A stretch of 64,000 nucleotides of DNA, taken from positions 32,001 through 96,000 of the forward strand of contig CAWCTR010000009.1 in the NCBI GenBank assembly GCA_963798485.1. Direction: 5' to 3'. Numbering within the stretch: position 1 is the stretch's first letter; every line of letters begins with the position of its first letter. Positions 1 to 64,000 of the stretch are shown here, piece after piece. A model generated the notes under the pieces. The model saw only the letters and a program-made list of their open reading frames with translations. It ran no database searches and was not told where the DNA came from. The translations under genes were made by a program, and so were the position numbers. The DNA is from an uncultured delta proteobacterium. Its GTDB lineage: Bacteria; Desulfobacterota; Desulfomonilia; UBA1062.

Positions 1-519
1 CGTAATACTAAATAATAGTAAGACAAAGAAACCATACCATCTAGATATAATTCCATATTCAAATAACACGAAATAACTAAATGTGAAAAGAAATTTTTGA
101 ACATAGTTAAAATTTGAAAATCTGTTAAAAATATAAATTGCTGTCGTTATAATGATCAAATGATATATTTGAAATACTTTGAAGGAAGGTATTAAATGCA
201 AAATTATATGCATGATGCCATAATATAACAGGAAATTAGGTTCCAGACCCCCTGACGGACCATTATATTTTAAAAAATTATTATAAAAGGTTTTTGCATA
301 ACCATCGAGTTCATCTCTCCATAATTCGTGATAGTACATGCCGATAACAATACATAAGAAATAGATCAGCGTAATTATGATAGGGAAGTATTTTTTCACC
401 GGATCGAATCTTTGTGAGATGATGTTTAGAAGTTTATAACTTGGCTCGATATTCTTATTCGACTTTAAAATTTCATCAGACGAAGGTTTTATCTTTTTTT
501 TTCTGCTTTTTATGCCCAT
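1..519 (-). CDS. Multi-pass membrane protein, probable GT-C-fold glycosyltransferase (partial, runs off the window)
   Basis: Manual translation from ATG at 519: MGIKSRKKK...PIIITLIYFLCIVIGMYYHELWRDELDG. A TM helix followed by an acidic HELWRDE loop is typical of GT-C enzymes. Lies downstream of the GT2 gene. Confidence 0.55.
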   Translation of the reverse strand, partial: MGIKSRKKKIKPSSDEILKSNKNIEPSYKLLNIISQRFDPVKKYFPIIITLIYFLCIVIGMYYHELWRDELDGYAKTFYNNFLKYNGPSGGLEPNFLLYYGIMHIILHLIPSFKVFQIYHLIIITTAIYIFNRFSNFNYVQKFLFTFSYFVLFEYGIISRWYGFFVLLLFSIT

Positions 520-559
520 GTCATTATCCTCTTATATCTATCCTAATATTTATAGTTAT

Positions 560-1366
560 TCATAAAGTAAAAGGACGATAAGATTTTGAACGAGCAAAAA
601 GTCTTATATACCCACAGACAGTTCGAGTAATCCTCATCTTTGTCTTCCCTTTACGAAAGGAAAAATCAAGCATCATAGGAACTTCGACTATCCTAGCATT
701 GATTTTGGATAGTTTTATAAGTATCTCAACTGCACATTCAAAACCCGATGATTCTATAATTCGTACTCCATAATGACTCTGTAGTTTTTTCAAAATGTGC
801 CCATTATATAGCCGGTAAAAACTGCTGAGAGTATGTATTCCCCATAATCCCAAAATGCATCGAGCAAGGATATTCGCAGCGTGGCTGAGAAAGAGACGAT
901 GCAACGCTACATGAGACATCTTCCCACCAGGGGAATATGGGCTTGCCAGTATTACTTCAGCTCCTTGACGAGCCTTCTCAAGCATGGAATGTAAAAGTTC
1001 AAGTTGTGAGGTGTTGTCGCCTTCCATGGTCAATACCCAATCATTATCTTCAAGCATGTCTGCTAGATAAGCGAATGACGTGCCGAAGGCCGCACCAGGA
1101 CCTTGGTTTACTTCATGGTTGAGAATGACGAGAGAATCACCAAGAGCATTTCCTTGAAATCGAGGCACTGTATCATCGGTACTTCCATCATTTACTATTA
1201 CATATCGTGTCTCAAATTCATGATCCAATAAACTCTTTATATCTTTTAGACCTTGGCAAAGCCGATCGATATTTGCTGATTCATTGAAGACAGGGATAAC
1301 CACATATAGCCGTGGAACATTCTGTTTTGCTTCGCCTTGAACTGATCGGGGATGATCGGCACTCAA
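560..1366 (-). CDS. Glycosyltransferase family 2, polyprenol-phosphate glycosyltransferase (DPM-synthase-like)
   Basis: VVIPVFNE, VNDGSTD, NQGPGAA and final RKGKTKM motifs. The DxD position reads EGD. Confidence 0.88.
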   Translation of the reverse strand: MSADHPRSVQGEAKQNVPRLYVVIPVFNESANIDRLCQGLKDIKSLLDHEFETRYVIVNDGSTDDTVPRFQGNALGDSLVILNHEVNQGPGAAFGTSFAYLADMLEDNDWVLTMEGDNTSQLELLHSMLEKARQGAEVILASPYSPGGKMSHVALHRLFLSHAANILARCILGLWGIHTLSSFYRLYNGHILKKLQSHYGVRIIESSGFECAVEILIKLSKINARIVEVPMMLDFSFRKGKTKMRITRTVCGYIRLFARSKSYRPFTL

Positions 1367-2364
1367 ATCTGTCCCCTTTCTCTCAACTCCTGATATTTGA
1401 CTTGAACTGTTGTTTTCACAGCTTCGTGGAGACGGAAGCGGGGTTCATAATCCAGTAAAAGCCTTGCCTTGGATAGGTCAGGCAATCTTCGCATGATGTC
1501 TTTATACTGACCAAAGATAGTAGAAAATGGAACAAAATTAATTTTCAGTTCACGCTTCAGATCAGTTTCTCTATTGATCACGTCCACAATCAACCGGGCA
1601 CTGTCCAATACGCTTACCTCTTCATCGTTGCCAAGATTTATAATATGGCCTATCGCCTGTTCTCTCCCAATAGCCGCTATTGTGCCACGAATCAGGTCAC
1701 GAATGTCGGCCATGGACCTGGTCTGGGTGCCGTCCCCATGGATATTCACTGGCTCATCCCTCAAAACCGCATCAATAAATATTGGGATATGTCCGCCACT
1801 CCAGCTAAAGCTGGATCGAGGACTGAAACCGCCAAAATAGCGCAAGATCACAGTCGGAACTTTTTCATCCTTGTAATATGCAAAGGCCAGTTGCTCGTCA
1901 TAGAGCTTGGATACAGCATAAGCCCAACGCTTTATCATTGAGGGGCCAAGAATCAGGTCATTGTCTTCTGCATGGGGTATGGGTGCCATGCCATACACGT
2001 CTGATGTAGATGCAAATACAACCTTACACCTCCACATTCTGGCTATCTCAAACACATTTTCTGTTCCACGGCTGTTTACACGGAGAGTGTGAAGGCTGGC
2101 ATCGTCTTCCCCGCTTTTCTTCATTGCAGCTAGATGTACAATAATGTCTGCACCACAACTTAATATTTTTAAGGCTTCAACATCCAAAACATCTACCCGA
2201 TAAAAGCTAAACCGGTCACTCTTCAAAGCCTGTTCAATATTTTCCATATGTCCAAAAGATAGGTTATCCACACCCACAACAGAGACATCCTCATTCTGGA
2301 TCAATTCATCCACCAGGTGCGACCCAATCATACCAGCACAACCAGTCACCACAATTTTTTTCAT
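1363..2364 (-). CDS. NAD-dependent nucleotide-sugar epimerase/dehydratase (extended SDR)
   Basis: GCAGMIG Rossmann motif, HLAA, ASTSDVYG, YAVSK (YxxxK), GDGTQTR. Confidence 0.9.
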   Translation of the reverse strand: MKKIVVTGCAGMIGSHLVDELIQNEDVSVVGVDNLSFGHMENIEQALKSDRFSFYRVDVLDVEALKILSCGADIIVHLAAMKKSGEDDASLHTLRVNSRGTENVFEIARMWRCKVVFASTSDVYGMAPIPHAEDNDLILGPSMIKRWAYAVSKLYDEQLAFAYYKDEKVPTVILRYFGGFSPRSSFSWSGGHIPIFIDAVLRDEPVNIHGDGTQTRSMADIRDLIRGTIAAIGREQAIGHIINLGNDEEVSVLDSARLIVDVINRETDLKRELKINFVPFSTIFGQYKDIMRRLPDLSKARLLLDYEPRFRLHEAVKTTVQVKYQELRERGQI

Positions 2365-2440
2365 GCTCAGATAACCTCCTATAATTTAAATCCTAAATGA
2401 ACTGAGATTTGATAATACCATACTATGAATCAAACTAAAA

Positions 2441-2492
2441 CTTCCGGTCGCCTAAAGGCGAGGGGTTTCAACCATCCCCGATAGAGACACTA
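2441..2492. mobile_element. Possible orphan IS200/IS605-type terminal hairpin
   Basis: TCGCC-TAAA-GGCGA hairpin followed by GGGGTTTC and a second GGGG/CCCC stem; a GC-rich patch in an AT-rich intergenic region. No transposase nearby. Confidence 0.4.
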
Positions 2493-2564
2493 AATGCCCT
2501 TGTTATTCCTATGGATATATTTAAAGTAGTCATAAACTAGCTCGTTAATCCATTATGGTAATTA

Positions 2565-3677
2565 TTATAACCTTGCTATACTGTTCCCTTCCTCCGTTAT
2601 GCTTTCTTGTGAATGTAATCCCGTCTTCACTATGTTCACTCCTATCAACCAGGAAGATAATACCCCAAGCAAGATGAGTGGAATTATCTGGAAGAAATGA
2701 AAGGTGAGCGTCAATCCTGCTGCTTCTATCTTAGGGACTCCGAAGATCATTAAGCCATAGATGCCTCCAACCTCCCAGATGCCCCAATATCCTGGAACCG
2801 ATGGCAGCATAATGAAGAAGCACATGATGATCATTGAAGCAGATGCCTGGAGAAAAGTGATGTTTACCCCTTTACAACCAAGGACTAACACATAAAATGA
2901 GAAGAAGTTGAGAATCCATACACAGACTGAGAGTAGAAGGCAGGCAACAATCATATAGGGATTCTTGAGGACTTCAAATCCCATAGCAAGGTTGTCGAGG
3001 ATGACATGAGAACTTACATGGAGCCTCTCAGAAAGGTGCTGTCTGAAGTGAGAAGTTGTGAAGAAGAGTAATCGAGGCAGCCAGGAAATAAAGCGGCTAA
3101 TTACCCGCCTAGTAATGGGCAGCATAAACATAAATATAATACCCAATAAGGTAATACCGGCTAGAATCGTCTTTCCCTTTATGTCCAGAAGAGTCTTTTT
3201 GTTTATCTGGTAGCTGTCTAAGGTAAGACTTAAAGTTGGGTTAATTTGAATGCCGTTCATGATGAAGATAAAGATGCACAGCAATATCACTATATCAAAG
3301 ATCCTTTCTACAGCTACAGTAGCAAATACTTTGGAGAAATCAATCTTGTCCCTTTTGTATAGGATGGCTGGTCTTGCAAACTCGCCCATACGACCTGGGA
3401 GCAGGCAGTTGATAGTGAATGCAATAACAACCGGATGGAGCGCATGCCAGTAGCTTATTTTCTTAATTGGTCTCAAGATAATCTTCCATCTCAACCCTCT
3501 TACTAGATATGTGGAAAGAGCTAAGAGCGTTGAAGGGATGATCCACCAGAAATTGATGGCTTTGATATAGTCCAAGAGTTGTGCAAGTGGGACATTTCTG
3601 AACGAAATGTATATTGCCGCACATGAGAAGACAATGCCAATCAAAAGTGAAAGAATTATTTTATGGTTTTTTTGCAT
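2565..3677 (-). CDS. Lysylphosphatidylglycerol-synthase TM / UPF0104 flippase-like membrane protein
   Basis: RGLRW, NCLLPGRMGEFAR, VERIFD and PSVPGYWGIWE motifs. Start moved to MQKNHK. Confidence 0.85.
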   Translation of the reverse strand: MQKNHKIILSLLIGIVFSCAAIYISFRNVPLAQLLDYIKAINFWWIIPSTLLALSTYLVRGLRWKIILRPIKKISYWHALHPVVIAFTINCLLPGRMGEFARPAILYKRDKIDFSKVFATVAVERIFDIVILLCIFIFIMNGIQINPTLSLTLDSYQINKKTLLDIKGKTILAGITLLGIIFMFMLPITRRVISRFISWLPRLLFFTTSHFRQHLSERLHVSSHVILDNLAMGFEVLKNPYMIVACLLLSVCVWILNFFSFYVLVLGCKGVNITFLQASASMIIMCFFIMLPSVPGYWGIWEVGGIYGLMIFGVPKIEAAGLTLTFHFFQIIPLILLGVLSSWLIGVNIVKTGLHSQESITEEGNSIARL

Positions 3678-4112
3678 GTACCCTGAGCTTACTGCAGTGC
3701 ATAGCAATTATCCTAATCAAACAATCCCAGTTACTTCATCATCCTCCTAAATTCCAAATGATCTGTTTATTTACATAATATATTGAATTATTTTTATGAG
3801 TATATCATGAGCTATATCCAAGATCTATTTCAAAGTGTACATAAATGCTAAAGATTGGCGGCCTCAACCTCTTACTATCAATCGTAAAGTTCTTCGACCA
3901 AAGCTGATAACGGAATCTTTAGTTTTTCTTTAAGTTTTTCTTTAAGATTTTCTAAAATGTTATGCACCAGTATCGATACTGTGAGCATGATGTTTTACTA
4001 AAATAGATCTCTGTCGATGTTGTTGAATTAATTAAATTCAGGTATATCTCTCTTTAATTGCATTAAATTGTATCTTTGATAAAGTATAGTATTTTTTACA
4101 GAGATTCTTATC

Positions 4113-6380
4113 ATGAATAAATTGACCTCAAGCCAGCCTCTAATCTTTTCCATTGGGATGATTCTTTTTATCGTAACGGCCATATTAGGTTGGATAAAGC
4201 TTCAATATGGCTTTAATTTTACCGATGAAGGCTATTATATGACAGAAAGCTGGCGACTTGCTGCTGGCGATCATTTTCTAAAAGACAAAATCACAGGAGT
4301 TCTTACATTATATACCTTAGTTAACAGTATAATATTTAAGATATATCCTTGTATTACTCTTCTGGAGATCAGGAAGTTGCAATTTTTTTTAACGATATTT
4401 TCTGTTATAATATTCAGCGTTTCATTATTTAAAATCACAGGTGAATATTGGTATCTCCCTCTTATCTTCTCTCTCTATGCCTTCACCGGGCTTAATCCTC
4501 TTTGTTCTCTTCCCAATTTATCGTATCAAACATACCCCCATTTATTCATTACCCTTCACCTTTCCTTTTTTATCCTTGGGATAATTCAAGGGAATACCCT
4601 CATAAGATATGTACTGCTGATAATATCAGGTATTTTTCTCTGGGCTATATCTTTTACTGTGCCTCACCTGAGCCTCATTATTTCATCACCTTTGTTCGTA
4701 TACCTATTCATCAGGTATAGCGGCTCAAGTCTCTACAAATATACTGTAAAAGATTTCATATTTATTACAACACCAATCGTACTAGGCTGGGTACTATTCA
4801 TTGGATATTACAATACATTATATGTGCAGAATCTCATAACATCTATTAAACTTCTTTTATCGACCCCGGCACACTCTTCAAAGTCTCTTATTAATCTGAA
4901 TTGGCAGAAATTGGTCACTATCGGAATAACGCTATTATATCTAATATTCCTTCTCGTTTTGATAAGGAAGGCAAGATCTAATAAAGTTGTAGTTACTGGT
5001 ATATTCGCAGCATCACTTATAATGTATTATATTATAAATACTTCATTCTGGAACCAGCCTGAAGTAATTTTTTGGTTTTACAGTCGCCCCATGTGGCTAG
5101 CAGCATTGTTGATCTCGTTTTTCATTCTTTTCATTTTGAAAATAGTTTTTACTCTCTTTCGCAAGTTAAAATTTCATGACATCGAAGTATCAGGGGTAAT
5201 AATACTCATTCCGGTTTTATTATTGATAGTAAGTAGTAGTATCTGTGGAGCTTTAGGTATCTTATCAATATTACAAAATTCAATACCTGCATTGGCTTCA
5301 TTTTCAATTGTCTTTCTAGCTTATACAAGATCAAAGGCGAAGTCTTTGGGTTATAATGCCCTTGTTCTCGTGATGATATTAGCTCCTTTCTATGGATCCA
5401 TCATATATAATAACTGGATTTATAATTATGATGACGTATTAACAAAAGATATCAATGCAGAAATTGATAAAGGATTCGGTATGGGTATTAAAACTAATAA
5501 CATCTATAAAGGCCTGTATGATTGGATTGCAACTACAACAGAGACCTACACTAAACCCAATGATTTTATCATATCATATGTAAACTCTCCCATGGTTCAT
5601 ATGATTGCCAAAAGGAGACCTTCCTTAGATGATACTTATATCCAATACACCGAAAAACCATATGGATATTATGAAAATGCACTAATGAAGATGCATGAGC
5701 TCAAACGCGAACCCAGATTAGTATTTATCTTTTATTCACCACCAGAAATGGTACCTAATAATCCACAATACATTGAAGAAACAGGAATAAAACCCAGAGT
5801 TAATTATTTTAGGGCAGGAAGACAAATAGAATCTTTAATCCCTGCACGAGATCCAATCACTAATTATGTAATAAATCATATGTACTTTTTGGAAAAGTAT
5901 AACCTCTTCGATGATATGTATGCATTATGCTATGTGGATAACCTTGAATCTGTCATAACAGTTTTGAACAGACAATTAAATCAACAACCCAATAATCCTG
6001 ACATTTATTATAAAATCGGTTTGTTGTGGAAGCAGAAGAAAGAGGTGGACAGAGCGCTACGATATTTTATCAAGTCAAACGAAATAGCTCCCAACAATAA
6101 ATCAGTATATCAAATTGTATCAATCTATTCCTCACAGGGCGGTTATGAGGATGCACTCTTGTATCTGAGAAAATTATACAAACTACAACCTGAAAACCCT
6201 GAAATATCATATAACATTGCTTGTATAAAGGCCAAACAAGGCTTAGTTGATGATGCAACTTCCTGGCTTAAAACAGCTGTTGAGAAAGGTTTTCATAACT
6301 GGGATCTGATCAAGAATGACCCTGACCTTGCTAACATCAGAAACACTGCTTTTATAAATGAATTGTTAAAAAATCATTAA
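4113..6380 (+). CDS. Multi-pass membrane protein (GT-C-like N-terminus) with C-terminal TPR repeats
   Basis: Many TM helices, FTDEGYY after the first helix, and C-terminal TPRs ending YNIACIKAK...WLKTAVEKGF...DPDLANIR. Confidence 0.7.
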   Translation: MNKLTSSQPLIFSIGMILFIVTAILGWIKLQYGFNFTDEGYYMTESWRLAAGDHFLKDKITGVLTLYTLVNSIIFKIYPCITLLEIRKLQFFLTIFSVIIFSVSLFKITGEYWYLPLIFSLYAFTGLNPLCSLPNLSYQTYPHLFITLHLSFFILGIIQGNTLIRYVLLIISGIFLWAISFTVPHLSLIISSPLFVYLFIRYSGSSLYKYTVKDFIFITTPIVLGWVLFIGYYNTLYVQNLITSIKLLLSTPAHSSKSLINLNWQKLVTIGITLLYLIFLLVLIRKARSNKVVVTGIFAASLIMYYIINTSFWNQPEVIFWFYSRPMWLAALLISFFILFILKIVFTLFRKLKFHDIEVSGVIILIPVLLLIVSSSICGALGILSILQNSIPALASFSIVFLAYTRSKAKSLGYNALVLVMILAPFYGSIIYNNWIYNYDDVLTKDINAEIDKGFGMGIKTNNIYKGLYDWIATTTETYTKPNDFIISYVNSPMVHMIAKRRPSLDDTYIQYTEKPYGYYENALMKMHELKREPRLVFIFYSPPEMVPNNPQYIEETGIKPRVNYFRAGRQIESLIPARDPITNYVINHMYFLEKYNLFDDMYALCYVDNLESVITVLNRQLNQQPNNPDIYYKIGLLWKQKKEVDRALRYFIKSNEIAPNNKSVYQIVSIYSSQGGYEDALLYLRKLYKLQPENPEISYNIACIKAKQGLVDDATSWLKTAVEKGFHNWDLIKNDPDLANIRNTAFINELLKNH

Positions 6381-6409
6381 GTTCTTTTATGAAGAATAAC
6401 TGTAGATCT

Positions 6410-6497
6410 CTGCGATAAATACGTACTTTTTACAGGGCTCAAAAACCGTTGATAATGTGAATCAGCAAAAAAAACCGTTGATAATGTGCCATCAGCA
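6410..6497. repeat. Dispersed repeat family copy A (with local tandem duplication)
   Basis: CTGCGATAAA...AAAAACCGTTGAT matches copies at 42149 and 48521. AAAAACCGTTGATAATGTG occurs twice (6441, 6470). GATAATGTGCCA at 6480-6491 is the reverse complement of TGGCACATTATC in other copies. Confidence 0.7.
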
Positions 6498-6689
6498 ACG
6501 ATTCACCAATTTTGATGATTTCATTCGAAGACCTCTCCTCGGGGATCTGTGAGACAAAGTATAGATTCCTATAAGCACCTGAAGCATAAGCGTGAATATA
6601 GATCTGTAATAGTTGGACACTTTCATATCGGTCTGAAAAGTAAAGGTTCTCGAATGCAATCTATGCCCAGGAGCATAGTATATCAAAGA

Positions 6690-7070
6690 TCTGGAGGCAT
6701 AGGTTGCTGCATGCCTTCTTAAATCATGAGGCCTGAGAGCAATGCCCACCAACTCCCCTGCTTTGTGAACTACTGCCCGGGCGCCGACATACGTGATAGG
6801 AAAGATGCGCTTATTTGGCTCTATTCTTATGAGATTGATATACTCTTTCAGTCTTTCAGCGAGCTTCTGGGGAATGTATACCAGTTCGTGTTCTTTCCCG
6901 ATTTTCGGATCTCTCAAAATCAATTTCTGATCAAGTATATCTACTGGAGTCAGCTTAAAAACCTCACTTATCCTCATTCCTCCCCGTGCCATCAGTTCTA
7001 ACATAAGACGATTTCTCGGACTGGTTGTTCTGAAAATCACCTCATCAACTATTCCCTTGTCGAAGATAGA
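6690..7070 (-). pseudogene. Tyrosine recombinase (site-specific integrase) fragment
   Basis: RNRLMLELMARGGMRISEV (catalytic R box) and LRPHDLRRHAAT (HxxR). Lacks the N-terminal domain and diverges after ASRS, before the catalytic Tyr. Confidence 0.85.
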
Positions 7071-7229
7071 GAATTCATATCTCTGTCTTCAAAATGGTCA
7101 TGTAACTTCTTCAGAATAAATTCATAGGCTCTCACAGTATTACTTCTGGAATTTGACTTGTGGTACTCCAAACAAACCTTGATACTTTGCGATAATAACA
7201 TGATACACCCCCAACAATGTTTTCTGTGC

Positions 7230-7527
7230 GCAGCCCGTATCCCAATTCACATTACCCGTCGACAGAAAGTGATTGAAGCATTCAATACCACCTGGAAAAT
7301 CAAGATACTGGTTACCGAATCCCAGACCGATTCCGCCACCCCGGCAGCCGCAAGATCTTTCATCGAATACCGCTGTTCTCCCTTTTGCCGCACTGGCCAG
7401 CATCCACATGACACAGCCCCAGTTGCCTTCCTTAAACCCCCAAGGCCTTTTCCGGCTTTTCATCGGCCCAGAGGATGGCCACAGGCGGATACTTAGCCCT
7501 GAGTGCCTCGGCGATTCTGCTCTTCAT
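7230..7527 (-). pseudogene. DUF169-like protein, N-terminal fragment with frameshift
   Basis: MKSRIAEALRAKYPPVAILWADEKPEKAL / GFKEGNWGCVMW...GCRGGGIGLGFG. Frame change near 7440; truncated. Confidence 0.6.
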
Positions 7528-7530
7528 TAT

Positions 7531-7785
7531 TCATCCCTCCATTCGATTATTCCAATTTTGTTTCTCGGCTGGTGACTCGTCAACCCTTTCCAGAAAGGCC
7601 TCCCTGCGCTTCTTATCCCACCGGGAGCAAAAGGCAGGTTTACCACTCATGGTCCTTTGCATACACAGAGAGCAAGCGGGCTCACAGGTGACAATGGGAC
7701 CAGGCATGATTTCCTGGGCCTTTTTGGGCCAGAGGGGATCGGCCAGGAACACACGAGCAAGACTGATCACGTCGACGTCGGACGT
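7531..7785 (-). pseudogene. C-terminal fragment of an NADH:flavin oxidoreductase (OYE family)
   Basis: ISLARVFLADPLWPKKA...CEPACSLC...C resembles the C-terminal FMN/Fe-S segment. The rest of the gene is absent. Confidence 0.6.
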
Positions 7786-7834
7786 ACGTCGTCATTTTAT
7801 CTCCCGCTATATTTCACTTCAGAGAGACATGGTC

Positions 7835-9244
7835 TTACTTGGCTCCTCCGCCTAATACCGTGTAAAGCCGTACCTGATTGTTGAGCTTCGCCAGGCGGAG
7901 CGCTACAAGCCCCTGCTGCGCCTCATAGAGGGATCGCTGGGCATCGAGGACGCCCAGGTAGTTATCTATCCCCTTTGTATACCGTGCATTGGAGAGGCGG
8001 TAGGTTTCAGATAGAGCATTGAGCAAGGATTCCTGCGCCGACAGTTGTTCTTTCACCGTGCCCAGCACGGCAAGGGCATCGGCCGTTTCCTTGAAGGCGG
8101 TCTGAATTGCCTTCTCGTATTGGGTCAAGGCGATTTCCCTATCTACTTTGCTCACCTTCAACGCAGGCCAGATCCGGGCGTCGAAAATCGGCATAGTGAT
8201 CTGGGGAGTGAACGTCCAAGCCCGCGAACCGGCTTTGAATAGCCCGGATAGCTCTTCGCTTGCAGTTCCGTACGTAGTCGTAAGGGCGATGTTGGGGAAG
8301 AAAGCCGCCCGGGCGGCTCCGATATTGGCATAAGTTCCTTTGAGCTGGTGTTCGGCCTGAAGGATGTCGGGGCGGCTAAGGAGTATCTCGGAGCCCATAC
8401 CCGGAGAAATCTCTCTAGGAAGGCTGACGTCGCTCAAATCAGACGGCAAAAGTGTGCCAGGCGCCGGCGAGCCGAGTAAAAGGTTCAAGGCGTTTTCATC
8501 TATCGCCACCAGCTGGATATAGCGGGCTATGTCTCCGCGGGCCGTATCCACTTGCGTTTGGGATTGGCGCAGGTCCAGTTCGTTCGCGATTCCCACCTCA
8601 TAACGTCGCTTTATCAACTCGTAGGCGGCCTGTTGTGTCTCCATCGTGGACCGCACCAGTTTGAGGGCCTCCCGGTCAGCAGCCAGAGTCAGATATGCCT
8701 GTGCTACCGCTGATACCAGCGAGATTTGTGCACTGCTGCGGGCCTCCTGGGTAGCCAGGTACTCCTCCAACGCTTGGTCTCTCAGGCTGCGGATGCGGCC
8801 GAAGAAGTCGATCTCCCAGGAACTGATGCCGAGATTGACCCCGTATTGACCATAGGTCATCTCGCTCCCGGTGGTAGAAAGATCGGCGGGTACACGCTGT
8901 CTTCCTCCACTTCCACCGGCATTGAGCGCAGGTAGAAGCTCGGCGCGCTGAATACCATACAACGCACGAGCCCTCTCAACATTCAAGGCGGCCAGGCGTA
9001 GATCGCGATTGTTGTTCAAGGCCGTCTCGATAAGCTTTTGAAGACGCTCATCAGTGAAGAACTCCCGCCACTTAAGCTCCGGCGCGACCGGGGCGCCGGT
9101 CGAAGCCTTGGGTTCACTATAGGCGGCGTTGCTCGGCCAATCGGCAGGGACGGGAGATGAAGGTCTCGTATATTTCGGGGCCAGCGTGCATCCACCCACA
9201 AGGGTTATTATGATACCCAGGAGAAGAAACAGGTTTCTCTTCAT
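7835..9244 (-). CDS. RND efflux outer-membrane lipoprotein (OprM/NodT family)
   Basis: Lipobox VGGC, ALNNNRDLR, WEIDFFGRIR, RPDILQAE and terminal LGGG. Confidence 0.95.
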   Translation of the reverse strand: MKRNLFLLLGIIITLVGGCTLAPKYTRPSSPVPADWPSNAAYSEPKASTGAPVAPELKWREFFTDERLQKLIETALNNNRDLRLAALNVERARALYGIQRAELLPALNAGGSGGRQRVPADLSTTGSEMTYGQYGVNLGISSWEIDFFGRIRSLRDQALEEYLATQEARSSAQISLVSAVAQAYLTLAADREALKLVRSTMETQQAAYELIKRRYEVGIANELDLRQSQTQVDTARGDIARYIQLVAIDENALNLLLGSPAPGTLLPSDLSDVSLPREISPGMGSEILLSRPDILQAEHQLKGTYANIGAARAAFFPNIALTTTYGTASEELSGLFKAGSRAWTFTPQITMPIFDARIWPALKVSKVDREIALTQYEKAIQTAFKETADALAVLGTVKEQLSAQESLLNALSETYRLSNARYTKGIDNYLGVLDAQRSLYEAQQGLVALRLAKLNNQVRLYTVLGGGAK

Positions 9245-9245
9245 A

Positions 9246-12200
9246 TCATTGATCCCCCCCTGATAGATTTACCCCGGCTGTCCCGGCTGATTCATGCTTC
9301 CTTTGTTTGCCGAAGGTCTTTTCGATCAGCACATAGAAGAGCGGTGCAAAAACAACCACCAGGATAGTGCCGGTGATCATCCCTCCCAGCACCGAGGTGC
9401 CGATGGCATTCATGGCCCCTGCTCCCGCGCCCGTGTTCAACGCCAGGGGCAGAACTCCGAAGCCGAAGGCCAGTGAGGTCATGACGATGGGTCGCAGTCT
9501 TAGTTTCGCGGCTTCCAGTGTCGCTTCAATCAGGCCCATGCCTTGTTCTACCCGGGCCTTGGCGAACTGGACGATGAGGATAGCGTTCTTGGTGGTCAGG
9601 CCGAGGGTGGTCAGGAGCCCGATCTGGAAATAAACATCATTGGGCAGTCCTCTAAGCGTTGAGCCGATCACGCCGCCGATGGCTCCCAGGGGAAGGACCA
9701 GCAGGATCGCGATGGGGATGGGCCAGCTCTCGTACAGCGCGGCCAGGCACAGAAAGATCACGAGGATGGAAAAAACGTAAAGGGGACCTGCTTGAGATCG
9801 GGTCATCCGTTCCTGGTAGGAAAGCGCGTTCCAGTCAAATCCGATTCCCTGCGGCAACTTCGAGACGATCTCTTCCATGGCCTGCATCGCCTCGCCGGAA
9901 CTCCTGCCGGGCGCCGGCTCGCCCCATATGTCGAGGGACGAAAAACCATTGAAGCGCTCCAGCCTCGGGGATCCGTTCGTCCAGCGGGTGGATGCAAAAG
10001 AGGTAAACGGCACCATATTCCCTGCCGTATTGCGCACGTAGAGTTTTTCCAGGTCCTTGGGCAGCATGCGGTAAGGCGCATCGGCCTGGGTGTACACCCT
10101 TTTCACCCGGCCACCCTGGATGAAGTTGTTGACATAGGCTCCGCCGAAGGCCGCCGAGATGGTGTCGTAGATAGAGGTAATGGGCAGCCCCTGGGCGCCC
10201 GCCTTTTCCCAGTCCACGTCAACCCGATATTGGGGTACATCTTCCATGCCGTTGGGGCGAACCCGGACCAATCTCGGGTCCTTGGCCGCCATGCCAAGGA
10301 GCTGGTTACGGGCGCTCATCAGGGCGGCATGACCTAGCCCGCCACGGTCCAGCAATTGGAAGTCAAACCCTGTGGCATTACCCATCTCGATGACGGGGGG
10401 AGGCGGGAAGACAAAGACTATGGCTTTGCGGGTTCTTGATAACGCCGCCATGGCCCGTCCGGCAACGGCCTTGACCTTCAAATCCGGCCGGTCGCGGAGC
10501 TTCCAATCCTTCAGCTTGACAAACACCATGCCGTTGTTCTGAGCTCTTCCGGAAAAGCCAGAGCCGGCAATGGTCATACAGGAGTCTACCGCATCTTTTT
10601 CATCCTCCAGAAAATAATGCTGGACATCAACCTCGACCGCCTGAGTCTGCTCCAGAGTGGCACCCGTCGGCAGGAGAACCTGGGCAAGCAGGATTCCCTG
10701 GTCTTCATCCGGGAGATAGCTTGTGGGCATCTTAGTAAACAAGAATCCCAGTCCTGCAACAATCAGGACAAAAACCGCGAGATACCGCAGTTTTCTGGAA
10801 AGCGCATGGCCGACCAGTTTCACATACTGGTTTCTTACCCCGAAAAAGACTCGGTCAAACCACAGGAAAAACGGGCGCAAGAAAAAGACAGCGCCCTCCG
10901 CCGCCTCATGCCCCTTGGCCACCGGCTTGAGAATGGAAGCGCAAAGCACGGGCGTCAGAATCAGGGCCACGGCCACCGACAACAGCATCGCCGCGGCGAT
11001 GGTCACGGAGAACTGGCGATAGATGACCCCGGTAGAGCCGCCGAAAAAGGCCATAGGGCCGAATACGGCGGACAGCACTAACCCGATGCCGATCAGGGCG
11101 CTGGTTATCTGGTCCATGGACTTTGCGGTGGCCTCTTTGGGGGGGAGGCCTTCCTCGCTCATGATGCGTTCGACGTTCTCCACCACCACGATGGCGTCGT
11201 CCACCAAAAGCCCAATGGCCAGCACCATGGCGAACATGGTCAGCATGTTGATCGTGAACCCGAACACCCCCAGCACGGCGAAAGTTCCCAGGATCACGAC
11301 CGGTACCGCGATAGTGGGGATCAGTGTGGCCCGGATGTTCCCCATGAACAGCCACATAACCAGGAAGACCAAGAGAATCGCCTCGAACAGGGTCTTAACC
11401 ACCTCCTCTATGGCCACCTTGACAAAAGGAGTGGTGTCATAGGGGTAGACAACCTTCATCCCCGGTGGGAAGTAATGGCGCATCTCTTCCAATTTGTTCT
11501 TGATGCGGTTTGCGGTATCCAGCGCGTTGGCGCCCGGTTCCAGCCGGATGGCCATGCCGGCGGCCGGTTTGCCATTGTAGAAGTTCTGCATGTCGTAAGT
11601 CTCAGTCCCCAGTTCCGTCCGTCCCACATCTTTGACCCGCACGATGGAGCCGTCCGGATTGGTGTGAAGGGGAACAGCGGCGAACTCCGCCGGGGTCTGG
11701 AGCAGGTTCTGGACAATGATGGAGACATTCAGACGCTGGCCTTTGACCGCCGGCGCCGCGCCGAACTGCCCGGCGGAGACTTCTACGTTGTAGGCCTGCA
11801 GCGCCTGAACCACATCGTCCACGGTCAGGTGGTAATCGGTGAGCTTGTCGGGGTTCAGCCAGACGCGCATCGCATACTGAGAGCCGAACTCCGTGATATC
11901 GCCGACTCCGGACACACGAGCCAGCACTTTTTCCAGGTTGGATTGGGCATAATCGCGCAGGTCGTTGCCGTCCATGCTTCCGTCTTCGGAAATCAGCCCC
12001 ACGATGATCAGGTAGTTCCGGGTGGATTTGCTGACCTGGACACCCATTTGCTGGACCACTTGAGGGAGGCTGGCCATAGCTAGCTGGAGCTTGTTCTGCA
12101 CTTTGGCCCAGGCGATGTTCGGATCGGTCCCCGGCTTGAACGTCAATTGGATATCGGAAGCGCCTGACGAATCGCTCGTGCCTGAAAGATACAGCATGTC

Positions 12201-12425
12201 GTCCAGGCCGGTCATCTTCTGCTCAATGATCTGAGTCACACTGTTTTCCACTGTCTCTGCCGAGGCCCCGGGGTAAGAGGAATCAATGGCGATGGACGGT
12301 GGAGCAATGGGCGGATACTGAGATATGGGCAGGTTATAGATGGCCAGCCCGCCCAGCACCATCATGATAATGGCGATGACCCAGGCAAAGACAGGACGAT
12401 CCAGAAAGAACCTCGATAGCATCAT
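9246..12425 (-). CDS. HAE1 RND efflux transporter (AcrB/MexB family)
   Basis: FFLDRPVFAWVIAI, GLLVDDAIVVVENVER, KNAILIV, RLRPIVMTS; 1059 aa. Confidence 0.97.
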   Translation of the reverse strand: MMLSRFFLDRPVFAWVIAIIMMVLGGLAIYNLPISQYPPIAPPSIAIDSSYPGASAETVENSVTQIIEQKMTGLDDMLYLSGTSDSSGASDIQLTFKPGTDPNIAWAKVQNKLQLAMASLPQVVQQMGVQVSKSTRNYLIIVGLISEDGSMDGNDLRDYAQSNLEKVLARVSGVGDITEFGSQYAMRVWLNPDKLTDYHLTVDDVVQALQAYNVEVSAGQFGAAPAVKGQRLNVSIIVQNLLQTPAEFAAVPLHTNPDGSIVRVKDVGRTELGTETYDMQNFYNGKPAAGMAIRLEPGANALDTANRIKNKLEEMRHYFPPGMKVVYPYDTTPFVKVAIEEVVKTLFEAILLVFLVMWLFMGNIRATLIPTIAVPVVILGTFAVLGVFGFTINMLTMFAMVLAIGLLVDDAIVVVENVERIMSEEGLPPKEATAKSMDQITSALIGIGLVLSAVFGPMAFFGGSTGVIYRQFSVTIAAAMLLSVAVALILTPVLCASILKPVAKGHEAAEGAVFFLRPFFLWFDRVFFGVRNQYVKLVGHALSRKLRYLAVFVLIVAGLGFLFTKMPTSYLPDEDQGILLAQVLLPTGATLEQTQAVEVDVQHYFLEDEKDAVDSCMTIAGSGFSGRAQNNGMVFVKLKDWKLRDRPDLKVKAVAGRAMAALSRTRKAIVFVFPPPPVIEMGNATGFDFQLLDRGGLGHAALMSARNQLLGMAAKDPRLVRVRPNGMEDVPQYRVDVDWEKAGAQGLPITSIYDTISAAFGGAYVNNFIQGGRVKRVYTQADAPYRMLPKDLEKLYVRNTAGNMVPFTSFASTRWTNGSPRLERFNGFSSLDIWGEPAPGRSSGEAMQAMEEIVSKLPQGIGFDWNALSYQERMTRSQAGPLYVFSILVIFLCLAALYESWPIPIAILLVLPLGAIGGVIGSTLRGLPNDVYFQIGLLTTLGLTTKNAILIVQFAKARVEQGMGLIEATLEAAKLRLRPIVMTSLAFGFGVLPLALNTGAGAGAMNAIGTSVLGGMITGTILVVVFAPLFYVLIEKTFGKQRKHESAGTAGVNLSGGDQ

Positions 12426-12434
12426 GCGCCTCCG

Positions 12435-13649
12435 TCAATTCGATTTTGCAGGTAGTCGGGCCGCATTCTTACGTTCCCCGCTGTTTTTTCCTCTACCTGC
12501 ATCAAAAGGAACAACCTTCACAGAAGCGCCGGGTTTCACCTTCTGCATCCCCTCGACGATGATCCGCTCGCCGGCAGCAAGACCCGAGGCTACCAACCAC
12601 TGGTCGCCGATGGCCCGGTCGAGCGTAGGCTGACGCTTTTGGACTTTACCTTCGGCATCCACGATCAGCACGAGAGGGTTCCCCTTGGGATCGCGGGACA
12701 CGGCCTGCTGAGGAATGAGGATGGCCTTTCTATTGACACCTTCCTGCAACACAGCCCGTACGAACATGCCCGGAAGAAGGACGTCCTTGGGGTTGGGAAA
12801 GACAGCCCGCAAGATAACGGTCCCGGTGGATTGGTCCACCGTGACGTCGCGAAACTGCAATGTCCCCTCCAGGGGATACGCCGTACCATCATCCAAAATG
12901 AGTTTGACCTTTTTCTGATTTGGTCCGCTCTGATCCAGATGGTCACTCTCCATGCCGTACTCCAGTCGCAGCAGTTCGCCAGTGGATTGTGGAACGTCCA
13001 CGTAAATGGGGTCGAACTGTTGAATAGTCGCCAGGGGCGTAGGCTGATTTGCCGTCACCAGAGCGCCTTCAGTCACATTAGATTTACCAGTACGGCCGGA
13101 AATGGGCGCGGTGACACGGGTATACCCCAGGTTGATGCGGGCGGATTCCACCGACGCCTTCCAAAATTTAATATCAGCCTCAGCCTGCCTGAAGGCGGAG
13201 TCCGCATCGTCGAAGTCCTGCTGGCTCACGGCTTTGTCGGCAAGTAAATCATGGTAACGTCCAGCCCTTGATCGAATGGAGGGAAGATTGGCTTCCGCCT
13301 TGGCAAGGGAGGCCATGGCACTGTCGTATGCTGCCTGAAACGGGGCGGGATCAATCCGGTAAAGGACCGCGCCAGCCTTGACGCCTGAGCCCTCGTTGAA
13401 TAGGCGTTTCTGAATGATGCCACTGATCTGCGGGCGAACCTCTGCGACCAGGTATGCGGACGTTCGGCCCGGAAGCTCGGTGGTTAACGATAACGGCTGC
13501 TCTTTGACAGTCATCGTAACCACTTCCGGAGGGGGGGGTGACGATTGGGCTTTCTGCCGGCTGCATGCATCTAACAGGAATGCGCATACCAGAATAAACA
13601 GAAGAAAGGATGTGGTGATTCGATCGAGTTTTGTACGGGACTTCATCAT
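12435..13649 (-). CDS. RND periplasmic adaptor (AcrA/MexA family)
   Basis: Lipobox, ELPGRT, AEVRPQISG, APISGR, LLPGMFVR. Confidence 0.95.
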   Translation of the reverse strand: MMKSRTKLDRITTSFLLFILVCAFLLDACSRQKAQSSPPPPEVVTMTVKEQPLSLTTELPGRTSAYLVAEVRPQISGIIQKRLFNEGSGVKAGAVLYRIDPAPFQAAYDSAMASLAKAEANLPSIRSRAGRYHDLLADKAVSQQDFDDADSAFRQAEADIKFWKASVESARINLGYTRVTAPISGRTGKSNVTEGALVTANQPTPLATIQQFDPIYVDVPQSTGELLRLEYGMESDHLDQSGPNQKKVKLILDDGTAYPLEGTLQFRDVTVDQSTGTVILRAVFPNPKDVLLPGMFVRAVLQEGVNRKAILIPQQAVSRDPKGNPLVLIVDAEGKVQKRQPTLDRAIGDQWLVASGLAAGERIIVEGMQKVKPGASVKVVPFDAGRGKNSGERKNAARLPAKSN

Positions 13650-13707
13650 GTACCTCCGACTCTTTCAATTACACAAACTTCCTGGGAGACCGAAACACCG
13701 CGCTGAA

Positions 13708-14334
13708 TCACTGGTCCACCAGGCCTTTGAAAAGGATGTTCAAGACAGCATCCGGATCTTCCGGGTAAGGATGTCGTTCGGGCGCTTCAAGCCAAAGGAT
13801 AAGGATGGCATTGGTGATGCTCTGGAGGGCTACGGCCAAGGAGTAAGGGTCGGCGATTCCCTTGAATCGGTTCCTTTCAATCCCACTGGCAAAGACTGAA
13901 GCGATGGTCTGTGTAACCTCGTTTTGCATCTCACGAATTTCAGAATCCAGTCCCGCCATGGGATTGAAGCTCGCCCCCTGAGTCTCTGCAAAAAAGAGAC
14001 GGATCGCCGAAACGTTGGTTCGGAAAACATCGCCTTTGACCCTGACAAATTCTCGGAGTTTTTCGATCTCGTCCTCTTTTGCTTCTATCGCCCTCATGAG
14101 TTCAATATGGAATCTATTGGCCAGTTCGAGCATAAGGACTTTATAGAGGTCTTCTTTGTTCTTAAATAATTTATAGAGCGTGCCTAGGGCAAACTCAGCT
14201 TTTCCGGCGATCTCGTGCATTGTGACGTTGTGGTATCCCTTCTCCGAGAACAGGCTTAAGGCCGCTTCCAACATCTCTTGCCGTTGCCACGCCTTCTCCC
14301 TTTCTCTCCTTGGAAGCTTCATTTCTTCAACCAT
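13708..14334 (-). CDS. TetR/AcrR family regulator
   Basis: N-terminal HTH AALSLFSEKGYHNVTMHEIA...GTLYKLFKNKEDL. First gene of the RND operon. Confidence 0.92.
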   Translation of the reverse strand: MVEEMKLPRREREKAWQRQEMLEAALSLFSEKGYHNVTMHEIAGKAEFALGTLYKLFKNKEDLYKVLMLELANRFHIELMRAIEAKEDEIEKLREFVRVKGDVFRTNVSAIRLFFAETQGASFNPMAGLDSEIREMQNEVTQTIASVFASGIERNRFKGIADPYSLAVALQSITNAILILWLEAPERHPYPEDPDAVLNILFKGLVDQ

Positions 14335-14585
14335 ACGATCTCCTGCCGTGAAGCATCCATCTTTAATATGAATGTTATGTCATTTATTAGAACGGTATAT
14401 CACATCAGTCAACATCATATAGAAATATATATCGAGATGGGATTCTATAATGGAAAAGATTACATTGTCTTATTGTTATATTATACAAATAATTATACAC
14501 AACCCATGGATACGGTAACCAATGGTTGCAATAATCACAAGAATGCTTAACATTAAAATATAACATGACCATAGGAGGTTGAATA

Positions 14586-15611
14586 ATGCGCTACATCCCC
14601 TTGGGCAAGACAGGTATCACGGTATCCGAGGTGGGTTTTGGGGGCATTCCCATAATCCGCCTCGACGAAGACAAAGCCGTGAGAGTACTGCGCAGGGCTT
14701 ATGAGTCGGGAATAACCATGTACGACACGGCCAATGCCTACCTTGATAGTGAAAAGAAGATCGGACGTGCCTTGGGAGATGTGCGGGACAAGGTCATACT
14801 TGCCACCAAGACGGGTCACAGAGACGCACCTGGTGCTGTTGAACAACTGGAGAACTCTCTTCGCTTGATGAAGACGGATTATATAGACATATACCAGCTG
14901 CATCAGATAGCCCATGAAAGAGATTGGGATATCGTTACCGGACCAGGCGGTGCGATGGAGGCCTTAATCAAGGCAAAGGAACAGGGCAAGATCAGATACA
15001 TCGGGGTTACTTCGCATAGCCTCTCAATGGCGGTGAGGCTTGTTAAAACAGGCATGTTCAGCACCGTGCAATTTCCGTTCAACTTCATAGAGGATGCTGC
15101 TAAACACGAGCTCCACATTGCTGCGCGTGAACGCGGGATGGGGATCCTTGCCATGAAACCTTTTGCCGGAGGGATGATCGACAATGCCGGAATTGCTTTC
15201 AAGTTCCTACGGGAACACCCCGATGTCATAGCCCTGCCGGGTTTCGATTCATCAGAAAGGGTTGATGAAATTGTCTCTTTCTACCGGCAGCCGAACACGG
15301 TGACGGAAGAAGACCTCAAGCTCATGGAAAAATATCGCATTGAGCTGGGTAAGCAGTTTTGCCGGAGGTGTGAATACTGCCAGCCGTGCCCTCAAGGTGT
15401 AATGATCACCGTGGCCATGGGCTATAAGGTGATTGCATCCAGGATGTCGCCCCGGGTCGCAGTCGAATTTTCCAAGATCCCCATGGAAAGCGTTTCATTG
15501 TGCACGGAATGCAGGGAATGTGTCGACCGCTGCCCCTATGAGCTGCCGATCCCGGATATGCTCAAGGTGCATTACGACCTATACGAACAGCACAAGGCAG
15601 AAAACAAATGA
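14586..15611 (+). CDS. Aldo/keto reductase with C-terminal 4Fe-4S dicluster
   Basis: LGKTG, DTANAY, DYIDIYQLH, CRRCEYCQPCP and CTECRECVDRCP. Confidence 0.92.
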   Translation: MRYIPLGKTGITVSEVGFGGIPIIRLDEDKAVRVLRRAYESGITMYDTANAYLDSEKKIGRALGDVRDKVILATKTGHRDAPGAVEQLENSLRLMKTDYIDIYQLHQIAHERDWDIVTGPGGAMEALIKAKEQGKIRYIGVTSHSLSMAVRLVKTGMFSTVQFPFNFIEDAAKHELHIAARERGMGILAMKPFAGGMIDNAGIAFKFLREHPDVIALPGFDSSERVDEIVSFYRQPNTVTEEDLKLMEKYRIELGKQFCRRCEYCQPCPQGVMITVAMGYKVIASRMSPRVAVEFSKIPMESVSLCTECRECVDRCPYELPIPDMLKVHYDLYEQHKAENK

Positions 15612-15694
15612 GAAGATGCATCAAGGACCTTGCTGAGAATCCGATCTCGTCCTGGATTCAGGCAATCAAATTGATCAGCTAAGATTAAGGCATT

Positions 15695-16153
15695 CTATGT
15701 ATTTCCCCCAAGGCTTACTACAAACTGCCTGCCGAGTTCGTAGCATGTTCTCTTTGCTTCCTCATTTATTGGTCGTCCGAATTCAGCCGTTTCACCTACT
15801 CTCGTAAAGAATCTCTGAGCAAAAGAGTCCAGTGGCTGCCTCACTTTTCCACCGCCTCCATGAGATGTAAAGAGAACAGCCGGTTTCCCTTTTACAGGTT
15901 CGCCTGATTGGTCCCAAAGATACATATCGTCAAAAAAAGTCTTGATGGTACCAGCAGGGTACGAGAAATAATCAGGCGTACCAAGAGCGACCGCATCGGC
16001 TGACATGAATTCCTTCATAGTTACCCGATGTTCATTTGTGTTAATGAGCTCCACATCGGCACCAGCTTCTCGAACTCCATCCGCAAGGGCTTCTGCGAGT
16101 ATTTTTGTGTTTCCAAATTGCTGGCTATGATAAATGACGAGGATTTTTTTCAT
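15695..16153 (-). CDS. Flavodoxin-like (WrbA-type) protein
   Basis: IYHSQQFGNT, LGTPDYF, FTSHGGG. Start moved to MKKILV after the GGAGG RBS. Confidence 0.85.
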   Translation of the reverse strand: MKKILVIYHSQQFGNTKILAEALADGVREAGADVELINTNEHRVTMKEFMSADAVALGTPDYFSYPAGTIKTFFDDMYLWDQSGEPVKGKPAVLFTSHGGGGKVRQPLDSFAQRFFTRVGETAEFGRPINEEAKRTCYELGRQFVVSLGGNT

Positions 16154-16323
16154 ATTGTAACCTCCGGTCAGATGAATAATATATACCATACTCTAAGTTG
16201 AGAAAGTGTATGAAAATCTTAAGGAGATAGTTGATCCTAAACATGAATTTACGTCCTTATTGAGATGTAATCCGGGCTCAAATTATAGGATACCTGATAC
16301 AGCACGTGGTTATAGAAACAGCC

Positions 16324-16359
16324 TTGACAACAACTCCTTTTTATACTTAGATTATCTAA
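16324..16359 (+). promoter_or_regulatory. Sigma70-like promoter overlapped by a palindromic operator (probable MarR autoregulation)
   Basis: TTGACA at 16324 and TAGATT at 16348. Palindrome TTAGAT-T-ATCTAA at 16347-16359 directly upstream of the MarR gene. Confidence 0.55.
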
Positions 16360-16379
16360 TAATTAGAAAAGGAAACTAT

Positions 16380-16835
16380 ATGTCCATTTCACCCACAGGA
16401 ACAGCCCATGAAGTTTTAGAAGTAGTGCCGCTGGTGATGCGAACAGTCCGTACCCAGATGCGTAGCTCCCGTTCGTTCAATCTTTCTGTGCCTCAGTTCC
16501 GGACTCTCGGCTTTGTAAACCGCCACCCCGGAACATCGTTATCGGATGTAGCGGAACATGTGGGTCTGACCTTGCCTTCTATGTGCAAACTAATTGACGG
16601 CCTTGTGAAACGTAAACTCATAGCACGCCGGAGCCATCCAAGCGATCGACGCCGCATAACCCTTGACCTCTCCAGCAAAGGCGGTGCACTGCTCCAGTCG
16701 GCCCGGGAATCTACGCAGGAATCGCTCGCAGAGAGGCTCTCTGCGCTTCATGAAGATGACCGGGTGACGATTGTACATGCTATGCAAATTCTCCACCGGC
16801 TATTCGCACCTACGGACTTAAGGGGGCAGCCATGA
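16380..16835 (+). CDS. MarR family regulator
   Basis: LSVPQFRTL, SLSDVAEHVG, HPSDRRRI. Start moved to MSISPTG. Confidence 0.92.
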   Translation: MSISPTGTAHEVLEVVPLVMRTVRTQMRSSRSFNLSVPQFRTLGFVNRHPGTSLSDVAEHVGLTLPSMCKLIDGLVKRKLIARRSHPSDRRRITLDLSSKGGALLQSARESTQESLAERLSALHEDDRVTIVHAMQILHRLFAPTDLRGQP

Positions 16836-17635
16836 CAATCCTGAGCATTAACCGACTTACCCGACGATTCGGGACGCTTGCCGCTGTAGATGATCTGACC
16901 CTTTCGGTTGAGGAAGGAGAAGTATTCGGGCTGCTCGGGCCGAATGGAGCCGGGAAAACAACTCTCATCAAAATGTTGACGACTCTGCTCCCGCCGACCT
17001 CGGGCAATGCTGAAATAGCAGGCTATGATATCCTTCGTCACTCCGGTGATGTACGTCGTATCATTGGTTATGTCCCCCAGATGCTTTCCGCTGACGGCAA
17101 TCTTACAGGATATGAAAATCTTCTCGTGTTTGCCAAGCTGTACAATATTCCGAGGGCCGAACGAAATAATCGCGTCCATGGGGCGCTGCAGCTCATGGAA
17201 CTTACCGATGCCGCAGACAAGATCGTCCGCACGTACTCGGGCGGTATGATCCGTCGGCTGGAAATAGCTCAATCCATGCTTCACAGACCGCGTCTGCTGT
17301 TTCTGGACGAACCCACCATTGGTCTTGATCCGCTGGCACGCGGGGCGGTATGGGAATATATTGAGCTCCTGCGGGCCGAATACGGAACCACTATCTTTTT
17401 GACCACACATTACATGGAAGAGGCTGATATCCTTTGTACCCGTATCTCGATCATGCACATGGGAAAGGTTGTTGTCACCGGGACCCCGGCAGAACTGAAG
17501 GAATCCATAGGGGCGGACGGCGCGACATTGGATCACGTCTTTGCCCACTATGCAGGGGCCGAACTTAAATCGGAAAATGGAAGGGGTTACCGTGAGGTCT
17601 CAAGAACAAGAAGGACTGCGCGGAGGCTTGGTTAG
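16832..17635 (+). CDS. ABC exporter ATP-binding protein (DrrA-like)
   Basis: GPNGAGKT, YSGGM, LFLDEPT, TTHYMEEA. Confidence 0.95.
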   Translation: MTILSINRLTRRFGTLAAVDDLTLSVEEGEVFGLLGPNGAGKTTLIKMLTTLLPPTSGNAEIAGYDILRHSGDVRRIIGYVPQMLSADGNLTGYENLLVFAKLYNIPRAERNNRVHGALQLMELTDAADKIVRTYSGGMIRRLEIAQSMLHRPRLLFLDEPTIGLDPLARGAVWEYIELLRAEYGTTIFLTTHYMEEADILCTRISIMHMGKVVVTGTPAELKESIGADGATLDHVFAHYAGAELKSENGRGYREVSRTRRTARRLG

Positions 17636-17636
17636 T

Positions 17637-18443
17637 ATGTCCGGGTCGGTATGGATGGACGTGATATCATGCATCTTCAATTTTATTGATAAAACCTTCG
17701 TGATTGCAGAGGTTGAAGTACGAAAACTACGGCATGACTACTTTGAATTGATCACCCGCTCGATTCAGCCTATCCTATGGCTTCTCATCTTAGGGCAAGT
17801 CTTCAATCGTACGCACACGATACCTACAGGAAATTTATCCTATATCTCGTATATGGCACCCGGCATCCTGGCGCAGAGTGTTCTCTTCGTTGCGATATTC
17901 TTCGGTATCGCGATCATCTGGGAGAGGGATCTGGGAATTCTCCACAAGTTCCTGGCAAGCCCTACACCGCGTGCAGCACTTGTTTTGGGGAAAGCCCTCT
18001 CAGCGGGCGTGCGCGGTCTTTCACAGGCAGCCATTATCTATATCACATCCCTCCTGCTTGGAGTTCAGATGAACTGGAATATTCCTGCGATCGTTATAAT
18101 GTTAGCGATTGTGATCCTTGGTTCAGGTCTTTTCGCAACTTTTTCCCTGATCGTTGCCTGCATCGTGAAGACTCGCGACCGGTTCATGGGTATCGGTCAG
18201 ATTCTGACCATGCCGCTCTTTTTTGCCAGTAATGCACTTTATCCCATATCCATGATGCCTCATTGGCTGCAGTTTTTCTCCCGCATCAATCCACTGACAT
18301 ACGAAGTGGATGCATTGCGTGCATTGATGGTGAGTGGGGCGGTAAGTGCCTATGGCGTGGGTACGGATGTGGTCATTTTGCTCCTTTCATTAACTCTTCT
18401 CGTCGGAATCGGTGCGTGGATGTACCCGAAAATTGTGATTTGA
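17637..18443 (+). CDS. ABC-2 type permease (DrrB-like)
   Basis: QPILWL, APGILAQ, WERDLG, NPLTY. Hydrophobic; follows the ATPase. Confidence 0.92.
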   Translation: MSGSVWMDVISCIFNFIDKTFVIAEVEVRKLRHDYFELITRSIQPILWLLILGQVFNRTHTIPTGNLSYISYMAPGILAQSVLFVAIFFGIAIIWERDLGILHKFLASPTPRAALVLGKALSAGVRGLSQAAIIYITSLLLGVQMNWNIPAIVIMLAIVILGSGLFATFSLIVACIVKTRDRFMGIGQILTMPLFFASNALYPISMMPHWLQFFSRINPLTYEVDALRALMVSGAVSAYGVGTDVVILLLSLTLLVGIGAWMYPKIVI

Positions 18444-18568
18444 AAATGAAATGTGTCCCCCACAAATAGCTGGAATCAGTAAGGCTGCAACCGGGGGAAA
18501 GCCCGCGAAGATTGCTTTCAATTATTATCTGTACAGCAAGAGCTTACCTTAGGTAAAAAGAGATAGAC

Positions 18569-19843
18569 ATGCGAGTGCTCCTCATCTCCGCCAATACGGA
18601 ACAGATAAATATACTTCCCTTACCTCTCGGTCTGAATTGCGTTGCTGTGGCAACGCGAAACGCCGGGCATGAGGTGCAATTGCTTGACCTTATGGCCCAA
18701 AGGAATAACCGGTTGTCTGTCATGGAGGAACTTGAGGCCTTTCATCCCGAGGCAATAGGCATCTCCGTGAGGAACATCGACGACCAGAATATGAAAAACC
18801 CCAGATTCCTCCTGGATCACGTTAAAAAGGTGGTGGAAGACTGCCGGAGCCTTTCCTCTGCCCCTATCATTCTGGGAGGTGCAGGCTACAGTATATTTCC
18901 GGAAAGTGCCTTACAATATCTGGAAGCCGACATGGGGATACAGGGAGAAGGTGAGGCGGCATTCCCCATCCTTCTGGATCGGATCGAACGAGGTGTAGGC
19001 CTCTCGGGTGTGCCAGGGCTCTATGTACGGGGTCTCGGCCTCCAGGCGCAAAGGGAGTTTGTGGAAGATGCGGATGCATTACCTCTTCCTGATCCTCATA
19101 TTTCATCTCTCTCAGCCCCCGATTATCAAGAAATCTGGATGCCGGTTCAGACAAGGCGCGGCTGTCCCATGAACTGCAGTTTTTGCTCTACCGGGACTAT
19201 CGAGGGCCGTTCAATCAGGATGCGAAGCCCGGAGCTCGTCTTGAAGCAAATTGCCGGTCATGTCGACGTCGGCTTCCGGACGTTCTATTTTGTCGATAAC
19301 ACCTTCAATATTCCGCTGCATTATGCTAAAGAAATTTGCCGCAAGCTCATAGAAAGCCGGCTGAACATATCCTGGAGGTGCATCCTTTACCCCGGCATGG
19401 TTGATGAAGAGTTTGTCGAGCTTCTGGCAAAGGCCGGCTGCATAGAAGTCAGCCTGGGTTTTGAAAGCGGCTGCGAGCGAATCCTGCGCATGATGAACAA
19501 AAAATATGCTCCCAAGACCATTCTACGAACTTCCGAGATGCTTAAGGATGCCGGCATCAAGAGGATGGGATTCCTCCTCCTGGGAGGGCCCGGCGAAACA
19601 AAGGAGTCTGTTGAAGAGAGCCTCTCCTTTGCCGATTCGCTGCAGCTGGATGCATTAAAAGTAACTGTAGGCATCCGTATCTATCCTCACACGGCTTTAG
19701 CGAAAACCGCCATGGACGAAGGTTTGATCCTGACGGAAGAAGAGCTCCTTTTGCCGAGATTTTATATGGTTAAAGAACTTGATGACTGGCTGAACAATAC
19801 CATGAGCATGTGGATGGCTGACCGGCCTCATTGGATGCATTAA
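18569..19843 (+). CDS. B12-binding-domain radical SAM protein
   Basis: N-terminal B12-binding-like domain (PLGL...GISVRNIDD...LGG) and CPMNCSFC (CxxxCxxC). Confidence 0.9.
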   Translation: MRVLLISANTEQINILPLPLGLNCVAVATRNAGHEVQLLDLMAQRNNRLSVMEELEAFHPEAIGISVRNIDDQNMKNPRFLLDHVKKVVEDCRSLSSAPIILGGAGYSIFPESALQYLEADMGIQGEGEAAFPILLDRIERGVGLSGVPGLYVRGLGLQAQREFVEDADALPLPDPHISSLSAPDYQEIWMPVQTRRGCPMNCSFCSTGTIEGRSIRMRSPELVLKQIAGHVDVGFRTFYFVDNTFNIPLHYAKEICRKLIESRLNISWRCILYPGMVDEEFVELLAKAGCIEVSLGFESGCERILRMMNKKYAPKTILRTSEMLKDAGIKRMGFLLLGGPGETKESVEESLSFADSLQLDALKVTVGIRIYPHTALAKTAMDEGLILTEEELLLPRFYMVKELDDWLNNTMSMWMADRPHWMH

Positions 19844-19928
19844 GTTGAGCTTGAAACGAGACATGAGGTGTGATGAATCCCAATTGTCAATGCTGGTACA
19901 GGTGACAAAGATAATATCCATGAACTGA

Positions 19929-20222
19929 TCACTGCTCGCCCTTGCCGGTTCCCGACTCCTCAGAGGCATCCTGTCTGTCCAGCATCACCCTCACCTTTGG
20001 CGGCAGGTAAGTCATATCAGAATCGGTCTTCCCTATGGCCTCGAGGATCAGCCTGTTCTTCTCCCGGTATGGGGCATGCTCGTCGAAGATCACATGTACC
20101 CTGCCTTCCACCCGGCAGACCCCGCCTTTACGGTTGATCCTGTCTTCAATGACCTCGATCCCGGCTGAGGATGCCGTCTCGTAGAGCAACACGAAGAGTT
20201 CTCTATCCTTGCGATCGTACAT
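19929..20222 (-). CDS. Hypothetical protein
   Basis: 97-aa ORF with GGVCRVEG and YLPPKVR; co-oriented with neighbours. Confidence 0.6.
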   Translation of the reverse strand: MYDRKDRELFVLLYETASSAGIEVIEDRINRKGGVCRVEGRVHVIFDEHAPYREKNRLILEAIGKTDSDMTYLPPKVRVMLDRQDASEESGTGKGEQ

Positions 20223-20233
20223 ATCTTCGAGCG

Positions 20234-20596
20234 TCAGCTCCTTCCGAAATCATCTTCAAGGCGGACTATGTCGTCTTCGCCAAAGTACTCGCCCTGCTGG
20301 ACCTCTATAAATACCAGCGGCGTATCTCCTATATTCTCGATGCGGTGCTGCGCCCTTAAGGGGATATCAATGGAATCATTTGCGGCAAGCTTCACCTGTC
20401 TTCCATCTACGGAAACAAGCCCGCACCCGGAAACCACTACCCAGTGCTCGCTGCGCCTTTGATGATACTGGAGGCTCAGGCGCTTACCAGGCCGGACAGT
20501 GATCCGCTTGACCTTGTGGTCCTTCCGGTCATCCGAGAGCACCTCATAAAAGCCCCATGGCCTATGCTCTTCTTTCTTATGATTCTCCATGGTCAT
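20234..20596 (-). CDS. Mannose-6-phosphate isomerase type II C-terminal cupin protein
   Basis: RPWGFYEVL, KVKRITV, LSLQYHQRRSEHW, GEDDIVRLEDDFGR. Confidence 0.92.
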   Translation of the reverse strand: MTMENHKKEEHRPWGFYEVLSDDRKDHKVKRITVRPGKRLSLQYHQRRSEHWVVVSGCGLVSVDGRQVKLAANDSIDIPLRAQHRIENIGDTPLVFIEVQQGEYFGEDDIVRLEDDFGRS

Positions 20597-20641
20597 ACCC
20601 TTGTGGCGCACGATAGCGTCAGGCAGTGTTGTGATCAAGAA

Positions 20642-20674
20642 AAAAGAGGGGGTGCCTTGTGCACCCCCTCTTTT
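20642..20674. terminator. Intrinsic terminator
   Basis: AAAAGAGGGGGTGC-N5-GCACCCCCTCTTTT perfect stem after the Fe-S gene stop. Confidence 0.8.
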
Positions 20675-20707
20675 GTGAGATTCAGGGTTGGAACTGTTTG
20701 TTGAAAG

Positions 20708-22858
20708 TTAAGCCTCGCCCTCTTGGGCCTTCTTGCCCTTGAGATCGATGCCCGCGGCCCTGGCCACCAGGGTCGCGATATCCGCCGATTGGAGCTTTTC
20801 GCTGAGCTCCAGCTCCTTGATACCATCGCTCAGCATGGTGAAACAGAACGGGCATGCAGTGCATATCGTCTTTGCACCGGCATCCAGGGCCTCGTTGGTC
20901 CTCTTCTGGTTGATCCTTGTGCCCAGGTCCTCCTCCATCCACATCCTGCCTCCGCCTGCGCCGCAGCAGAAGCTCTTCTCATGGTGGCTCTTCATCTCCA
21001 CCATGGGGCTCGAGCTGATGGCCTTGAGGATGTCGCGCGGCTGGTCGTAGACCTTGTTGTAACGGCCCAGATAGCAGGAGTCGTGATAGGTAATGGTGCC
21101 GAGGTCGCTGATGCGTTCTTTGATCTTGATCTTGCCGCTCTTGATGAGCGTATCGAGGATCTCCGTATAGTGATAGACCTCGAAATTGCCGCCGAGCTCT
21201 TTATAGTCGTACTTCAGGGTATTGAAACCATGGGGGCACAGGGTGATGATCTTGCTCACGTTATAGCCCTTGAAGGTTTCGATGTTGGCCATGGCCAGGG
21301 CCTGATAGATATACTCGTTTCCGAGCTTCTTGGCCGAGTCTCCGCAGCAGCCCTCCTCGGTGCCGAGGATTGCATAGTCGAGCCCTGCCGCTTCAAAGAT
21401 CTTAGCCAATGAGACTGCCACACGCTTGTTCAGGTCATCGAATGCGCCTGCGCAGCCCACATAGAAGAGGTACTCGGCGCTGCCCTTCTCGGAAAGCAAC
21501 GGGATCCCGAGGTCTTTGGCCCAATCGGCGCGGGTATGGGCGCCGATGCTCCACGGGTTGGAGTTATTCTCCATGCCCTTGAATACACCCATAAGCTCGG
21601 GGGCGAAGTCGGACTCCATCATGACCATGTAACGCCTGAGCTCAATGAGCTTCGGGAACTGGAGAAGATAACACGGACAGGCCTCGACGCAGGCCATACA
21701 GGTGGTACAGGCCCAGGCGGTTTCCTTTTCGATACAGTCGCCAATGAGCTTGGGACCGGTATATTCCTCATCCGGTATGATGCGGTAGCTGCCGTCGGCA
21801 TCGATTGCGAACTTGGCCTTCTCTTCGAGATAGGTCCTGATATTCTGGATGACGTCCCTCGGTTTCAAAGGCTTGTCGGTATTGAATGCAGGACAAACCT
21901 CCACACACCTTCCGCACCTGATGCAAGCCTCTTGGTCGAACAGGTCTTTCCACGAGTATTCCTCAACGTTGTGAATGCCGAAGGTCTCGGCGCACTCGAA
22001 CATCTCAGGCGGCATGACCCTGATGGGGGGCACATCGGCGGTTGAACGGAGAAATATGTTCGCCGGCGTCATGAAGATGTGCAGGAGCTTGGTATAACCG
22101 ATATAGACGAAGAAGGTGAGCGCCATGAGCACATGGACCCACCAGAGCAGATAATGGGTTCCCCTGATAGCATGTTCGCTCGTACCCGAGAAGAGATATG
22201 CAACGATCCTGCCTCCCGGAGAGAACCACACATATTTATACATGATGCTCGTGGGGTTCAGCTCAACGGCTTGCATCCTCAGGCCTTCTATGAAGAATCC
22301 CGTCACCAGGATGGCAAGGATGAACCACAGGGTGATGTTATCCTCGGGCTTCTGGTCAAGCCAGTTCGGCTTCATCACGTATCTCCGGTACAACGCCATG
22401 AGGATACCGACAATGGCGAGCATGCCGAATACATTGGCAAAGAGCTTCATGATGAGGTAGAACTTCCCCTTCATAAACCAGATGCCGGTAATAGGAAAGA
22501 AGATGTCCGCCTGGAAGAACACGATGGCGGTCGTGATGGTCAGCGCTATGAACCCATAGAAGATGAACAAATGGAATATGCCCTGATAGGGTTCCCTAAG
22601 GATCTTCCTATGTCCGAATACATCACCGAATGCGAACCAGAACCGGCCCCACAGGTCATCGAGCCTGTTACTCTCCGTGCCGGTGGCCTTCATCATCACC
22701 TTCACTCGTGTCCAGAACCCTCCCTTGTAAAGAGCCCTGCCTAACAGCACGAATGACGTAAGGGCTAATATATAGAGGATAATCTGTTCCGTATAGGAAC
22801 CAGGACTTAAGATGTTCCAAAAGACTTCTCTGGTAATTTCTCCCTTTGGACCGTGCAT
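20708..22858 (-). CDS. Membrane Fe-S oxidoreductase (NarI-like TM + 2x4Fe-4S + CCG domains; DUF224/EMO/FadF family), ETF partner
   Basis: His-containing TM helices, CIRCGRCVEVC, CTTCMACVEAC, GCCG, YHDSCYLGR, CCGAGGG. Directly downstream of etfBA. Confidence 0.9.
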   Translation of the reverse strand: MHGPKGEITREVFWNILSPGSYTEQIILYILALTSFVLLGRALYKGGFWTRVKVMMKATGTESNRLDDLWGRFWFAFGDVFGHRKILREPYQGIFHLFIFYGFIALTITTAIVFFQADIFFPITGIWFMKGKFYLIMKLFANVFGMLAIVGILMALYRRYVMKPNWLDQKPEDNITLWFILAILVTGFFIEGLRMQAVELNPTSIMYKYVWFSPGGRIVAYLFSGTSEHAIRGTHYLLWWVHVLMALTFFVYIGYTKLLHIFMTPANIFLRSTADVPPIRVMPPEMFECAETFGIHNVEEYSWKDLFDQEACIRCGRCVEVCPAFNTDKPLKPRDVIQNIRTYLEEKAKFAIDADGSYRIIPDEEYTGPKLIGDCIEKETAWACTTCMACVEACPCYLLQFPKLIELRRYMVMMESDFAPELMGVFKGMENNSNPWSIGAHTRADWAKDLGIPLLSEKGSAEYLFYVGCAGAFDDLNKRVAVSLAKIFEAAGLDYAILGTEEGCCGDSAKKLGNEYIYQALAMANIETFKGYNVSKIITLCPHGFNTLKYDYKELGGNFEVYHYTEILDTLIKSGKIKIKERISDLGTITYHDSCYLGRYNKVYDQPRDILKAISSSPMVEMKSHHEKSFCCGAGGGRMWMEEDLGTRINQKRTNEALDAGAKTICTACPFCFTMLSDGIKELELSEKLQSADIATLVARAAGIDLKGKKAQEGEA

Positions 22859-22890
22859 AGCCCCCCCCTGAATCTTAAATTATATACGTC

Positions 22891-22921
22891 AAGGGGCGGA
22901 CGATATCGCCCGCCCCTTTTT
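22891..22921. terminator. Intrinsic terminator/hairpin after etfA
   Basis: AAGGGGCGG...CCGCCCCTTTT stem-loop. Confidence 0.65.
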
Positions 22922-22929
22922 GCTTTGTG

Positions 22930-23898
22930 TTAACCTTTTATCTTCTTGACTTCGTCGATGAGCGCCGGGACGACATTGAAGAGGTCATCCACTACACCGT
23001 AGTCGGCCTTCGTGAAGATAGGCGCCTCGGCATCCTTGTTGATGGCAACGATCACCTTGGAGGTACCCATACCGGCCATATGCTGAATGGCCCCGGAGAT
23101 GCCGCAGGCGATGTAAAGGTTCGGGCTTACGGTCTTACCGGTCTGGCCGACCTGGTAGGAATGTCCCCTCCACCCTGCATCGACCGCGGCCCTGGAGGCG
23201 CCGGTGGTGGCAGTGGGGCCGAAGAGGTGCGCGAGGTCTTCGAGCATCTTGTAGTTCTCAGGACCTTTCATACCTCTGCCGCCTGACACAATGATCTCGG
23301 CCTCGGTCTGATCCGGCTCTGTGGTAGCCGCTACCTCAACCGCCTTCACCTTTGCCTTTATCTTGGCTGCATCGAGGCTTACAGCAACCTTCTCGACTGC
23401 TCCTGCCCCTGCGATTTCCTTGGAACCAAGGGCATTCGGCCTGACTGAGACGACCTGGGGGTTGCCCATGGACTCAACCATGGCATAGGCCTTGCCGGCA
23501 TACAATGGTCTCTTGGCGATGATCTTGTCGCCTTCCTTCTTCACGTCAACACAGTCGGAAACGGCGCCCACATTAAGCCTGGCTGCCATCGCCGGAGCAA
23601 AATCCTTGCCCTGTGCGGATGCACTGCAGAAGATTACCGCCGGCTGGACCTTCTGTGCTACCTGGACGAACGCCTGGACAAAGGCCTCGGGGATATAGTT
23701 TTCAAACTCGGGCCCGTCGACCACGTAAATCTTGTCCGCTCCGTACTTTGCAAGCTGCGGAGCCAAAGCCTCTGCGCCCTTGCCGATGACGCATGCGCTG
23801 ACTTCGCCGCCTAATTCCTTGGCCTTGCTGGTTATCTCAAAGGCGCCCTTCTTGATTTCGCCCTTCTGAACTTCCGCGTAAATTAATGTTCCTGGCAT
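22930..23898 (-). CDS. etfA: Electron transfer flavoprotein alpha subunit
   Basis: IVSGGRG, GASRAAVDAGW, QVGQTGK, ACGISGAIQH, AINKD. Confidence 0.97.
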   Translation of the reverse strand: MPGTLIYAEVQKGEIKKGAFEITSKAKELGGEVSACVIGKGAEALAPQLAKYGADKIYVVDGPEFENYIPEAFVQAFVQVAQKVQPAVIFCSASAQGKDFAPAMAARLNVGAVSDCVDVKKEGDKIIAKRPLYAGKAYAMVESMGNPQVVSVRPNALGSKEIAGAGAVEKVAVSLDAAKIKAKVKAVEVAATTEPDQTEAEIIVSGGRGMKGPENYKMLEDLAHLFGPTATTGASRAAVDAGWRGHSYQVGQTGKTVSPNLYIACGISGAIQHMAGMGTSKVIVAINKDAEAPIFTKADYGVVDDLFNVVPALIDEVKKIKG

Positions 23899-23916
23899 GA
23901 TTGTCCCCTCCTCACC

Positions 23917-24693
23917 TTAGATGATCTTCACTTCTTCATGCAAGGCCTTTGCAAGAGCTGCCGCCTTGACCTTTGCATCGTCGCCCGTGATGATCTTGCC
24001 AGCCTGGCGGGCCGGAGGCAAAGACATCTCCTTAACAACCGTCATGGGGCCTGTGCTCACGCCGAGTCCGCCCGCATTCTTCACGTCAACGGGTTTCTTC
24101 TTGGCCTTCATGATGCCGGGCAGTGAAGCGTACCGTGGCTCGTTCAGACCTTTCTGGGCCGACAACACGGCCGGAAGCGGGACATCAAGGACCATCTGGC
24201 CGCCTTCGATCTCTCTGGTTACCGTGGCGCTCTTCTTGTCGGCCGCAACATCCAGCTTGATCACCTGGGTCACCACGGGCAGACCGAGCAGCTCGCCGAG
24301 CATTGCCGGGACCTGGCCGCAGTCGTCATCAATGGCCTGCTTGCCAAGGAACACTGCGTCATAGGTAAGCCCCTTGATGGCTGCCGCCAGGACCTGGGCC
24401 GTTGCATACGGATCGGCCTTGTCGTAGTAAGCGCCGTCATTGATGTGGACTGCATCGTCGGCACCCATAGCCAATGCGGTGCGGATAGACTCGATGGCCC
24501 TGTCGGGACCGAGCGTAACGATGGTCACTTTGCCTGCATTCATCTTCTCCTTCATACGGATTGCCTCTTCAACGGCAAACTCGTCAAAAGAAGAGATGAC
24601 CCACTTGATTCCTTCTGCTGCGATTGTCGTACCTGCTATCTTGATCAATGTCTCGGTATCAGGTACCTGTTTCAAGCAAACAACAGTATTCAC
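23917..24693 (-). CDS. etfB: Electron transfer flavoprotein beta subunit
   Basis: VCLKQVPD, ALAMGAD, GKQAIDDD, NEPRYASL. Confidence 0.97.
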   Translation of the reverse strand: MNTVVCLKQVPDTETLIKIAGTTIAAEGIKWVISSFDEFAVEEAIRMKEKMNAGKVTIVTLGPDRAIESIRTALAMGADDAVHINDGAYYDKADPYATAQVLAAAIKGLTYDAVFLGKQAIDDDCGQVPAMLGELLGLPVVTQVIKLDVAADKKSATVTREIEGGQMVLDVPLPAVLSAQKGLNEPRYASLPGIMKAKKKPVDVKNAGGLGVSTGPMTVVKEMSLPPARQAGKIITGDDAKVKAAALAKALHEEVKII

Positions 24694-24767
24694 AGTAAAC
24701 CTCCTTCCTCTTTGTTTTTATCCTGTAGGCATCTTTAGTTTATGCCCTGTTTCCCTATGAAACCTGC

Positions 24768-26744
24768 TTACCTATCCTTAAAGACCGGCTTGCGTTTGTT
24801 CTGGAAGGCATCGGTCCCTTCCTTGCCGTCATTCGAGATGGTGACCCTCGCGAAGTTTTCCACCTCGATTTCCAGGCCCTCGTCCATGCTGACATCCAGG
24901 CCCGAGCATGCCGCATCAATGGCCGCACTTACCGAGAGCCTGCTCTTGGATGCTATTACCTTGGCCAGGGCCCTGGCCTCGTCCATGAGGCTGCCCTGAG
25001 GGACAACCTTGTTCACAAGGCTTGCCGCCAAGGCCTCGGCAGGTGTTATATGGTTACCGGTAAGGATCATCTCCAGGGCCTTGCCCTTGCCGACGATCCT
25101 CGGCAGCCGTTGGGTTCCGCCAAAGCCCGGCATTATCCCCAGGTTGATCTCGGGTAATCCCAGACGCGCCTTGTCGGAGGCGATGCGCATATGGCAGGCC
25201 ATGGCCAGTTCGAGCCCGCCGCCAAGGCAGAACCCGTTTATCACGCAGATGATGGGCCTTAATGCGCCTTCAATAGTGTTCATCATGAGGTGGCCCTTGT
25301 GCGCATAGTCTTCTACCTGTTGGATGCTCTTTAATCGCTGGATCTCGCCGATATTGGCGCCGGCGACAAAGGCCTTGCCCTTACCGGTGAGCAGGATCAC
25401 GCGGACAGAGTTGTCCGCACATGCGGCCAGCACCATATTCGTAATGTCGTCTATTGTCTTGATGCTCAGCACGTTCATGGGCGGATTCTCAATGGCCATA
25501 ACTGCAACACCGTCCCCATCAACCTCATAGGTGCAGTTTGCAAAGATGCTCTCGCCCTGGGCGAGTTTGTCCAGGATCGCAGGGGCGCTGAAGCGCTCAG
25601 ACCCGTACTCGTCGGCCAACGCACAGAAGATGTCATGGATCGTTGACCAGCCCACCTTCTCTTCGGCAAAGTGGAGCGGGCCCCAGGAGACCTTGGTGGG
25701 GAAGTTGGTGCCGTAGACCATGCCCGTATCGCAATCATGGGCACTTGCCAGACCCTCGGATACTATCAGGAGCGACTCCCTTATCTGCACGGTTAATAGC
25801 CGCTCAGGAGAGAAGGCAAGACCGCTCATGCCGTTCTTCTTCCTCCATGCGGTCAGAAAGGCTTGCGCCTCCTTGGATGGGGCCTTTGTCTTGCCGGAAT
25901 AGTCATAAAAACCTTTGCCCGTCTTCTGGCCGTACATGCCCTTCTTCACCAGGGCCTTCATGAGTTCCGGCGTAGGTGCCCGGCTGCCGAATGACTCTTC
26001 TAATGACTCGGAGGCGTGCAGGCCGACATCGAGGCCCACAAGGTCCCACAGTGCAAAGGGGCCCATGGGCATGCCGAACGCTACCATGGCCTCGTCGATC
26101 TCCTCCATGGTTGCCTCGCCATCCATCAACGAGAGCACTGCCTCGTTCAGATAGGGGATGAGCACGCGGTTCACGGCAAATCCGGGGCCGTTCTTCACCT
26201 TGATGGGAACCTTATCAATGAACAGCGTGAATTCCATCATGGCATTGACGGTCTGGGCAGAGGTATTCTCGTCGTATATTATCTCCAGGAGCTTCATCAC
26301 AGGGACCGGATTGAAGAAGTGCAGCCCTACGAAACGGTCTTTTTTCTTGATCGTGCCGGCAATTTCAGTGAGCGACAATGATGATGTGTTGGTGGCGAGG
26401 ATCGTCCGTTCGGGGCAGAGCTTTTCGAGCTCTGCAAAGATGACCTGCTTGAGTTTCATGACCTCGGGGACGGCCTCAATAACCAGGTCCACCTCGCTCA
26501 TGAATTTCTTGTCGTATTGAACGGAACCCTTAAGGAGATTCTGTCCGGCCTGGGCCTTCTTCGGGTCGAGTTTGCCCTTGGCGACCAGCTTGTCATAGAC
26601 CGCCTTGGATGTGGCAAGGGCCTTGTCCACGAACTTCTGTTCGACGTCCTTGATGAAGCACTCGATGCCCACTGATGAGAGGACATGGGCAATCCCTCCT
26701 CCCATGGCACCACCACCGATTACAGCGGCCTTCTTAATCTGCAT
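24768..26744 (-). CDS. Fused 3-hydroxyacyl-CoA dehydrogenase / enoyl-CoA hydratase (HAD N-terminal, ECH C-terminal)
   Basis: GGGAMGGG, ATNTSSL and HFFNP, then AFVAGA, GGGLELAMAC and PGFGGTQRL. Confidence 0.93.
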   Translation of the reverse strand: MQIKKAAVIGGGAMGGGIAHVLSSVGIECFIKDVEQKFVDKALATSKAVYDKLVAKGKLDPKKAQAGQNLLKGSVQYDKKFMSEVDLVIEAVPEVMKLKQVIFAELEKLCPERTILATNTSSLSLTEIAGTIKKKDRFVGLHFFNPVPVMKLLEIIYDENTSAQTVNAMMEFTLFIDKVPIKVKNGPGFAVNRVLIPYLNEAVLSLMDGEATMEEIDEAMVAFGMPMGPFALWDLVGLDVGLHASESLEESFGSRAPTPELMKALVKKGMYGQKTGKGFYDYSGKTKAPSKEAQAFLTAWRKKNGMSGLAFSPERLLTVQIRESLLIVSEGLASAHDCDTGMVYGTNFPTKVSWGPLHFAEEKVGWSTIHDIFCALADEYGSERFSAPAILDKLAQGESIFANCTYEVDGDGVAVMAIENPPMNVLSIKTIDDITNMVLAACADNSVRVILLTGKGKAFVAGANIGEIQRLKSIQQVEDYAHKGHLMMNTIEGALRPIICVINGFCLGGGLELAMACHMRIASDKARLGLPEINLGIMPGFGGTQRLPRIVGKGKALEMILTGNHITPAEALAASLVNKVVPQGSLMDEARALAKVIASKSRLSVSAAIDAACSGLDVSMDEGLEIEVENFARVTISNDGKEGTDAFQNKRKPVFKDR

Positions 26745-26769
26745 GGCTTGCGAACCTCCTCAAATTGAT

Positions 26770-27360
26770 TCAGTTATTCCCCTTCACCAGTCCGTTGAGG
26801 AAGGAGTTCCCCACCATAATCGCCACTTCATGGACATCGAAACGTTTGCGCTTGGCCGTTACAAGATAGGTAGAAAGCTCATCCAATGAACCAAAGATAA
26901 CCCTGGCGCAAAGCTCGGGCTTAAGCTCGTCCCGAAATACACCCTGCTGCTGGCCCTGGACGACAATGTCTGCAATGATATTGAGATATGCGAGAAAATG
27001 CTTGTTCTTGTATTCCCGCATGAATTTATTCGACTGTCTGAGCTCGACCTGTATAACCTCTGCCAGCGCCCGGTCGGCCTCTACGATGGTGAGATGGTTG
27101 TCACAAAATTTAATGAGCTTCATGCGCGGGTCGTCGATGGCTTCCAGCTCGGTCTTCACGGTCTTGATGATCCTGGTGAGCTCTTCTTCAAACAGCGAGA
27201 TCAGGATATCGTCCTTGTTCTTGAAATAGAGGTATATGGTCCCGTCAGCCACGTGGGCCTCTCGGGCGATTTCGGACACCTTCGAGTTGTAGAAGCCCTC
27301 CATTGCAAAAACCTGTTTCGCAGCATTCAATATCATACGATATTTTTCTTCACCCCTCAT
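26770..27360 (-). CDS. TetR family regulator (Bacillus FadR/YsiA-like)
   Basis: IAREAHVADGTIYLYFKNKDDILISLF. Leads the beta-oxidation/ETF operon. Confidence 0.88.
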   Translation of the reverse strand: MRGEEKYRMILNAAKQVFAMEGFYNSKVSEIAREAHVADGTIYLYFKNKDDILISLFEEELTRIIKTVKTELEAIDDPRMKLIKFCDNHLTIVEADRALAEVIQVELRQSNKFMREYKNKHFLAYLNIIADIVVQGQQQGVFRDELKPELCARVIFGSLDELSTYLVTAKRKRFDVHEVAIMVGNSFLNGLVKGNN

Positions 27361-27446
27361 TTTGACCCTTCCTTATCGCGTATGATCTTCATGGCGTGAT
27401 TGCTTCGTGTAAAAAACGCTATAATTACTTAATGATAAATGTTTTG

Positions 27447-27478
27447 CGAGGGGGCTCAGGCATGTCTGAGCCCCCTCG
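27447..27478. terminator. Hairpin terminator after acs
   Basis: CGAGGGGGCTCAG...CTGAGCCCCCTCG stem. Confidence 0.7.
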
Positions 27479-27492
27479 TACTTTAACTGATC

Positions 27493-29454
<1,962 letters not shown>

Positions 29455-29537
29455 GTAATGCCTCCTTCTTCTAAAGAATATAATTTGCTTGGCATCCGCC
29501 ATTATATATCCAAAGTCATGGTCAAGGTCAAGGAAAA

Positions 29538-29553
29538 ATGAATGATCATTCAT
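29538..29553. promoter_or_regulatory. Perfect 16-bp palindrome, candidate TetR/FadR operator
   Basis: ATGAATGA-TCATTCAT upstream of acs, in a divergent promoter region. Confidence 0.6.
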
Positions 29554-29647
29554 ATCTTGTTCCGACGCCTCTTTACAGTTCCTTTGCCGGTGAGAATAAT
29601 TGTGGTATAATCAATGCCGATCATAGATGTCACAAAAAGGAGTCTGT

Positions 29648-30898
29648 ATGAGAAAGATACTACCGGTTTTGTCTTTCATGGTGTGCCTCTTGGTTCCTGC
29701 CTTGGCCTTCAGCATGGAGGCAACAGTTGAAATAACAGGCCCTCAGGAGCTGACCTCTTTGAAGTCAGGGATAGAAAAGAGTGTGATAACCCGATGCATT
29801 GCCAAGGGGATCGCACTCGATAAATATCAAAAGATCACCATCTCTTTAAGCAAGTTGGGCGATATTATCTCCTATGATGCATTATTAGACACTAAACCCG
29901 CGAGGGCATTTCACAAGGACCTCAAAGACACCTCCGCCCTGTCCGCAACCATCGACGAAATGATCGATGTAATCTTTTTTGAAACCGGAAAGCCCCAGGC
30001 CGCCGAGCAGAAGCCTTCCAAAGCATTGACGGACCAGGAGAGTGCCCCGAAGATCGTGTTACCCTTCATTGCAACATCCATTGCCGCTATCGGGGACAGG
30101 ATATATGTGAGCGATACAAAGACACTCTATGAACTCAAGGGCGAGAAGACATCCCTCCTGTGGAGGGCGCCCGGGAACAATGAGATCCTCAGGATATATC
30201 CCTATGGCGAATCGATCCTTGTTTTGGCTAAGCTCCTGAATGATTGCAGGACATTCATGATCTTAGGGAAAGAGACAAAAGAACGATGGAGTAAGGCGGT
30301 AATTCCGCTGGGCAGTGGCCTGGTCTCTTCAAACCTGAACTTCGACAGGGTATATGGCGACATTCCATACATATGGTCCAAGGCAACTCAGGTGGCCGGA
30401 ACATCACCACAGATCCCGGATGGCCTTGATGTCGTCAGTTCCCTGTCTTCAGAGGCAATGACCGCATCCACAGGCACCAGGATTTTTACCTACAACCCGA
30501 AGGGTACGATGGTGGTCAGCGACGGCAAATCTATACTATGGACCGATGATACCAGTGCCGGAAACGCCCCCCAGTTCATCGAGGACTTGCCCGTAGATCG
30601 CAGCGATTCCGGAGATGAACCCATTATTCGCTACTACCTGAGACCAAGAATGGTTACGATTGGGTCAAAGATCATCACCTTCAGGAACGGCCAGGGTACA
30701 ACCAAGATGATATCAGGGTTGAATCTGTTTGAGTATTCGCAGGTACTTGCATACACCCAAACAGGAGATAATTTCACTAAAGACGAGCTTGCAACCTTCC
30801 CTGATAATTATTGTCCCGATATTGCTGTTATCCAAGGGAAAGTAGCCGCACTTCTCGTGAAAAACAATGTGACCTACGTGCAGTTTCTCGGACTGTAA
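29648..30898 (+). CDS. Exported hypothetical protein
   Basis: Long ORF with signal peptide (…VPALAFS) and RBS AAGGAG. Confidence 0.75.
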   Translation: MRKILPVLSFMVCLLVPALAFSMEATVEITGPQELTSLKSGIEKSVITRCIAKGIALDKYQKITISLSKLGDIISYDALLDTKPARAFHKDLKDTSALSATIDEMIDVIFFETGKPQAAEQKPSKALTDQESAPKIVLPFIATSIAAIGDRIYVSDTKTLYELKGEKTSLLWRAPGNNEILRIYPYGESILVLAKLLNDCRTFMILGKETKERWSKAVIPLGSGLVSSNLNFDRVYGDIPYIWSKATQVAGTSPQIPDGLDVVSSLSSEAMTASTGTRIFTYNPKGTMVVSDGKSILWTDDTSAGNAPQFIEDLPVDRSDSGDEPIIRYYLRPRMVTIGSKIITFRNGQGTTKMISGLNLFEYSQVLAYTQTGDNFTKDELATFPDNYCPDIAVIQGKVAALLVKNNVTYVQFLGL

Positions 30899-30913
30899 CG
30901 GTTAAGAATGCCC

Positions 30914-31094
30914 TTACATGGGCCAGAGGCCCTTTTTCGGCTTCTTACCGGTATCTTTGGATCCGGACTGTTTTGCTGCTTCCTCCTCCAGGTCCGAGTT
31001 CTTAATGGCCATGTCTCGGCTGAAATCAGGGCAGTGGATGCCCGCACCAGGTTTGAATTTCTTATTACAGTCGGCTCTCCATGCACATATGGGG
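30914..31094 (-). CDS. Small Cys-rich hypothetical protein
   Basis: MSDRSLCPICAWRADCNKKF...HCPDFSRD, a possible zinc-binding pattern. Confidence 0.55.
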
Positions 31095-31294
31095 CATAAT
31101 GATCTGTCACTCATGCTGCTAGTAATAAAGGGCATTTGGTACGTTGTCAACGGGAAATGAGGTGCACTGAAAAACCTGAAGTCCATAGAAGATTCATTCT
31201 TTATGGGTTGACAGGTAAACCGGCCTACGTTAGTGGTGATAGGATGGTCATATAGTCATACAAGAGATCAATCAGACAGAAGGAGGTACTTGAA

Positions 31295-33193
31295 TTGTAT
31301 AAATCTTATAGTGAAGCCTACCGGCTTTCCCTGGAGGATAAGGACGGCTTCTGGTCGGAAGCGGCTGAAAAGATCCAATGGGAGAAAAAGTGGGACAAGG
31401 TACTGGATGATTCGAAGAAACCATTCTACCGGTGGTTTGCAGGCGGCAGGCTGAACACCTGCTACAATGCCGTCGACTATCATGTAAATAACGGCCGTGG
31501 CGACCAGGTGGCAATCATCTATGACAGCCCGGTGACAGGGATTGTCCGGAAGATAACCTATAAGGAATTCCTGAGCGATGTATCGTTGTGCGCCGGCATG
31601 CTGAAAAACTTGGGCGTGATCAAGGGCGACCGGGTAATCATCTATATGCCCATGATCCCCGAGACCATGGTCGCCATGCTGGCCTGCGCACGCATCGGGG
31701 CGATCCACTCGGTGGTATTCGGCGGGTTTGCCCCCAACGAGCTGGCTGTGAGGATCGAGGATGCCAAGCCTAAAGTCTGCATATCGGGTTCCTGCGGCAT
31801 CGAGCCCAAGGGTGCGATTCCCTACAAACCCCTGCTTGACAAGGCCATCGAGCTGTCATCGCACAAACCCGAAAAGTGCATAATCTTCCAGCGGCCCCAG
31901 GTGAAGGCCGACCTCATACCCGGCAGGGACATCGACTGGGCTGAGGCCGTCAAGGGAGCATCACCTGCGGATTGCGTCATGGTGGATGCTGTCGATCCGC
32001 TCTATATCCTCTATACATCAGGTACAACCGGCAAGCCTAAGGGGGTCATGAGGGATAACGGGGGCCATGCCGTAGCGCTCAAGTGGAGCATGGAGAACAT
32101 TTACAACGTGAAACCCGGAGATGTCTACTGGGCCGCTTCAGACGTGGGCTGGGTCGTGGGACATTCCTACATTGTATATGCCCCGCTGCTCTATGGGTGC
32201 ACCACCATACTCTACGAGGGCAAGCCCGTGGGAACACCCGACCCCGGTGCATTCTGGCGGGTCATCTCAGAGTACAAGGTAAAGGTGCTCTTCACGGCAC
32301 CCACTGCGTTCCGTGCAATCAAAAAGGAAGACCCTGAAGGGTCATATATCAAAAAATACGATATCTCCTGCCTGAAGCACCTCTTCCTGGCAGGGGAGCG
32401 GCTCGACACGGACACCTACCACTGGGCAAGCAGTCTGCTGAATATCCCGGTCATAGACCACTGGTGGCAGACAGAGACCGGCTGGGCCATTGCAGCCAAC
32501 TGTATGGGTATCGAGCATCTGAGGGTAAAGGCAGGCTCCCCCACAAAACCGGCACCCGGTTTTGATGTGCACATCCTTGATGAAACTGCAAAAGAGCTGC
32601 CCAAAGGCAAGGAAGGCGTTATCGGCATAAGGCTCCCCCTGCCGCCCGCCTGCCTGCCCACGCTCTGGCAGAACGACGAGGGCTTCGTGTCCTCGTACCT
32701 GAGTGAGTATCCCGGCTATTATGCAACCGGCGACGGCGGGTACATGGATGACGATGGTTATATCTACATCATGGGCAGGGTGGACGACGTCATCAATGTT
32801 GCGGGTCACCGGCTCTCAACAGGCGGCATGGAGGAGGTGGTTGCAAAGCACCAGGATGTGGCCGAGTGCGCGGTCATCGGCGTAAACGACGTCCTGAAGG
32901 GCCAGGTGCCTATAGGCTTTATCGTGCTGAAGGCCGGCGTAAGCAGGCCGAATAACGAGATCACGAAGGAAGTGGTTACCATGGTGCGGGGTGAGATCGG
33001 GGCCTTGGCCTGCCTGAAGGACGTGGTCGTGGTTCCTCGCCTTCCCAAGACACGAAGCGGCAAGATCCTGCGGGCCACCATGCGCAAGATCGCTGATGGA
33101 GAGGAGTACAAGGTACCCTCCACCATCGATGACCCGGCATCGCTGCAGGATATCCAGGGGGCCACGAAGATCATCGGCTACCCGAAGAACTAA
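31295..33193 (+). CDS. prpE: Propionyl-CoA synthetase
   Basis: [47 protein letters not shown]. Confidence 0.9.
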   Translation: MYKSYSEAYRLSLEDKDGFWSEAAEKIQWEKKWDKVLDDSKKPFYRWFAGGRLNTCYNAVDYHVNNGRGDQVAIIYDSPVTGIVRKITYKEFLSDVSLCAGMLKNLGVIKGDRVIIYMPMIPETMVAMLACARIGAIHSVVFGGFAPNELAVRIEDAKPKVCISGSCGIEPKGAIPYKPLLDKAIELSSHKPEKCIIFQRPQVKADLIPGRDIDWAEAVKGASPADCVMVDAVDPLYILYTSGTTGKPKGVMRDNGGHAVALKWSMENIYNVKPGDVYWAASDVGWVVGHSYIVYAPLLYGCTTILYEGKPVGTPDPGAFWRVISEYKVKVLFTAPTAFRAIKKEDPEGSYIKKYDISCLKHLFLAGERLDTDTYHWASSLLNIPVIDHWWQTETGWAIAANCMGIEHLRVKAGSPTKPAPGFDVHILDETAKELPKGKEGVIGIRLPLPPACLPTLWQNDEGFVSSYLSEYPGYYATGDGGYMDDDGYIYIMGRVDDVINVAGHRLSTGGMEEVVAKHQDVAECAVIGVNDVLKGQVPIGFIVLKAGVSRPNNEITKEVVTMVRGEIGALACLKDVVVVPRLPKTRSGKILRATMRKIADGEEYKVPSTIDDPASLQDIQGATKIIGYPKN

Positions 33194-33206
33194 GACGAGG
33201 CGGAAT

Positions 33207-33242
33207 GAACGAGGGCAGTGCCAAAGTAGCCCTCGTTCTTTT
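33207..33242 (+). terminator. Intrinsic terminator
   Basis: GAACGAGGGC...GCCCTCGTTC followed by a T tract. Confidence 0.7.
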
Positions 33243-33271
33243 ATTATAACTTATGAAAGTGGGGGTATTGC

Positions 33272-33835
33272 ATGTCTGAACAGAAAATAGGTAATCCTGC
33301 GGTTGTCGGCCTGGCCGGATTCGGTATGACCACGCTGATTCTCCAGTTCCACAATGTCGGATGGTGCGGCGCCGGTCCGGTCGTAGCCATGGGGCTCATC
33401 TTCGGGGGGCTGGCGCAATTGATCGCAGGCCTGCAGGAGATCAAGACAGGTAATAATTTCGGGTACAGCGCATTCACTGCGTACGGTGCATTCTGGATCG
33501 GGCTAGCGGTGATCCTATTGTGCAACAACTATGGGGTATATGCCTCCTCCCCGACAGACCTCGGATGGTATCTTGTGGGCTGGACAATCTACACCGCCAT
33601 CATGTGGATAGGGTCCATGCGGGTCAACTCTATGCTGGCCTTAACCTTCACCCTGCTGCTCATCGGATTTATCCTGCTGGACCTCGTACATTTCGGCTAC
33701 CCGGCCCTTAAGTCAATTGCAGGCTACGATCTCATGGCCTGTGCCTTTTCTGCATGGTATGTGATGGCGCACCTCATCTACGCAGACGTGTTCGGGAGAG
33801 ATGTGCTGCCGGTGGGCAAGCCCTGGATTAACTAA
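33272..33835 (+). CDS. satP: Acetate uptake transporter (GPR1/FUN34/YaaH family)
   Basis: GNPAVVGLAGFGMTT, GGLAQ, YGAFW. Confidence 0.88.
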   Translation: MSEQKIGNPAVVGLAGFGMTTLILQFHNVGWCGAGPVVAMGLIFGGLAQLIAGLQEIKTGNNFGYSAFTAYGAFWIGLAVILLCNNYGVYASSPTDLGWYLVGWTIYTAIMWIGSMRVNSMLALTFTLLLIGFILLDLVHFGYPALKSIAGYDLMACAFSAWYVMAHLIYADVFGRDVLPVGKPWIN

Positions 33836-33838
33836 TAT

Positions 33839-35077
33839 TTAAAGCAGCGGTTCGAGGGCCTGGATGTAGCGATCGGTGACACCCTGCTCACCCTTGAGGG
33901 CATCCAGGGCCCTTTTTCCCTTTTCACGTGAGCCATCAAGGTTCTTCAGGATCTTGATGATCGCTTCTGCAAGCCCACGTGCATCCCTTACTACAAAGGT
34001 GTTGCCTTTGACGGCATCCAGTGCCCAGGTGAAGTTGTCCATGTGCGGGCCATGCATGGTGGGGACCCCCCAGGCGACAGGCTCAAGGATGTTCTGTCCG
34101 CCGAGATCCACAAGCGAGCCCCCCACAAAGGCTGCATCGCTTACCCCATAGAGCCTGAACAGCTCGCCCATAGTATCGATGATGAGAAGGTCGACATCCT
34201 TTGCCCCTTTGCTTCGAAGCCCCCATTTTATATCGAGCCCCGCGGCCATTTGTGCGATATATTCGATCCTGTCCGGGTGCCGGGGCGCGATGATGGAATA
34301 GAGCCCTTTGATAGAAGATGCCGCCCTTATGATGGCATCGACCACCATGTTCTCCTCACCTTCACGGACACTTCCGGCAATGAAAATGGGCCTCGATCCT
34401 GACCCGAGGCCCTCCCGCAAAGATGCCGCTTGGGCATTGTCGGATGCTCTCACTGCGTCAAGCTTCAGGTTGCCCAGCACCTCCACCCGAAGTGCCCCCA
34501 AGGCGGAAAACCTCTGAGCATCGGGGGCTGCTATGGCAAGGACCCTTACCTTTTTGAACATATCTTTTAAGAACCATGACACCTTGCGATAGTTCTCATA
34601 AGACTTCCCGGACATACGCGCATTCACAAACACAACCGGTATGGACAGATCTTGCGCGGCAAGGAGCATATTCGGCCAGATCTCCGTCTCCACCACCAGG
34701 ATGGCGCATGGCATGAGCCTGAGGAGATACCTCTTCATCACCCAGAAAATATCAAAGGGAAAGGGGAAGACAAGGTCCTTTTCAGGCATCTTGCAGGCCT
34801 CCTCCCTGCCTGTGGCGGTCATGGGAGACATGAATATGAACACCTCAGGCCACCTGTGCCTTATTGCCTTGACCAGGCCGGATACTGCCTTGACCTCCCC
34901 CACTGAGGCCGCATGAATCCAGACGGCCTTTCTGAGCGCAGGGGCCTCGGGTAGCACGAATCCAAGCCTCTGGGCAATAGTGCCCTTGAAATTCGGATGA
35001 CGCCTAAGGAAGAAGGCCAGAGGCCACACGCCGATGGCACCGAGGAGCCGGTAGACGAAGAGCGCTAGCGCTGCCAT
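33839..35077 (-). CDS. waaA: 3-deoxy-D-manno-octulosonic acid transferase
   Basis: WIHAASVGE, ETEIWPN, GNLK, APRHP, DTMGEL, GGQNILEP. Confidence 0.95.
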   Translation of the reverse strand: MAALALFVYRLLGAIGVWPLAFFLRRHPNFKGTIAQRLGFVLPEAPALRKAVWIHAASVGEVKAVSGLVKAIRHRWPEVFIFMSPMTATGREEACKMPEKDLVFPFPFDIFWVMKRYLLRLMPCAILVVETEIWPNMLLAAQDLSIPVVFVNARMSGKSYENYRKVSWFLKDMFKKVRVLAIAAPDAQRFSALGALRVEVLGNLKLDAVRASDNAQAASLREGLGSGSRPIFIAGSVREGEENMVVDAIIRAASSIKGLYSIIAPRHPDRIEYIAQMAAGLDIKWGLRSKGAKDVDLLIIDTMGELFRLYGVSDAAFVGGSLVDLGGQNILEPVAWGVPTMHGPHMDNFTWALDAVKGNTFVVRDARGLAEAIIKILKNLDGSREKGKRALDALKGEQGVTDRYIQALEPLL

Positions 35078-35778
35078 TGTTTAAGGAGCCTTTCTAAATC
35101 CTGTGGTGTATTGATCTCGTAGAATTCTCCCTGGGCTATGATAACCCTGATGGGTATGCCGTTTTCCAGGGCCCTCAACTGCTCCAGCGATTCGGTGCTC
35201 TCAAGGGAGGAAGGGGGAAGAGAGGTAAACCGCAGGAGCGTCTGCCTTGAAAACCCATAGATCCCGATATGCTTGAGCATGGTCGCATCTCCGGCATTGC
35301 GGGTAAAGGGTATGGGGGAACGGGAGAAGTACAAGGCATTTCCGGCGAGGTCGCATACCACCTTTACACAGTTCGGGTCATCCCTATCATCGGGCAAGGC
35401 CTTTGTTGCTATAGTCGCCATGGAAGCGCCTGCCTTAAGCTCCTTCACGAGCCGGGCAAGGGCATCGATATCAAGGATAATCTGGTCGCCCTGGACATTC
35501 ACGATATAATCTGCATTTATCCCGGAGATGGCCTGTGCCACACGGTCTGTGCCAGAAGGACACTCGGGACTTGTCATGGCCACTTGGCCGCCGAACGCCT
35601 CAGCGGCATTTTGTATCCTTACATCATCAGTGGCTATAAGCACCTTGTCGATATCTTCGCAGGCTGCCACCTGCTCATAGATGCGCCTGATCATGGGCTT
35701 GCCTGCGATATCCACAAGCGGTTTGCCGGGAAAACGCGATGCACCGTAACGGGCGGGGATAACGGCTACAACGCTCAT
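35065..35778 (-). CDS. kdsB: CMP-Kdo synthetase
   Basis: IPARYGASRFPGKPL, SGTDR, NVQGD, LYFSRSPIP, ESLEQLRALE. Confidence 0.96.
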   Translation of the reverse strand: MSVVAVIPARYGASRFPGKPLVDIAGKPMIRRIYEQVAACEDIDKVLIATDDVRIQNAAEAFGGQVAMTSPECPSGTDRVAQAISGINADYIVNVQGDQIILDIDALARLVKELKAGASMATIATKALPDDRDDPNCVKVVCDLAGNALYFSRSPIPFTRNAGDATMLKHIGIYGFSRQTLLRFTSLPPSSLESTESLEQLRALENGIPIRVIIAQGEFYEINTPQDLERLLKQWQR

Positions 35779-35779
35779 A

Positions 35780-36328
35780 TCAGCTTATATCCACGCCGGC
35801 ATTGACGGCGTCAAGGGCACGCAAGTGCTCATTATAGGAACCATCATCATACAAAACCATACGGACAAGCTCGATGCCCGTATTGCCTTCGAGATACTCC
35901 TTGATGGCCTTGATGGCAACATAGGCGGCCTTATCAACCGGGTAACCGAAGATCCCGGTGCTCAGTGCAGGAAAGGAGATGGACTTGACCTTATGCATGT
36001 CGGCAAGTTGAAGGGAATTGACATAGCACGAACTCAACAATACCGCATCCTCCTTAGAACCGCTGTAGACCGGCCCTACCGTGTGGATCACATAGGTATT
36101 CGGCAAACCATGTCCGCCTGTGATCTTGGCCTGGCCCGTCTCACAGCCGCCGAGCATCTTGCATTCCTCCCACAACCCGGGCCCCGCAGCCCGGTGAATG
36201 GCCCCTGCAACACCGCCGCCCGGTGCAAGCTTCTTGTTCGCTGCATTCACCACTGCCTCGGTGTCCTGGGCCGTTATATCCCCCTTCATGAACTGGAGCC
36301 TGGATTTTCCAACTCGGGTTTCCTTCAT
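35780..36328 (-). CDS. Macro domain protein (O-acetyl-ADP-ribose deacetylase, YmdB-like)
   Basis: GDIT, VNAAN, GGGVAGAIH, IHTVGP, FPALSTGIFGYP. Confidence 0.93.
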   Translation of the reverse strand: MKETRVGKSRLQFMKGDITAQDTEAVVNAANKKLAPGGGVAGAIHRAAGPGLWEECKMLGGCETGQAKITGGHGLPNTYVIHTVGPVYSGSKEDAVLLSSCYVNSLQLADMHKVKSISFPALSTGIFGYPVDKAAYVAIKAIKEYLEGNTGIELVRMVLYDDGSYNEHLRALDAVNAGVDIS

Positions 36329-36526
36329 CTTCACCCTCCCCTGCAATGAAGAATCTTTTCAAACACTATACCCTTAAGAACTCTTTTTCTGTATACCGTA
36401 TTCCCCATCAGTGCAATCAAAGCTGTAAGGATATTGGCCATGTCCTTAAGGCTATTCTTCACTCATCCATTATTCCTCCAACCTTGACTCATAAAATATT
36501 GTGTGCTACCCAAGGGAGGCTCACGT

Positions 36527-36599
<73 letters not shown>

Positions 36600-36789
36600 T
36601 AAGGAATATCAATTACTTAAACAGATTCACCAATTCTTTCGATCTTTAATTTTTAACCTATTGCTAACCTGGATACAGTTTTTACTCTTTGGTCAAATCC
36701 TCACTTCATGAAAAAAAGACGGGGTATACAACCGCCTGCGTTATGCCTTCAACTGTTGAGTATGGTGCATTATCTATAATATAAAGACA

Positions 36790-36895
36790 TCATTTCTGTG
36801 ATTTTGATTTTTCCAACTTCTGCATGAATTCACTGGCCAGTCGTTGTGCTTCGGCAATTTGAGCCGGAGTCATCACCCTAGCAATTACACGTGAT
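36790..36895 (-). pseudogene. C-terminal remnant of a Sel1-repeat protein
   Basis: Manual translation: RVIARVMTPAQIAEAQRLASEFMQKLEKSKSQK*, a typical Sel1-protein tail. No upstream open frame. Confidence 0.55.
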
Positions 36896-36957
36896 CTTCA
36901 GTTTGCGATCTTCAAGTCAGCAACTAAGTAGATTTCTAGTCCAAATATATCTTTTTA

Positions 36958-39510
36958 TCACATCTTGCCTTTGAAAAAAGCCTGCTTTAGCTCTGTGATG
37001 TCACGGGCATGAATAGCAATTCTGGTAACCTTACCCTGTTCATTAAGAACTGGAAACAAGCTGGTGTGCATTAATCTTCCTCGATTCTCATCTTCAAAAC
37101 GTCTAGGGTCCCCTGAGCTGATGACTTGTTCGAAGTAAATCTTTCTCCTATTCAACACCTCTTTTGGCAGGTAATCCAAAAGACAGGTCCCCAACAATTC
37201 GTTAACACTTCTGCCTAAACTCTCTGAAGCAGCTTTGTTTATATAAATTATTGTACCGGTGATGTCGATCAAAACCATGAAATCTGTGCATGCATTCACT
37301 AGCGCCTGGGCTGTTGCTTCAGTCTCCCGCAGTAACCCTTCCTTCTTGATGCGTTCTGTGATTTCTCTGGCAACAGAGATTACCTCCACCACACGGCCAT
37401 CCCGTTTCAGGGGGCTGCTGCTTATCACGCCAAATTTTCGTTTTCCATCTTTGGCGATGAACTCGTAGATGGAAGAATTGATTGTCTGTCCTGAGAGTAG
37501 ATGCAAAGCTTCATCAAGAGCCTCATCCATGTATTCAGGAGATAACACACCAACTCTATGGACGGGTTTTCCAATAAGGTCCTCAGGTTTGTACCCAAGG
37601 ACTTTCTCTACGTTCGGTGAGACACTTTTGATCCTTAATTTGTGATCAAAGGAAAACATGACATCATCAGTGAGTGAGAAATGGGTACGGTACCTATCCA
37701 GGGTTTCGAGAAGGGCCTGTTCTTTTTCGATGCGCTCGGTAACGTCCCTGGCTACAGAGATCAAAGTGGCGCCACTACTTTTCTTTATGAGGGGGACACC
37801 GCTCAACTCGCCGAATTTCGTCTTTCCATCTTTCGTGATGAATCGGTAAGTCGGATGGTGAGTCTCTCCTCCTGAGAGCACATGCTTAGCATCGTCATAG
37901 GCCTTGCCCATGTCGTCCGGATGGAGTACGTCCATCTCCTGAAAGGTCCTGCCGACCAGTTCCTGTGGCTTGTATCCGAGGACCCTTTCCACGTTCGGTG
38001 TGACACTTAGGACCCTGAACTCATCATCACTTGTGAACATGACATCGTTGCTGAGTGAAAAATGGATGCGGAATATCTCTTCATTTACGCGCAACGCATC
38101 CTTCGTCCGCTTGCTCGCCTCGATCTCCTGTTTCAGTCTCTTATTTGCCTGAATGAATTTGGTTGTGCGTTCTCCGACCAGGTCTTCCAGATGATCACGG
38201 TAAGTCTTCAGTTCCTCTTCAGCCCGTTTGCGCTCAGTGATGTCGCGAGCAGTTATTACAATGCCATTGATTGCAGGATCTTCGAGGAGATTCTGCCCAA
38301 GGGCCTCCAGGTAAACCCAGGTGCCGTCAGCCTTGCGGCAACGGAATTCAGTAGGTATACCGGGATTGGTCTTCAGGTAGACTTCGTTTAGATCGTTTGT
38401 AACCCTTTCGAAATCATCGGGATGGATTAATTCAAATGGCGACTTGCCAATAAGATAACCAGGTTGGTAACCGAGGATGCTCTCCAAGGATAGGGTTTCA
38501 TAGGTAATAACCCCGTCCGCGTTCAGCATTATGATCATATCCAAAGATTTCTGAATGAGGGAACGAAAGCGTTTCTCACTCTCCCGCATGGCTGATTCGG
38601 CACGCCTGCGGTCAGTGATATCACGCGATACTCCATGGATTCCAATGATTTTGGCTGAATCGTCCCGTATTGCAGACACAACACATTCCATCCATACGGT
38701 GGAACCATTCTTGTGATAATATTCCAGCTCCAGTTTGATAGTTCTATCTGGATCAACACCCTCTTCCTGCTCGCGCTTGAGTTCTGCACTCAGGACTTCT
38801 AGCGCTTGTGCAAAAGAATCAGGGGTTAGCATCTTGTGGGCTTCCTGTGTCATGCGCTCGTTCACGGTGAACCCCAGGACTCTTTCTACTGCAGGACTGT
38901 CATAGGTGACATTGAAATCCAGATCCGCCGTCCAGACGATGTCGTTCATGTTTTCTGTAAGAAACCGGTACTTGGCCTCGCTCTTGCGCAGCGCTTCCTC
39001 AGCTCTCTTACGCTCAGAAATGTCACTGGTGATCCCCATAATACCCTTGATCCTACCTGCCTTATTATGGAGAGGATTCATGGTGACTTCGACCCAGAAA
39101 GTAGAACCGTCCTTGTGGATCATTTCAAACTCAGAAGTGATTGACCAATCAGGGCCGTGCCGATGGCCGCTCATCTCCAAATGTTGCTCTCTCTCGAACA
39201 TCTCCATGGCCTTCTTATAGGAATCGGACGTCAGGATTTGGTCGAGCTTTTGTTGCATAGCCTCCTCAACGCTGTATCCTCTTAAGCGTTTGACCGATGG
39301 GCTTATATAAGTGTAGCCTAGATTGAGATCAAAGACCCAGACTACATCGTGTGCATTCTCTACAAGATTGCGAAAGTGCTCTTCGCTCCCCTTGATTGCC
39401 TCTTCAATTCTTTTATGATCTGATGCTGATTTTCTTAATTCATAAATCAGTTGTCGTGCTTCAGCCAATTCGATCATGAGCTGATCTTTAGTTGGTTTTG
39501 TGTGTCTCAT
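36958..39510 (-). CDS. Multi-PAS domain protein (six PAS/PAC units, no output domain)
   Basis: Six repeats ending in (R/S)D(I/V)T/SER-type PAC motifs and a central coiled coil. No H-box, GGDEF or HTH. Confidence 0.85.
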   Translation of the reverse strand: MRHTKPTKDQLMIELAEARQLIYELRKSASDHKRIEEAIKGSEEHFRNLVENAHDVVWVFDLNLGYTYISPSVKRLRGYSVEEAMQQKLDQILTSDSYKKAMEMFEREQHLEMSGHRHGPDWSITSEFEMIHKDGSTFWVEVTMNPLHNKAGRIKGIMGITSDISERKRAEEALRKSEAKYRFLTENMNDIVWTADLDFNVTYDSPAVERVLGFTVNERMTQEAHKMLTPDSFAQALEVLSAELKREQEEGVDPDRTIKLELEYYHKNGSTVWMECVVSAIRDDSAKIIGIHGVSRDITDRRRAESAMRESEKRFRSLIQKSLDMIIMLNADGVITYETLSLESILGYQPGYLIGKSPFELIHPDDFERVTNDLNEVYLKTNPGIPTEFRCRKADGTWVYLEALGQNLLEDPAINGIVITARDITERKRAEEELKTYRDHLEDLVGERTTKFIQANKRLKQEIEASKRTKDALRVNEEIFRIHFSLSNDVMFTSDDEFRVLSVTPNVERVLGYKPQELVGRTFQEMDVLHPDDMGKAYDDAKHVLSGGETHHPTYRFITKDGKTKFGELSGVPLIKKSSGATLISVARDVTERIEKEQALLETLDRYRTHFSLTDDVMFSFDHKLRIKSVSPNVEKVLGYKPEDLIGKPVHRVGVLSPEYMDEALDEALHLLSGQTINSSIYEFIAKDGKRKFGVISSSPLKRDGRVVEVISVAREITERIKKEGLLRETEATAQALVNACTDFMVLIDITGTIIYINKAASESLGRSVNELLGTCLLDYLPKEVLNRRKIYFEQVISSGDPRRFEDENRGRLMHTSLFPVLNEQGKVTRIAIHARDITELKQAFFKGKM

Positions 39511-39914
39511 TTTGATTCCCTCGATTGTTAATCATGTAAAATAACAAATAAATATACCTAATAAATATTATATGTTAATACAATTCATATTATTGCTCAG
39601 GCAAGTAAATATGTAAACATATGAACAGAGCGTTGGAGATTAAGGGCTAGCCTTGTCATATGACTCGATCATTTTTCATTGATGTTTTTAATTGCCGAAG
39701 CAATAATCTATTTAATTTTATCAATAATTGATGAGACCCCTCGAGTCAATCCAGGAATGAATGACCTGACTCTTTGATAATGTCCTTTGTTGAACTCGTT
39801 AGAAATGTCTCCCCATGAAAAGATAGCTAAGATATAGGGTAATCGGTTTTCTTTATAGCAATCACATACGATAGGAAAGTTGATTCCTGCTATATCTTCC
39901 CAGTTATATGATGC

Positions 39915-40040
39915 TCAGAAACTGATGATTTTGGAAATAAATCTATGCCAAGGGGCATGAATACTCAGAGTGCCGATTTTGTCACGTGATCTATGGTTTT
40001 GAAAATCCCAACTCAGTTCGATGCCTCTGGCACATTATCT
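39915..40040 (+). repeat. Dispersed repeat family copy B
   Basis: GAAACTGATGAT...AATCTATG...CTCAGAG, then 39989-40034 (44/46 identical to 53350-53395), ending TGGCACATTATC. Confidence 0.8.
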
Positions 40041-40429
40041 CCAGTTAGAGTCAACTAGTTATTACTTCATTCCAATTATTGCACAAGGATCATAATGTTA
40101 TAATGTTGAAGGTCGATTAACCATTATTGCTTAATGCAAAAGCATGACTCAGAGGGACTATGTTTTTATTTTTTTATAATTGCTTGAGCACAAGTGGAGT
40201 AAGATGTACTTATACTTATACCACCTTGAGGAACCCAGCCTTGCTTTATTTCTTCATTTACTAGTCCTTCTAGTCTTTTAATAGCATCTTCATAATCTTT
40301 TCCAGAATATGTGGTGAGAATTTTGTATTGCATGGTCTACCTCCAATTATAATCTGGTGTAATATTGTGCCAGTCGTTTTGGGGGACCATTATATCATGA
40401 GCTTTGTATCAGATCTATTTCAGAGATTA

Positions 40430-40540
40430 TATTTCTTCGATTTCATCACGGTTTTGAGAATGCTGAAAACTGATGATCTTAAGTTCAAACCTATGCAGCA
40501 GGCGCTCTATATCAGAGCATCAAGCGTGGCACGAAATCTT
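40430..40540 (+). repeat. Dispersed repeat family copy C
   Basis: CTTCGATTTCATCACGGTTTT (40435-40455) is identical to 56045-56065, followed by AAAACTGATGATCTT...AAACCTATG...TGGCAC. Confidence 0.8.
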
Positions 40541-40601
40541 CACTTAAAGAGTGTTATTTGTGTAATGTCTGTTAGTGTTTTTTTAGTTTCACGTAGTTAA
40601 T

Positions 40602-41408
40602 TCAAAAACGGATATGAGCCCCGAGAGCAATATTGCCATGTCCTATACTGACCTCAGGTTGAATATCGTTATCCAAGCCCATGAATGCATTATGGAAGAA
40701 GGCTGCCATGAAATTACCTAAAGCAAAACCCGCCAGCACATCCGAAGGATAATGCTTTTGGGCCTCCACCCGAGCCCAGCCTGTGCCAAGCGATACGGTG
40801 TACAGGGAAGCATCAGCTATCCACCTGACCGGATCTGGCATGTCGATAGATTTAAGGTTGAGAGTTGCAAGTCGTGTGGAAACAGCAGCATGGGAAGCAT
40901 GCCCTGAGGGCATGCTGTAGTAATCGGATCCATCCGGGCGAAGGCGATGTGTTGCATCCTTGAAAGATGTGGTGGACAGGCTAGTCGCTCCAATGGCTGC
41001 GGCATCCACAGCGAAGCCCTTTGTTTTGTTGCTCATCCACTCCTGTGACGTATCGCCGCTTGGTGTAGCTAAAAAGCTTGCCACATAAGCACCAGTGGCG
41101 ATCCCTGCGAGCACGTTACTCGCATTCGCAGCACTGTCCTGGGAACCGAAAACGGGATTGTGTTCAGAAGCATAATGCGAAATCCTGCGGTCAAAGTCAC
41201 GGTATTGAAGCGCTAAGGCCGTTACACAAGGCAACCAGACATCCAGTGATGTCACTGCATCTAAGGCTGAATTGCCTGCCTTTTTCCATCCTGGAGTTAT
41301 GGTAGCATCCTGTCCCCACCCCCGACCAGTGTTAAGAGTTCCACAGGCAGGGAGTAATCCGAGGATGAATAGACCAGCAATAAATAGATAACTCAAATGG
41401 AGTTTCAT
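40602..41408 (-). CDS. PAP2-family phosphatase, lipoprotein
   Basis: Lipobox LPAC, K..HRLRPD, MPSGH, ARVEAQKHYPSDV. Confidence 0.9.
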   Translation of the reverse strand: MKLHLSYLFIAGLFILGLLPACGTLNTGRGWGQDATITPGWKKAGNSALDAVTSLDVWLPCVTALALQYRDFDRRISHYASEHNPVFGSQDSAANASNVLAGIATGAYVASFLATPSGDTSQEWMSNKTKGFAVDAAAIGATSLSTTSFKDATHRLRPDGSDYYSMPSGHASHAAVSTRLATLNLKSIDMPDPVRWIADASLYTVSLGTGWARVEAQKHYPSDVLAGFALGNFMAAFFHNAFMGLDNDIQPEVSIGHGNIALGAHIRF

Positions 41409-41457
41409 AATTGTATATGAATAAAACCTATATGTAAAATTTCAAGAGCTTATTATA

Positions 41458-42000
41458 TTGAAAACTACTTTCTATCTTATTAGTAATTCAATGAAGGTGG
41501 CTGGTATAAAACCTTGGGAAGTGATCATTATCCCTGTACTCTTCTTTGCCACAACATCAGCACATGCAGATGGTGTATTTCTTGAAGGTGGACTTGGTTT
41601 CCAGTTCTCAACGGATTCTCAAGCCATGTTCCTCAACTATCATATCGACTCATCCCCAATTTTTGGGCTTGAGAGCTTTTATGATTTAGAACTCGGTTCC
41701 TGGAATGGACAGAATCACAATGATGCGATCATTCTTGCCAAGGGAATGTGGTGGGATCTGCCTAAGAATACCTATTTCAGCTTTGAGCCTGGTGGTGCCT
41801 ACATGGTAAAGACATCAAACAATCTGGGCACACATCTTCAATTTGCATTCAGATTTGCTCTAGGTATGAGAACAGAAAAAATTGATTTCTCGATTGGTTA
41901 TAGACACTTCTCTAATGGTGCAAAGGTTTTCCATTGGACAGATCCATCTAATAATAACGGTGAAAATTTCATTACACTCCAGATAGGCTACCTTTTATAA
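41458..42000 (+). CDS. PagL-like acyloxyacyl hydrolase (lipid A deacylase beta-barrel)
   Basis: LGTHLQF, YRHFSNG (His-x-Ser), N.GEN and a terminal aromatic beta strand. Start uncertain. Confidence 0.8.
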   Translation: MKTTFYLISNSMKVAGIKPWEVIIIPVLFFATTSAHADGVFLEGGLGFQFSTDSQAMFLNYHIDSSPIFGLESFYDLELGSWNGQNHNDAIILAKGMWWDLPKNTYFSFEPGGAYMVKTSNNLGTHLQFAFRFALGMRTEKIDFSIGYRHFSNGAKVFHWTDPSNNNGENFITLQIGYLL

Positions 42001-42144
42001 TTCAAGCGAACAAGAACTAAGTCTTGTTTCAAAAGTTCGAAGGCATATATTCACAGTAGATCAAATTTTCTAAAATATAGAATATTAGAATAGAGATCTC
42101 TTCGATTAAAATAGGTAACCCCAAACATAGATTATGAACCATTG

Positions 42145-42200
42145 ATAACTGCGATAAACTGGCGCTTTCCAAAGGCCCTAAAATCGATGATCTTGGTTTG
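42145..42200 (+). repeat. Dispersed repeat family copy D (interrupted by group II intron)
   Basis: ATAACTGCGATAAA...AAAATCGATGATCTTGGTTTG aligns with copy F and stops exactly at the intron 5' end. Confidence 0.85.
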
Positions 42201-42557
42201 GTGTGTCACGAATGCCGCGAGGCAATGCTGTGTAAGAGATGAGGGAAGGTCCCTCGGCGCCGGTTTACAGGAGCAGGCTTCAAACCGCCTTAAGCTGCGA
42301 TGGTAAAGAGCCATGGTGGTGAGCGTTAGGGGAAATGGCACAAGAATTAAAATGCGTCACGGTGAGTATCGGAGAGACGAGCGAAAGCGAACCAATCGAT
42401 GAGGCATCGAAAGATCATGGATGATGTCAAAACCAGGGTCCCAAACCAACTCTGGGAACAGCTCAGAGGAAACCTGTTTACTGTCTGAGTGGCATCCGGT
42501 GTATAGATGGCGTGAATCCGATACGGGCTTTTACACGGAACGTGAGAACCTGTCGTC
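42201..42557 (+). mobile_element. Group II intron 5' fragment (class D, RmInt1-like), no RT ORF or domains V-VI
   Basis: Starts GTGTG and carries class D domain I motifs (GGTAAAGAGCCATGGTGGTGAGCG, AGACGAGCGAAAGCGAACC, GGCGTGA, GGCTTTTACACGGAAC). EBS1 CAAACCA and EBS2 GATCAT pair with the upstream exon. Confidence 0.88.
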
Positions 42558-42725
42558 TGGAGTCACTATGAAAAGCTATATTCAGAGAGCATAGATGCAT
42601 GGTTAACGTCGCCCGATGATATATTCAATTCATCAAGACCTTGGATAGCCTCAAAACGGCTGAACTCTAACTTAAAAAGTGGTACAAGTATTGGTGGCCG
42701 GTCACATATGATGATGGGATATTAA

Positions 42726-43319
42726 ATGGTACGAATAAGTATCCGGAATCTTTTGATTGTTATAACAGTTGTACTCTGGTTGGATCCGACATCTGCCATA
42801 TCAAGTGAATGGTCTCCTCCCGAGACCACAACCGATTGGATGAAGTTTACGAGTGGCATGGTCAGTTGTATTGCTGCTCATGAATTGTCACATGTTTTGG
42901 TTGCTCTAGAAAGCGGATATACAATCCATCATGATGGTTTATCGATTACCTATTCGCCGGAATTTAGATCTCGTGCCGATCATCTCCGCATCGCTTCAGC
43001 AGGTCTTCAGGGACAGTGGATAGCATCCGAAGCTGCCTTTGCAGCTGGTGGGAAAGAGGGTAATTTTACGTCTGGGATTATAAGTGGGCACCTCGCCATA
43101 ACGCTTGCGTATATCGTTGTGCTCAGGAACCACCCAGAAGGCGATACCGTTGGAATAGCCTCAGCAAGCGGCCTTAACGTCAATCAGGTTGTTTTCCTCG
43201 CTGCCCTACCAGCAGTTCTTGATGCCTGGCGTCTCTTCGGCAATGAAGTTCCGAAGTGGGTGCCTGTCCTTTCCCTCGCCCTCAAGGGCGCGGAGGCTTC
43301 ATGGGTGTGGACGTTCTAA
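42726..43319 (+). CDS. Hypothetical membrane/exported protein with HExxH motif
   Basis: Signal-like N-terminus, AHELSH, ASAG and GD motifs; hydrophobic helices. Confidence 0.7.
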   Translation: MVRISIRNLLIVITVVLWLDPTSAISSEWSPPETTTDWMKFTSGMVSCIAAHELSHVLVALESGYTIHHDGLSITYSPEFRSRADHLRIASAGLQGQWIASEAAFAAGGKEGNFTSGIISGHLAITLAYIVVLRNHPEGDTVGIASASGLNVNQVVFLAALPAVLDAWRLFGNEVPKWVPVLSLALKGAEASWVWTF

Positions 43320-43500
43320 CTCGCATCTCCTATGAGCTATATTCAACCGAACAATCCTGCATCTTGAGATATTTTAGCAATCAGAGAGTCTTGAAATTAG
43401 TTTAGCTCCATAGAAGATATCATTTGCCGATCTCAACGAGTGGGTGACAGTTCCAAACTGAATATATCTATAAGGAATTGAAGCTCCAGCCAGACTGAAT

Positions 43501-43650
43501 ATAACTGCGATAAATCGGTGGTTTCAAACGGACAAGGAAGAGTAGATGTTTTGTTTCGAAATCTTCGGTATGGGCAAAGCGTGACGATTATCACCATTAT
43601 CATTAGTTTCTCAGGACATATGGAACCGATTGATTTTATCGCATAATCTA
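43501..43650 (+). repeat. Dispersed repeat family copy E
   Basis: 43501-43589 is 87/89 identical to 51697-51785. Its tail CATTATCA...GGAACCGATTGATTTTATCGCATAATC aligns with copy J. Confidence 0.9.
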
Positions 43651-43718
43651 CAGTCCAGATGATTAGCTCCTGATACCACTTTGCGATTTAATGATGAATT
43701 CAGAATTACTTATCAGTG

Positions 43719-44804
43719 TTAGGGGTTTCCGACCTTTGAAGCCAAGTCCATGGCCAGTTTTCTGAGTATAGTTGCTTCTTCGAGACCATCGATAAAGCGT
43801 TGAGGGATGCCAGAAAAACCTGTTTGGGCAGCGACAAGGGCTCCGGTGAGGATTGCACGCTCCTGGTTTTGTCCCCCGCCATTGATAGCATGGAGCACTG
43901 CAGATTCGAAATCGTTGTGGAACCGTGCAGCAAGGTAGTAGGCTGCAGGAAGCTGGTGGTAAATAGCGCAGGGCATACCGTAAACGATTGACACCTTCCA
44001 CGCAGGTTCTATACATATACTCGGATCTGCTGCAGCTTCGGCCATATAAGATGGTGTAAGCAGGGCATCCGGCGAGGCAAACCGACCCGCACGGGGAGGG
44101 TCCGGATCACCGGGGAGGGGCGGCTGGAGGTTTTCTCGGGTCACTGCATGAAAAGGCAATTCCCCGCTATGAACCATTTCCATGAGTTTCATTGACAGTT
44201 TCCTGTCGAGCGTATGCCCCTGAACCACTAGACTCAGCACGGCGCAGAATGCAACTGTCAAGGAGATCAAGATATCATCTGACTGCGTAAGGATGGTATT
44301 GCTGGTTACGGCAGATGCGAGCCGGGCAGGTTGAAAAGCATAACGCACAGCAATGGCAAGGCAGCGATCGAGTGCTTCAGTGGTGTCCGCATGGCCTCCG
44401 GTCTGCCCCCAGGGCAGGCCCTGCTGCACACGACGCCTCCATGCCTCCCTGATTGACTGGCTGGTATATTGCCCCGGGCCATTCACCGGTGTCCCGTCAA
44501 GAAGAGGAAAGAGCTCCTCATCCATCCGGCGGCAGAAATCCGCTTCGTCGTAACCACCGCAATCGACAAGGGAGCGGACCATGAGTTTCAGGATGAAACC
44601 TTCCTGGGAAAGTTGACCTGCCTTGAGTCCGTCGTGGTATCGACCGGGTTTGGGATCGGTATAGCCAGTGATCCAGTCACCATAGTCGTGGTGAAGTTCA
44701 GCGAGACTGTAATACCAGTGAGGACCCAACGCCATGGCATCGCCTATAAAGGCCCCCATGATTGCACCGGCAGCACGGTCTTTGATTCTGCTTTGGTCTG
44801 TCAT
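43719..44804 (-). CDS. ADP-ribosylglycohydrolase family protein
   Basis: GAFIGDAMALGPHWYY and F.SAVLHAINGGGQNQERAILTGAL. Confidence 0.85.
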   Translation of the reverse strand: MTDQSRIKDRAAGAIMGAFIGDAMALGPHWYYSLAELHHDYGDWITGYTDPKPGRYHDGLKAGQLSQEGFILKLMVRSLVDCGGYDEADFCRRMDEELFPLLDGTPVNGPGQYTSQSIREAWRRRVQQGLPWGQTGGHADTTEALDRCLAIAVRYAFQPARLASAVTSNTILTQSDDILISLTVAFCAVLSLVVQGHTLDRKLSMKLMEMVHSGELPFHAVTRENLQPPLPGDPDPPRAGRFASPDALLTPSYMAEAAADPSICIEPAWKVSIVYGMPCAIYHQLPAAYYLAARFHNDFESAVLHAINGGGQNQERAILTGALVAAQTGFSGIPQRFIDGLEEATILRKLAMDLASKVGNP

Positions 44805-44947
44805 ATCCACCTCTGGTTTATTTCAATCATGTTTATCAGTCTCATGAACTCAAAAGAATGCATCCGGTCTTGCTATCAATGCTTGTATGCAGGTTTGTCC
44901 GGAGAAATTGAGCGGTATCATGCTTGTATTTGGTGATAAGCTCATGA

Positions 44948-47011
44948 TTATTGTCGCTGCGCCTTGCTTAAACGGCACATGAAGCTTCTGCTGGTGGATG
45001 TCCCAGTAACCCTGCCCCTCCGGTCATCCTCGGTAAGCGTGTTAAGGTTGCATCGCATGTCATGATCGCCCCATCCCCAGGCAAGCTGAATTGTGCCCGG
45101 CCGCACAGTGGTTGAGATTCTCGCTGCCATTTCGATGGCGCCTTTCGGAGATTCAATCCGCACGGAATCGCCCTCTGTCAGGTTGTAACGCTGGGCATCA
45201 TCGGGATGGATATCGATAACACAGCGCGGACCGGCCTGAAGCAGGGAGGGGATGGTGCGAAACTGCGAGTTGGTGAAGCAGATGTCGCGGCTTCCGCTGA
45301 TTCCCAGTACGGGATAGTGTTCGCTCTGATCTGAAAAGCTAATGGGGTCACCGTCCAGGCCTTGTTCGAACGGCACACCCGGTAATCCGGCCTTAGCCAG
45401 GCGCCTTGAGAAGAATTCGACCTTGCCCGATGGAGTCCTGAATGGCTCCTCCAGGTATTTTTCGTAGCGCAAGCTCTCTATCCGCAAGCCATTGCCGTTC
45501 TGCCGCAGTTTTTCCACCGTCACCCCAGCGGGTTCCAGCTGATAATCTATGGCATCCTCTGCACTTTCCCAGGGAAATTCGGCGGCAAAACCGAGCCTAC
45601 GTCCCAACTCAAAGATGATCCGCCAGTTCGGCCACGAATCATCAACCGGTTCGATGACTGCATTTTGCAGGAACATCGGATTGTTGCGGATGGAGGAACG
45701 GTTGAGCTGGGTCGTTTCAAAACAACTGGCGGCCGGGAGAACAATATCGGCCAGTTTTGCCGTCTCGGTCAGAAACATGTCAATCACCACCAGGGTTTCC
45801 AATTTGCCGAAGGCAGCTCGAGTCCGGATGGAATCGGCCATGGTTACGAGGGGATTTCCTGACTGGACCACCACCATCTTCAGCGGATAGGGGTATCCAT
45901 CCAGAATTGCATCGATCAGGCAGCCCTGAACCTGGTTGCCCCAGGTGTCGCTGAAAGTGTTGAACAGGGGATAGTCACGGGTGATGGGAACAGTGCCATC
46001 CGGGAGTCGGTCCTTTAACTGGATGTTTCTCACCGGTATCGGTTGCGGTAGAACATCGCCGCCTGTTTTGTCAAGATTTCCGGTCAAGGCACGTAACATG
46101 GCGATGCTCCTGGTGGTGTCGAAGACCTCGCGGTGCATGTCCAAGCCATTACCATCGATGATTGAGGAGGGTCCGCACGTGGCATACAGACGGGTAGTCT
46201 GCCTGATCTGATCCGCTGTCAGCCAGATTTTTCCGGCAACCTCATCGGTGGGATATCGTGCTGCCACCTCTTTGAGCGCATCAAAACCAATGGTATGGCG
46301 CTCGACAAACTCAGTGTCATACCAGCCTTCCCTGATGATCTCGTTGATCATGGCCATGGCCAGCAGGCCGTCGTGGCCTGGCTTGATCTGTAGCCAGAGG
46401 TCGGCCATGTGGGCAAGGGAGGTCTTCACCGGGTCAATGACTATTAGTGTTGCCCCGTGCTCTTTTGCATAGTGGATAGATTCCGCCGCGCCCAGAGCAG
46501 TGTTCCGATCGTTCTTACCCCAGACAAGGATACACTGGGAGTTCTTCGCCTCCGGAAAGGCCATGGCCCCATAGGTAAAAGAATGGGCAAAATCCCTTGC
46601 CACAAAGCAGACGGAACCATTACCGATCGTATTGGGGGAGCCGAAGAGATTCATTAGACGGTTGGGATAATCCCAGGGTGCGCCCCAGTCGGCGGCCATG
46701 CCCCGCAGCCAGGCCACCGAACGCGACCCGGATTCTTCCCGATGACGGAGAAACCTCTGTGCCACGAGATCAAGGGCTTCATCCCAGCCTGCCTCGCGGA
46801 AGCCCGAACCCTCACCCTTTTTGATCAGTGGAGTTTTCAGGCGCCGGGGTGAATAAACGATATCAGGGGCAGAATCTAGCTTGGGGCACTGGAGCCTTTT
46901 TTCAGGGGGGAGGAAGGATTTCCGCCGGGCCGATATAAGGTGGCCACCAGTCACCTCGGCCTCTATGGGACAGCAGGCGGAACAGAGACGGCAGACTGTA
47001 TCATAGATCAT
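44948..47011 (-). CDS. Molybdopterin (bis-PGD) oxidoreductase catalytic subunit, cytoplasmic
   Basis: CRLCSACC...C Fe-S motif, WDEALD, GSVC, ETAKLADIVLPA, TPSGKVEF, IHPDDA. No Tat signal. RBS AGGAGG. Confidence 0.9.
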   Translation of the reverse strand: MIYDTVCRLCSACCPIEAEVTGGHLISARRKSFLPPEKRLQCPKLDSAPDIVYSPRRLKTPLIKKGEGSGFREAGWDEALDLVAQRFLRHREESGSRSVAWLRGMAADWGAPWDYPNRLMNLFGSPNTIGNGSVCFVARDFAHSFTYGAMAFPEAKNSQCILVWGKNDRNTALGAAESIHYAKEHGATLIVIDPVKTSLAHMADLWLQIKPGHDGLLAMAMINEIIREGWYDTEFVERHTIGFDALKEVAARYPTDEVAGKIWLTADQIRQTTRLYATCGPSSIIDGNGLDMHREVFDTTRSIAMLRALTGNLDKTGGDVLPQPIPVRNIQLKDRLPDGTVPITRDYPLFNTFSDTWGNQVQGCLIDAILDGYPYPLKMVVVQSGNPLVTMADSIRTRAAFGKLETLVVIDMFLTETAKLADIVLPAASCFETTQLNRSSIRNNPMFLQNAVIEPVDDSWPNWRIIFELGRRLGFAAEFPWESAEDAIDYQLEPAGVTVEKLRQNGNGLRIESLRYEKYLEEPFRTPSGKVEFFSRRLAKAGLPGVPFEQGLDGDPISFSDQSEHYPVLGISGSRDICFTNSQFRTIPSLLQAGPRCVIDIHPDDAQRYNLTEGDSVRIESPKGAIEMAARISTTVRPGTIQLAWGWGDHDMRCNLNTLTEDDRRGRVTGTSTSRSFMCRLSKAQRQ

Positions 47012-47021
47012 CTTTTTCCTC

Positions 47022-47960
47022 CTATCGTATAGCGTAGACATAATGACTGCGGATCAGCTCGAAATGGTTGCTGTGTGTCCGAATTTTCCACCAGACGTGA
47101 CCGTGGCGTTCGACCTGCCAAAGGGGGGCAAGGACACTAGTTTTCTCCTCAAGAAGAGCAATGACATTCTCCTTGCCCCGTCCGGAAAAGATTCCGTCAA
47201 GCGTGCCACCCAACCAGCTTTCCGGATCGGCCACCTCGGTCGACCATGAAAAGGGATCGGAAAACAGAAATTGCGCATCTTTTACTCTTGCCACACGATT
47301 GATTTCAGTCAGATGGGTCAAGGGGTTCGGCACCTTGTCGACGATATTGAGGGAGGAAACCGAGGAAAACAATCCAGATCGAAAGGGCATCGCCTGCGCA
47401 TCGCCCACGATAAATTCGGTGTTCTGCGTTTTCCAATCTTCCGGAAAAGTGAGCGTTACCTGCCGTTTCAGTAATCCCTCTTCCGGAAGTGCGAGGCTCG
47501 CTCCTCGGCGGTCCATGAGTTCCCGCGATGCCCGTATGAAGGAGACGGAGTTGTCGATGCCGACGACAAAGTCGCATTTTTGTGCCATTTCGAATGAAAA
47601 CCGTCCCGTTGCCGAGCCGGTATCGAGGCAGGCGCCGGTATGCGGCTTCATCAGGTCCGCCCATGCCCGGTAAGCGTCGGAGGCCTGTTCGTCCTGCAGA
47701 AGATCTCCGTAGTGGCTCCAGAGGTAGGAGGACAGAAGCGGCAGCGTTTCATATCGATTCTTTGCAAGGTCCGCTTCCGAGTGGTTTGGGTCTAAAAAGG
47801 CAATGCCGTCCCGGATCGGATAATCAGTACGGCAATGTTCGCACCGGAGCTTTCCCTCCACGATATTCTCCGGAGAGGCCTCCACGAGGGTTTCCCGCAG
47901 TCGATGTTCCTCTGGAAGGCAAAGGGGACAGATGAGCATGTCGAGCAGCGCCTTTTTCAT
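47022..47960 (-). CDS. SAM-dependent methyltransferase with Trm112-like N-terminal domain
   Basis: LICPLC...LRCEHC..YPIRDGI, LDTGSATGR, GDAQAMPF. Start after AAGGAGG. Confidence 0.85.
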   Translation of the reverse strand: MKKALLDMLICPLCLPEEHRLRETLVEASPENIVEGKLRCEHCRTDYPIRDGIAFLDPNHSEADLAKNRYETLPLLSSYLWSHYGDLLQDEQASDAYRAWADLMKPHTGACLDTGSATGRFSFEMAQKCDFVVGIDNSVSFIRASRELMDRRGASLALPEEGLLKRQVTLTFPEDWKTQNTEFIVGDAQAMPFRSGLFSSVSSLNIVDKVPNPLTHLTEINRVARVKDAQFLFSDPFSWSTEVADPESWLGGTLDGIFSGRGKENVIALLEEKTSVLAPLWQVERHGHVWWKIRTHSNHFELIRSHYVYAIR

Positions 47961-48444
47961 CTCTTCCTCCTTGAATGATATCTGGCCGCGAGACCTGGGG
48001 AAGCTCAGGCGATCCGACTGGTACCGGGGCGATGAATCTCTGCCCGGATCGGACTGATAAAACGATACCGTCGAATGAGATCTTGCCTGCATGGAGAGTA
48101 GGAAATTTATTTTGATAAGAACTTGCTTTCAAGGGAATGGAGTATAGGAAAATTATTCTTGTATGTCAATAAATAGCTGACCATAAAATGTGGGGGTGGG
48201 CGTGGTTGATGGGGTAAGGGATGTGATGTAGCACTCATCATTGATAAGGCAGCCGAGCTGGATCTGATAGAACAGGCATCATGGATTGAGGTTGAGCGTC
48301 TTATGATGGGTATCAAGAGGGGAAAAGGGGTTGCGCACTGGCTAGAGATCTGCTTCTGCTACCCCTTCAAGCTTAGGTATTCCAGAGTATAGATTTTTTG
48401 GTAATCATAGCAAATGGTGGGCATGGAAATTATAGATTATAGCT

Positions 48445-48640
48445 TCCATGCCAGAAGATACGGGTTCTGATTACTAAATGTTTCTAACCATAATCATCGC
48501 TTTGTCCAAAGTGAACATAACTGCGATAAATTGACGCGTTCGAAAGGCCTTAAAACCGATGATCTTGGTTTGAAACCTATGCTGCAAGGCACTTCATATC
48601 ATACCGTTGCCACTGGCACTAACGAAATCTATGCTCTGGA
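48445..48640. repeat. Dispersed repeat family copy F (back-to-back halves)
   Basis: CATAATCATCGCTTTG (leftward arm) plus ATAACTGCGATAAA...AAAACCGATGATCTTGGTTTGAAACCTATG...CTGGCAC (rightward). Confidence 0.85.
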
Positions 48641-48882
48641 ATAACCATTGGCCTTCGGCACCATCGGCAACCCGGGTACGGTATCGGCTATGATCACCTG
48701 CTGGGTGAGCAATGCCTAGTGCGAAACGCACTGCACACGATGGTTTGCCGAGAGAAATAAGAAACCCGGTACAACCCGCTGATACTCATTATTTCAAGAC
48801 ATTAGAAAAGGGCCCTCACATGAGTGCCCTTTTTCTCTTAAAGGTACTTGGAATGAGCTCTTGCATATATTATTATTCTGTT

Positions 48883-49473
48883 ATGAAAAAAATAATGAGA
48901 AGCCTGATTATTTGCATGATCCTGTTCGGCATCATACCCCTTTCTAGCTATGCGGCTGCATCGGAGCAGGATTGCCTTGCTGCCATAACAAAAGTTAAAC
49001 TCAAGCTGCCTGACGATCCTGTCGCCGCTGCTTCACTGGGCATCACGCAGAAGGACGGGCAAATAACGCTTAATGATATCGATGCCGAGGTAATCATCAT
49101 CGAGATCTTCAGCATGTACTGCCCTTTCTGCCAGAGACATGCACCCATGACTAACAAGCTGCAAACAGTAATAGAAACACGCAGCGACACAAGAGGCAAG
49201 GTCAGGCTGTTGGGCATCGGTGTTGGCAATTCACCCTATGAAGTGAAGTTTTTCAAGAAGAAGTACGGCATTCAATTCCCCCTGTTTGATGATGCAAACT
49301 CAGCAGTCCTGAACATTCTTCCCGATATAAGAACGCCATATTATTTCGCCATTAGAAAAACAGGCAGATCCCTGAATGTTTTTTTCACACAACAAGGGGC
49401 CTTTGAAGATCCCGAGAAATTCCTCAATACCGTGCTGAACAAGTCCAAACAATTACCCGGGAGAAACCAATGA
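48883..49473 (+). CDS. TlpA-like thioredoxin-fold protein, exported
   Basis: Signal peptide, FSMYCPFC (CxxC), FPLFDD, TP motif. Confidence 0.85.
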   Translation: MKKIMRSLIICMILFGIIPLSSYAAASEQDCLAAITKVKLKLPDDPVAAASLGITQKDGQITLNDIDAEVIIIEIFSMYCPFCQRHAPMTNKLQTVIETRSDTRGKVRLLGIGVGNSPYEVKFFKKKYGIQFPLFDDANSAVLNILPDIRTPYYFAIRKTGRSLNVFFTQQGAFEDPEKFLNTVLNKSKQLPGRNQ

Positions 49474-50078
49474 AGAACCCACGACATCATTTACTTGTTG
49501 AGATAATATCCATCTTCTGTCTTGTCTTTTTCGGCATGCCTGTCCTGCATGCATCCGATGCATTGAAGGATGAAATTTACCAGGTGGGAACGCTCAAACC
49601 TATCGACAGTACACTGAAGGTGAAAGTCGGTGAGATGGCGCCGGATTTCACCCTTATGTCTCTTTCCGGCAAGGCCGTATCCCTGAAGGATTACCTGGGG
49701 AAGAAGAATGTCATGCTGTCATTCGTGCCGGCAGCCTGGACCCCGGTTTGTTCAGATCAGTGGCCGGGATATAATATCGCAAAGGATGAATTCGACAGTT
49801 ATAATACGGTTCTGCTCGGTATAACAGTGGACAACATACCGACCCTCTATGCGTGGACAAAAGCCATGGGTACCCTGTGGTTTCCGGTGTTATCGGATTT
49901 CTGGCCCCACGGGAAAACGGCCCAGTCCTATGGTGTCCTACGTTCCAGCGGAACAGCGGAAAGGGCGATTTTCATCATCGACAAAAAGGGCCTGGTCCGG
50001 TACATCGATGTCCACGACATCAACAAGAGACCTCCCCTGGAAACCATCATGGCTGAGCTGGAGAAGCTGAATAAGTAA
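49470..50078 (+). CDS. Peroxiredoxin (AhpC/TSA, AhpE-like), exported
   Basis: APDFTL, PAAWTPVC (PxxxTxxC), LSDFWPHG, ERAIFIIDK. Confidence 0.9.
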   Translation: MKNPRHHLLVEIISIFCLVFFGMPVLHASDALKDEIYQVGTLKPIDSTLKVKVGEMAPDFTLMSLSGKAVSLKDYLGKKNVMLSFVPAAWTPVCSDQWPGYNIAKDEFDSYNTVLLGITVDNIPTLYAWTKAMGTLWFPVLSDFWPHGKTAQSYGVLRSSGTAERAIFIIDKKGLVRYIDVHDINKRPPLETIMAELEKLNK

Positions 50079-50331
50079 CGCCTTCTCATCCCAAGAGCAG
50101 CTTTTAAGGCGTTTGAAGAATTATCTCCACGTTTTCCTGAATAACTCGAACTCGACTTCATGCATCCCAGGATGTTTGTTTATGATGTGAGCAATAAAAT
50201 AGTTACAACAGATTATGTAAGGGGTCATTATCTAAAGATTTTTTGACATTGCAATATGATGGGTCTTGTTTTTTGGGGTTACTGCATTAAGATATCATAT
50301 TTGTAGTAAAAAATTAAGAATAGGGGGAAAT

Positions 50332-50904
50332 ATGAAAGGTAAAATATTTTCATCAATCATGGTGTTTTTAATAGCTCTCTTCTTTCAATCTGCTTGCTTA
50401 TCTGCCGATGAATTTGAAGCTGGTCTCTGCCAATGGGTGCCGAGGGATATAATTTCCAAAGTCACGGCTATTAATGTGAAAGCCATGGAAATAACCTTGA
50501 AAACCTCCCGTGGAAAATTGATCACTTTTGCTGTTGATAAAAGTGTGAAGGATCTATCCACCTTCGCTGTAGGTAATAAAGTCAAGGCAAGATATTATAT
50601 GTCTTTAGCAGCAGAAGTCCGCAAGCCCACTCCTGAGGAAAAAAAGACTCCATTTGTAAAACTCGATGAAACCTGTCCATTGCCACCCAGGGCAACTCCA
50701 GGATCAGAGATAAAGATGTTTCGAGAAGTTGTAACTGTAAAAGAGTCTGATCCTGACCTTGGTTTTTTATTAATTAAGAAATCAGATGGTAAGGAAGAAT
50801 GGGTAAACACCAGTGAACAGGCATTCCCGGTATCTGTAGAAATTGGGAATAAAGTCGTGATGAAATATTCACAGCCTTTTATTATTGCCCTTAAAAAACT
50901 TTAA
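50332..50904 (+). CDS. Exported hypothetical protein with duplicated OB-like beta domains
   Basis: Signal peptide and two repeats of V..I/V...(VG/IG)NKV..Y. RBS GGGGG. Confidence 0.7.
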   Translation: MKGKIFSSIMVFLIALFFQSACLSADEFEAGLCQWVPRDIISKVTAINVKAMEITLKTSRGKLITFAVDKSVKDLSTFAVGNKVKARYYMSLAAEVRKPTPEEKKTPFVKLDETCPLPPRATPGSEIKMFREVVTVKESDPDLGFLLIKKSDGKEEWVNTSEQAFPVSVEIGNKVVMKYSQPFIIALKKL

Positions 50905-50926
50905 ACACCATACAGATACCGAGATT

Positions 50927-50960
50927 ACCTGGCTCTTGCCTTATTACGCAGGAGCCAGGT
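50927..50960. terminator. Hairpin terminator
   Basis: ACCTGGCTC...GAGCCAGGT stem after the stop codon. Confidence 0.6.
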
Positions 50961-51167
50961 TCATAGAATTCTTCGTAAGACCACTCCCGGATAATATACA
51001 CTTTCAGAAAGTCAAGTAGAGATGGTGAAAGTGTCAAAGGTCTTCAGAAATTTCCCCTAGTTTTAAATGTCCCACCTCTACTTGACTCATCATATTTCAT
51101 TGCTATTATAGAAGTATCTTCTCTGAATTATTCCCCAGAAGAATACTTTGAATAGAGATTTATATTT

Positions 51168-51618
51168 ATGTTTGAACCCAAGAAGATTCTCGTTCCGACA
51201 GATTTTTCAGGATATTCAGATAATGCACTCAAACAAGCTGTGGACATTGCAGAAAAATTTAATGCAAAGATTGTTCTCTTGCATGTCATAGATGAGAACT
51301 TTCTACAGTGTGCAGCAGATTATTGTATCAGCAATGATGCTGTTGAACAGTTAAAAAAAGAAAGTATGAAGACATCAGAAGATAAGATTAATAAGACAAT
51401 TAATACTATTGAAGGGATCAACAAAGGTTGACGTCTCCTCTGTAGTTAAGAAGGGGGTTCCTGCTGAGGTTATATTGGATGAGCAGATGAAAAATGGGAT
51501 CGGTTTGATAGTTATTGCATCTCATGGAAAGACTGGCATCTTGAAGCACCTCATTGGTAGCGTTACCGACAAGGTTGTCAGGGCTGCTAAATGCCCAGTT
51601 ATGGTGATTCGGGCATAG
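51168..51618 (+). pseudogene. Universal stress protein (UspA family), frameshifted
   Basis: ILVPTDFS...LLHV in one frame and G.PAEVI...LIVIASHGKTG...IGSVTDKVVRAAKCPV in another; shift near 51425. Confidence 0.85.
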
Positions 51619-51696
51619 CATCGAATTTTTCTTAGTTCCTTCTGGTGTAGATATATTTATCTATGCAGAAGGAAACTATCCTTCAAAAAAGTGTCG

Positions 51697-51790
51697 ATAA
51701 CTGCGATAAATCGGTGGTTCCAAACGGACAAGGAAGAGTAGATGTTTTGTTTCGAAATCTTCGGTATGGGCAAACCGTGACGATTGGCAC
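51697..51790 (+). repeat. Dispersed repeat family copy G (left flank of IS110 insertion)
   Basis: 87/89 identical to copy E; ends TGGCAC at the IS junction. Confidence 0.9.
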
Positions 51791-51811
51791 CCATTAAAAG
51801 GCCCCTGTCAA

Positions 51812-52243
51812 TAAAAACATAGTTCACCATCGCACTTTTTTTTGCAGGTCTAACGTATAGCCAGCTGGGATCATGCCAACGATTCCCTTTCTGCGCCCTG
51901 TTTTTCATTATGCTCAGGTGACAGATTACAATCTGCACCAGGCACCCATCGGGTTTTAGACTGCACAGCGAGAGGATGAACCTAGATGAGTAGCCCTCTC
52001 AACCCGTACGCCCCTAACAGCATCTGCTGTCCCAGAAAAATATCGGTTCCTTGCCATGTTCAATTGTAAGTGACACGACAATAGGCTCTTCCGGCCACAC
52101 CTTAAAGACTCATGGCAAAGGCAGATCTGAACCATCGGAATTACCTCCACTGGATTCTTGTTTATAAGAGAGGGGTAAACGGCGGAGCAACCACGAAAAT
52201 GGTTCTTAGCCACCAAACGTCTGGTCTCGCCGTTTTCCCCTGC
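51812..52243 (-). ncRNA. Putative bridge/seekRNA region of the IS110 element
   Basis: About 430 nt non-coding, downstream of the transposase. Contains short matches to the target (CATTAT 51906, TGCCAA 51874) and the donor junction (CACCCAT 51943). Confidence 0.5.
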
Positions 52244-53269
52244 TCAGCAAAAGAGCATCTCTTCCTTGAACTCAACGCCATCTCTGAGCATATAGTAGCA
52301 GGCCCTGGCAAGCTTGCTTGCTATGGTCTTGATTGCCACCATCCTGTGAGTTTTCGAAGCCTTCCTTTTGTAGTAGCCGGCAATCTTCGGGGACTGCCTT
52401 AGGGAGATAAACGCCGCTTCAACAAATGCCCAAGCCAGATACCGGTTCCCATTCTTTGCATTGCCTTTGCCCTTGCTCTTCCCGTTCGAAAACCTCCCGG
52501 TAGGAACACAACGGCAGTAAGAGGAGAAGTCTCCCACCCTTGCAAACCGCGAAATATCTCCCACTTCCAGCATGATCGTCATGGCAAGGATGTCACCGAT
52601 CCCAGGAACCATGTGCAGTTTCTCAAAAGCATCCCTCGTCTTCACTTCTCTCTTTACCGTCTTCTCGATATTCCTGATGTTCTTCCCGAGAAAGGCTATG
52701 GTTTCAAGGCTCGTTGTACCAAGGAGAACTAAGTGCTCCTCCTTCAATATCCCTTTGATGTCTTCCGATTTAACCTTCCTCAGTGCATTCGCACTCATGT
52801 GCACACCGGTGTTCCTCTCGATCATGGACTGCAGCGAGATGATATGGGCTGTTCTTTGCTTTACCAGGAATGATCTCTTCCTCAAGAGATCTCGAACCGG
52901 TCGCTCTTCCCTGGGATAGATATATCCTTCAGGGAGAATGCCGAGAGACATCATCTGCGCAAGCCAGAAGGCATCATGTCGGTCATCCGCATACTTGAGC
53001 CCTTTGTACTGCTGTATCGCTGCAGGATTGGCAAGATGTACACAATCATACCCTGCCTCATTGAGCCCATCCACCAGCCAGTACCAGTTAAAGGTGCTTT
53101 CGACAGCTATCCCCCTGATCTCTTCACGGTAAGGGTTTAGGGTCCAAACGAGTTCTTCCAGGTTATTCTTTACACGCTTCTCGAAAACTCGCTTCATTGT
53201 TCCCTTCTCGATCAGCCCTATGTACGTGTTCCCTGAATGGAGATCCAACCCGGCATACAGCTCACTCAT
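52244..53269 (-). CDS. IS110 family transposase (DEDD recombinase)
   Basis: YAGLDLH, AVEST, DDRHDA, VPGIG, SYCRCVP...SNGK, GNRYL. Confidence 0.95.
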   Translation of the reverse strand: MSELYAGLDLHSGNTYIGLIEKGTMKRVFEKRVKNNLEELVWTLNPYREEIRGIAVESTFNWYWLVDGLNEAGYDCVHLANPAAIQQYKGLKYADDRHDAFWLAQMMSLGILPEGYIYPREERPVRDLLRKRSFLVKQRTAHIISLQSMIERNTGVHMSANALRKVKSEDIKGILKEEHLVLLGTTSLETIAFLGKNIRNIEKTVKREVKTRDAFEKLHMVPGIGDILAMTIMLEVGDISRFARVGDFSSYCRCVPTGRFSNGKSKGKGNAKNGNRYLAWAFVEAAFISLRQSPKIAGYYKRKASKTHRMVAIKTIASKLARACYYMLRDGVEFKEEMLFC

Positions 53270-53346
53270 GACACACCTCCTCCTGAGTTATTGTCTGTAT
53301 TATAGCCGTGCGATCTTGGCGAAAGTGCCTTTTAGATGATTATCAC

Positions 53347-53395
53347 ATTATCTATGGTTTTGGAAATCCCAACTCAGTTCGTTGCCTCTGGCACA
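53347..53395 (+). repeat. Dispersed repeat family copy H (right flank of IS110 insertion)
   Basis: ATTATC then 46 bp that are 44/46 identical to 39989-40034. Confidence 0.85.
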
Positions 53396-53770
53396 GGATC
53401 AACAGATTATTCACATGGGGTGGAAAATTTAAACGCTCATTTTTTACAGGCAGTTTTTATCACGCTCAATCACCCCACCTGTCAAAGTGCGGTTAAATCG
53501 GCGCTTACAAATATCCCGAGGATAATTGCAAATAATATTAATACCAACCATTCCATAAGTGGAATATCCTTTTTGTGAGGCGTTCAAGTAACTCATCCTT
53601 GTTGTTTAATCCCACATGATATTTAAGGTCGGTTAAAAAGTGCCGGAACTTAAGCATTACGAAAGTGTGGTGGGAACAAAGCCAAGGTCTTTACAGTGCA
53701 CGTTTGCAATCCAGGAACACCATTATAAAGTCAGACTCGGGCAAAGATTTTCTGGACCATCCTCATGGGT

Positions 53771-53835
53771 GATTTCTTCGATTTCTTATCGGTTTTAGGA
53801 TGTCTGAAAACCGAAGATCTTGGGCTGAAACATAC
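53771..53835 (+). repeat. Dispersed repeat family copy I
   Basis: CTTCGATTT..TCGGTTTT-N10-AAAACCGA (53789-53814, perfect inverted arms) followed by AGATCTTGG. Confidence 0.8.
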
Positions 53836-54093
53836 AGAGCATATCATTTCATACTAAAGCATGACACATGACGTAACGAGATTTATACTTACATCAGACT
53901 CCCTTAAAAATGAATCTGTCACCTTTTCTTTCTTTGGCAGATTGTATGATATACTCTATAGCATGTTTCTCCGGGCAGCTTAGGCAAATCTTTTAGGCTT
54001 GCCCATGGTTCTTCGTATTTCATGATAATCCTGCCAAACTCGACGAGCTTGGTCTGAAGGGCCAGGTTGTGAATCTATGAATTCAACTTACCA

Positions 54094-55749
54094 CTAGATT
54101 ACATCTCCCGCAGCAGCTCTGCCTGCGGTCCGTCCTGAGAACATGCACCCGCCAAGGAACGTGCCTTCGAGCGCCCTGTAGCCGTGCATGCCCCCACCAC
54201 CGAATCCCGCAACCTCGCCTGCGGCATAGACACCAGGAAGTGGTCGGCCGCCGTACATAAGGACGCGGCCTGAGAGGTCGGTCTCAAGGCCGCCCAGGGT
54301 CTTGCGGGTGAGGATCCACAGCCGCACCGCAATCAAGGGACCTGCAGCCGGGTCAAGGATCCGGTGCGGCCTTGCCACTCGGACCAGTTTGTCCCCGAGA
54401 TAGGCCCGTGCCGCTCTGATGGCCGTTACTTGGGCATCCTTGCAGAAGGCATTGGTGATCTCCCGGTCGCGGGCCATCACCTCCCGCTCAAGTTCGGACG
54501 GATCGATCAGGTTCTCACCGGTCAGGGTGTTCATACCCTGCACAAGCTCAGGCAACGTGCTACGGACTATGAAATCTACCCCTCGCTTTTTGAAAGTCTC
54601 CACAGGTCCCGGCGCCCCGGGAAGGACACGGCCTAAGATCATGAGGAGGCTACGGCCAGTGAGGTCAGGATTCTGCTCGGAGCCGGACAAGGCGAACTCG
54701 CGGGCAATGATGCGCTGGTTGAGCAGGAACCACGAATAGTCATACCCTGAGGAGGAGATATGCTTGAGCGCACCCAGGGTGTCGAACACGGGGAACAGTG
54801 GAATGGGTAAGCGATGCCCCATTGCATCCAGCCACAAAGGTGATGGCCCGCTTAAGATGCGGATGCCGTGGCGGGTCCAGATGGGAGCATAGTTTTGGAT
54901 GCCCTCGGGGTAGTGCCACATCCGGTCCGGGTTGATTATGCGGCCGCCGCTCGCACCAACGATCTCAAGCATTCGCCCATCCACATGGTCAGGCACGCCG
55001 GAGATCATGCGTTGCGGTGGCTCACCCATGTGCCTCGGCCAATTACGGCGCACCAGGTCGTGATTTCCTCCGATCCCCCCGGAGGTGACGATCACCGCCT
55101 GGGCACGAAGTGAAAAGTCACGTGAGACTACTCGGGAACTAGGGGTACCGCGTTCCGCACTGCTCGGTTCCAACACCTCGCCATAGACGCCTTCCACCAC
55201 GCCCCCGGTCATGTTCAAACTTGTGACACGGTGTCGGAACCGCAGTGTCACAAGGCCCTGTTTTTCTCCCTCATGAACACGACGGATAAATGGCTCCAGC
55301 ACCCCCGGACCTGTACCCCATGTCACATGAAAGCGGGGGACCGAGTTACCAGGTCCGTTCGCCAGGTAACCTCCCCGTTCCGCCCACTGCACAATGGGAA
55401 ATATGCGCACACCCAGGCCCTTAAGCCAGGCACGCTTTTCTTCTGAAGCAAAACCCACATAGGCCTCGGCCCACTTACGCGGCCAATAGTCTTCGTCCCG
55501 ATCAAACCCTGCTGTTCCAAGCCAGTCCTGCAGTGCCAAGTCGTAGGAATCCCTTATGCCGAGCCTGCGCTGCTCTGGCGAGTTGACGAAGAACAGGCCG
55601 CCGAAAGACCAGAAGGCCTGCCCTCCCAATGAGGTCTCCGGCTCCTGATCCAGCACTATCACCCGGCGTCCGGCACTGACAAGTTCACAGGCGGCTACAA
55701 GACCGGCAAGACCCGCACCGATTATAATTACATCTGCATCACTGGCCAT
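54094..55749 (-). CDS. FAD-binding dehydrogenase (KsdD-like/COG3573 type)
   Basis: IGAGLAGL, GGQAFWSFGG, RFHVTWGTG, LTRKTLGG, HGYRALEGTFLGGC. Confidence 0.9.
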   Translation of the reverse strand: MASDADVIIIGAGLAGLVAACELVSAGRRVIVLDQEPETSLGGQAFWSFGGLFFVNSPEQRRLGIRDSYDLALQDWLGTAGFDRDEDYWPRKWAEAYVGFASEEKRAWLKGLGVRIFPIVQWAERGGYLANGPGNSVPRFHVTWGTGPGVLEPFIRRVHEGEKQGLVTLRFRHRVTSLNMTGGVVEGVYGEVLEPSSAERGTPSSRVVSRDFSLRAQAVIVTSGGIGGNHDLVRRNWPRHMGEPPQRMISGVPDHVDGRMLEIVGASGGRIINPDRMWHYPEGIQNYAPIWTRHGIRILSGPSPLWLDAMGHRLPIPLFPVFDTLGALKHISSSGYDYSWFLLNQRIIAREFALSGSEQNPDLTGRSLLMILGRVLPGAPGPVETFKKRGVDFIVRSTLPELVQGMNTLTGENLIDPSELEREVMARDREITNAFCKDAQVTAIRAARAYLGDKLVRVARPHRILDPAAGPLIAVRLWILTRKTLGGLETDLSGRVLMYGGRPLPGVYAAGEVAGFGGGGMHGYRALEGTFLGGCMFSGRTAGRAAAGDVI

Positions 55750-56039
55750 TCATCTTCCTCCTATGGGATACCTTCTTAATTTTCTCTCCCAACGGCTCTT
55801 ATTTATATAAGTCCTGAAAGATTAAAAGGGAGATGACACTTAAAATCTCTCTGCTCCTATGCCTTTTCGGAAAGAGCAGAGAGAAAGACTTCTGGATCTC
55901 TCCATGACCTTCCACTCAAAAACAATTTTCCAGAAATCCCACCAGAGATTTATTAGAAAAGTAGGGGTCAAAGATGATTTTCTAATATGATTGATCTCTG
56001 TAATAACTCATCTGCCTCAATCTTTGAGTATCAACCATA

Positions 56040-56225
56040 GATTACTTCGATTTCATCACGGTTTTCAAAAGTCCAAAAGCTGATGATCTTGGTTTCAAAT
56101 CAATGGTATTCTGGCTACAGATTCAAAGCGCCGCTCATGGCACATTATCATCGGTTTCTTGGGACGTGTGGGATCGATGATTTTATTGTATAATCATCGC
56201 TTTAGCCTATATGAATAGTTCTGAT
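56040..56225 (+). repeat. Dispersed repeat family copy J (longest copy)
   Basis: Five alternating-orientation arms related to AAACCGATGAT. Contains GATGATCTTGGTTT and TGGCACATTATC (56138-56149). Confidence 0.85.
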
Positions 56226-56243
56226 CAGTTGCTACGCATCATC

Positions 56244-56990
56244 CTATTGCTCTCCTCTATCGTCCAGGCATACCGAAGAGATATCCGTCTCAAGGGGGAG
56301 ATCGACAATAAATGTGGTCCCTGTCCCTATAGAGCTCTCCACCCTGATAGCCCCTTTGTGCTTCATAATAATGCCAAGAGAGATGGACAGACCGAGGCCG
56401 GTCCCTTTCCCCGCTTCCTTGGCGGTGAAGAAGGGCTCGAAAATCTTTTCTCTCTGCTCAGGAGATATCCCGCAACCAGTATCTGCAATGCTGATATGGA
56501 TACAGCCATCAGATTCCCAGGTTTTGATGGTGATCTTACCACGGTTATCAATGGCATGGGCGGCGTTCACTAAGAGGTTTATAAATACCTGGCTAAGTTG
56601 CTGGGGAAAGCATCTGAGCTTGGGGATATCACCCAGCTCCATTATCACCTCGGCCTTGTACTTGAGCTCGTTCCAGACAACGGTAAGAGTACTCTCAATG
56701 CAGGTACTGATGTCAGAAAAGACAAGCTCAGGCTCGTCCTTGCGGGAGAAGCTCTTGAGGTCGATCACGATTTTCTTCACCCTGTCCGCACCATCTAAGG
56801 ACTCGGAGATGAGGTCGAGGATATCCTTGAGGATGTAATCAATCTTGAGAGATTTCCTCTTTTCGATAAGGTCCTTGCTGCTGTCCTGACTGCATGAAGC
56901 CAGAATATCGTCCTGGTATTTCAGGTACTCGGTTATCCACTGGGAATATTTCCCCATGGTGTTCAGGTTGCTGGTGATGAATCCAATGGA
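56244..56990 (-). pseudogene. Histidine kinase C-terminal part (NtrB-like), 5'-truncated
   Basis: QVFINLLVNA, DTGCGI, FEPFFT, GTGLGL. Upstream reads IGFITSNLNTM, but the phospho-His box and sensor are missing. Confidence 0.75.
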
Positions 56991-57299
56991 ATCAAAGGAG
57001 ATTTGTATCCCAGGGGGATTAGCCCTTTGCTTATATCGCCTCCTCCTTTATAAAATATAGGGGAGAGACTGATGGCCTGTTCTGGGCCGAGGTGGGCGCC
57101 AACCCCCGGGATATTGAGGAAAAGACCGAGGAAGGCAGGGGCGAGACCGTGCAGCGTTGCCGGACCATATTTTCCGAATGCGGGTGGGGGTGCTGGGAAG
57201 GGTCGTCACGTTTCTACCTGCAGCTCTAATGAGTTCCTCCGGTTTGACAATCGAGTACTGTTGTTGTAGGGCGTGGTGGTAACGACTATGGGTAAGAAT

Positions 57300-57530
57300 A
57301 TGGATATCAATGCTCTTATAAGAAGGATAAAGGCCCTTCCGGATTTGAAAAGGTCGGAATGATCCTCTGTCACAACGGCATCGTGCGTGGAACCTCACAG
57401 GACGGGCGCCCCGTAACCGGCATAACTGTTCATGCCGATTATACTGCCCTTACGCAGATCATCGCCCAACAGAGCAAGCGACCCGGGATCATTAATATCC
57501 AGGTTGAAGTCAATGAAGGCATTAAAAGCA
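57300..57530 (+). pseudogene. MoaE-like molybdopterin synthase subunit, frameshifted and truncated
   Basis: MDINALIRRIKALPD / FEKVGMILCHNGIVRGTSQDGRPVTG...VEVNEG, then similarity ends. Confidence 0.65.
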
Positions 57531-57602
57531 GGGTCTTGACTATGTTGATCTGCAGGCTATTTACGCTGTCAACATACTACAATTAATCTCAAAGGAGTTT
57601 TT

Positions 57603-57991
57603 ATGAAAAGAGTTCCAATCATTCTTACTCTCATGACACTCCTTCTGTGGTGTTTTTCGGCATCTGCAGCTGAGGTAAACAAAGAAACAACACCTTATCG
57701 CTCAATCAGGCACTTCAGGAGATCATGAAGGCCCAAGGTGTCAATGAGATTAAATCCATTGATTGCAGCAAGGTGACGGAAAAGCAGATGGAAGATCTTG
57801 GCGATGCGTTCATGGATGTCGTGCATCCAGATTCTTCTGAACATGAATTCATGGACCGGATGATGGGTGGAGAAAAATCCCCTACGCTGGTTTCGATGAA
57901 AAGAATGATAGGAGCACGGTATCTAGGCTGCTACAAGGGAGAGCTCACAAAAGAGGAGTTTGAGCAGAAGAAAAAAAACCTTGGCCTATAA
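57603..57991 (+). pseudogene. Exported Met/His-rich protein with SHOCT-like tail, frameshifted
   Basis: RBS AAGGAG and a signal peptide at 57603, out of frame with the 57725 ORF (HEFMDRMMGGE...KGELTKEEFEQKKK). Confidence 0.55.
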
Positions 57992-58056
57992 GATTTTATT
58001 ACCCGGAACTCTCGAACTCCAGGAATCAAGTAGAACATTAGACAGGAGTTGAATGT

Positions 58057-58443
58057 ATGCAATATTATTTCAGTAAGAGTTTAGATATGAGCTTTGATGA
58101 AGCCGTTGCAAAAGTTATAGATGAGCTGATGAAAGAAGGTTTCGGAATTCTCACTGATATCGATGTTCAAAAGACATTGAAAAACAAGCTTGATGTCGAC
58201 TTCATGAAGTATAGAATTCTAGGTGCCTGCAACCCATCCTTTGCATATAAGGCATTACTTGCAGAGAACGAGATTGGCACAATGCTGCCTTGCAATGTCA
58301 TAGTACGAGAAGCTGATGGTGATAAGGTTGAGGTTGCAGCCATCGACCCTATCGCCTCCATGCAGGCTGTTCAGAATCCCTCACTAGGAGAGATCGCTTT
58401 ACAGATTCAGGCTAAACTGAAAAAGGTAATAGATGGCTTATAA
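58057..58443 (+). CDS. DUF302 family protein
   Basis: GFGILTDIDV, YRILGACNP, LPCNVIVRE, AAIDP. Confidence 0.92.
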   Translation: MQYYFSKSLDMSFDEAVAKVIDELMKEGFGILTDIDVQKTLKNKLDVDFMKYRILGACNPSFAYKALLAENEIGTMLPCNVIVREADGDKVEVAAIDPIASMQAVQNPSLGEIALQIQAKLKKVIDGL

Positions 58444-58477
58444 TTTCAGCAATAGCTTTTCATAAAGGGGGTGTACT

Positions 58478-59440
58478 ATGTCCCATAATAAGCTTTTATA
58501 TGGCCTCCAAGGCAGCACATATCTTTTGAAGGATCTTAACTGAGCACTTGCCACCCTGGAGGTCGTCCAGGATATGGTCGGCAAGCAAGAAGACATAGTA
58601 TTGAGGTCTGTCACAGGCTTGGAAGGAGGGCTCGTTGCTCGTGGATCTACCTGTGGTGTAGTGACGGGAGGGGCACTGGGTATTGCACTTATGAGGGTAA
58701 ATGAAATTGACAAAGGTGGAGAGGCTGCACAAAAGGCCATTATGCAGGAGGCCAGGGAGTATATCGACTGGTTCCAGAACGGATTTAAAACCACCCTCTG
58801 CAGGGAAAGGACGAGTGTTGATTTTTATAAGACTTTTGGCCAGCTTCGGTACTTTCTCCCGAATGCAGTGGGAAGATGTTTGTGGCACACAGGTAAGGCT
58901 ACGAGCTATCTAAATTCTCTGAGCACGTCCCCGCTTCAAGTATCAATCAAAAATTCCACGAACCTTGATGCAGAAACTATCCATTGTGCGACAAAGGTCC
59001 TCAAGGGTGTGCGTGAATCATGCGGGGTTGGTGATGAAATCGTGGAGAAGATCACCTTTGTATTGGATGGTGGAGTTGCTCTGAGCGGTGGTCTCTGCGG
59101 GGCCATGGCAGGGGCTGTGATGGCGGCCAATCTTGTTTTTGGATGGAACATCCGCAAGATGAGTTATCCTACAACCATCAAGGAATTCGTACGGGGGCAT
59201 GTGAACCTTCTCAGGAAGCATACCTCAGAAAAACCTGAAACATTTGCTATCGGCAAGGATATTATGAATCGGTTCCGGGGTATGGAGACCTCATTGGAGT
59301 GTTCCCATATAACAGGGAAGACTTTCTCAAGCTGGGACGATTTCCAAACTCATTTGCACTCGTCGTGCTCATGCCAAGATCTTATTAAGGAGGCAATTAA
59401 AGTTACATGTAATGTCATCACCCATGCTCTTCCTCTATAG
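58478..59440 (+). CDS. C-GCAxxG-C-C family redox protein, tandem domains, predicted selenoprotein (Sec at codon 22)
   Basis: RBS GGGGG and ATG at 58478 are in frame with the ORF through TGA 58541. DLN-U-A aligns with second-domain TIH-C-A. TCGVVTGG and LCGAMAG motifs; SECIS-like hairpin downstream. Confidence 0.8.
58555..58571 (+). promoter_or_regulatory. Bacterial SECIS-like hairpin
   Basis: CCTGGA-GGTCG-TCCAGG starting 11 nt after the UGA. Confidence 0.7.
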
Positions 59441-59514
59441 GAAGAACTAGTTGTCAGCAATCTACATACCCAAAAGGGTTTATACAATGAGCATAAGCAA
59501 GAGAAGATGAGTGT

Positions 59515-60315
59515 ATGATGTTCTCCATTACGAGGCTAAGGAACAGGGTCATTGCAAAGGTGATTACAAGTTTCCCTGCGTTGGCTAAAGGATTCATCGA
59601 AGCATATAAACCATGGGAATCTGAGGATATCCCTTGGACTCCTGTGAAAAAGCCTTTAGCAGAGAGTACTGTTGCCATCGTCACTACTGCAGGTGTACAT
59701 CGTAAAGACCAAAAACCCTTCTACATGCATGATAAAAATGGTGACCCTTCTTTTCGAGAGATCGACGGCAATACTCCTGTACAAGATCTCATGATCACCC
59801 ATGACTATTATGACCATACCGATGCCGGGAAAGACTTGAACATAGTCTTCCCTATAGAACGTCTGCAGGAATTCGTTTCAGAGGGTATTATTGGAAAGAT
59901 GGCGGATGCGCATTACACCTTCATGGGTCACATAATGGGGCCGCACATCTACACGCTCATTGAAGTGAGTGTCCCGGAGGTAGCTGCCAGATTGAAGAAG
60001 AAGGAAGTGGACTATGTACTGTTAACACCGGGTTGAGCTATCTGCAATCAGTCCGTGGGACTGATCCAGCGGGGTATTGAGGCTACCGGTATACCCACCA
60101 TCGGAATCTCTATTGTCAGGCAGTATACTGAAAAGGTTAAACCGCCCAGGACAATCTTCCTCAAGTGGCCCTTCGGGCACCCGCTGGGTGAGCCAAATCA
60201 CATTGTTCAACAACGTGCTGTTATGCATAAGGCATTTGAAGCCCTGATGGAAATTAAAACACCCGGAACAATTATTGATGTACCCTGGAAGTGGAAAAGA
60301 GAAAGATTTAAATAG
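59515..60315 (+). CDS. GrdB/PrdB-family (glycine/sarcosine/betaine/proline reductase selenoprotein B-like) selenoprotein, UxxC
   Basis: VAIVTTAGV, GDPSFR, DLNIVFP, then VLLTPG-U-AIC-NQSVGLIQR.IE..GIPT...PFGHPLG. The two ORF-track halves are in the same frame, joined by TGA 60034. Confidence 0.9.
60047..60065 (+). promoter_or_regulatory. Bacterial SECIS-like hairpin
   Basis: ATCAGTCC-GTG-GGACTGAT perfect 8-bp stem starting 10 nt after the UGA. Confidence 0.75.
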
Positions 60316-60358
60316 CAAACTTGAACATATTTTGCCTGAACCCCAGAAGAGTGATGGG

Positions 60359-60832
60359 TCATGACTGAACCTTTTTTTTCAGCCCGAACAAAGAGGAGAT
60401 CATTCTTAAGATGAGGCCTGTTCCAACGCCCCAGGCCCCATTGATGATCAATGCTGTCACAAGGAGCGGAACATGCCAGCCTCCCCCCATTGGCTTACCC
60501 TTGAGTGGTAGAACCACAAAAAACGCTACTAGGGACGGCAGAATTGCCCCGAACAAAAAGGCTATAACCCAATAGTTACCATACCGTGTGAACAACCTGT
60601 CTATAAGGGCGAATAAGATGCCCCATACCCCACCCCAGATTGAAAGCGAAAACATCGCTGGAAGATTAAATGGCTTGGTTGCTGCAAAAGAGAATGGAGG
60701 AAACGGCGCCAGACCAATGCCCCACAGAACGGCCAATGATAACTGGTGAAAGATCAAAGTGGCAAGAAACCCTGCGATAAAGCCCAGTAAAAGACGTTCA
60801 AAAAACATTATATTTGAGTTTGAATGAACCAT
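60359..60832 (-). CDS. Hypothetical 4-TM membrane protein
   Basis: GFLATLIFHQ, WGGVWG, VVLPLKG, NGAWG; RBS AGGAGG. Confidence 0.8.
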   Translation of the reverse strand: MVHSNSNIMFFERLLLGFIAGFLATLIFHQLSLAVLWGIGLAPFPPFSFAATKPFNLPAMFSLSIWGGVWGILFALIDRLFTRYGNYWVIAFLFGAILPSLVAFFVVLPLKGKPMGGGWHVPLLVTALIINGAWGVGTGLILRMISSLFGLKKKVQS

Positions 60833-60958
60833 AACTCACCTCCTGAAGGTATCCGGCAGCATGAACAAGCACTGTCATAAGCATAACTAATCGCCTCTCT
60901 TTCTAAGTCAAGAGACGAAAGAAACAAAATCATTAACACCAAAAACGAACTGAAGATT

Positions 60959-61050
60959 TGTGTCAGAAGCAACGACCTGAGTTGGGTTTTTCAAAACCAT
61001 AGATTTCATGATAATCATCGCTTTGCCCATATTGAATATCTCTTCGATAG
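60959..61050 (-). repeat. Dispersed repeat family copy K (inverted)
   Basis: Reverse complement of 60959-61004 is 41/46 identical to 39989-40034. Adjacent ATAATCATCGCTTTG is shared with copies F and J. Confidence 0.85.
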
Positions 61051-61180
61051 ATGATCGCTTTCTTGATCATCTAAAATGTACATATCTTGAGTTGAGATCT
61101 ATCCTTTGCTGGTGGCATTCACAAAGTAACGATCCTGGCACGCTCTTACCCCGGGACAACGCCACATGTGCCTCGTTTGA

Positions 61181-61396
61181 TAATTCCCTGTTCCTCGATT
61201 TTATTTCCCTGATATGTTAAAAAATTTCCCTGTTATGTTGAGTAGGGAATTTAGTTGTAACTCACTAGAATGAGAGATCATATCGATGCAATTTCTTTAA
61301 TAAAGGTCCCAGAAACGATAAAATTCCCTGTAAATTCCCTGATAAACAGGGAATTTGGTGTAGAGAATGGTTCGCACTTGACTGCCTGCACCACCA
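61181..61396 (+). repeat. TTCCCTG-iterated region followed by a tRNA-3'-like tail (probable integrative-element end)
   Basis: TTCCCTG at 61184, 61205, 61226, 61324 and 61335; inverted (C)AGGGAA at 61244 and 61347; then GGTTCG...CACCACCA. Confidence 0.6.
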
Positions 61397-61851
61397 TCTT
61401 TTTCTTACTTTGTGAAACCCTCAAAGGAGTTCCGCCAACAAAATGGTAAACCTCCCTCTGATGACATGATGCCCAATGGACAAATGATAGTTGCATCATA
61501 AGCCCAAGACGATTACTTGCTGAATTGACCTATCCTTTAATGGGAGCTCAACCATCCCTGATATCCCTGATAGAGATATTGAAGATCCCTACGATAATTC
61601 AATGGTCCCATCTCCCTACCCTCTGCTAGAGATATCGAAATATAATCTATTGTCTCAGGAAAGGCCAACTTTGCGTTATCTGGGTTGTATAACCATGAGT
61701 GATCCTGAAGAAATAAGCAGCCAACTATCTGTATCTGACCATCTTCCAAACTTTTCCACCTGTAGTCTCTTATAAATAAATGTTGTTAAAGAATGGGAAG
61801 GGTTCTGACGAAAATCATAAGTGATAATAGAATTCAGGTAAAGGTGTACAC

Positions 61852-62241
61852 ATGGAAGTAAAAGATAAACGGCGTTATACCAGGAACCCAATAAAGATCG
61901 AGGCCAGGTATCAGGACTCTAACAGAAAAGTTCTGAAGGGCACGGTGACAAACATTGGCATCAATGGTCTATACATTGAAACTCCTCACGTCTTAGAAAG
62001 CGGCGAGATCATACGCATGACCCTGGATTTGATTGACGAGGGAAGGGTCATTTATGTGGAAGGTAAGGTCGTCCACTGTGCGCCTAGGAAAGGGATGGGT
62101 ATTGAGTTCATGGATCAGGACAACCGCGAGATTAAAAAGCTCATCAGCACTATGAGCAAGCTCGAAGAGGCATCGCTAATTGCCCTGGTAGATTGGCTTT
62201 CGATACCGACCAATAACAAATCATCGGCCAGCAAGCCCTAA
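61852..62241 (+). CDS. PilZ domain protein
   Basis: RRYTR (RxxxR), NIGINGLYI (D/NxSxxG-like), GMGIEF. Confidence 0.88.
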   Translation: MEVKDKRRYTRNPIKIEARYQDSNRKVLKGTVTNIGINGLYIETPHVLESGEIIRMTLDLIDEGRVIYVEGKVVHCAPRKGMGIEFMDQDNREIKKLISTMSKLEEASLIALVDWLSIPTNNKSSASKP

Positions 62242-62486
62242 TCCACCTTTGAGTCAGGAACCAATTTCTGAAGGCCATCGCTATTCCTCAATACTTTCCT
62301 TGCTTTCATGAGGGCATCAATGACTTTGTCGATACTCCAATTATTAATGGCAATTCCTTTATCCGTAGGAAACAATTGCCCCTGAGCATTCTTCGTGTAT
62401 ACCCGACAGTTGATGAAGGTTGTGCCCAGGTATTCATCAACATAAGTTTGCCTTATTCGAGCAGGACGAGTTTTGATTGCTTCCAC
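62238..62486 (-). CDS. PC4/p15-like ssDNA-binding protein (start uncertain, possibly degraded)
   Basis: EYLGTTFINCRVY...PTDKGIAI matches the PC4-family pattern. Confidence 0.6.
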   Translation of the reverse strand: MEAIKTRPARIRQTYVDEYLGTTFINCRVYTKNAQGQLFPTDKGIAINNWSIDKVIDALMKARKVLRNSDGLQKLVPDSKVD

Positions 62487-62583
62487 TATCCAAAGGGTGA
62501 GGTTACGATCGATCTCTTACTCAGGACGAATATAGGCCGGTTGTTTGAGCTGTCAGGTATGCTACACATCTTTACATTTCAAT

Positions 62584-62606
62584 AAAAACGCCGAATCGGC
62601 GTTTTT
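62584..62606. terminator. Bidirectional intrinsic terminator-like hairpin
   Basis: AAAAACGCCGA-A-TCGGCGTTTTT. Confidence 0.55.
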
Positions 62607-62684
62607 CTCCATTGAGTAAATGGGGAGTGGACGAAGGATTAGGAGTGGAGTGACTTATATAAAAAACAGGATCGGGAGGATATA

Positions 62685-62845
62685 AATTCGATTTATTTTC
62701 GGTTTTAAGATAGCTGAAAACTGAATATATTGTTTCCAAATCTATGGTATTAAGGCTATCGGCTCAGAGCGCCGATCCTGGCACGAACTATACAATATTT
62801 CCATATTTCCATGCTAATAAAACCGATGCTTCTTTGCGTAATCAA
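62685..62845 (+). repeat. Dispersed repeat family copy L
   Basis: TTCGATTT..TTCGGTTTT-N10-AAAACTGAA, AAATCTATGGT, TCAGAGCGCCG..CTGGCAC, AAAACCGATG...TAATC; colinear with copy J. Confidence 0.8.
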
Positions 62846-63146
62846 TGGTAAACCGTTCGAAATGGGAAGTATATATTCCTTATGAGACTGTCGAAAAAGT
62901 CAAAGGATAAAAATTAACAAAAAAATGATCTCGTAAAATGCCCTGCAATGGAAAATCTTGAATCGGGGAATGTGTTTTGATGTTCAAAATAATCAATATT
63001 GAATAACGTATTATTCTATGATATTTTAGTAGATAGTTTTTCCATCTTGATTATGAATCCTTCAAGGGGAAAAGGGAAAAGCCTTTGCATCTATGAAGCG
63101 AATGCTTCTGAGAAGATAACAATAGCATTTAGAGAGGAGGGTCTCT

Positions 63147-63941
63147 ATGTCTACCAAACGGGTTTCGTGTATGCGCAGGTTATTTCTCATTCTTTCCATC
63201 TTTCCACTCTTAGTCAGCTGCGGTGGCGGCGGCGGCGGTAGTAGTAGCGGCGACCAGACGAATGGCGTCACGGTAAACGTACAGACGGCGTTAACCTCGA
63301 TTACGACAAAGGGGCTCAACCAGAACTTCACTATCGGGGGAACATATTCATCGTACCAAGCGACTGGCAGCGGCAACGAAACAGCACTACCGGCGACTGC
63401 GGCCACCTTGAACGGGACAGACGTGCTGTTGCAATCCGCAACGTTCAGCGGGACCATCACCGTCAGCGGCTACAATGTGGCGATCTCGCAGACCAATAAG
63501 TTCTATTTCGACACGACTAATAACTACGAGATCATCGCGGAGGACGTCTCGGCTAACTCAGCCATTTCAGGCAGCTCAGGATATTTCATAGAGCATACGC
63601 CTGGGGCCGATACCTATCCGACGACGGTTAAGGCAGGTGATAGCGGCCAAGTAGGAACCATGAAGCTGTATACCGACAGCACAATGACAGACCAGATCGG
63701 GACTGCAACGATGACGTATTCTGTAGCCGCGGACGGCTCTAGCACGTCGTCGCTGCTGGTCACGTTTGTTACCGACGAGTACGACATGAGCAATACTCAC
63801 ACCCTAAAGGAAGATATGACGTACAGCGTGGACACGTCTGGAAACGTCTTGCTGGTTTCTGTTTCAAGGTCCAATGATGGTGGCAATGCCAACAGCACTG
63901 CGGGGACGACGGCGTACAACATCACGTATACATTCCAGTAA
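63147..63941 (+). CDS. Ser/Thr-rich hypothetical lipoprotein
   Basis: RBS GAGGAGG, lipobox LVSC followed by a GGGGGG linker, beta-rich body. Confidence 0.8.
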   Translation: MSTKRVSCMRRLFLILSIFPLLVSCGGGGGGSSSGDQTNGVTVNVQTALTSITTKGLNQNFTIGGTYSSYQATGSGNETALPATAATLNGTDVLLQSATFSGTITVSGYNVAISQTNKFYFDTTNNYEIIAEDVSANSAISGSSGYFIEHTPGADTYPTTVKAGDSGQVGTMKLYTDSTMTDQIGTATMTYSVAADGSSTSSLLVTFVTDEYDMSNTHTLKEDMTYSVDTSGNVLLVSVSRSNDGGNANSTAGTTAYNITYTFQ

Positions 63942-64000
63942 GCTACATAAGCTTCTGCGTCAGACATCAGGCCGATGCGTGCTTACCCTTTGAGCGCGCA

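What the first reader, a model, noticed from the sequence alone, without database searches (positions are those of the whole stretch)
39915..62845. Modular non-coding repeat family partitions the accessory region into gene modules: candidate undescribed cassette/recombination-site system
Seen: at least 11 related intergenic elements (39.9, 40.4, 42.1, 43.5, 48.5, 51.7, 53.3, 53.8, 56.0, 61.0, 62.7 kb) plus one at 6.4 kb. They share colinear blocks: CT(G/T)CGAT, CGGTTTT-N10-AAAAC(C/T)GATGATCTTGGTTT, AAA(T/C)CTATG, TGGCACATTATC and ATAATCATCGCTTT. They are built from inverted arms related to AAA(A)CCGATGAT; the longest copy (56040-56225) has five arms in alternating orientation. They fall between functionally unrelated 1-3 gene modules, and I saw none in 7.8-36.6 kb. 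Some copies look like hybrids or back-to-back halves (6410, 48445). Established: inverted recombinase-binding arms and multi-subsite layouts characterise att, res and pdif sites. Inference: these are recombination sites of a module-shuffling system, analogous to but distinct from integron attC or pdif arrays; I see no attC RYYYAAC/GTTRRRY ends and no XerC/D dif consensus.
Basis: partly seen in the sequence, partly recalled or inferred. Interest (0 to 1): 0.88.

Follow-up and report, generated by a model that had tools for sequence, protein, structure and literature searches.

The report
Intergenic repeats used as mobile-element landing pads
The repeats are real: an old, genus-specific family of about 100 non-coding intergenic elements that four kinds of mobile DNA use as precise insertion addresses, which explains the cut-up look of the region better than a new gene-cassette system does.

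Summary
Observation confirmed. All 12 listed elements are copies of one family, and none lies in 7.8-36.6 kb. An iterated nhmmer search gives 98 hits (90 sites) on 20 of 32 contigs, covering 9,756 of 4,302,938 bases. BLAST finds it in 7 of 14 other genomes of the genus and in 0 of 16 outside it.

It is non-coding. It is not significantly folded and shows no covariation. It is old: median pairwise identity is 0.54.

It is not the site of the genome's three integron integrases. It is not flanked by RAYT genes. No recombinase recurs next to it.

The new result is that 17 of 17 examined insertions in this genome sit at fixed positions inside the repeat. These are five IS110, three IS1182 and nine group II introns of two types.

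Repeats do lie at synteny breaks. One break that I traced coincides with the IS110 insertion point.

Verdict: a REP/BIME-like mosaic repeat that serves as a landing pad for several mobile elements. A dedicated cassette system is not shown.

The parts
6400..6496 (+). Partial copy: the head (profile positions 2-59), then two inverted arm-plus-GTGCCA units. It abuts the 3' end of a truncated tyrosine recombinase gene.
   Evidence: nhmmer; sequence printed; arm hits at 6443 and 6472
6492..7040 (-). Truncated tyrosine recombinase ORF (182 aa). Only residues 1-120 match its full-length homologues.
   Evidence: Pfam Phage_integrase, E 5.6e-11; homologues of 288 and 279 aa in G002 and G009; each has a repeat hit downstream, strong in G009 and weak in G002 (E 0.0078)
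36526..36600 (+). tRNA-Ala(GGC), at the left edge of the repeat-rich accessory region.
   Evidence: ARAGORN; Rfam; synteny with G007, G008, G002 and G003 ends just after it
39879..40044 (+). Repeat copy (profile 4-130) with a 3' extension.
   Evidence: nhmmer; the repeat finder D1 and D7
40431..40545 (+). Repeat copy (profile 8-123). It is 94% identical over about 121 nt to a copy on contig C17, and the flanks are unrelated.
42139..42200 (+). Repeat copy cut off at profile position 63 by a group II intron.
   Evidence: nhmmer; the flank is printed
42200..42600 (+). 5' part of a group II intron (type 1). It is truncated: no domain V/VI hit.
   Evidence: Rfam RF01999, 95.6 bits, at 42241-42362; copies at 92-93% identity in G002 and G003 begin at window 42195-42196
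43500..43648 (+). Repeat copy (profile 7-162). It has ATCAC where other copies have GGCAC. Its left 95 nt are 96% identical to 51697-51791.
   Evidence: (D6)
48435..48503 (-). Inverted partial copy, back to back with the next one.
   Evidence: nhmmer
48517..48638 (+). Repeat copy (profile 8-125). Homology of the downstream AhpC module with G002 starts inside it, at 48624.
51691..51790 (+). Left part of a repeat copy (profile 2-110), split by IS110.
51785..53346 (-). IS110-family element, 1562 bp. Transposase gene at 52244-53269 (-), with a 459-nt non-coding region downstream of the gene. It is inserted at the TGGCAC block of the repeat.
   Evidence: Pfam; NCBIfam NF033542, 186.7 bits against a cut-off of 140; junctions of 5 copies aligned; length
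53347..53405 (+). Right part of the same split repeat copy.
   Evidence: the repeat finder D7; alignment of the right junctions
53770..53900 (+). Repeat copy (profile 6-133).
56035..56225 (+). Longest copy (profile 2-162) plus a further arm and the start of another head. Used as the seed of the profile.
60947..61026 (-). Inverted partial copy.
61038..61142 (+). Repeat copy (profile 8-111).
62682..62843 (+). Repeat copy (profile 8-162).

Best explanation
These are copies of an old, lineage-restricted family of mosaic intergenic DNA repeats. Each unit is about 120 nt, and some copies carry a tail of about 40 nt. They work like REP/BIME or ERIC elements.

Each copy is a string of short conserved blocks separated by free-running sequence. 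The blocks are an 11-bp arm related to AAACCGATGAT in alternating orientation, a CT[GT]CGAT head block, a central GATCTTGGTTTGAAA block and a TGGCAC block. The blocks are kept as double-stranded sequence, not as a hairpin. I therefore infer that they are protein-binding sites.

Copies persist for a long time and are only rarely duplicated as a unit of about 121 nt.

Four mobile-element families use different blocks as their insertion address:
- an IS110-family RNA-guided recombinase inserts at TGGCAC;
- an IS1182-family element inserts mostly at the centre;
- one group II intron inserts after the second arm;
- a second group II intron inserts directly after the head block.

These insertions, and later events between the inserted elements or between repeats, leave half copies, hybrids, back-to-back halves and synteny breaks. 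That is why the accessory region looks partitioned into modules.

Shown here: distribution, non-coding nature, lack of fold and covariation, age, the fixed insertion positions, and the location at synteny breaks.
Inferred: protein binding, how the repeat itself spreads, and that the inserted elements cause the rearrangements.
For: Family size and spread.
- 98 nhmmer hits (90 merged sites) on 20 of 32 contigs.
- 79 of 90 sites are not mostly inside a crude ORF of 70 aa or more.
- BLAST matches in 7 of 14 other genomes of the genus and in 0 of 16 outside it.

Non-coding. Mean column entropy by codon position is 1.18, 1.11 and 1.11. Many copies carry stops in the best frame.

Not a fold.
- RNAalifold gives no consensus structure on either strand for 39 copies.
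- Single-strand DNA fold z-scores of 16 copies average about -1.1 (top strand) and -0.7 (bottom strand).
- Watson-Crick frequency at the two candidate helices equals the shuffled expectation at every position.

Old. Over 2342 copy pairs the median identity is 0.54, and only 10 pairs reach 0.8. A copy next to pagL is kept in G000 and G002, where the gene itself is 75% identical.

Unit duplication. A 94% identical pair on contigs C9 and C17 shares only about 121 nt.

Landing pad.
- 5 of 5 IS110 copies have the same junctions at TGGCAC. The same holds for 2 of 2 copies in G003.
- 3 of 3 full IS1182 copies are in repeats. Two are at profile positions about 57-62, with the halves overlapping by 3-4 nt.
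- 2 of 2 type-1 introns and 7 of 7 type-2 introns have the 5' exon flank inside the repeat.
- The family covers 0.23% of the genome.
- Within the genus, IS110 was found only in genomes that have the repeat: G002, G003, G007 and G011.

Known precedent. REP sequences are specific IS targets (PMC1525189, abstract read). attC sites are targets of group IIC-attC introns and IS1111-attC elements (PMC3001079, passages read).
Against: - Co-orientation is not explained by this reading. All 11 main copies in the window are on the + strand, and 30 of 47 adjacent pairs closer than 10 kb are co-oriented.
- No binding protein and no mobilising enzyme has been identified.
- The block-wise conservation may partly reflect how a profile search finds diverged copies.
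- For the 7 type-2 introns only about 10-20 nt of repeat head precede the intron. nhmmer did not score those flanks, so I read them from the printed sequences.
- The flank of the second type-1 intron (C4) was scored on the opposite strand.
- ORFs were called crudely. The genome is a draft of 32 contigs with 6.96% contamination, and 13 hits lie within 3 kb of contig ends. Copy numbers are therefore lower bounds.
Confidence: 0.6

Rival explanations
1. The repeats are the recombination sites of an undescribed cassette system. A dedicated site-specific recombinase binds the inverted arms and inserts, excises and shuffles modules of 1-6 genes, building co-oriented arrays at places such as the tRNA-Ala locus.
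For: - 11 co-oriented copies separate modules in the window.
- The 28-kb repeat-rich stretch lies between tRNA-Ala and the remnant of an integrase gene. In the repeat-poor genome G008 that integrase gene directly follows the tRNA.
- In G002 and G003 an insertion of 7-9 kb that holds repeats sits between two genes that are adjacent in G000, G007 and G008.
- The ORF212 module (from about 50180) is directly preceded by a repeat in G003.
- The arms are conserved as sequence without covariation, as expected for protein-binding sites.
- A small tyrosine recombinase gene is followed by a repeat in G000 and G009, and by a weak hit (E 0.0078) in G002.
Against: - No recombinase recurs beside the repeats.
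- The small recombinase is broken in G000. It was found in only 2 of 14 genus genomes, and not in the repeat-rich G003 and G007.
- Integron integrases and repeats do not co-vary. G002 has 15 BLAST hits and no intI. G008, G009 and G012 have intI and no BLAST hit.
- There are no repeats within 20 kb of the intI of G007, nor on the held stretches of the intI contigs C12 (whole) and C19 (1-9000) of G000. C5 has none in 1-20000 and one weak hit about 108 kb from its intI.
- Many copies are singletons.
- Orientation is unrelated to that of flanking genes.
- Arm pairs are 10-11 nt apart. As far as I recall, tyrosine-recombinase cores have spacers of 6-8 nt.
- One traced module boundary is the IS110 insertion point.
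Confidence: 0.12
2. A decaying non-autonomous transposon (MITE). The full form of about 170 nt has terminal inverted repeats of about 30 nt, each made of two arms. An unknown or lost transposase spread it long ago, and the copies are now neutral relics.
For: - The head and the reverse-complemented tail are more alike than shuffled controls, by more than 2.5 SD, in 5 of 11 long copies.
- Small size, many copies and intergenic location.
- A unit of about 121 nt is shared by a 94% identical pair with unrelated flanks.
Against: - I saw no target-site duplication in the flanks of 34 full copies (by inspection only).
- No pair of inverted ends encloses a gene. Inverted pairs are all back to back.
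- There is no burst of near-identical copies.
- Most copies lack the tail.
- Conservation comes in discrete blocks, and four different mobile elements still read them as addresses across species. Free decay would not be expected to preserve that.
Confidence: 0.2
3. Unusual attC sites (a cluster of attC sites without an integrase) served by the genome's three integron integrases.
For: - The genome has three intI genes above the TIGR02249 cut-off: 459.6, 442.1 and 437.4 bits against 265.
- The array is co-oriented.
- The element is hit by an IS110-family element and by group II introns, as attC sites are.
Against: - The ends read GT[TA]GAT...ATC[TA]AC. That is the reverse of the AAC...GTT order that I recall for attC.
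- No fold and no covariation.
- Next to the intI on C12 I read attC-like hairpins of about 60 nt, of a different kind.
- No repeat lies near any intI.
- Modules hold genes on both strands.
Confidence: 0.03
4. Fragments of a decayed protein-coding gene, or a structured small RNA.
For: The consensus is open in one frame on each strand, and one top-strand frame gives similar-looking peptides in several copies.
Against: - No three-base periodicity of conservation.
- Many copies have stops within or right beside the peptide-like stretch, and none lies in a longer ORF.
- No Rfam family matches at E up to 1.
- No consensus structure.
- Orientation is unrelated to neighbouring genes.
Confidence: 0.03

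Closest known systems
REP/BIME elements of Enterobacteria and Pseudomonas, as specific IS targets (ISPpu9, ISPpu10, ISPa11, IS621)
   Same: Extragenic and high-copy. A mosaic of short units in alternating orientation. Lineage-specific. A hot spot of site-specific insertion by IS110-family elements (PMC1525189, abstract read; PMC11208160 and PMC11187229, seen only in the search listing).
   Different: - No RAYT-type Y1 transposase gene is flanked by the units.
- The units are not supported as hairpins.
- The element is longer (about 120-165 nt), and its copies are far more divergent.
- Two group II intron families and an IS1182 element target it as well.
Integron attC sites, as targets of group IIC-attC introns and IS1111-attC elements
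   Same: A divergent family of sites of about 60-140 nt lying between gene modules, co-oriented in arrays, and used as an address both by an IS110/IS1111-type element and by group II introns (PMC3001079, passages read).
   Different: No AAC...GTT core order, no folded-strand signature, no link to intI, and modules with several genes on both strands.
ERIC/IRU, pneumococcal BOX and Neisseria Correia elements
   Same: Intergenic repeats of 100-160 nt built of modules, with partial and composite forms.
   Different: No sequence relation was tested. Correia elements have clear terminal inverted repeats and a TA duplication; neither was found here.
pdif modules of Acinetobacter plasmids (recalled)
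   Same: Short sites bound a series of unrelated gene modules.
   Different: Arm pairs here are 10-11 nt apart, and no Xer-type core was recognised. Copies are chromosomal and often single. I ran no dif model.

Membership tests
Integron attC | Core sites R'' (RYYYAAC) at the 5' end and R' (GTTRRRY) at the 3' end, in that order (motifs recalled) | tested here: not met
   The ends of aligned copies read ..GT[TA]GAT at the 5' end and ATC[TA]AC.. at the 3' end, that is, GTT first. My own crude regex finder found nothing anywhere, not even beside intI, so it carries no weight.
Integron attC | A single strand folds into a conserved imperfect hairpin | tested here: not met
   RNAalifold gives no structure for 39 copies. 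Fold z-scores average about -1.1 and -0.7. Pairing frequency equals the shuffled expectation.
Integron attC | Array next to an intI gene, or a co-oriented array of cassettes that mostly hold one gene | tested here: not met
   No copy on C12 (whole), on C19:1-9000 or on C5:1-20000. None within 20 kb of the intI of G007. Co-orientation is met in the window, but modules hold 1-6 genes on both strands.
REP/BIME with RAYT | A Y1 (RAYT) transposase gene flanked by the repeat units | tested here: not met
   There are 8 PF01797 matches. Within about 1 kb of each of 6 loci I found at most one arm-like word at 2 mismatches or fewer, and no profile hit.
REP/BIME with RAYT | Extragenic, high-copy, mosaic of units in alternating orientation | tested here: met
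   79 of 90 sites are outside crude ORFs. 98 hits. Alternating arms can be read in the copies.
REP/BIME with RAYT | Units are stable palindromes (hairpins) | tested here: not met
MITE | Terminal inverted repeats | tested here: inconclusive
   Head versus reverse-complemented tail scores more than 2.5 SD above shuffles in 5 of 11 long copies. Most copies lack the tail.
MITE | Target-site duplication | tested here: inconclusive
   None seen by eye in the flanks of 34 full copies. I found no filled/empty orthologous pair.
MITE | An autonomous partner with the same ends; bursts of near-identical copies | tested here: not met
   Inverted pairs are all back to back, with no gene between them. Only 10 of 2342 pairs reach 0.8 identity.
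pdif / Xer sites | Two 11-bp Xer arms around a spacer of 6-8 bp (recalled) | not tested
   I did not type a dif consensus from memory. Arm pairs here are read 10-11 nt apart.
Any Rfam RNA family | Match to a curated covariance model | tested here: not met
   At the gathering threshold on the whole window, only the tRNA and group II D1-D4 matched. At E up to 1 on 39500-64000, only group II D1-D4 matched.

The most novel reading that the evidence does not exclude
The repeats are the sites of a cassette system unrelated to integrons. An unidentified DNA-binding recombinase reads the multi-arm sites as double-stranded DNA and adds modules one after another at chromosomal entry points such as tRNA-Ala, giving co-oriented arrays. 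IS110, IS1182 and the introns would then be parasites of that system, as IS1111-attC elements and group IIC-attC introns are of integrons.
Probability: 0.12. Interest if true: 0.85.

Novelty: new member of a known kind. Interest (0 to 1): 0.42.

Why it matters
This is a clear case in an uncultured lineage. One search found the pattern several times per genome only in records titled Desulfomonilia or delta proteobacterium MAGs. One intergenic repeat family is the shared address of four unrelated mobile elements, each at its own fixed position.

It offers natural target sets for an RNA-guided IS110 recombinase and for two group II introns.

It also shows how a repeat family plus its specialised parasites can make an accessory region look like a cassette array. 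Annotators of such genomes should mask or model this family. Half copies next to IS elements and introns are otherwise easily misread, and the repeats break assemblies: 13 hits lie within 3 kb of contig ends.

Tried and rejected
Decayed gene. The minus-strand and plus-strand frames of the consensus are open, and peptide-like similarity is visible. I rejected this because conservation has no codon periodicity and many copies carry stops.

Folded DNA or RNA. Rejected. A scan of all diagonals gave only the short CGGTTTT/AAAACYG helix, conserved but without compensatory change.

Integron link. Rejected. My crude attC regex finder found nothing even beside intI, so it is uninformative.

RAYT link. 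Rejected.

Replication-strand bias as the cause of co-orientation. GC skew is weak and its sign is inconsistent between contigs with the same copy orientation. Undecided.

Relation to the tRNA-Ala 3' end. No profile hit at window 36500-36960 in the genome-wide search.

Bridge-RNA guide. No shared word of 7 nt or more between the IS110 non-coding regions and a 38-nt target. This says little, because the guides are short and split.

Sequencing runs. No RNA holder was listed. All four runs laid were low-depth short contigs. One contig of X1 joins 43588 to 56138, at the TGGCAC block of two copies. The shorter side is only 30 letters and min_likeness was 90, so it may be a chimera of repeats or an allele without the IS. 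I do not count it. Loose ends at 48655 and 50179 read like repeat 3' ends in relatives, but each rests on only 1-2 contigs.

Other. Supplements of the papers were not opened.

Full report

Yes. The repeat finder on the whole window recovers the elements as families D1-D8.

I seeded nhmmer with the longest copy (window 56015-56240) and iterated twice on the whole genome, which holds 4,302,938 bases in 32 contigs. The window is contig C9:32001-96000. The result is 98 hits at E up to 0.01 on 20 contigs: 21 on C17, 16 on C9, 10 on C4 and 8 on C14. They merge into 90 sites and cover 9,756 bases.

There is no hit in window 7.8-36.6 kb.

Thirteen hits lie within 3 kb of contig ends. The count is therefore a lower bound, and the repeats probably break the assembly.

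**2. What the elements are not**

*Not coding.* Conservation shows no three-base period: mean column entropy is 1.18, 1.11 and 1.11 by codon position. Many copies have stops within or right beside the best frame, and none lies in a longer ORF.

*Not a described RNA.* Rfam gives only a tRNA and a group II intron piece at gathering scores. At E up to 1 on 39500-64000 it gives nothing more.

*Not a conserved fold.*
- RNAalifold on 39 near-complete copies returns no structure on either strand.
- Single-strand DNA folding of 16 copies gives z-scores between -2.6 and +0.9 (mean about -1.1) on the top strand, and a mean of about -0.7 on the bottom strand.
- At the two candidate helices (ends against ends, and CGGTTTT against AAAACYG) the Watson-Crick frequency equals the shuffled expectation at every pair.

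The inverted arms are therefore kept as sequence, not as pairing partners.

*Not transcription-linked in a fixed sense.* Relative to the element, the flanking genes are convergent 26 times, both minus 23, both plus 21 and divergent 17.

**3. Age and distribution**

BLAST with one 171-nt copy finds the family in 7 of 14 other genomes of the genus. It finds none in 4 genomes of other genera of the family or in 12 genomes of another family. BLAST undercounts: the profile found a copy in G009, which BLAST had scored as empty.

An exact-pattern scan of 185,579 species genomes gave several hits per genome only in MAG records titled Desulfomonilia or delta proteobacterium. Single hits elsewhere are at about the number expected by chance, by my own estimate.

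Copies are very divergent. Over 2342 pairs with at least 70 shared columns the median identity is 0.54, and only 10 pairs reach 0.8. There is no sign of a recent burst.

One pair at unlinked loci is 94% identical over about 121 nt (profile positions about 8-127) and has unrelated flanks. A unit of that size has therefore been copied at least once.

A copy next to pagL is present in both G000 and G002, where the gene is 75% identical.

**4. Tests against known systems**

*Integron.* The genome holds three integron integrase genes above the TIGR02249 cut-off (C5, C19 and C12). Beside the one on C12 I read attC-like hairpins of about 60 nt with the AAC...GTT order.

The repeat family is something else.
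- Its ends are in the opposite order.
- No copy lies on C12 or C19, and there is only one weak hit on C5, about 108 kb from its intI.
- No copy lies within 20 kb of the intI of the well-assembled G007.
- Presence of intI and presence of repeats do not match across the genus. G002 has 15 BLAST hits and no intI. G008, G009 and G012 have intI and no BLAST hit.

*RAYT.* There are eight Y1-transposase matches. None is flanked by arms or by profile hits.

*MITE.* Head and inverted tail resemble each other beyond shuffles in 5 of 11 long copies. I saw no target duplication. No inverted pair encloses a gene. The copies are old. This remains a possible origin, not a demonstrated one.

*Neighbouring proteins.* I clustered 155 crude neighbouring ORFs. 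No recombinase family recurs apart from IS1182. The largest cluster has 8 members. Its one window member is a polytopic membrane protein of 755 aa with C-terminal TPR repeats.

**5. The main new finding: a shared landing pad**

*IS110.* All five copies of the IS110-family element in this genome have the same junctions. Profile positions about 89-104 of a repeat are followed by TGGCAC and then by the element. The element ends in ..TATCAC, followed by profile positions about 110-124. The element is 1562 bp in the window and scores as an IS110 family RNA-guided transposase. Two copies in G003 sit in repeats in the same way. Within the genus this IS was found only in G002, G003, G007 and G011, all of which have the repeat.

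*IS1182.* All three full copies of the IS1182-family element are inside repeats. Two are at profile positions about 57-62, one in each orientation, and the two repeat halves overlap by 3-4 nt. The third is in the tail of a copy.

*Group II introns.* The type present in the window (two copies) begins right after the second arm. A second type (seven copies, 67% identical to the first) begins with GTGCGCC directly after the head block CT[GT]CGAT[AT][AT]N in 7 of 7 copies. For these seven only a short head remains upstream. I read it from the printed flanks; nhmmer did not score them.

Together, 17 of 17 examined insertions lie in a family that occupies 0.23% of the genome.

REP sequences are known as specific IS targets (PMC1525189, abstract). 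attC sites are known as targets of group IIC-attC introns and IS1111-attC elements (PMC3001079, passages). This is the same kind of relation with a new target family.

**6. Modules and synteny**

- Synteny with G007 (91% identity), G008, G002 and G003 runs up to tRNA-Ala and stops there.
- In G008, where BLAST found no copy, the tRNA is directly followed by an integrase gene. Its C-terminal remnant in G000 lies at C9:96477-96623, just after the last copy of the array. About 28 kb of repeat-rich DNA therefore sits between the two.
- In G007 the stretch after the same tRNA also holds repeats, with different genes.
- A second locus (C14) has a repeat at a synteny break. There, G002 and G003 carry an insertion of 7-9 kb with repeats between two genes that are adjacent in G000, G007 and G008.
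- The AhpC module (48624-50975) is 93% identical in G002 at another locus.

The left break of the AhpC module falls between TGGCAC..G and AAATCTATG. That is exactly the IS110 insertion point, and the G002 side reads like an IS110 right end. The right break is at a 15-nt head-like relic. So at least this boundary is explained by an element that targets the repeat, not by a dedicated recombinase.

Two observations remain unexplained by my preferred reading, and I keep the cassette idea alive because of them. One is co-orientation: 11 of 11 main copies in the window, and 30 of 47 adjacent pairs genome-wide. The other is the position of the array at a tRNA/integrase site.

**7. Verdict**

This is a real, lineage-specific mosaic intergenic repeat. 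It works like REP/BIME elements, fails the membership tests for REP/RAYT, attC and MITE, and is used as an address by four mobile-element families. It is a new member of a known kind.

The claim of an undescribed cassette system is not shown. I put it at about 0.12.

Noticed in passing
Genome contigs C5:12795-13733(+), C19:228-1175(+) and C12:6524-7471(-); outside the window: Three integron integrase genes score 437-460 bits against the TIGR02249 cut-off of 265. Upstream of the C12 gene (C12:7740-7900 and about 8350-8420) I read attC-like hairpins of about 60 nt.
   Followed up: partly
window 48657-48769: A stretch of about 110 nt upstream of the AhpC/TSA-like ORF (48712-49473) is conserved at about 76-83% at several unlinked loci in G007, G008 and G009, including genomes without BLAST hits to the repeat. 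It may be a cis-regulatory leader. No Rfam match.
   Followed up: no
window 4113-6380 (+), and 7 paralogues on C7, C14, C17, C22 and C30: Eight paralogues of 505-804 aa each lie directly beside a repeat copy. The window member (755 aa) is a polytopic membrane protein with C-terminal TPR repeats. They may travel with a copy or attract one.
   Followed up: partly
L139 (G003:C43:76000-95999), about 2875-3161 and 4101-4383: Two repeat copies are each split at profile positions about 57-61 by an insertion of about 146 nt, with overlapping halves. This may be a miniature derivative of the IS1182 element.
   Followed up: no
window 43580-43600: This copy has ..GATTATCAC.. where others have ..TGGCAC.., the same letters as the right end of the IS110 element. 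Its left 95 nt are 96% identical to the IS-bearing copy at 51697-51791. It looks like a footprint of IS110 loss or of recombination at the IS end.
   Followed up: partly
C9:96477-96623 (-), 477 bases beyond the window's end: C-terminal remnant (66 aa) of a tyrosine integrase directly after the last repeat of the array. Its homologue in G008 lies right next to tRNA-Ala.
   Followed up: partly
window 37409-38071: Direct repeats with 381-nt spacing inside the 850-aa ORF (families D4 and D9). They correspond to its tandem PAS domains. Ordinary.
   Followed up: no
window 59515-60036: A 173-aa ORF matches only the C-terminal part (profile 209-345 of 347) of glycine/sarcosine/betaine reductase selenoprotein B. 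It may be a fragment, or a selenoprotein gene read short at an in-frame TGA.
   Followed up: no

Follow-up and report, generated by a model that had tools for sequence, protein, structure and literature searches.

Elements of the IS4321/IS5075 and IS1111-attC groups are of the IS1111 type and insert at one position and in one orientation in a multi-copy site; ISPa11 also uses a repeated target. The targets of IS4321/IS5075 and the IS1111-attC group are terminal repeats of transposons or integron attC sites, whereas the element described here, found in a window of 64,000 nt (the whole stretch of DNA analyzed), occupies an intergenic repeat. ISEc11, ISKpn4, and ISPa11, which are IS1111 elements with a seekRNA, share several traits with it: a transposase of 330–350 aa, subterminal inverted repeats (IRs), a long downstream non-coding region, two short target matches, the top-strand-complementary one lying 5′, and site-specific, duplication-free insertion (Siddiquee et al. 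2024, PMC11187229). The likeness drawn here is one of features. As a difference, the target module of the present element directly adjoins the stop codon, with a second module, of donor type, approximately 290 nt downstream.

With IS621, an IS110-group element with a bridge RNA, the element has in common a DEDD and serine recombinase, a core of 2 nt flanked by handshake bases, a promoter motif at the joined ends, an apparent two-loop arrangement serving target and donor, and a repeat as target (REP of Escherichia coli in IS621). The RNA of IS621 lies upstream, in the left end, and its core is CT, whereas here the RNA is downstream and the core is TG. Transposases of the IS110-like 'ISGsu4 family' on plasmids were 43% identical over 99% of the protein, a distant relationship that refers to the proteins alone.

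Taken together, we very probably have here an IS110-family insertion sequence of the IS1111 type that is intact, has moved recently, and is guided by RNA into the repeat via two modules. The coordinates of its features and target are given in Table 1.

Ends, copies and transposase of the element

The left flank reads ...GATTGGCAC (TGGCAC at 51785–51790) followed by CCATTAAAAGG, and the right flank ...GATTATCAC (CAC at 53344–53346) followed by ATTATC (53347–53352), so that excision of 51791–53346 restores TGGCACATTATC. Because CAC is present at both junctions, the ends of the element are ambiguous within 3 nt. Comparison with relatives reduced the core common to both junctions to 2 nt, TG on the transposase strand and CA on the plus strand. 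Terminal inverted repeats were absent, and there was no target duplication beyond the short core, the empty site being precisely restored. The preliminary description had placed an IS110/IS1111 element at TGGCAC/ATTATC, and this was borne out; the ends it chose, set beforehand as a refuting test, held as one equivalent choice within the CAC ambiguity.

Within subfamilies, copies of the element differed by 0, 1, and 2 bases (99.9–100% identity), indicating recent activity. The copy in the window was identical to the C14 copy and differed from the C30 copy at one position. Right-end remnants of 45 bp and 83 bp also exist.

The layout is IS1111-like, with 77 nt upstream of the transposase gene versus 453 nt of non-coding sequence downstream. 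The open reading frame (53269..52244) matched PF01548 at residues 6–151 (E 9e-10) and PF02371 at residues 217–301 (E 6.9e-16), and the product scored 186.7 bits (cut-off 140) against NCBIfam NF033542, 'IS110 family RNA-guided transposase'. Both a DEDD (RuvC-like) N-terminal domain and a C-terminal Transposase_20 domain are present. D9, E57, D96, D99, and S261 were assigned as catalytic by motif and spacing, and not by structural alignment of the N-terminal part, against the residues reported for IS621 (D11, E60, D102, D105, and S241). The transposase is distantly similar to two recombinases of solved structure, those of ISCro4 and IS621, in the latter case in the C-terminal part (E 3.6e-7). 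Its C-terminal motif VPTGRFSNG includes P-x4-S, but the serine is followed by N and not by the G of the IS1111 motif (P-x4-S/T-G). S-N was likewise found in most parsed relatives; the regular expression missed 47 proteins examined.

The subterminal IR is 8 bp long (IS1111 group range 7–17 bp); its distance from the end is 9 nt on the left and 5 nt on the right. When the two ends are joined, the minus strand reads TTGACA, a 17-nt spacer, and GATAAT, a promoter motif that exists only in the joined form. Among 36 distinct junctions from relatives, 28 had TTGAC-N17/18-NATNNT, 25 of these 28 with GATAAT. At the sequence level, the circle-junction promoter proposed in the preliminary description is thereby confirmed.

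Table 1. Features of the element and its target in the window
Feature	Position	Strand	Basis or remark
Insertion sequence, IS110 family, IS1111 type	51791..53346	-	1556 bp including one CAC copy
CAC common to both junctions	51788..51790	.	Core TG (transposase strand) at 51788-51789
Transposase gene	52244..53269	-	341 aa; Pfam and NCBIfam matches, motif spacing
Right-end subterminal IR GCCTTTTA (transposase strand), followed by terminal ATGGG	51795..51802	-	IR score 8; end kept in relatives
Left-end subterminal IR TAAAAGGC (transposase strand)	53327..53334	-	
-35 box TTGACA of circle-junction promoter	51806..51811	-	
GATAAT, -10 box once ends join	53339..53344	-	Core G plus first five bases of left end
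Target-binding module (seekRNA-like): basal stem, internal loop, distal hairpin	52172..52240	-	Directly after stop codon
Putative right-target guide AGACGUUUGG, complementary to top strand of right target (RT)	52213..52222	-	8/10 match to RT of the window
Putative left-target guide UUUUCG plus core UG, same sense as left target (LT) plus core	52192..52199	-	
Predicted donor module: GAUGGG from the right end, UG for the core, CC for the two opening RT bases (handshake-like)	51941..51950	-	
Hairpin adjoining donor guide	51917..51939	-	One compensatory change, A versus B: CAGAU/AUCUG versus CGGAU/AUCCG
Candidate right-donor guide GAUAUUUUUC (tentative)	52035..52044	-	7/10 complementary to core plus left-end start
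Left half (plus strand) of interrupted repeat, ending in CTGGCAC	51719..51790	+	nhmmer match C9 83719-83790; five-copy alignment
Right half (plus strand) of interrupted repeat, ATTATCTATGGTTTTGG...	53347..53370	+	On transposase strand, LT ...GATAATG
Unoccupied 12-mer in another repeat member	40028..40039	+	
Unoccupied 12-mer inside repeat unit of ~190 bp (window 56040-56228)	56138..56149	+	
Unoccupied 12-mer	6480..6491	-	

Target and donor modules downstream of the transposase gene

The target-binding module had a minimum free energy of −32.5 kcal/mol (z −3.68), and 11 of the 13 pairs of its basal stem showed a compensatory change. Of the cells of this stem, 90.8% were paired versus 71.6% in shuffles, with 0 of 500 shuffles reaching the observed value; slid controls gave 34–48%. 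Read from the 5′ side, the putative antisense guide comes before the sense guide, and the same order is reported for IS1111-type seekRNAs, of which the minimal published form has 82–96 nt (PMC11187229).

We compared guides and flanks in a set of 44 elements from several phyla, of which four had unparsed guides and six more lacked usable flanks. For 33 distinct guide/target combinations, drawn from distant relatives, guides matched their own flanks at 5.24/7 (RT) and 4.45/6 (LT), versus 2.82 and 1.91 for the flanks of other loci. None of 10,000 permutations, which ignore relatedness among loci, reached the observed total, and one target type (AC...) was common to many relatives in the set. The right guide is AGACGUUUGG in subfamily A and GUGAUUCUGG in subfamily B, and the right targets differ accordingly, with 5–6/7 matches each; we read these differences in the guides as natural reprogramming. 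The left guide UUUUCG matched the repeat consensus ATTTCG at 5/6 positions versus 2/6 for the LT of the window, ATAATG, and its fit to the five occupied sites was poor (2–4/6). In relative L020, the left guide UUAACA fits that element's own left flank, ATAACA.

Such weak left-guide matches in this genome speak for a reading in which the protein alone would choose the target and the complementary non-coding segments would be coincidental or serve only for end recognition. We consider this very improbable given the covariation of guides and flanks across relatives with different targets, the compensatory changes in the stem, and the RNA dependence experimentally shown for IS1111 and IS110 members (PMC11187229, PMC11208160).

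Two further segments from a first k-mer search of the distal non-coding region, AUAAUG and UUGGCA, were dropped as guides because subfamily B and the relatives place the guides beside the stop codon; UUGGCA is a hairpin loop, and subfamily B has a different hairpin there. Neither the element nor the repeat matched an Rfam family, whether the full window was searched with gathering scores or 51500–53600 with E values as high as 10; the sole match was a chance miRNA. One metatranscriptome contig of 365 nt, approximately 96% alike, covers 51847–52211. As DNA can occur in such libraries, we regard it as a weak hint of RNA. Among the short contigs of the sequencing runs none crossed a junction, and stretches that they leave uncovered carry no information.

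The donor module combines right-end sequence, core, and two handshake-like bases. Both handshake bases were matched in 36 of 41 rows of relatives, and 0 of 10,000 permutations reached the observed value. In IS621, the handshake bases adjoin antisense guides, whereas here the two covarying bases follow a sense guide. The predicted left donor guide, with the core and the two handshake bases, stands out clearly; the right donor guide is a candidate. The motif of this candidate was kept in relatives. L080 and L092 have CG instead of its AU, and the corresponding position of their left ends is also CG.

The target repeat and the choice of sites

The target box, CTGGCA/CG, lies within a diverged intergenic repeat of approximately 50 copies. 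On the transposase strand, the left half of the interrupted copy represents the RT (CCAATCGTCA...), preceded by the core. The TG core of the box was occupied by all five full copies of the element in this genome, and by the four full copies found in three of 14 other genomes of the same genus. CCA followed 12 of the 13 right-end junctions seen. The 12-mer restored by excision was found unoccupied at the three places in the window named in the preliminary description, with one more exact copy elsewhere in the genome, on C17; its chance expectation is approximately 0.008 in 64 kb, both strands included. The other refuting condition set in the preliminary description, that further copies of the element lie in unrelated targets, was likewise answered in its favor. 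A depth-2 contig (run X4) joins the left end of the element to sequence identical to the flank of the unoccupied copy at 6480. It hints at an insertion polymorphism at that copy but is too thin to count.

Of the 50 matches to the repeat, 49 were intergenic, and the next open reading frame shared their strand in 20 cases and ran on the opposite one in 30. A sigma-54 site is expected to have a second doublet after GG, and this doublet was absent; with the strand counts, this led us to reject a role of the repeat as promoter. An integron attC array and the ends of another transposon seem unlikely, as there was no consistent orientation or pairing. Folded as RNA, the repeat gave no consensus structure in 14 long copies (alifold energy 0 on both strands) or in 40 target-centered copies. 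The earlier view of the repeat as a conserved multi-copy functional site stands in part: it is multi-copy and its box is conserved, whereas targeting by the element says nothing about function.

Being dispersed, the target itself could support recombination, and the copies could in principle owe their spread not to site-specific transposition but to segmental duplication, or to homologous recombination between repeats that took the element along. This is highly improbable: similarity between loci ends approximately 70–100 bp from the element and flanking repeat copies are only approximately 70–80% alike, while the element copies are nearly or fully identical, and the differing targets of related elements elsewhere fit the guides of those elements.

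That the repeat is used exclusively is not explained by guide matching alone. For guide A, 935 genomic TG sites scored at least 10/16, of which 180 were intergenic (with open reading frames as proxy) and only nine were in the repeat, yet all copies of the element are in the repeat. Selection against insertion into genes is insufficient as the sole cause of this bias, since the 180 intergenic sites match equally. Among 40 unoccupied members of the repeat, three to 24, depending on the site, scored at least as high as each occupied site. The preliminary inference that the element is programmed against the repeat was supported insofar as its 3′ non-coding region holds guide segments that complement the target and change along with it from relative to relative, but the guides as read do not fully account for the exclusive use.

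A possible explanation, which we put forward tentatively, is that the guides fix the bases next to the core, while restriction to the repeat comes from contacts between transposase and DNA, from the shape or structure of the repeat DNA, or from a bound host protein. Equally matched sites far outnumber repeat members, the occupied sites are not the best-matched members, and the repeat has conserved positions that the guides do not cover (GAT at −8 to −6 and CG approximately 10 nt into RT). A stem-loop in the target is reported as a second determinant for ISPpu10 (bioRxiv 10.64898/2026.03.19.712850). On the other side, the ±40 nt around the target in 40 members showed no conserved stem-loop (alifold energy 0, mean z −0.48). 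The conserved positions in the flanks may be due simply to the shared ancestry of the repeat copies, and guide positions may be weighted unequally.

A wider proposal, more doubtful still, is that this is an undescribed, genus-restricted modular intergenic repeat, and that a further factor besides the guide RNA recognizes its conserved CTGGCACG box. The left guide would be tuned to the consensus and the right guides would follow the variable spacer, target choice would have two layers (RNA and a repeat-specific determinant), and the remnants of 45 bp and 83 bp would stem from aberrant half-site recombination.

Proposed route of insertion and significance

Family, ends, site-specificity, the promoter motif at the junction, the RNA stem, and the covariation of guides with targets are shown by the sequence data; that a circle forms, that the RNA is transcribed and processed, and that the guides pair are steps that we infer. 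The DEDD/serine transposase would excise the element as a circle, in which the joined right and left ends would form the TTGACA-17-GATAAT promoter, driving the transposase gene together with the 453 nt of non-coding sequence that follow. This region would fold into two modules, one for the target directly after the stop codon and one for the donor approximately 290 nt further on. To the right of the core, the antisense guide may pair with the top strand; to its left, the sense guide may pair with the bottom strand, the TG core included. The donor module would bring sequence of the right end, the core, and two right-target bases. Both modules would place the circle junction at the TG core of the box CTGGCA/CG(A/T)(A/T)ATC in an intergenic repeat that appears to be modular and restricted to the genus. 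The element would then be inserted by recombination at the core, with no duplication beyond the common core.

Guide-carrying insertion at one position of a repeat is known behavior for IS110/IS1111 elements, and our results leave views on their working unchanged. They add a well-resolved natural case of RNA-guided insertion by an IS1111-type element and a family-wide map of target and donor guide positions, drawn from the 44 elements. The natural reprogramming seen across elements could aid the choice and engineering of compact bridge or seek recombinases. In this genome, the element accounts for a set of assembly breaks, and it marks a lineage-specific repeat family worth describing.

Insertion site, ends and transposase

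At the left junction, TGGCAC runs up to position 51790 of the window and is followed by the element start CCATTAAAAGG; at the right junction, the element end GATTATCAC reaches position 53346 and is followed by ATTATC. The flanks were as given in the preliminary description, and removal of 51791–53346 did regenerate TGGCACATTATC, as it had claimed. Unoccupied copies of this 12-mer, for which our own arithmetic gave a chance expectation of about 0.008 in the window, were found where it had placed them, at 40028 (+), 56138 (+) and 6480–6491 (−), and a genome search added one on contig C17. Because CAC is present at both junctions, the element ends are ambiguous within 3 nt. Comparison with relatives identified the dinucleotide TG (transposase strand) as the common core. 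The conserved left terminus and the left target together form a run of GATAAT-like hexamers (53335–53352), presumably reminiscent of an iron-regulator operator.

The only long ORF of the element encodes a transposase with PF01548 and PF02371, scoring 186.7 bits against the NCBIfam model 'IS110 family RNA-guided transposase' (cut-off 140). Its closest solved structures, matched in the C-terminal part, were the ISCro4 (E = 7.8e-8) and IS621 (E = 3.6e-7) recombinases. Motif inspection located D9, E57, D96, D99 and, within VPTGRFSNG, S261, spaced like the catalytic residues of IS621. On the transposase strand, the gene is preceded by 77 nt and followed by 453 nt of non-coding sequence. The left end reads ATAATCATC then TAAAAGGC, the right end GCCTTTTA then ATGGG, and the two form a subterminal inverted repeat of 8 bp. 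The same gene, non-coding and end features are described for the IS1111 group (PMC11187229; PMC11208160).

Joining the right end, core and left end produced TTGACA, 17 nt and GATAAT, in agreement with the circle-junction promoter proposed earlier. Among 36 distinct junctions built likewise from relatives, 28 carried TTGAC-N17/18-NATNNT, 25 of them with GATAAT; the putative promoter is thus a conserved feature of the clade and did not arise by chance in the window copy.

Features of the element, in window coordinates
Feature	Position	Strand	Remark
Transposase ORF	53269..52244	−	341 aa
Right-target guide AGACGUUUGG	52222..52213	−	8/10 against the window's own right flank
Left-target guide UUUUCG + UG	52199..52192	−	
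Candidate right-donor guide GAUAUUUUUC	52044..52035	−	7/10 complementary to core + left end
Donor module GAUGGG-UG-CC	51950..51941	−	~290 nt downstream of target module

The repeat and its occupation

A profile built from 16 sites matched the genome 50 times (E < 1e-4), with matches concentrated on contigs C9, C17, C4 and C14. The units are modular, about 60 to 190 bp long, with the consensus CAGAgCGTtGct..TGGCACGaaATCTAcagTTT at the insertion site. By an ORF proxy, 49 of the 50 matches were intergenic; they showed no orientation bias relative to neighbouring ORFs (20 on the same strand, 30 on the opposite one), and a search for a consensus RNA or DNA structure of the repeat found none. With BLAST, a 189-bp unit had matches in six of 12 other genomes of the genus and in none of eight genomes from a different family in the class. 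In its behaviour the family resembles REP- or MITE-like intergenic repeats that are specific to one lineage. The most over-represented 10-mers of the genome (~90–108 copies each), such as TTTTCAGAAA, TCCAGGGCCT and GGCCTTTTCC, come from different repeats that have no relation to this one.

Five full copies of the element were found in the genome. Within subfamily A, the window copy and C14 160496–162051 have the same sequence, and C30 65295–66850 differs from the window copy at one of 1556 positions. Subfamily B, 87% like A, comprises C14 379921–381475 and a copy on C10, with two differences between them. All five have TGGCAC as one + strand flank and [AG][TA][TG]ATC as the second. Three partial copies were also detected. 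One, at C14:50154, is a 552-bp right-end piece with the flank end GGATCAC instead of TGGCAC. The others are right-end remnants of 83 bp (C10:122526–122608; L121/L008) and 45 bp (C22:18518–18562; L011), each lying between the two halves of the target, TGGCAC and CACGT[TA]ATC, and retaining the outward-facing TTGACA. Such remnants may have arisen by internal deletion, or by an aberrant excision event that joined the left junction to a TG/CAC inside the element.

Four of 14 other genomes of the genus had matches to the element, including four full copies (two in G003, one each in G007 and G011), all with [CT][GA] TG at the left end and, where readable, TG CCA at the right end. A right-end-only piece in G002 and a left-end-only piece in G003 were also consistent with this target. 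Copies in unrelated targets, which the preliminary description had named as a refutation, were looked for; the full copies of the genome and the genus all share the same target, and the proposal was not refuted. Several contigs of the source genome terminate within the repeat family (C15:34–109, C21:49–131, C3:2–29, C28:14799–14883, and C17:1653–1750 and 306722–306821). These assembly breaks were probably caused by the repeat or by IS copies in it, and the copy counts are therefore lower bounds.

Two further features were observed in the window. The gene for a universal stress protein (51168–51618, +), immediately upstream of the interrupted repeat, is split through a frameshift, real or due to faulty sequencing, into overlapping ORFs (51168–51431 and 51409–51618) matching Usp profile positions 3–67 and 79–141. 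A group II intron D1–D4 match (RF01999, 95.6 bits) lies at 42241–42362 (+); since the next ORF (42726–43319) has no Pfam match, it may be a fragment.

Predicted guides in the target and donor modules

When one genome per species was scanned, 562 relatives were reported. The best 80 (48–93% identity), from MAGs assigned to Desulfobacterales, Nitrospirota, Acidobacteriota and other groups, were examined with the five own copies. Recognisable ends, the subterminal inverted repeat and at least 300 nt of non-coding sequence were present in 44 of these 85 elements; the 41 left out were cut off at contig ends or outside the patterns used. Across the 44, the ends were near-constant (left ATAATCAT..., right ...TAATGGG) and the core was TG, or CG in a few, whereas the flanks varied by lineage. 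At the right junction of one relative (L053), an extra GGTG precedes the guide-predicted flank. The two cores around one element were unlike (TG versus CG, or TG versus CA) in seven relatives (L050, L045, L037, L095, L089, L028 and L022), as if each junction had retained a different strand of a mismatched core.

Directly 3' of the stop codon, relatives share a long basal stem, a 5' loop strand, a small UGG...CCA hairpin and a 3' loop strand with YG at its end; AUUGG comes next, or GUUG in the case of the window element. RNAalifold predicted 13 pairs from an alignment of 31 sequences, 11 with compensatory change. In the stem, 90.8% of cells were paired, a value reached by none of 500 shuffles, versus 71.6% after shuffling and 34–48% with slid partners. 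The 76 nt of the window element fold into the same shape (−32.5 kcal/mol, z −3.68).

The bases 5' of the hairpin correspond to the reverse complement of the right flank, and the six bases 5' of YG to the left flank; both were read as guides, and this antisense-first order is that reported for IS1111 seekRNAs (PMC11187229). Parsing succeeded for 40 of the 44; with six of these 40 left out for want of usable flanks, 33 distinct combinations remained. Guides matched their own flanks at means of 5.24 of 7 (right) and 4.45 of 6 (left) positions, versus 2.82 and 1.91 for the flanks of other loci. None of 10,000 permutations reached the match total; the test ignores relatedness, and one target type is common to many loci. 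Two cases illustrate natural reprogramming: in subfamily B the right guide is GUGAUUCUGG and both occupied sites have ...GATACTGG (6/7), and a 93% identical relative (L020) combines the left guide UUAACA with the left flank ATAACA.

The donor module consists of a copy of the right end (GAUGGG), the core (UG) and two bases corresponding to the first two of the right target. Among 41 distinct rows, both bases matched in 36 and one in two (74 of 82 bases; equalled in 0 of 10,000 permutations), with the classes CC, AC, TC and GC; the core and the last right-end base covary too (L072, L090). As a mirror case, the left guide of the target module is followed by AU, the first two left-end bases, in most relatives and by GU in the window element. 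This two-base matching resembles the handshake principle of IS621, but is sited here after the sense guides. The candidate right-donor guide lies within a motif kept among relatives, and we assign it tentatively. The segment after the donor hairpin (51917–51903 region, −) reads CAUAAUG in A, UAUCGUG in B and UAUAGUG in G003, resembling the left target in registers that differ by lineage.

A 365-nt contig from a metatranscriptome (run X20, record 17; ~96% alike, 14 differences) covers 51847–52211. It thus lies wholly in the non-coding part 3' of the transposase gene and hints, weakly, at an RNA that includes the guide region. In another study, a 151-nt DNA contig of depth 2 (run X4, record 22) carries the IS left end (53298–53346) followed by 30 letters identical to the flank of the unoccupied 6480 repeat (6440–6491, −), and may reflect a related population that is polymorphic for an insertion there. 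These short contigs contribute little to the case.

Target choice

Guide matching alone does not explain the exclusive use of the repeat. For guide A, 935 genomic TG sites scored at least 10/16, 180 of them intergenic and nine in the repeat; the occupied sites themselves reached 10, 10 and 8 (subfamily A) or 12 and 10 (subfamily B), and between 3 and 24 of 40 unoccupied repeat members, depending on the site, scored at least as high as an occupied one. The left guide matched occupied sites at only 2–4 of 6 positions. Target choice may depend mainly on the positions near the core (CG-TG-CCA); the genome has 339 TGGCACG sites, 73 of them intergenic and 21 in the repeat. Alternatively, there may be a second determinant, such as the target-encoded one reported for ISPpu10 (10.64898/2026.03.19.712850), or copies may be lost more readily from well-matched sites. 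Half-site recombination is reported for IS621.

Against the repeat consensus, the left guide matched the left flank ATTTCG at five of six positions, and the right guide of B had the commonest or second-commonest family base at each of right-flank positions 1–6. The predicted guides of the IS fit the repeat consensus. At the sequence level, the covariation of guides with their own flanks across relatives supports the proposal that the element is programmed against the repeat family. The element is of an IS110-family kind already known, using a guide RNA and inserting into repeats.
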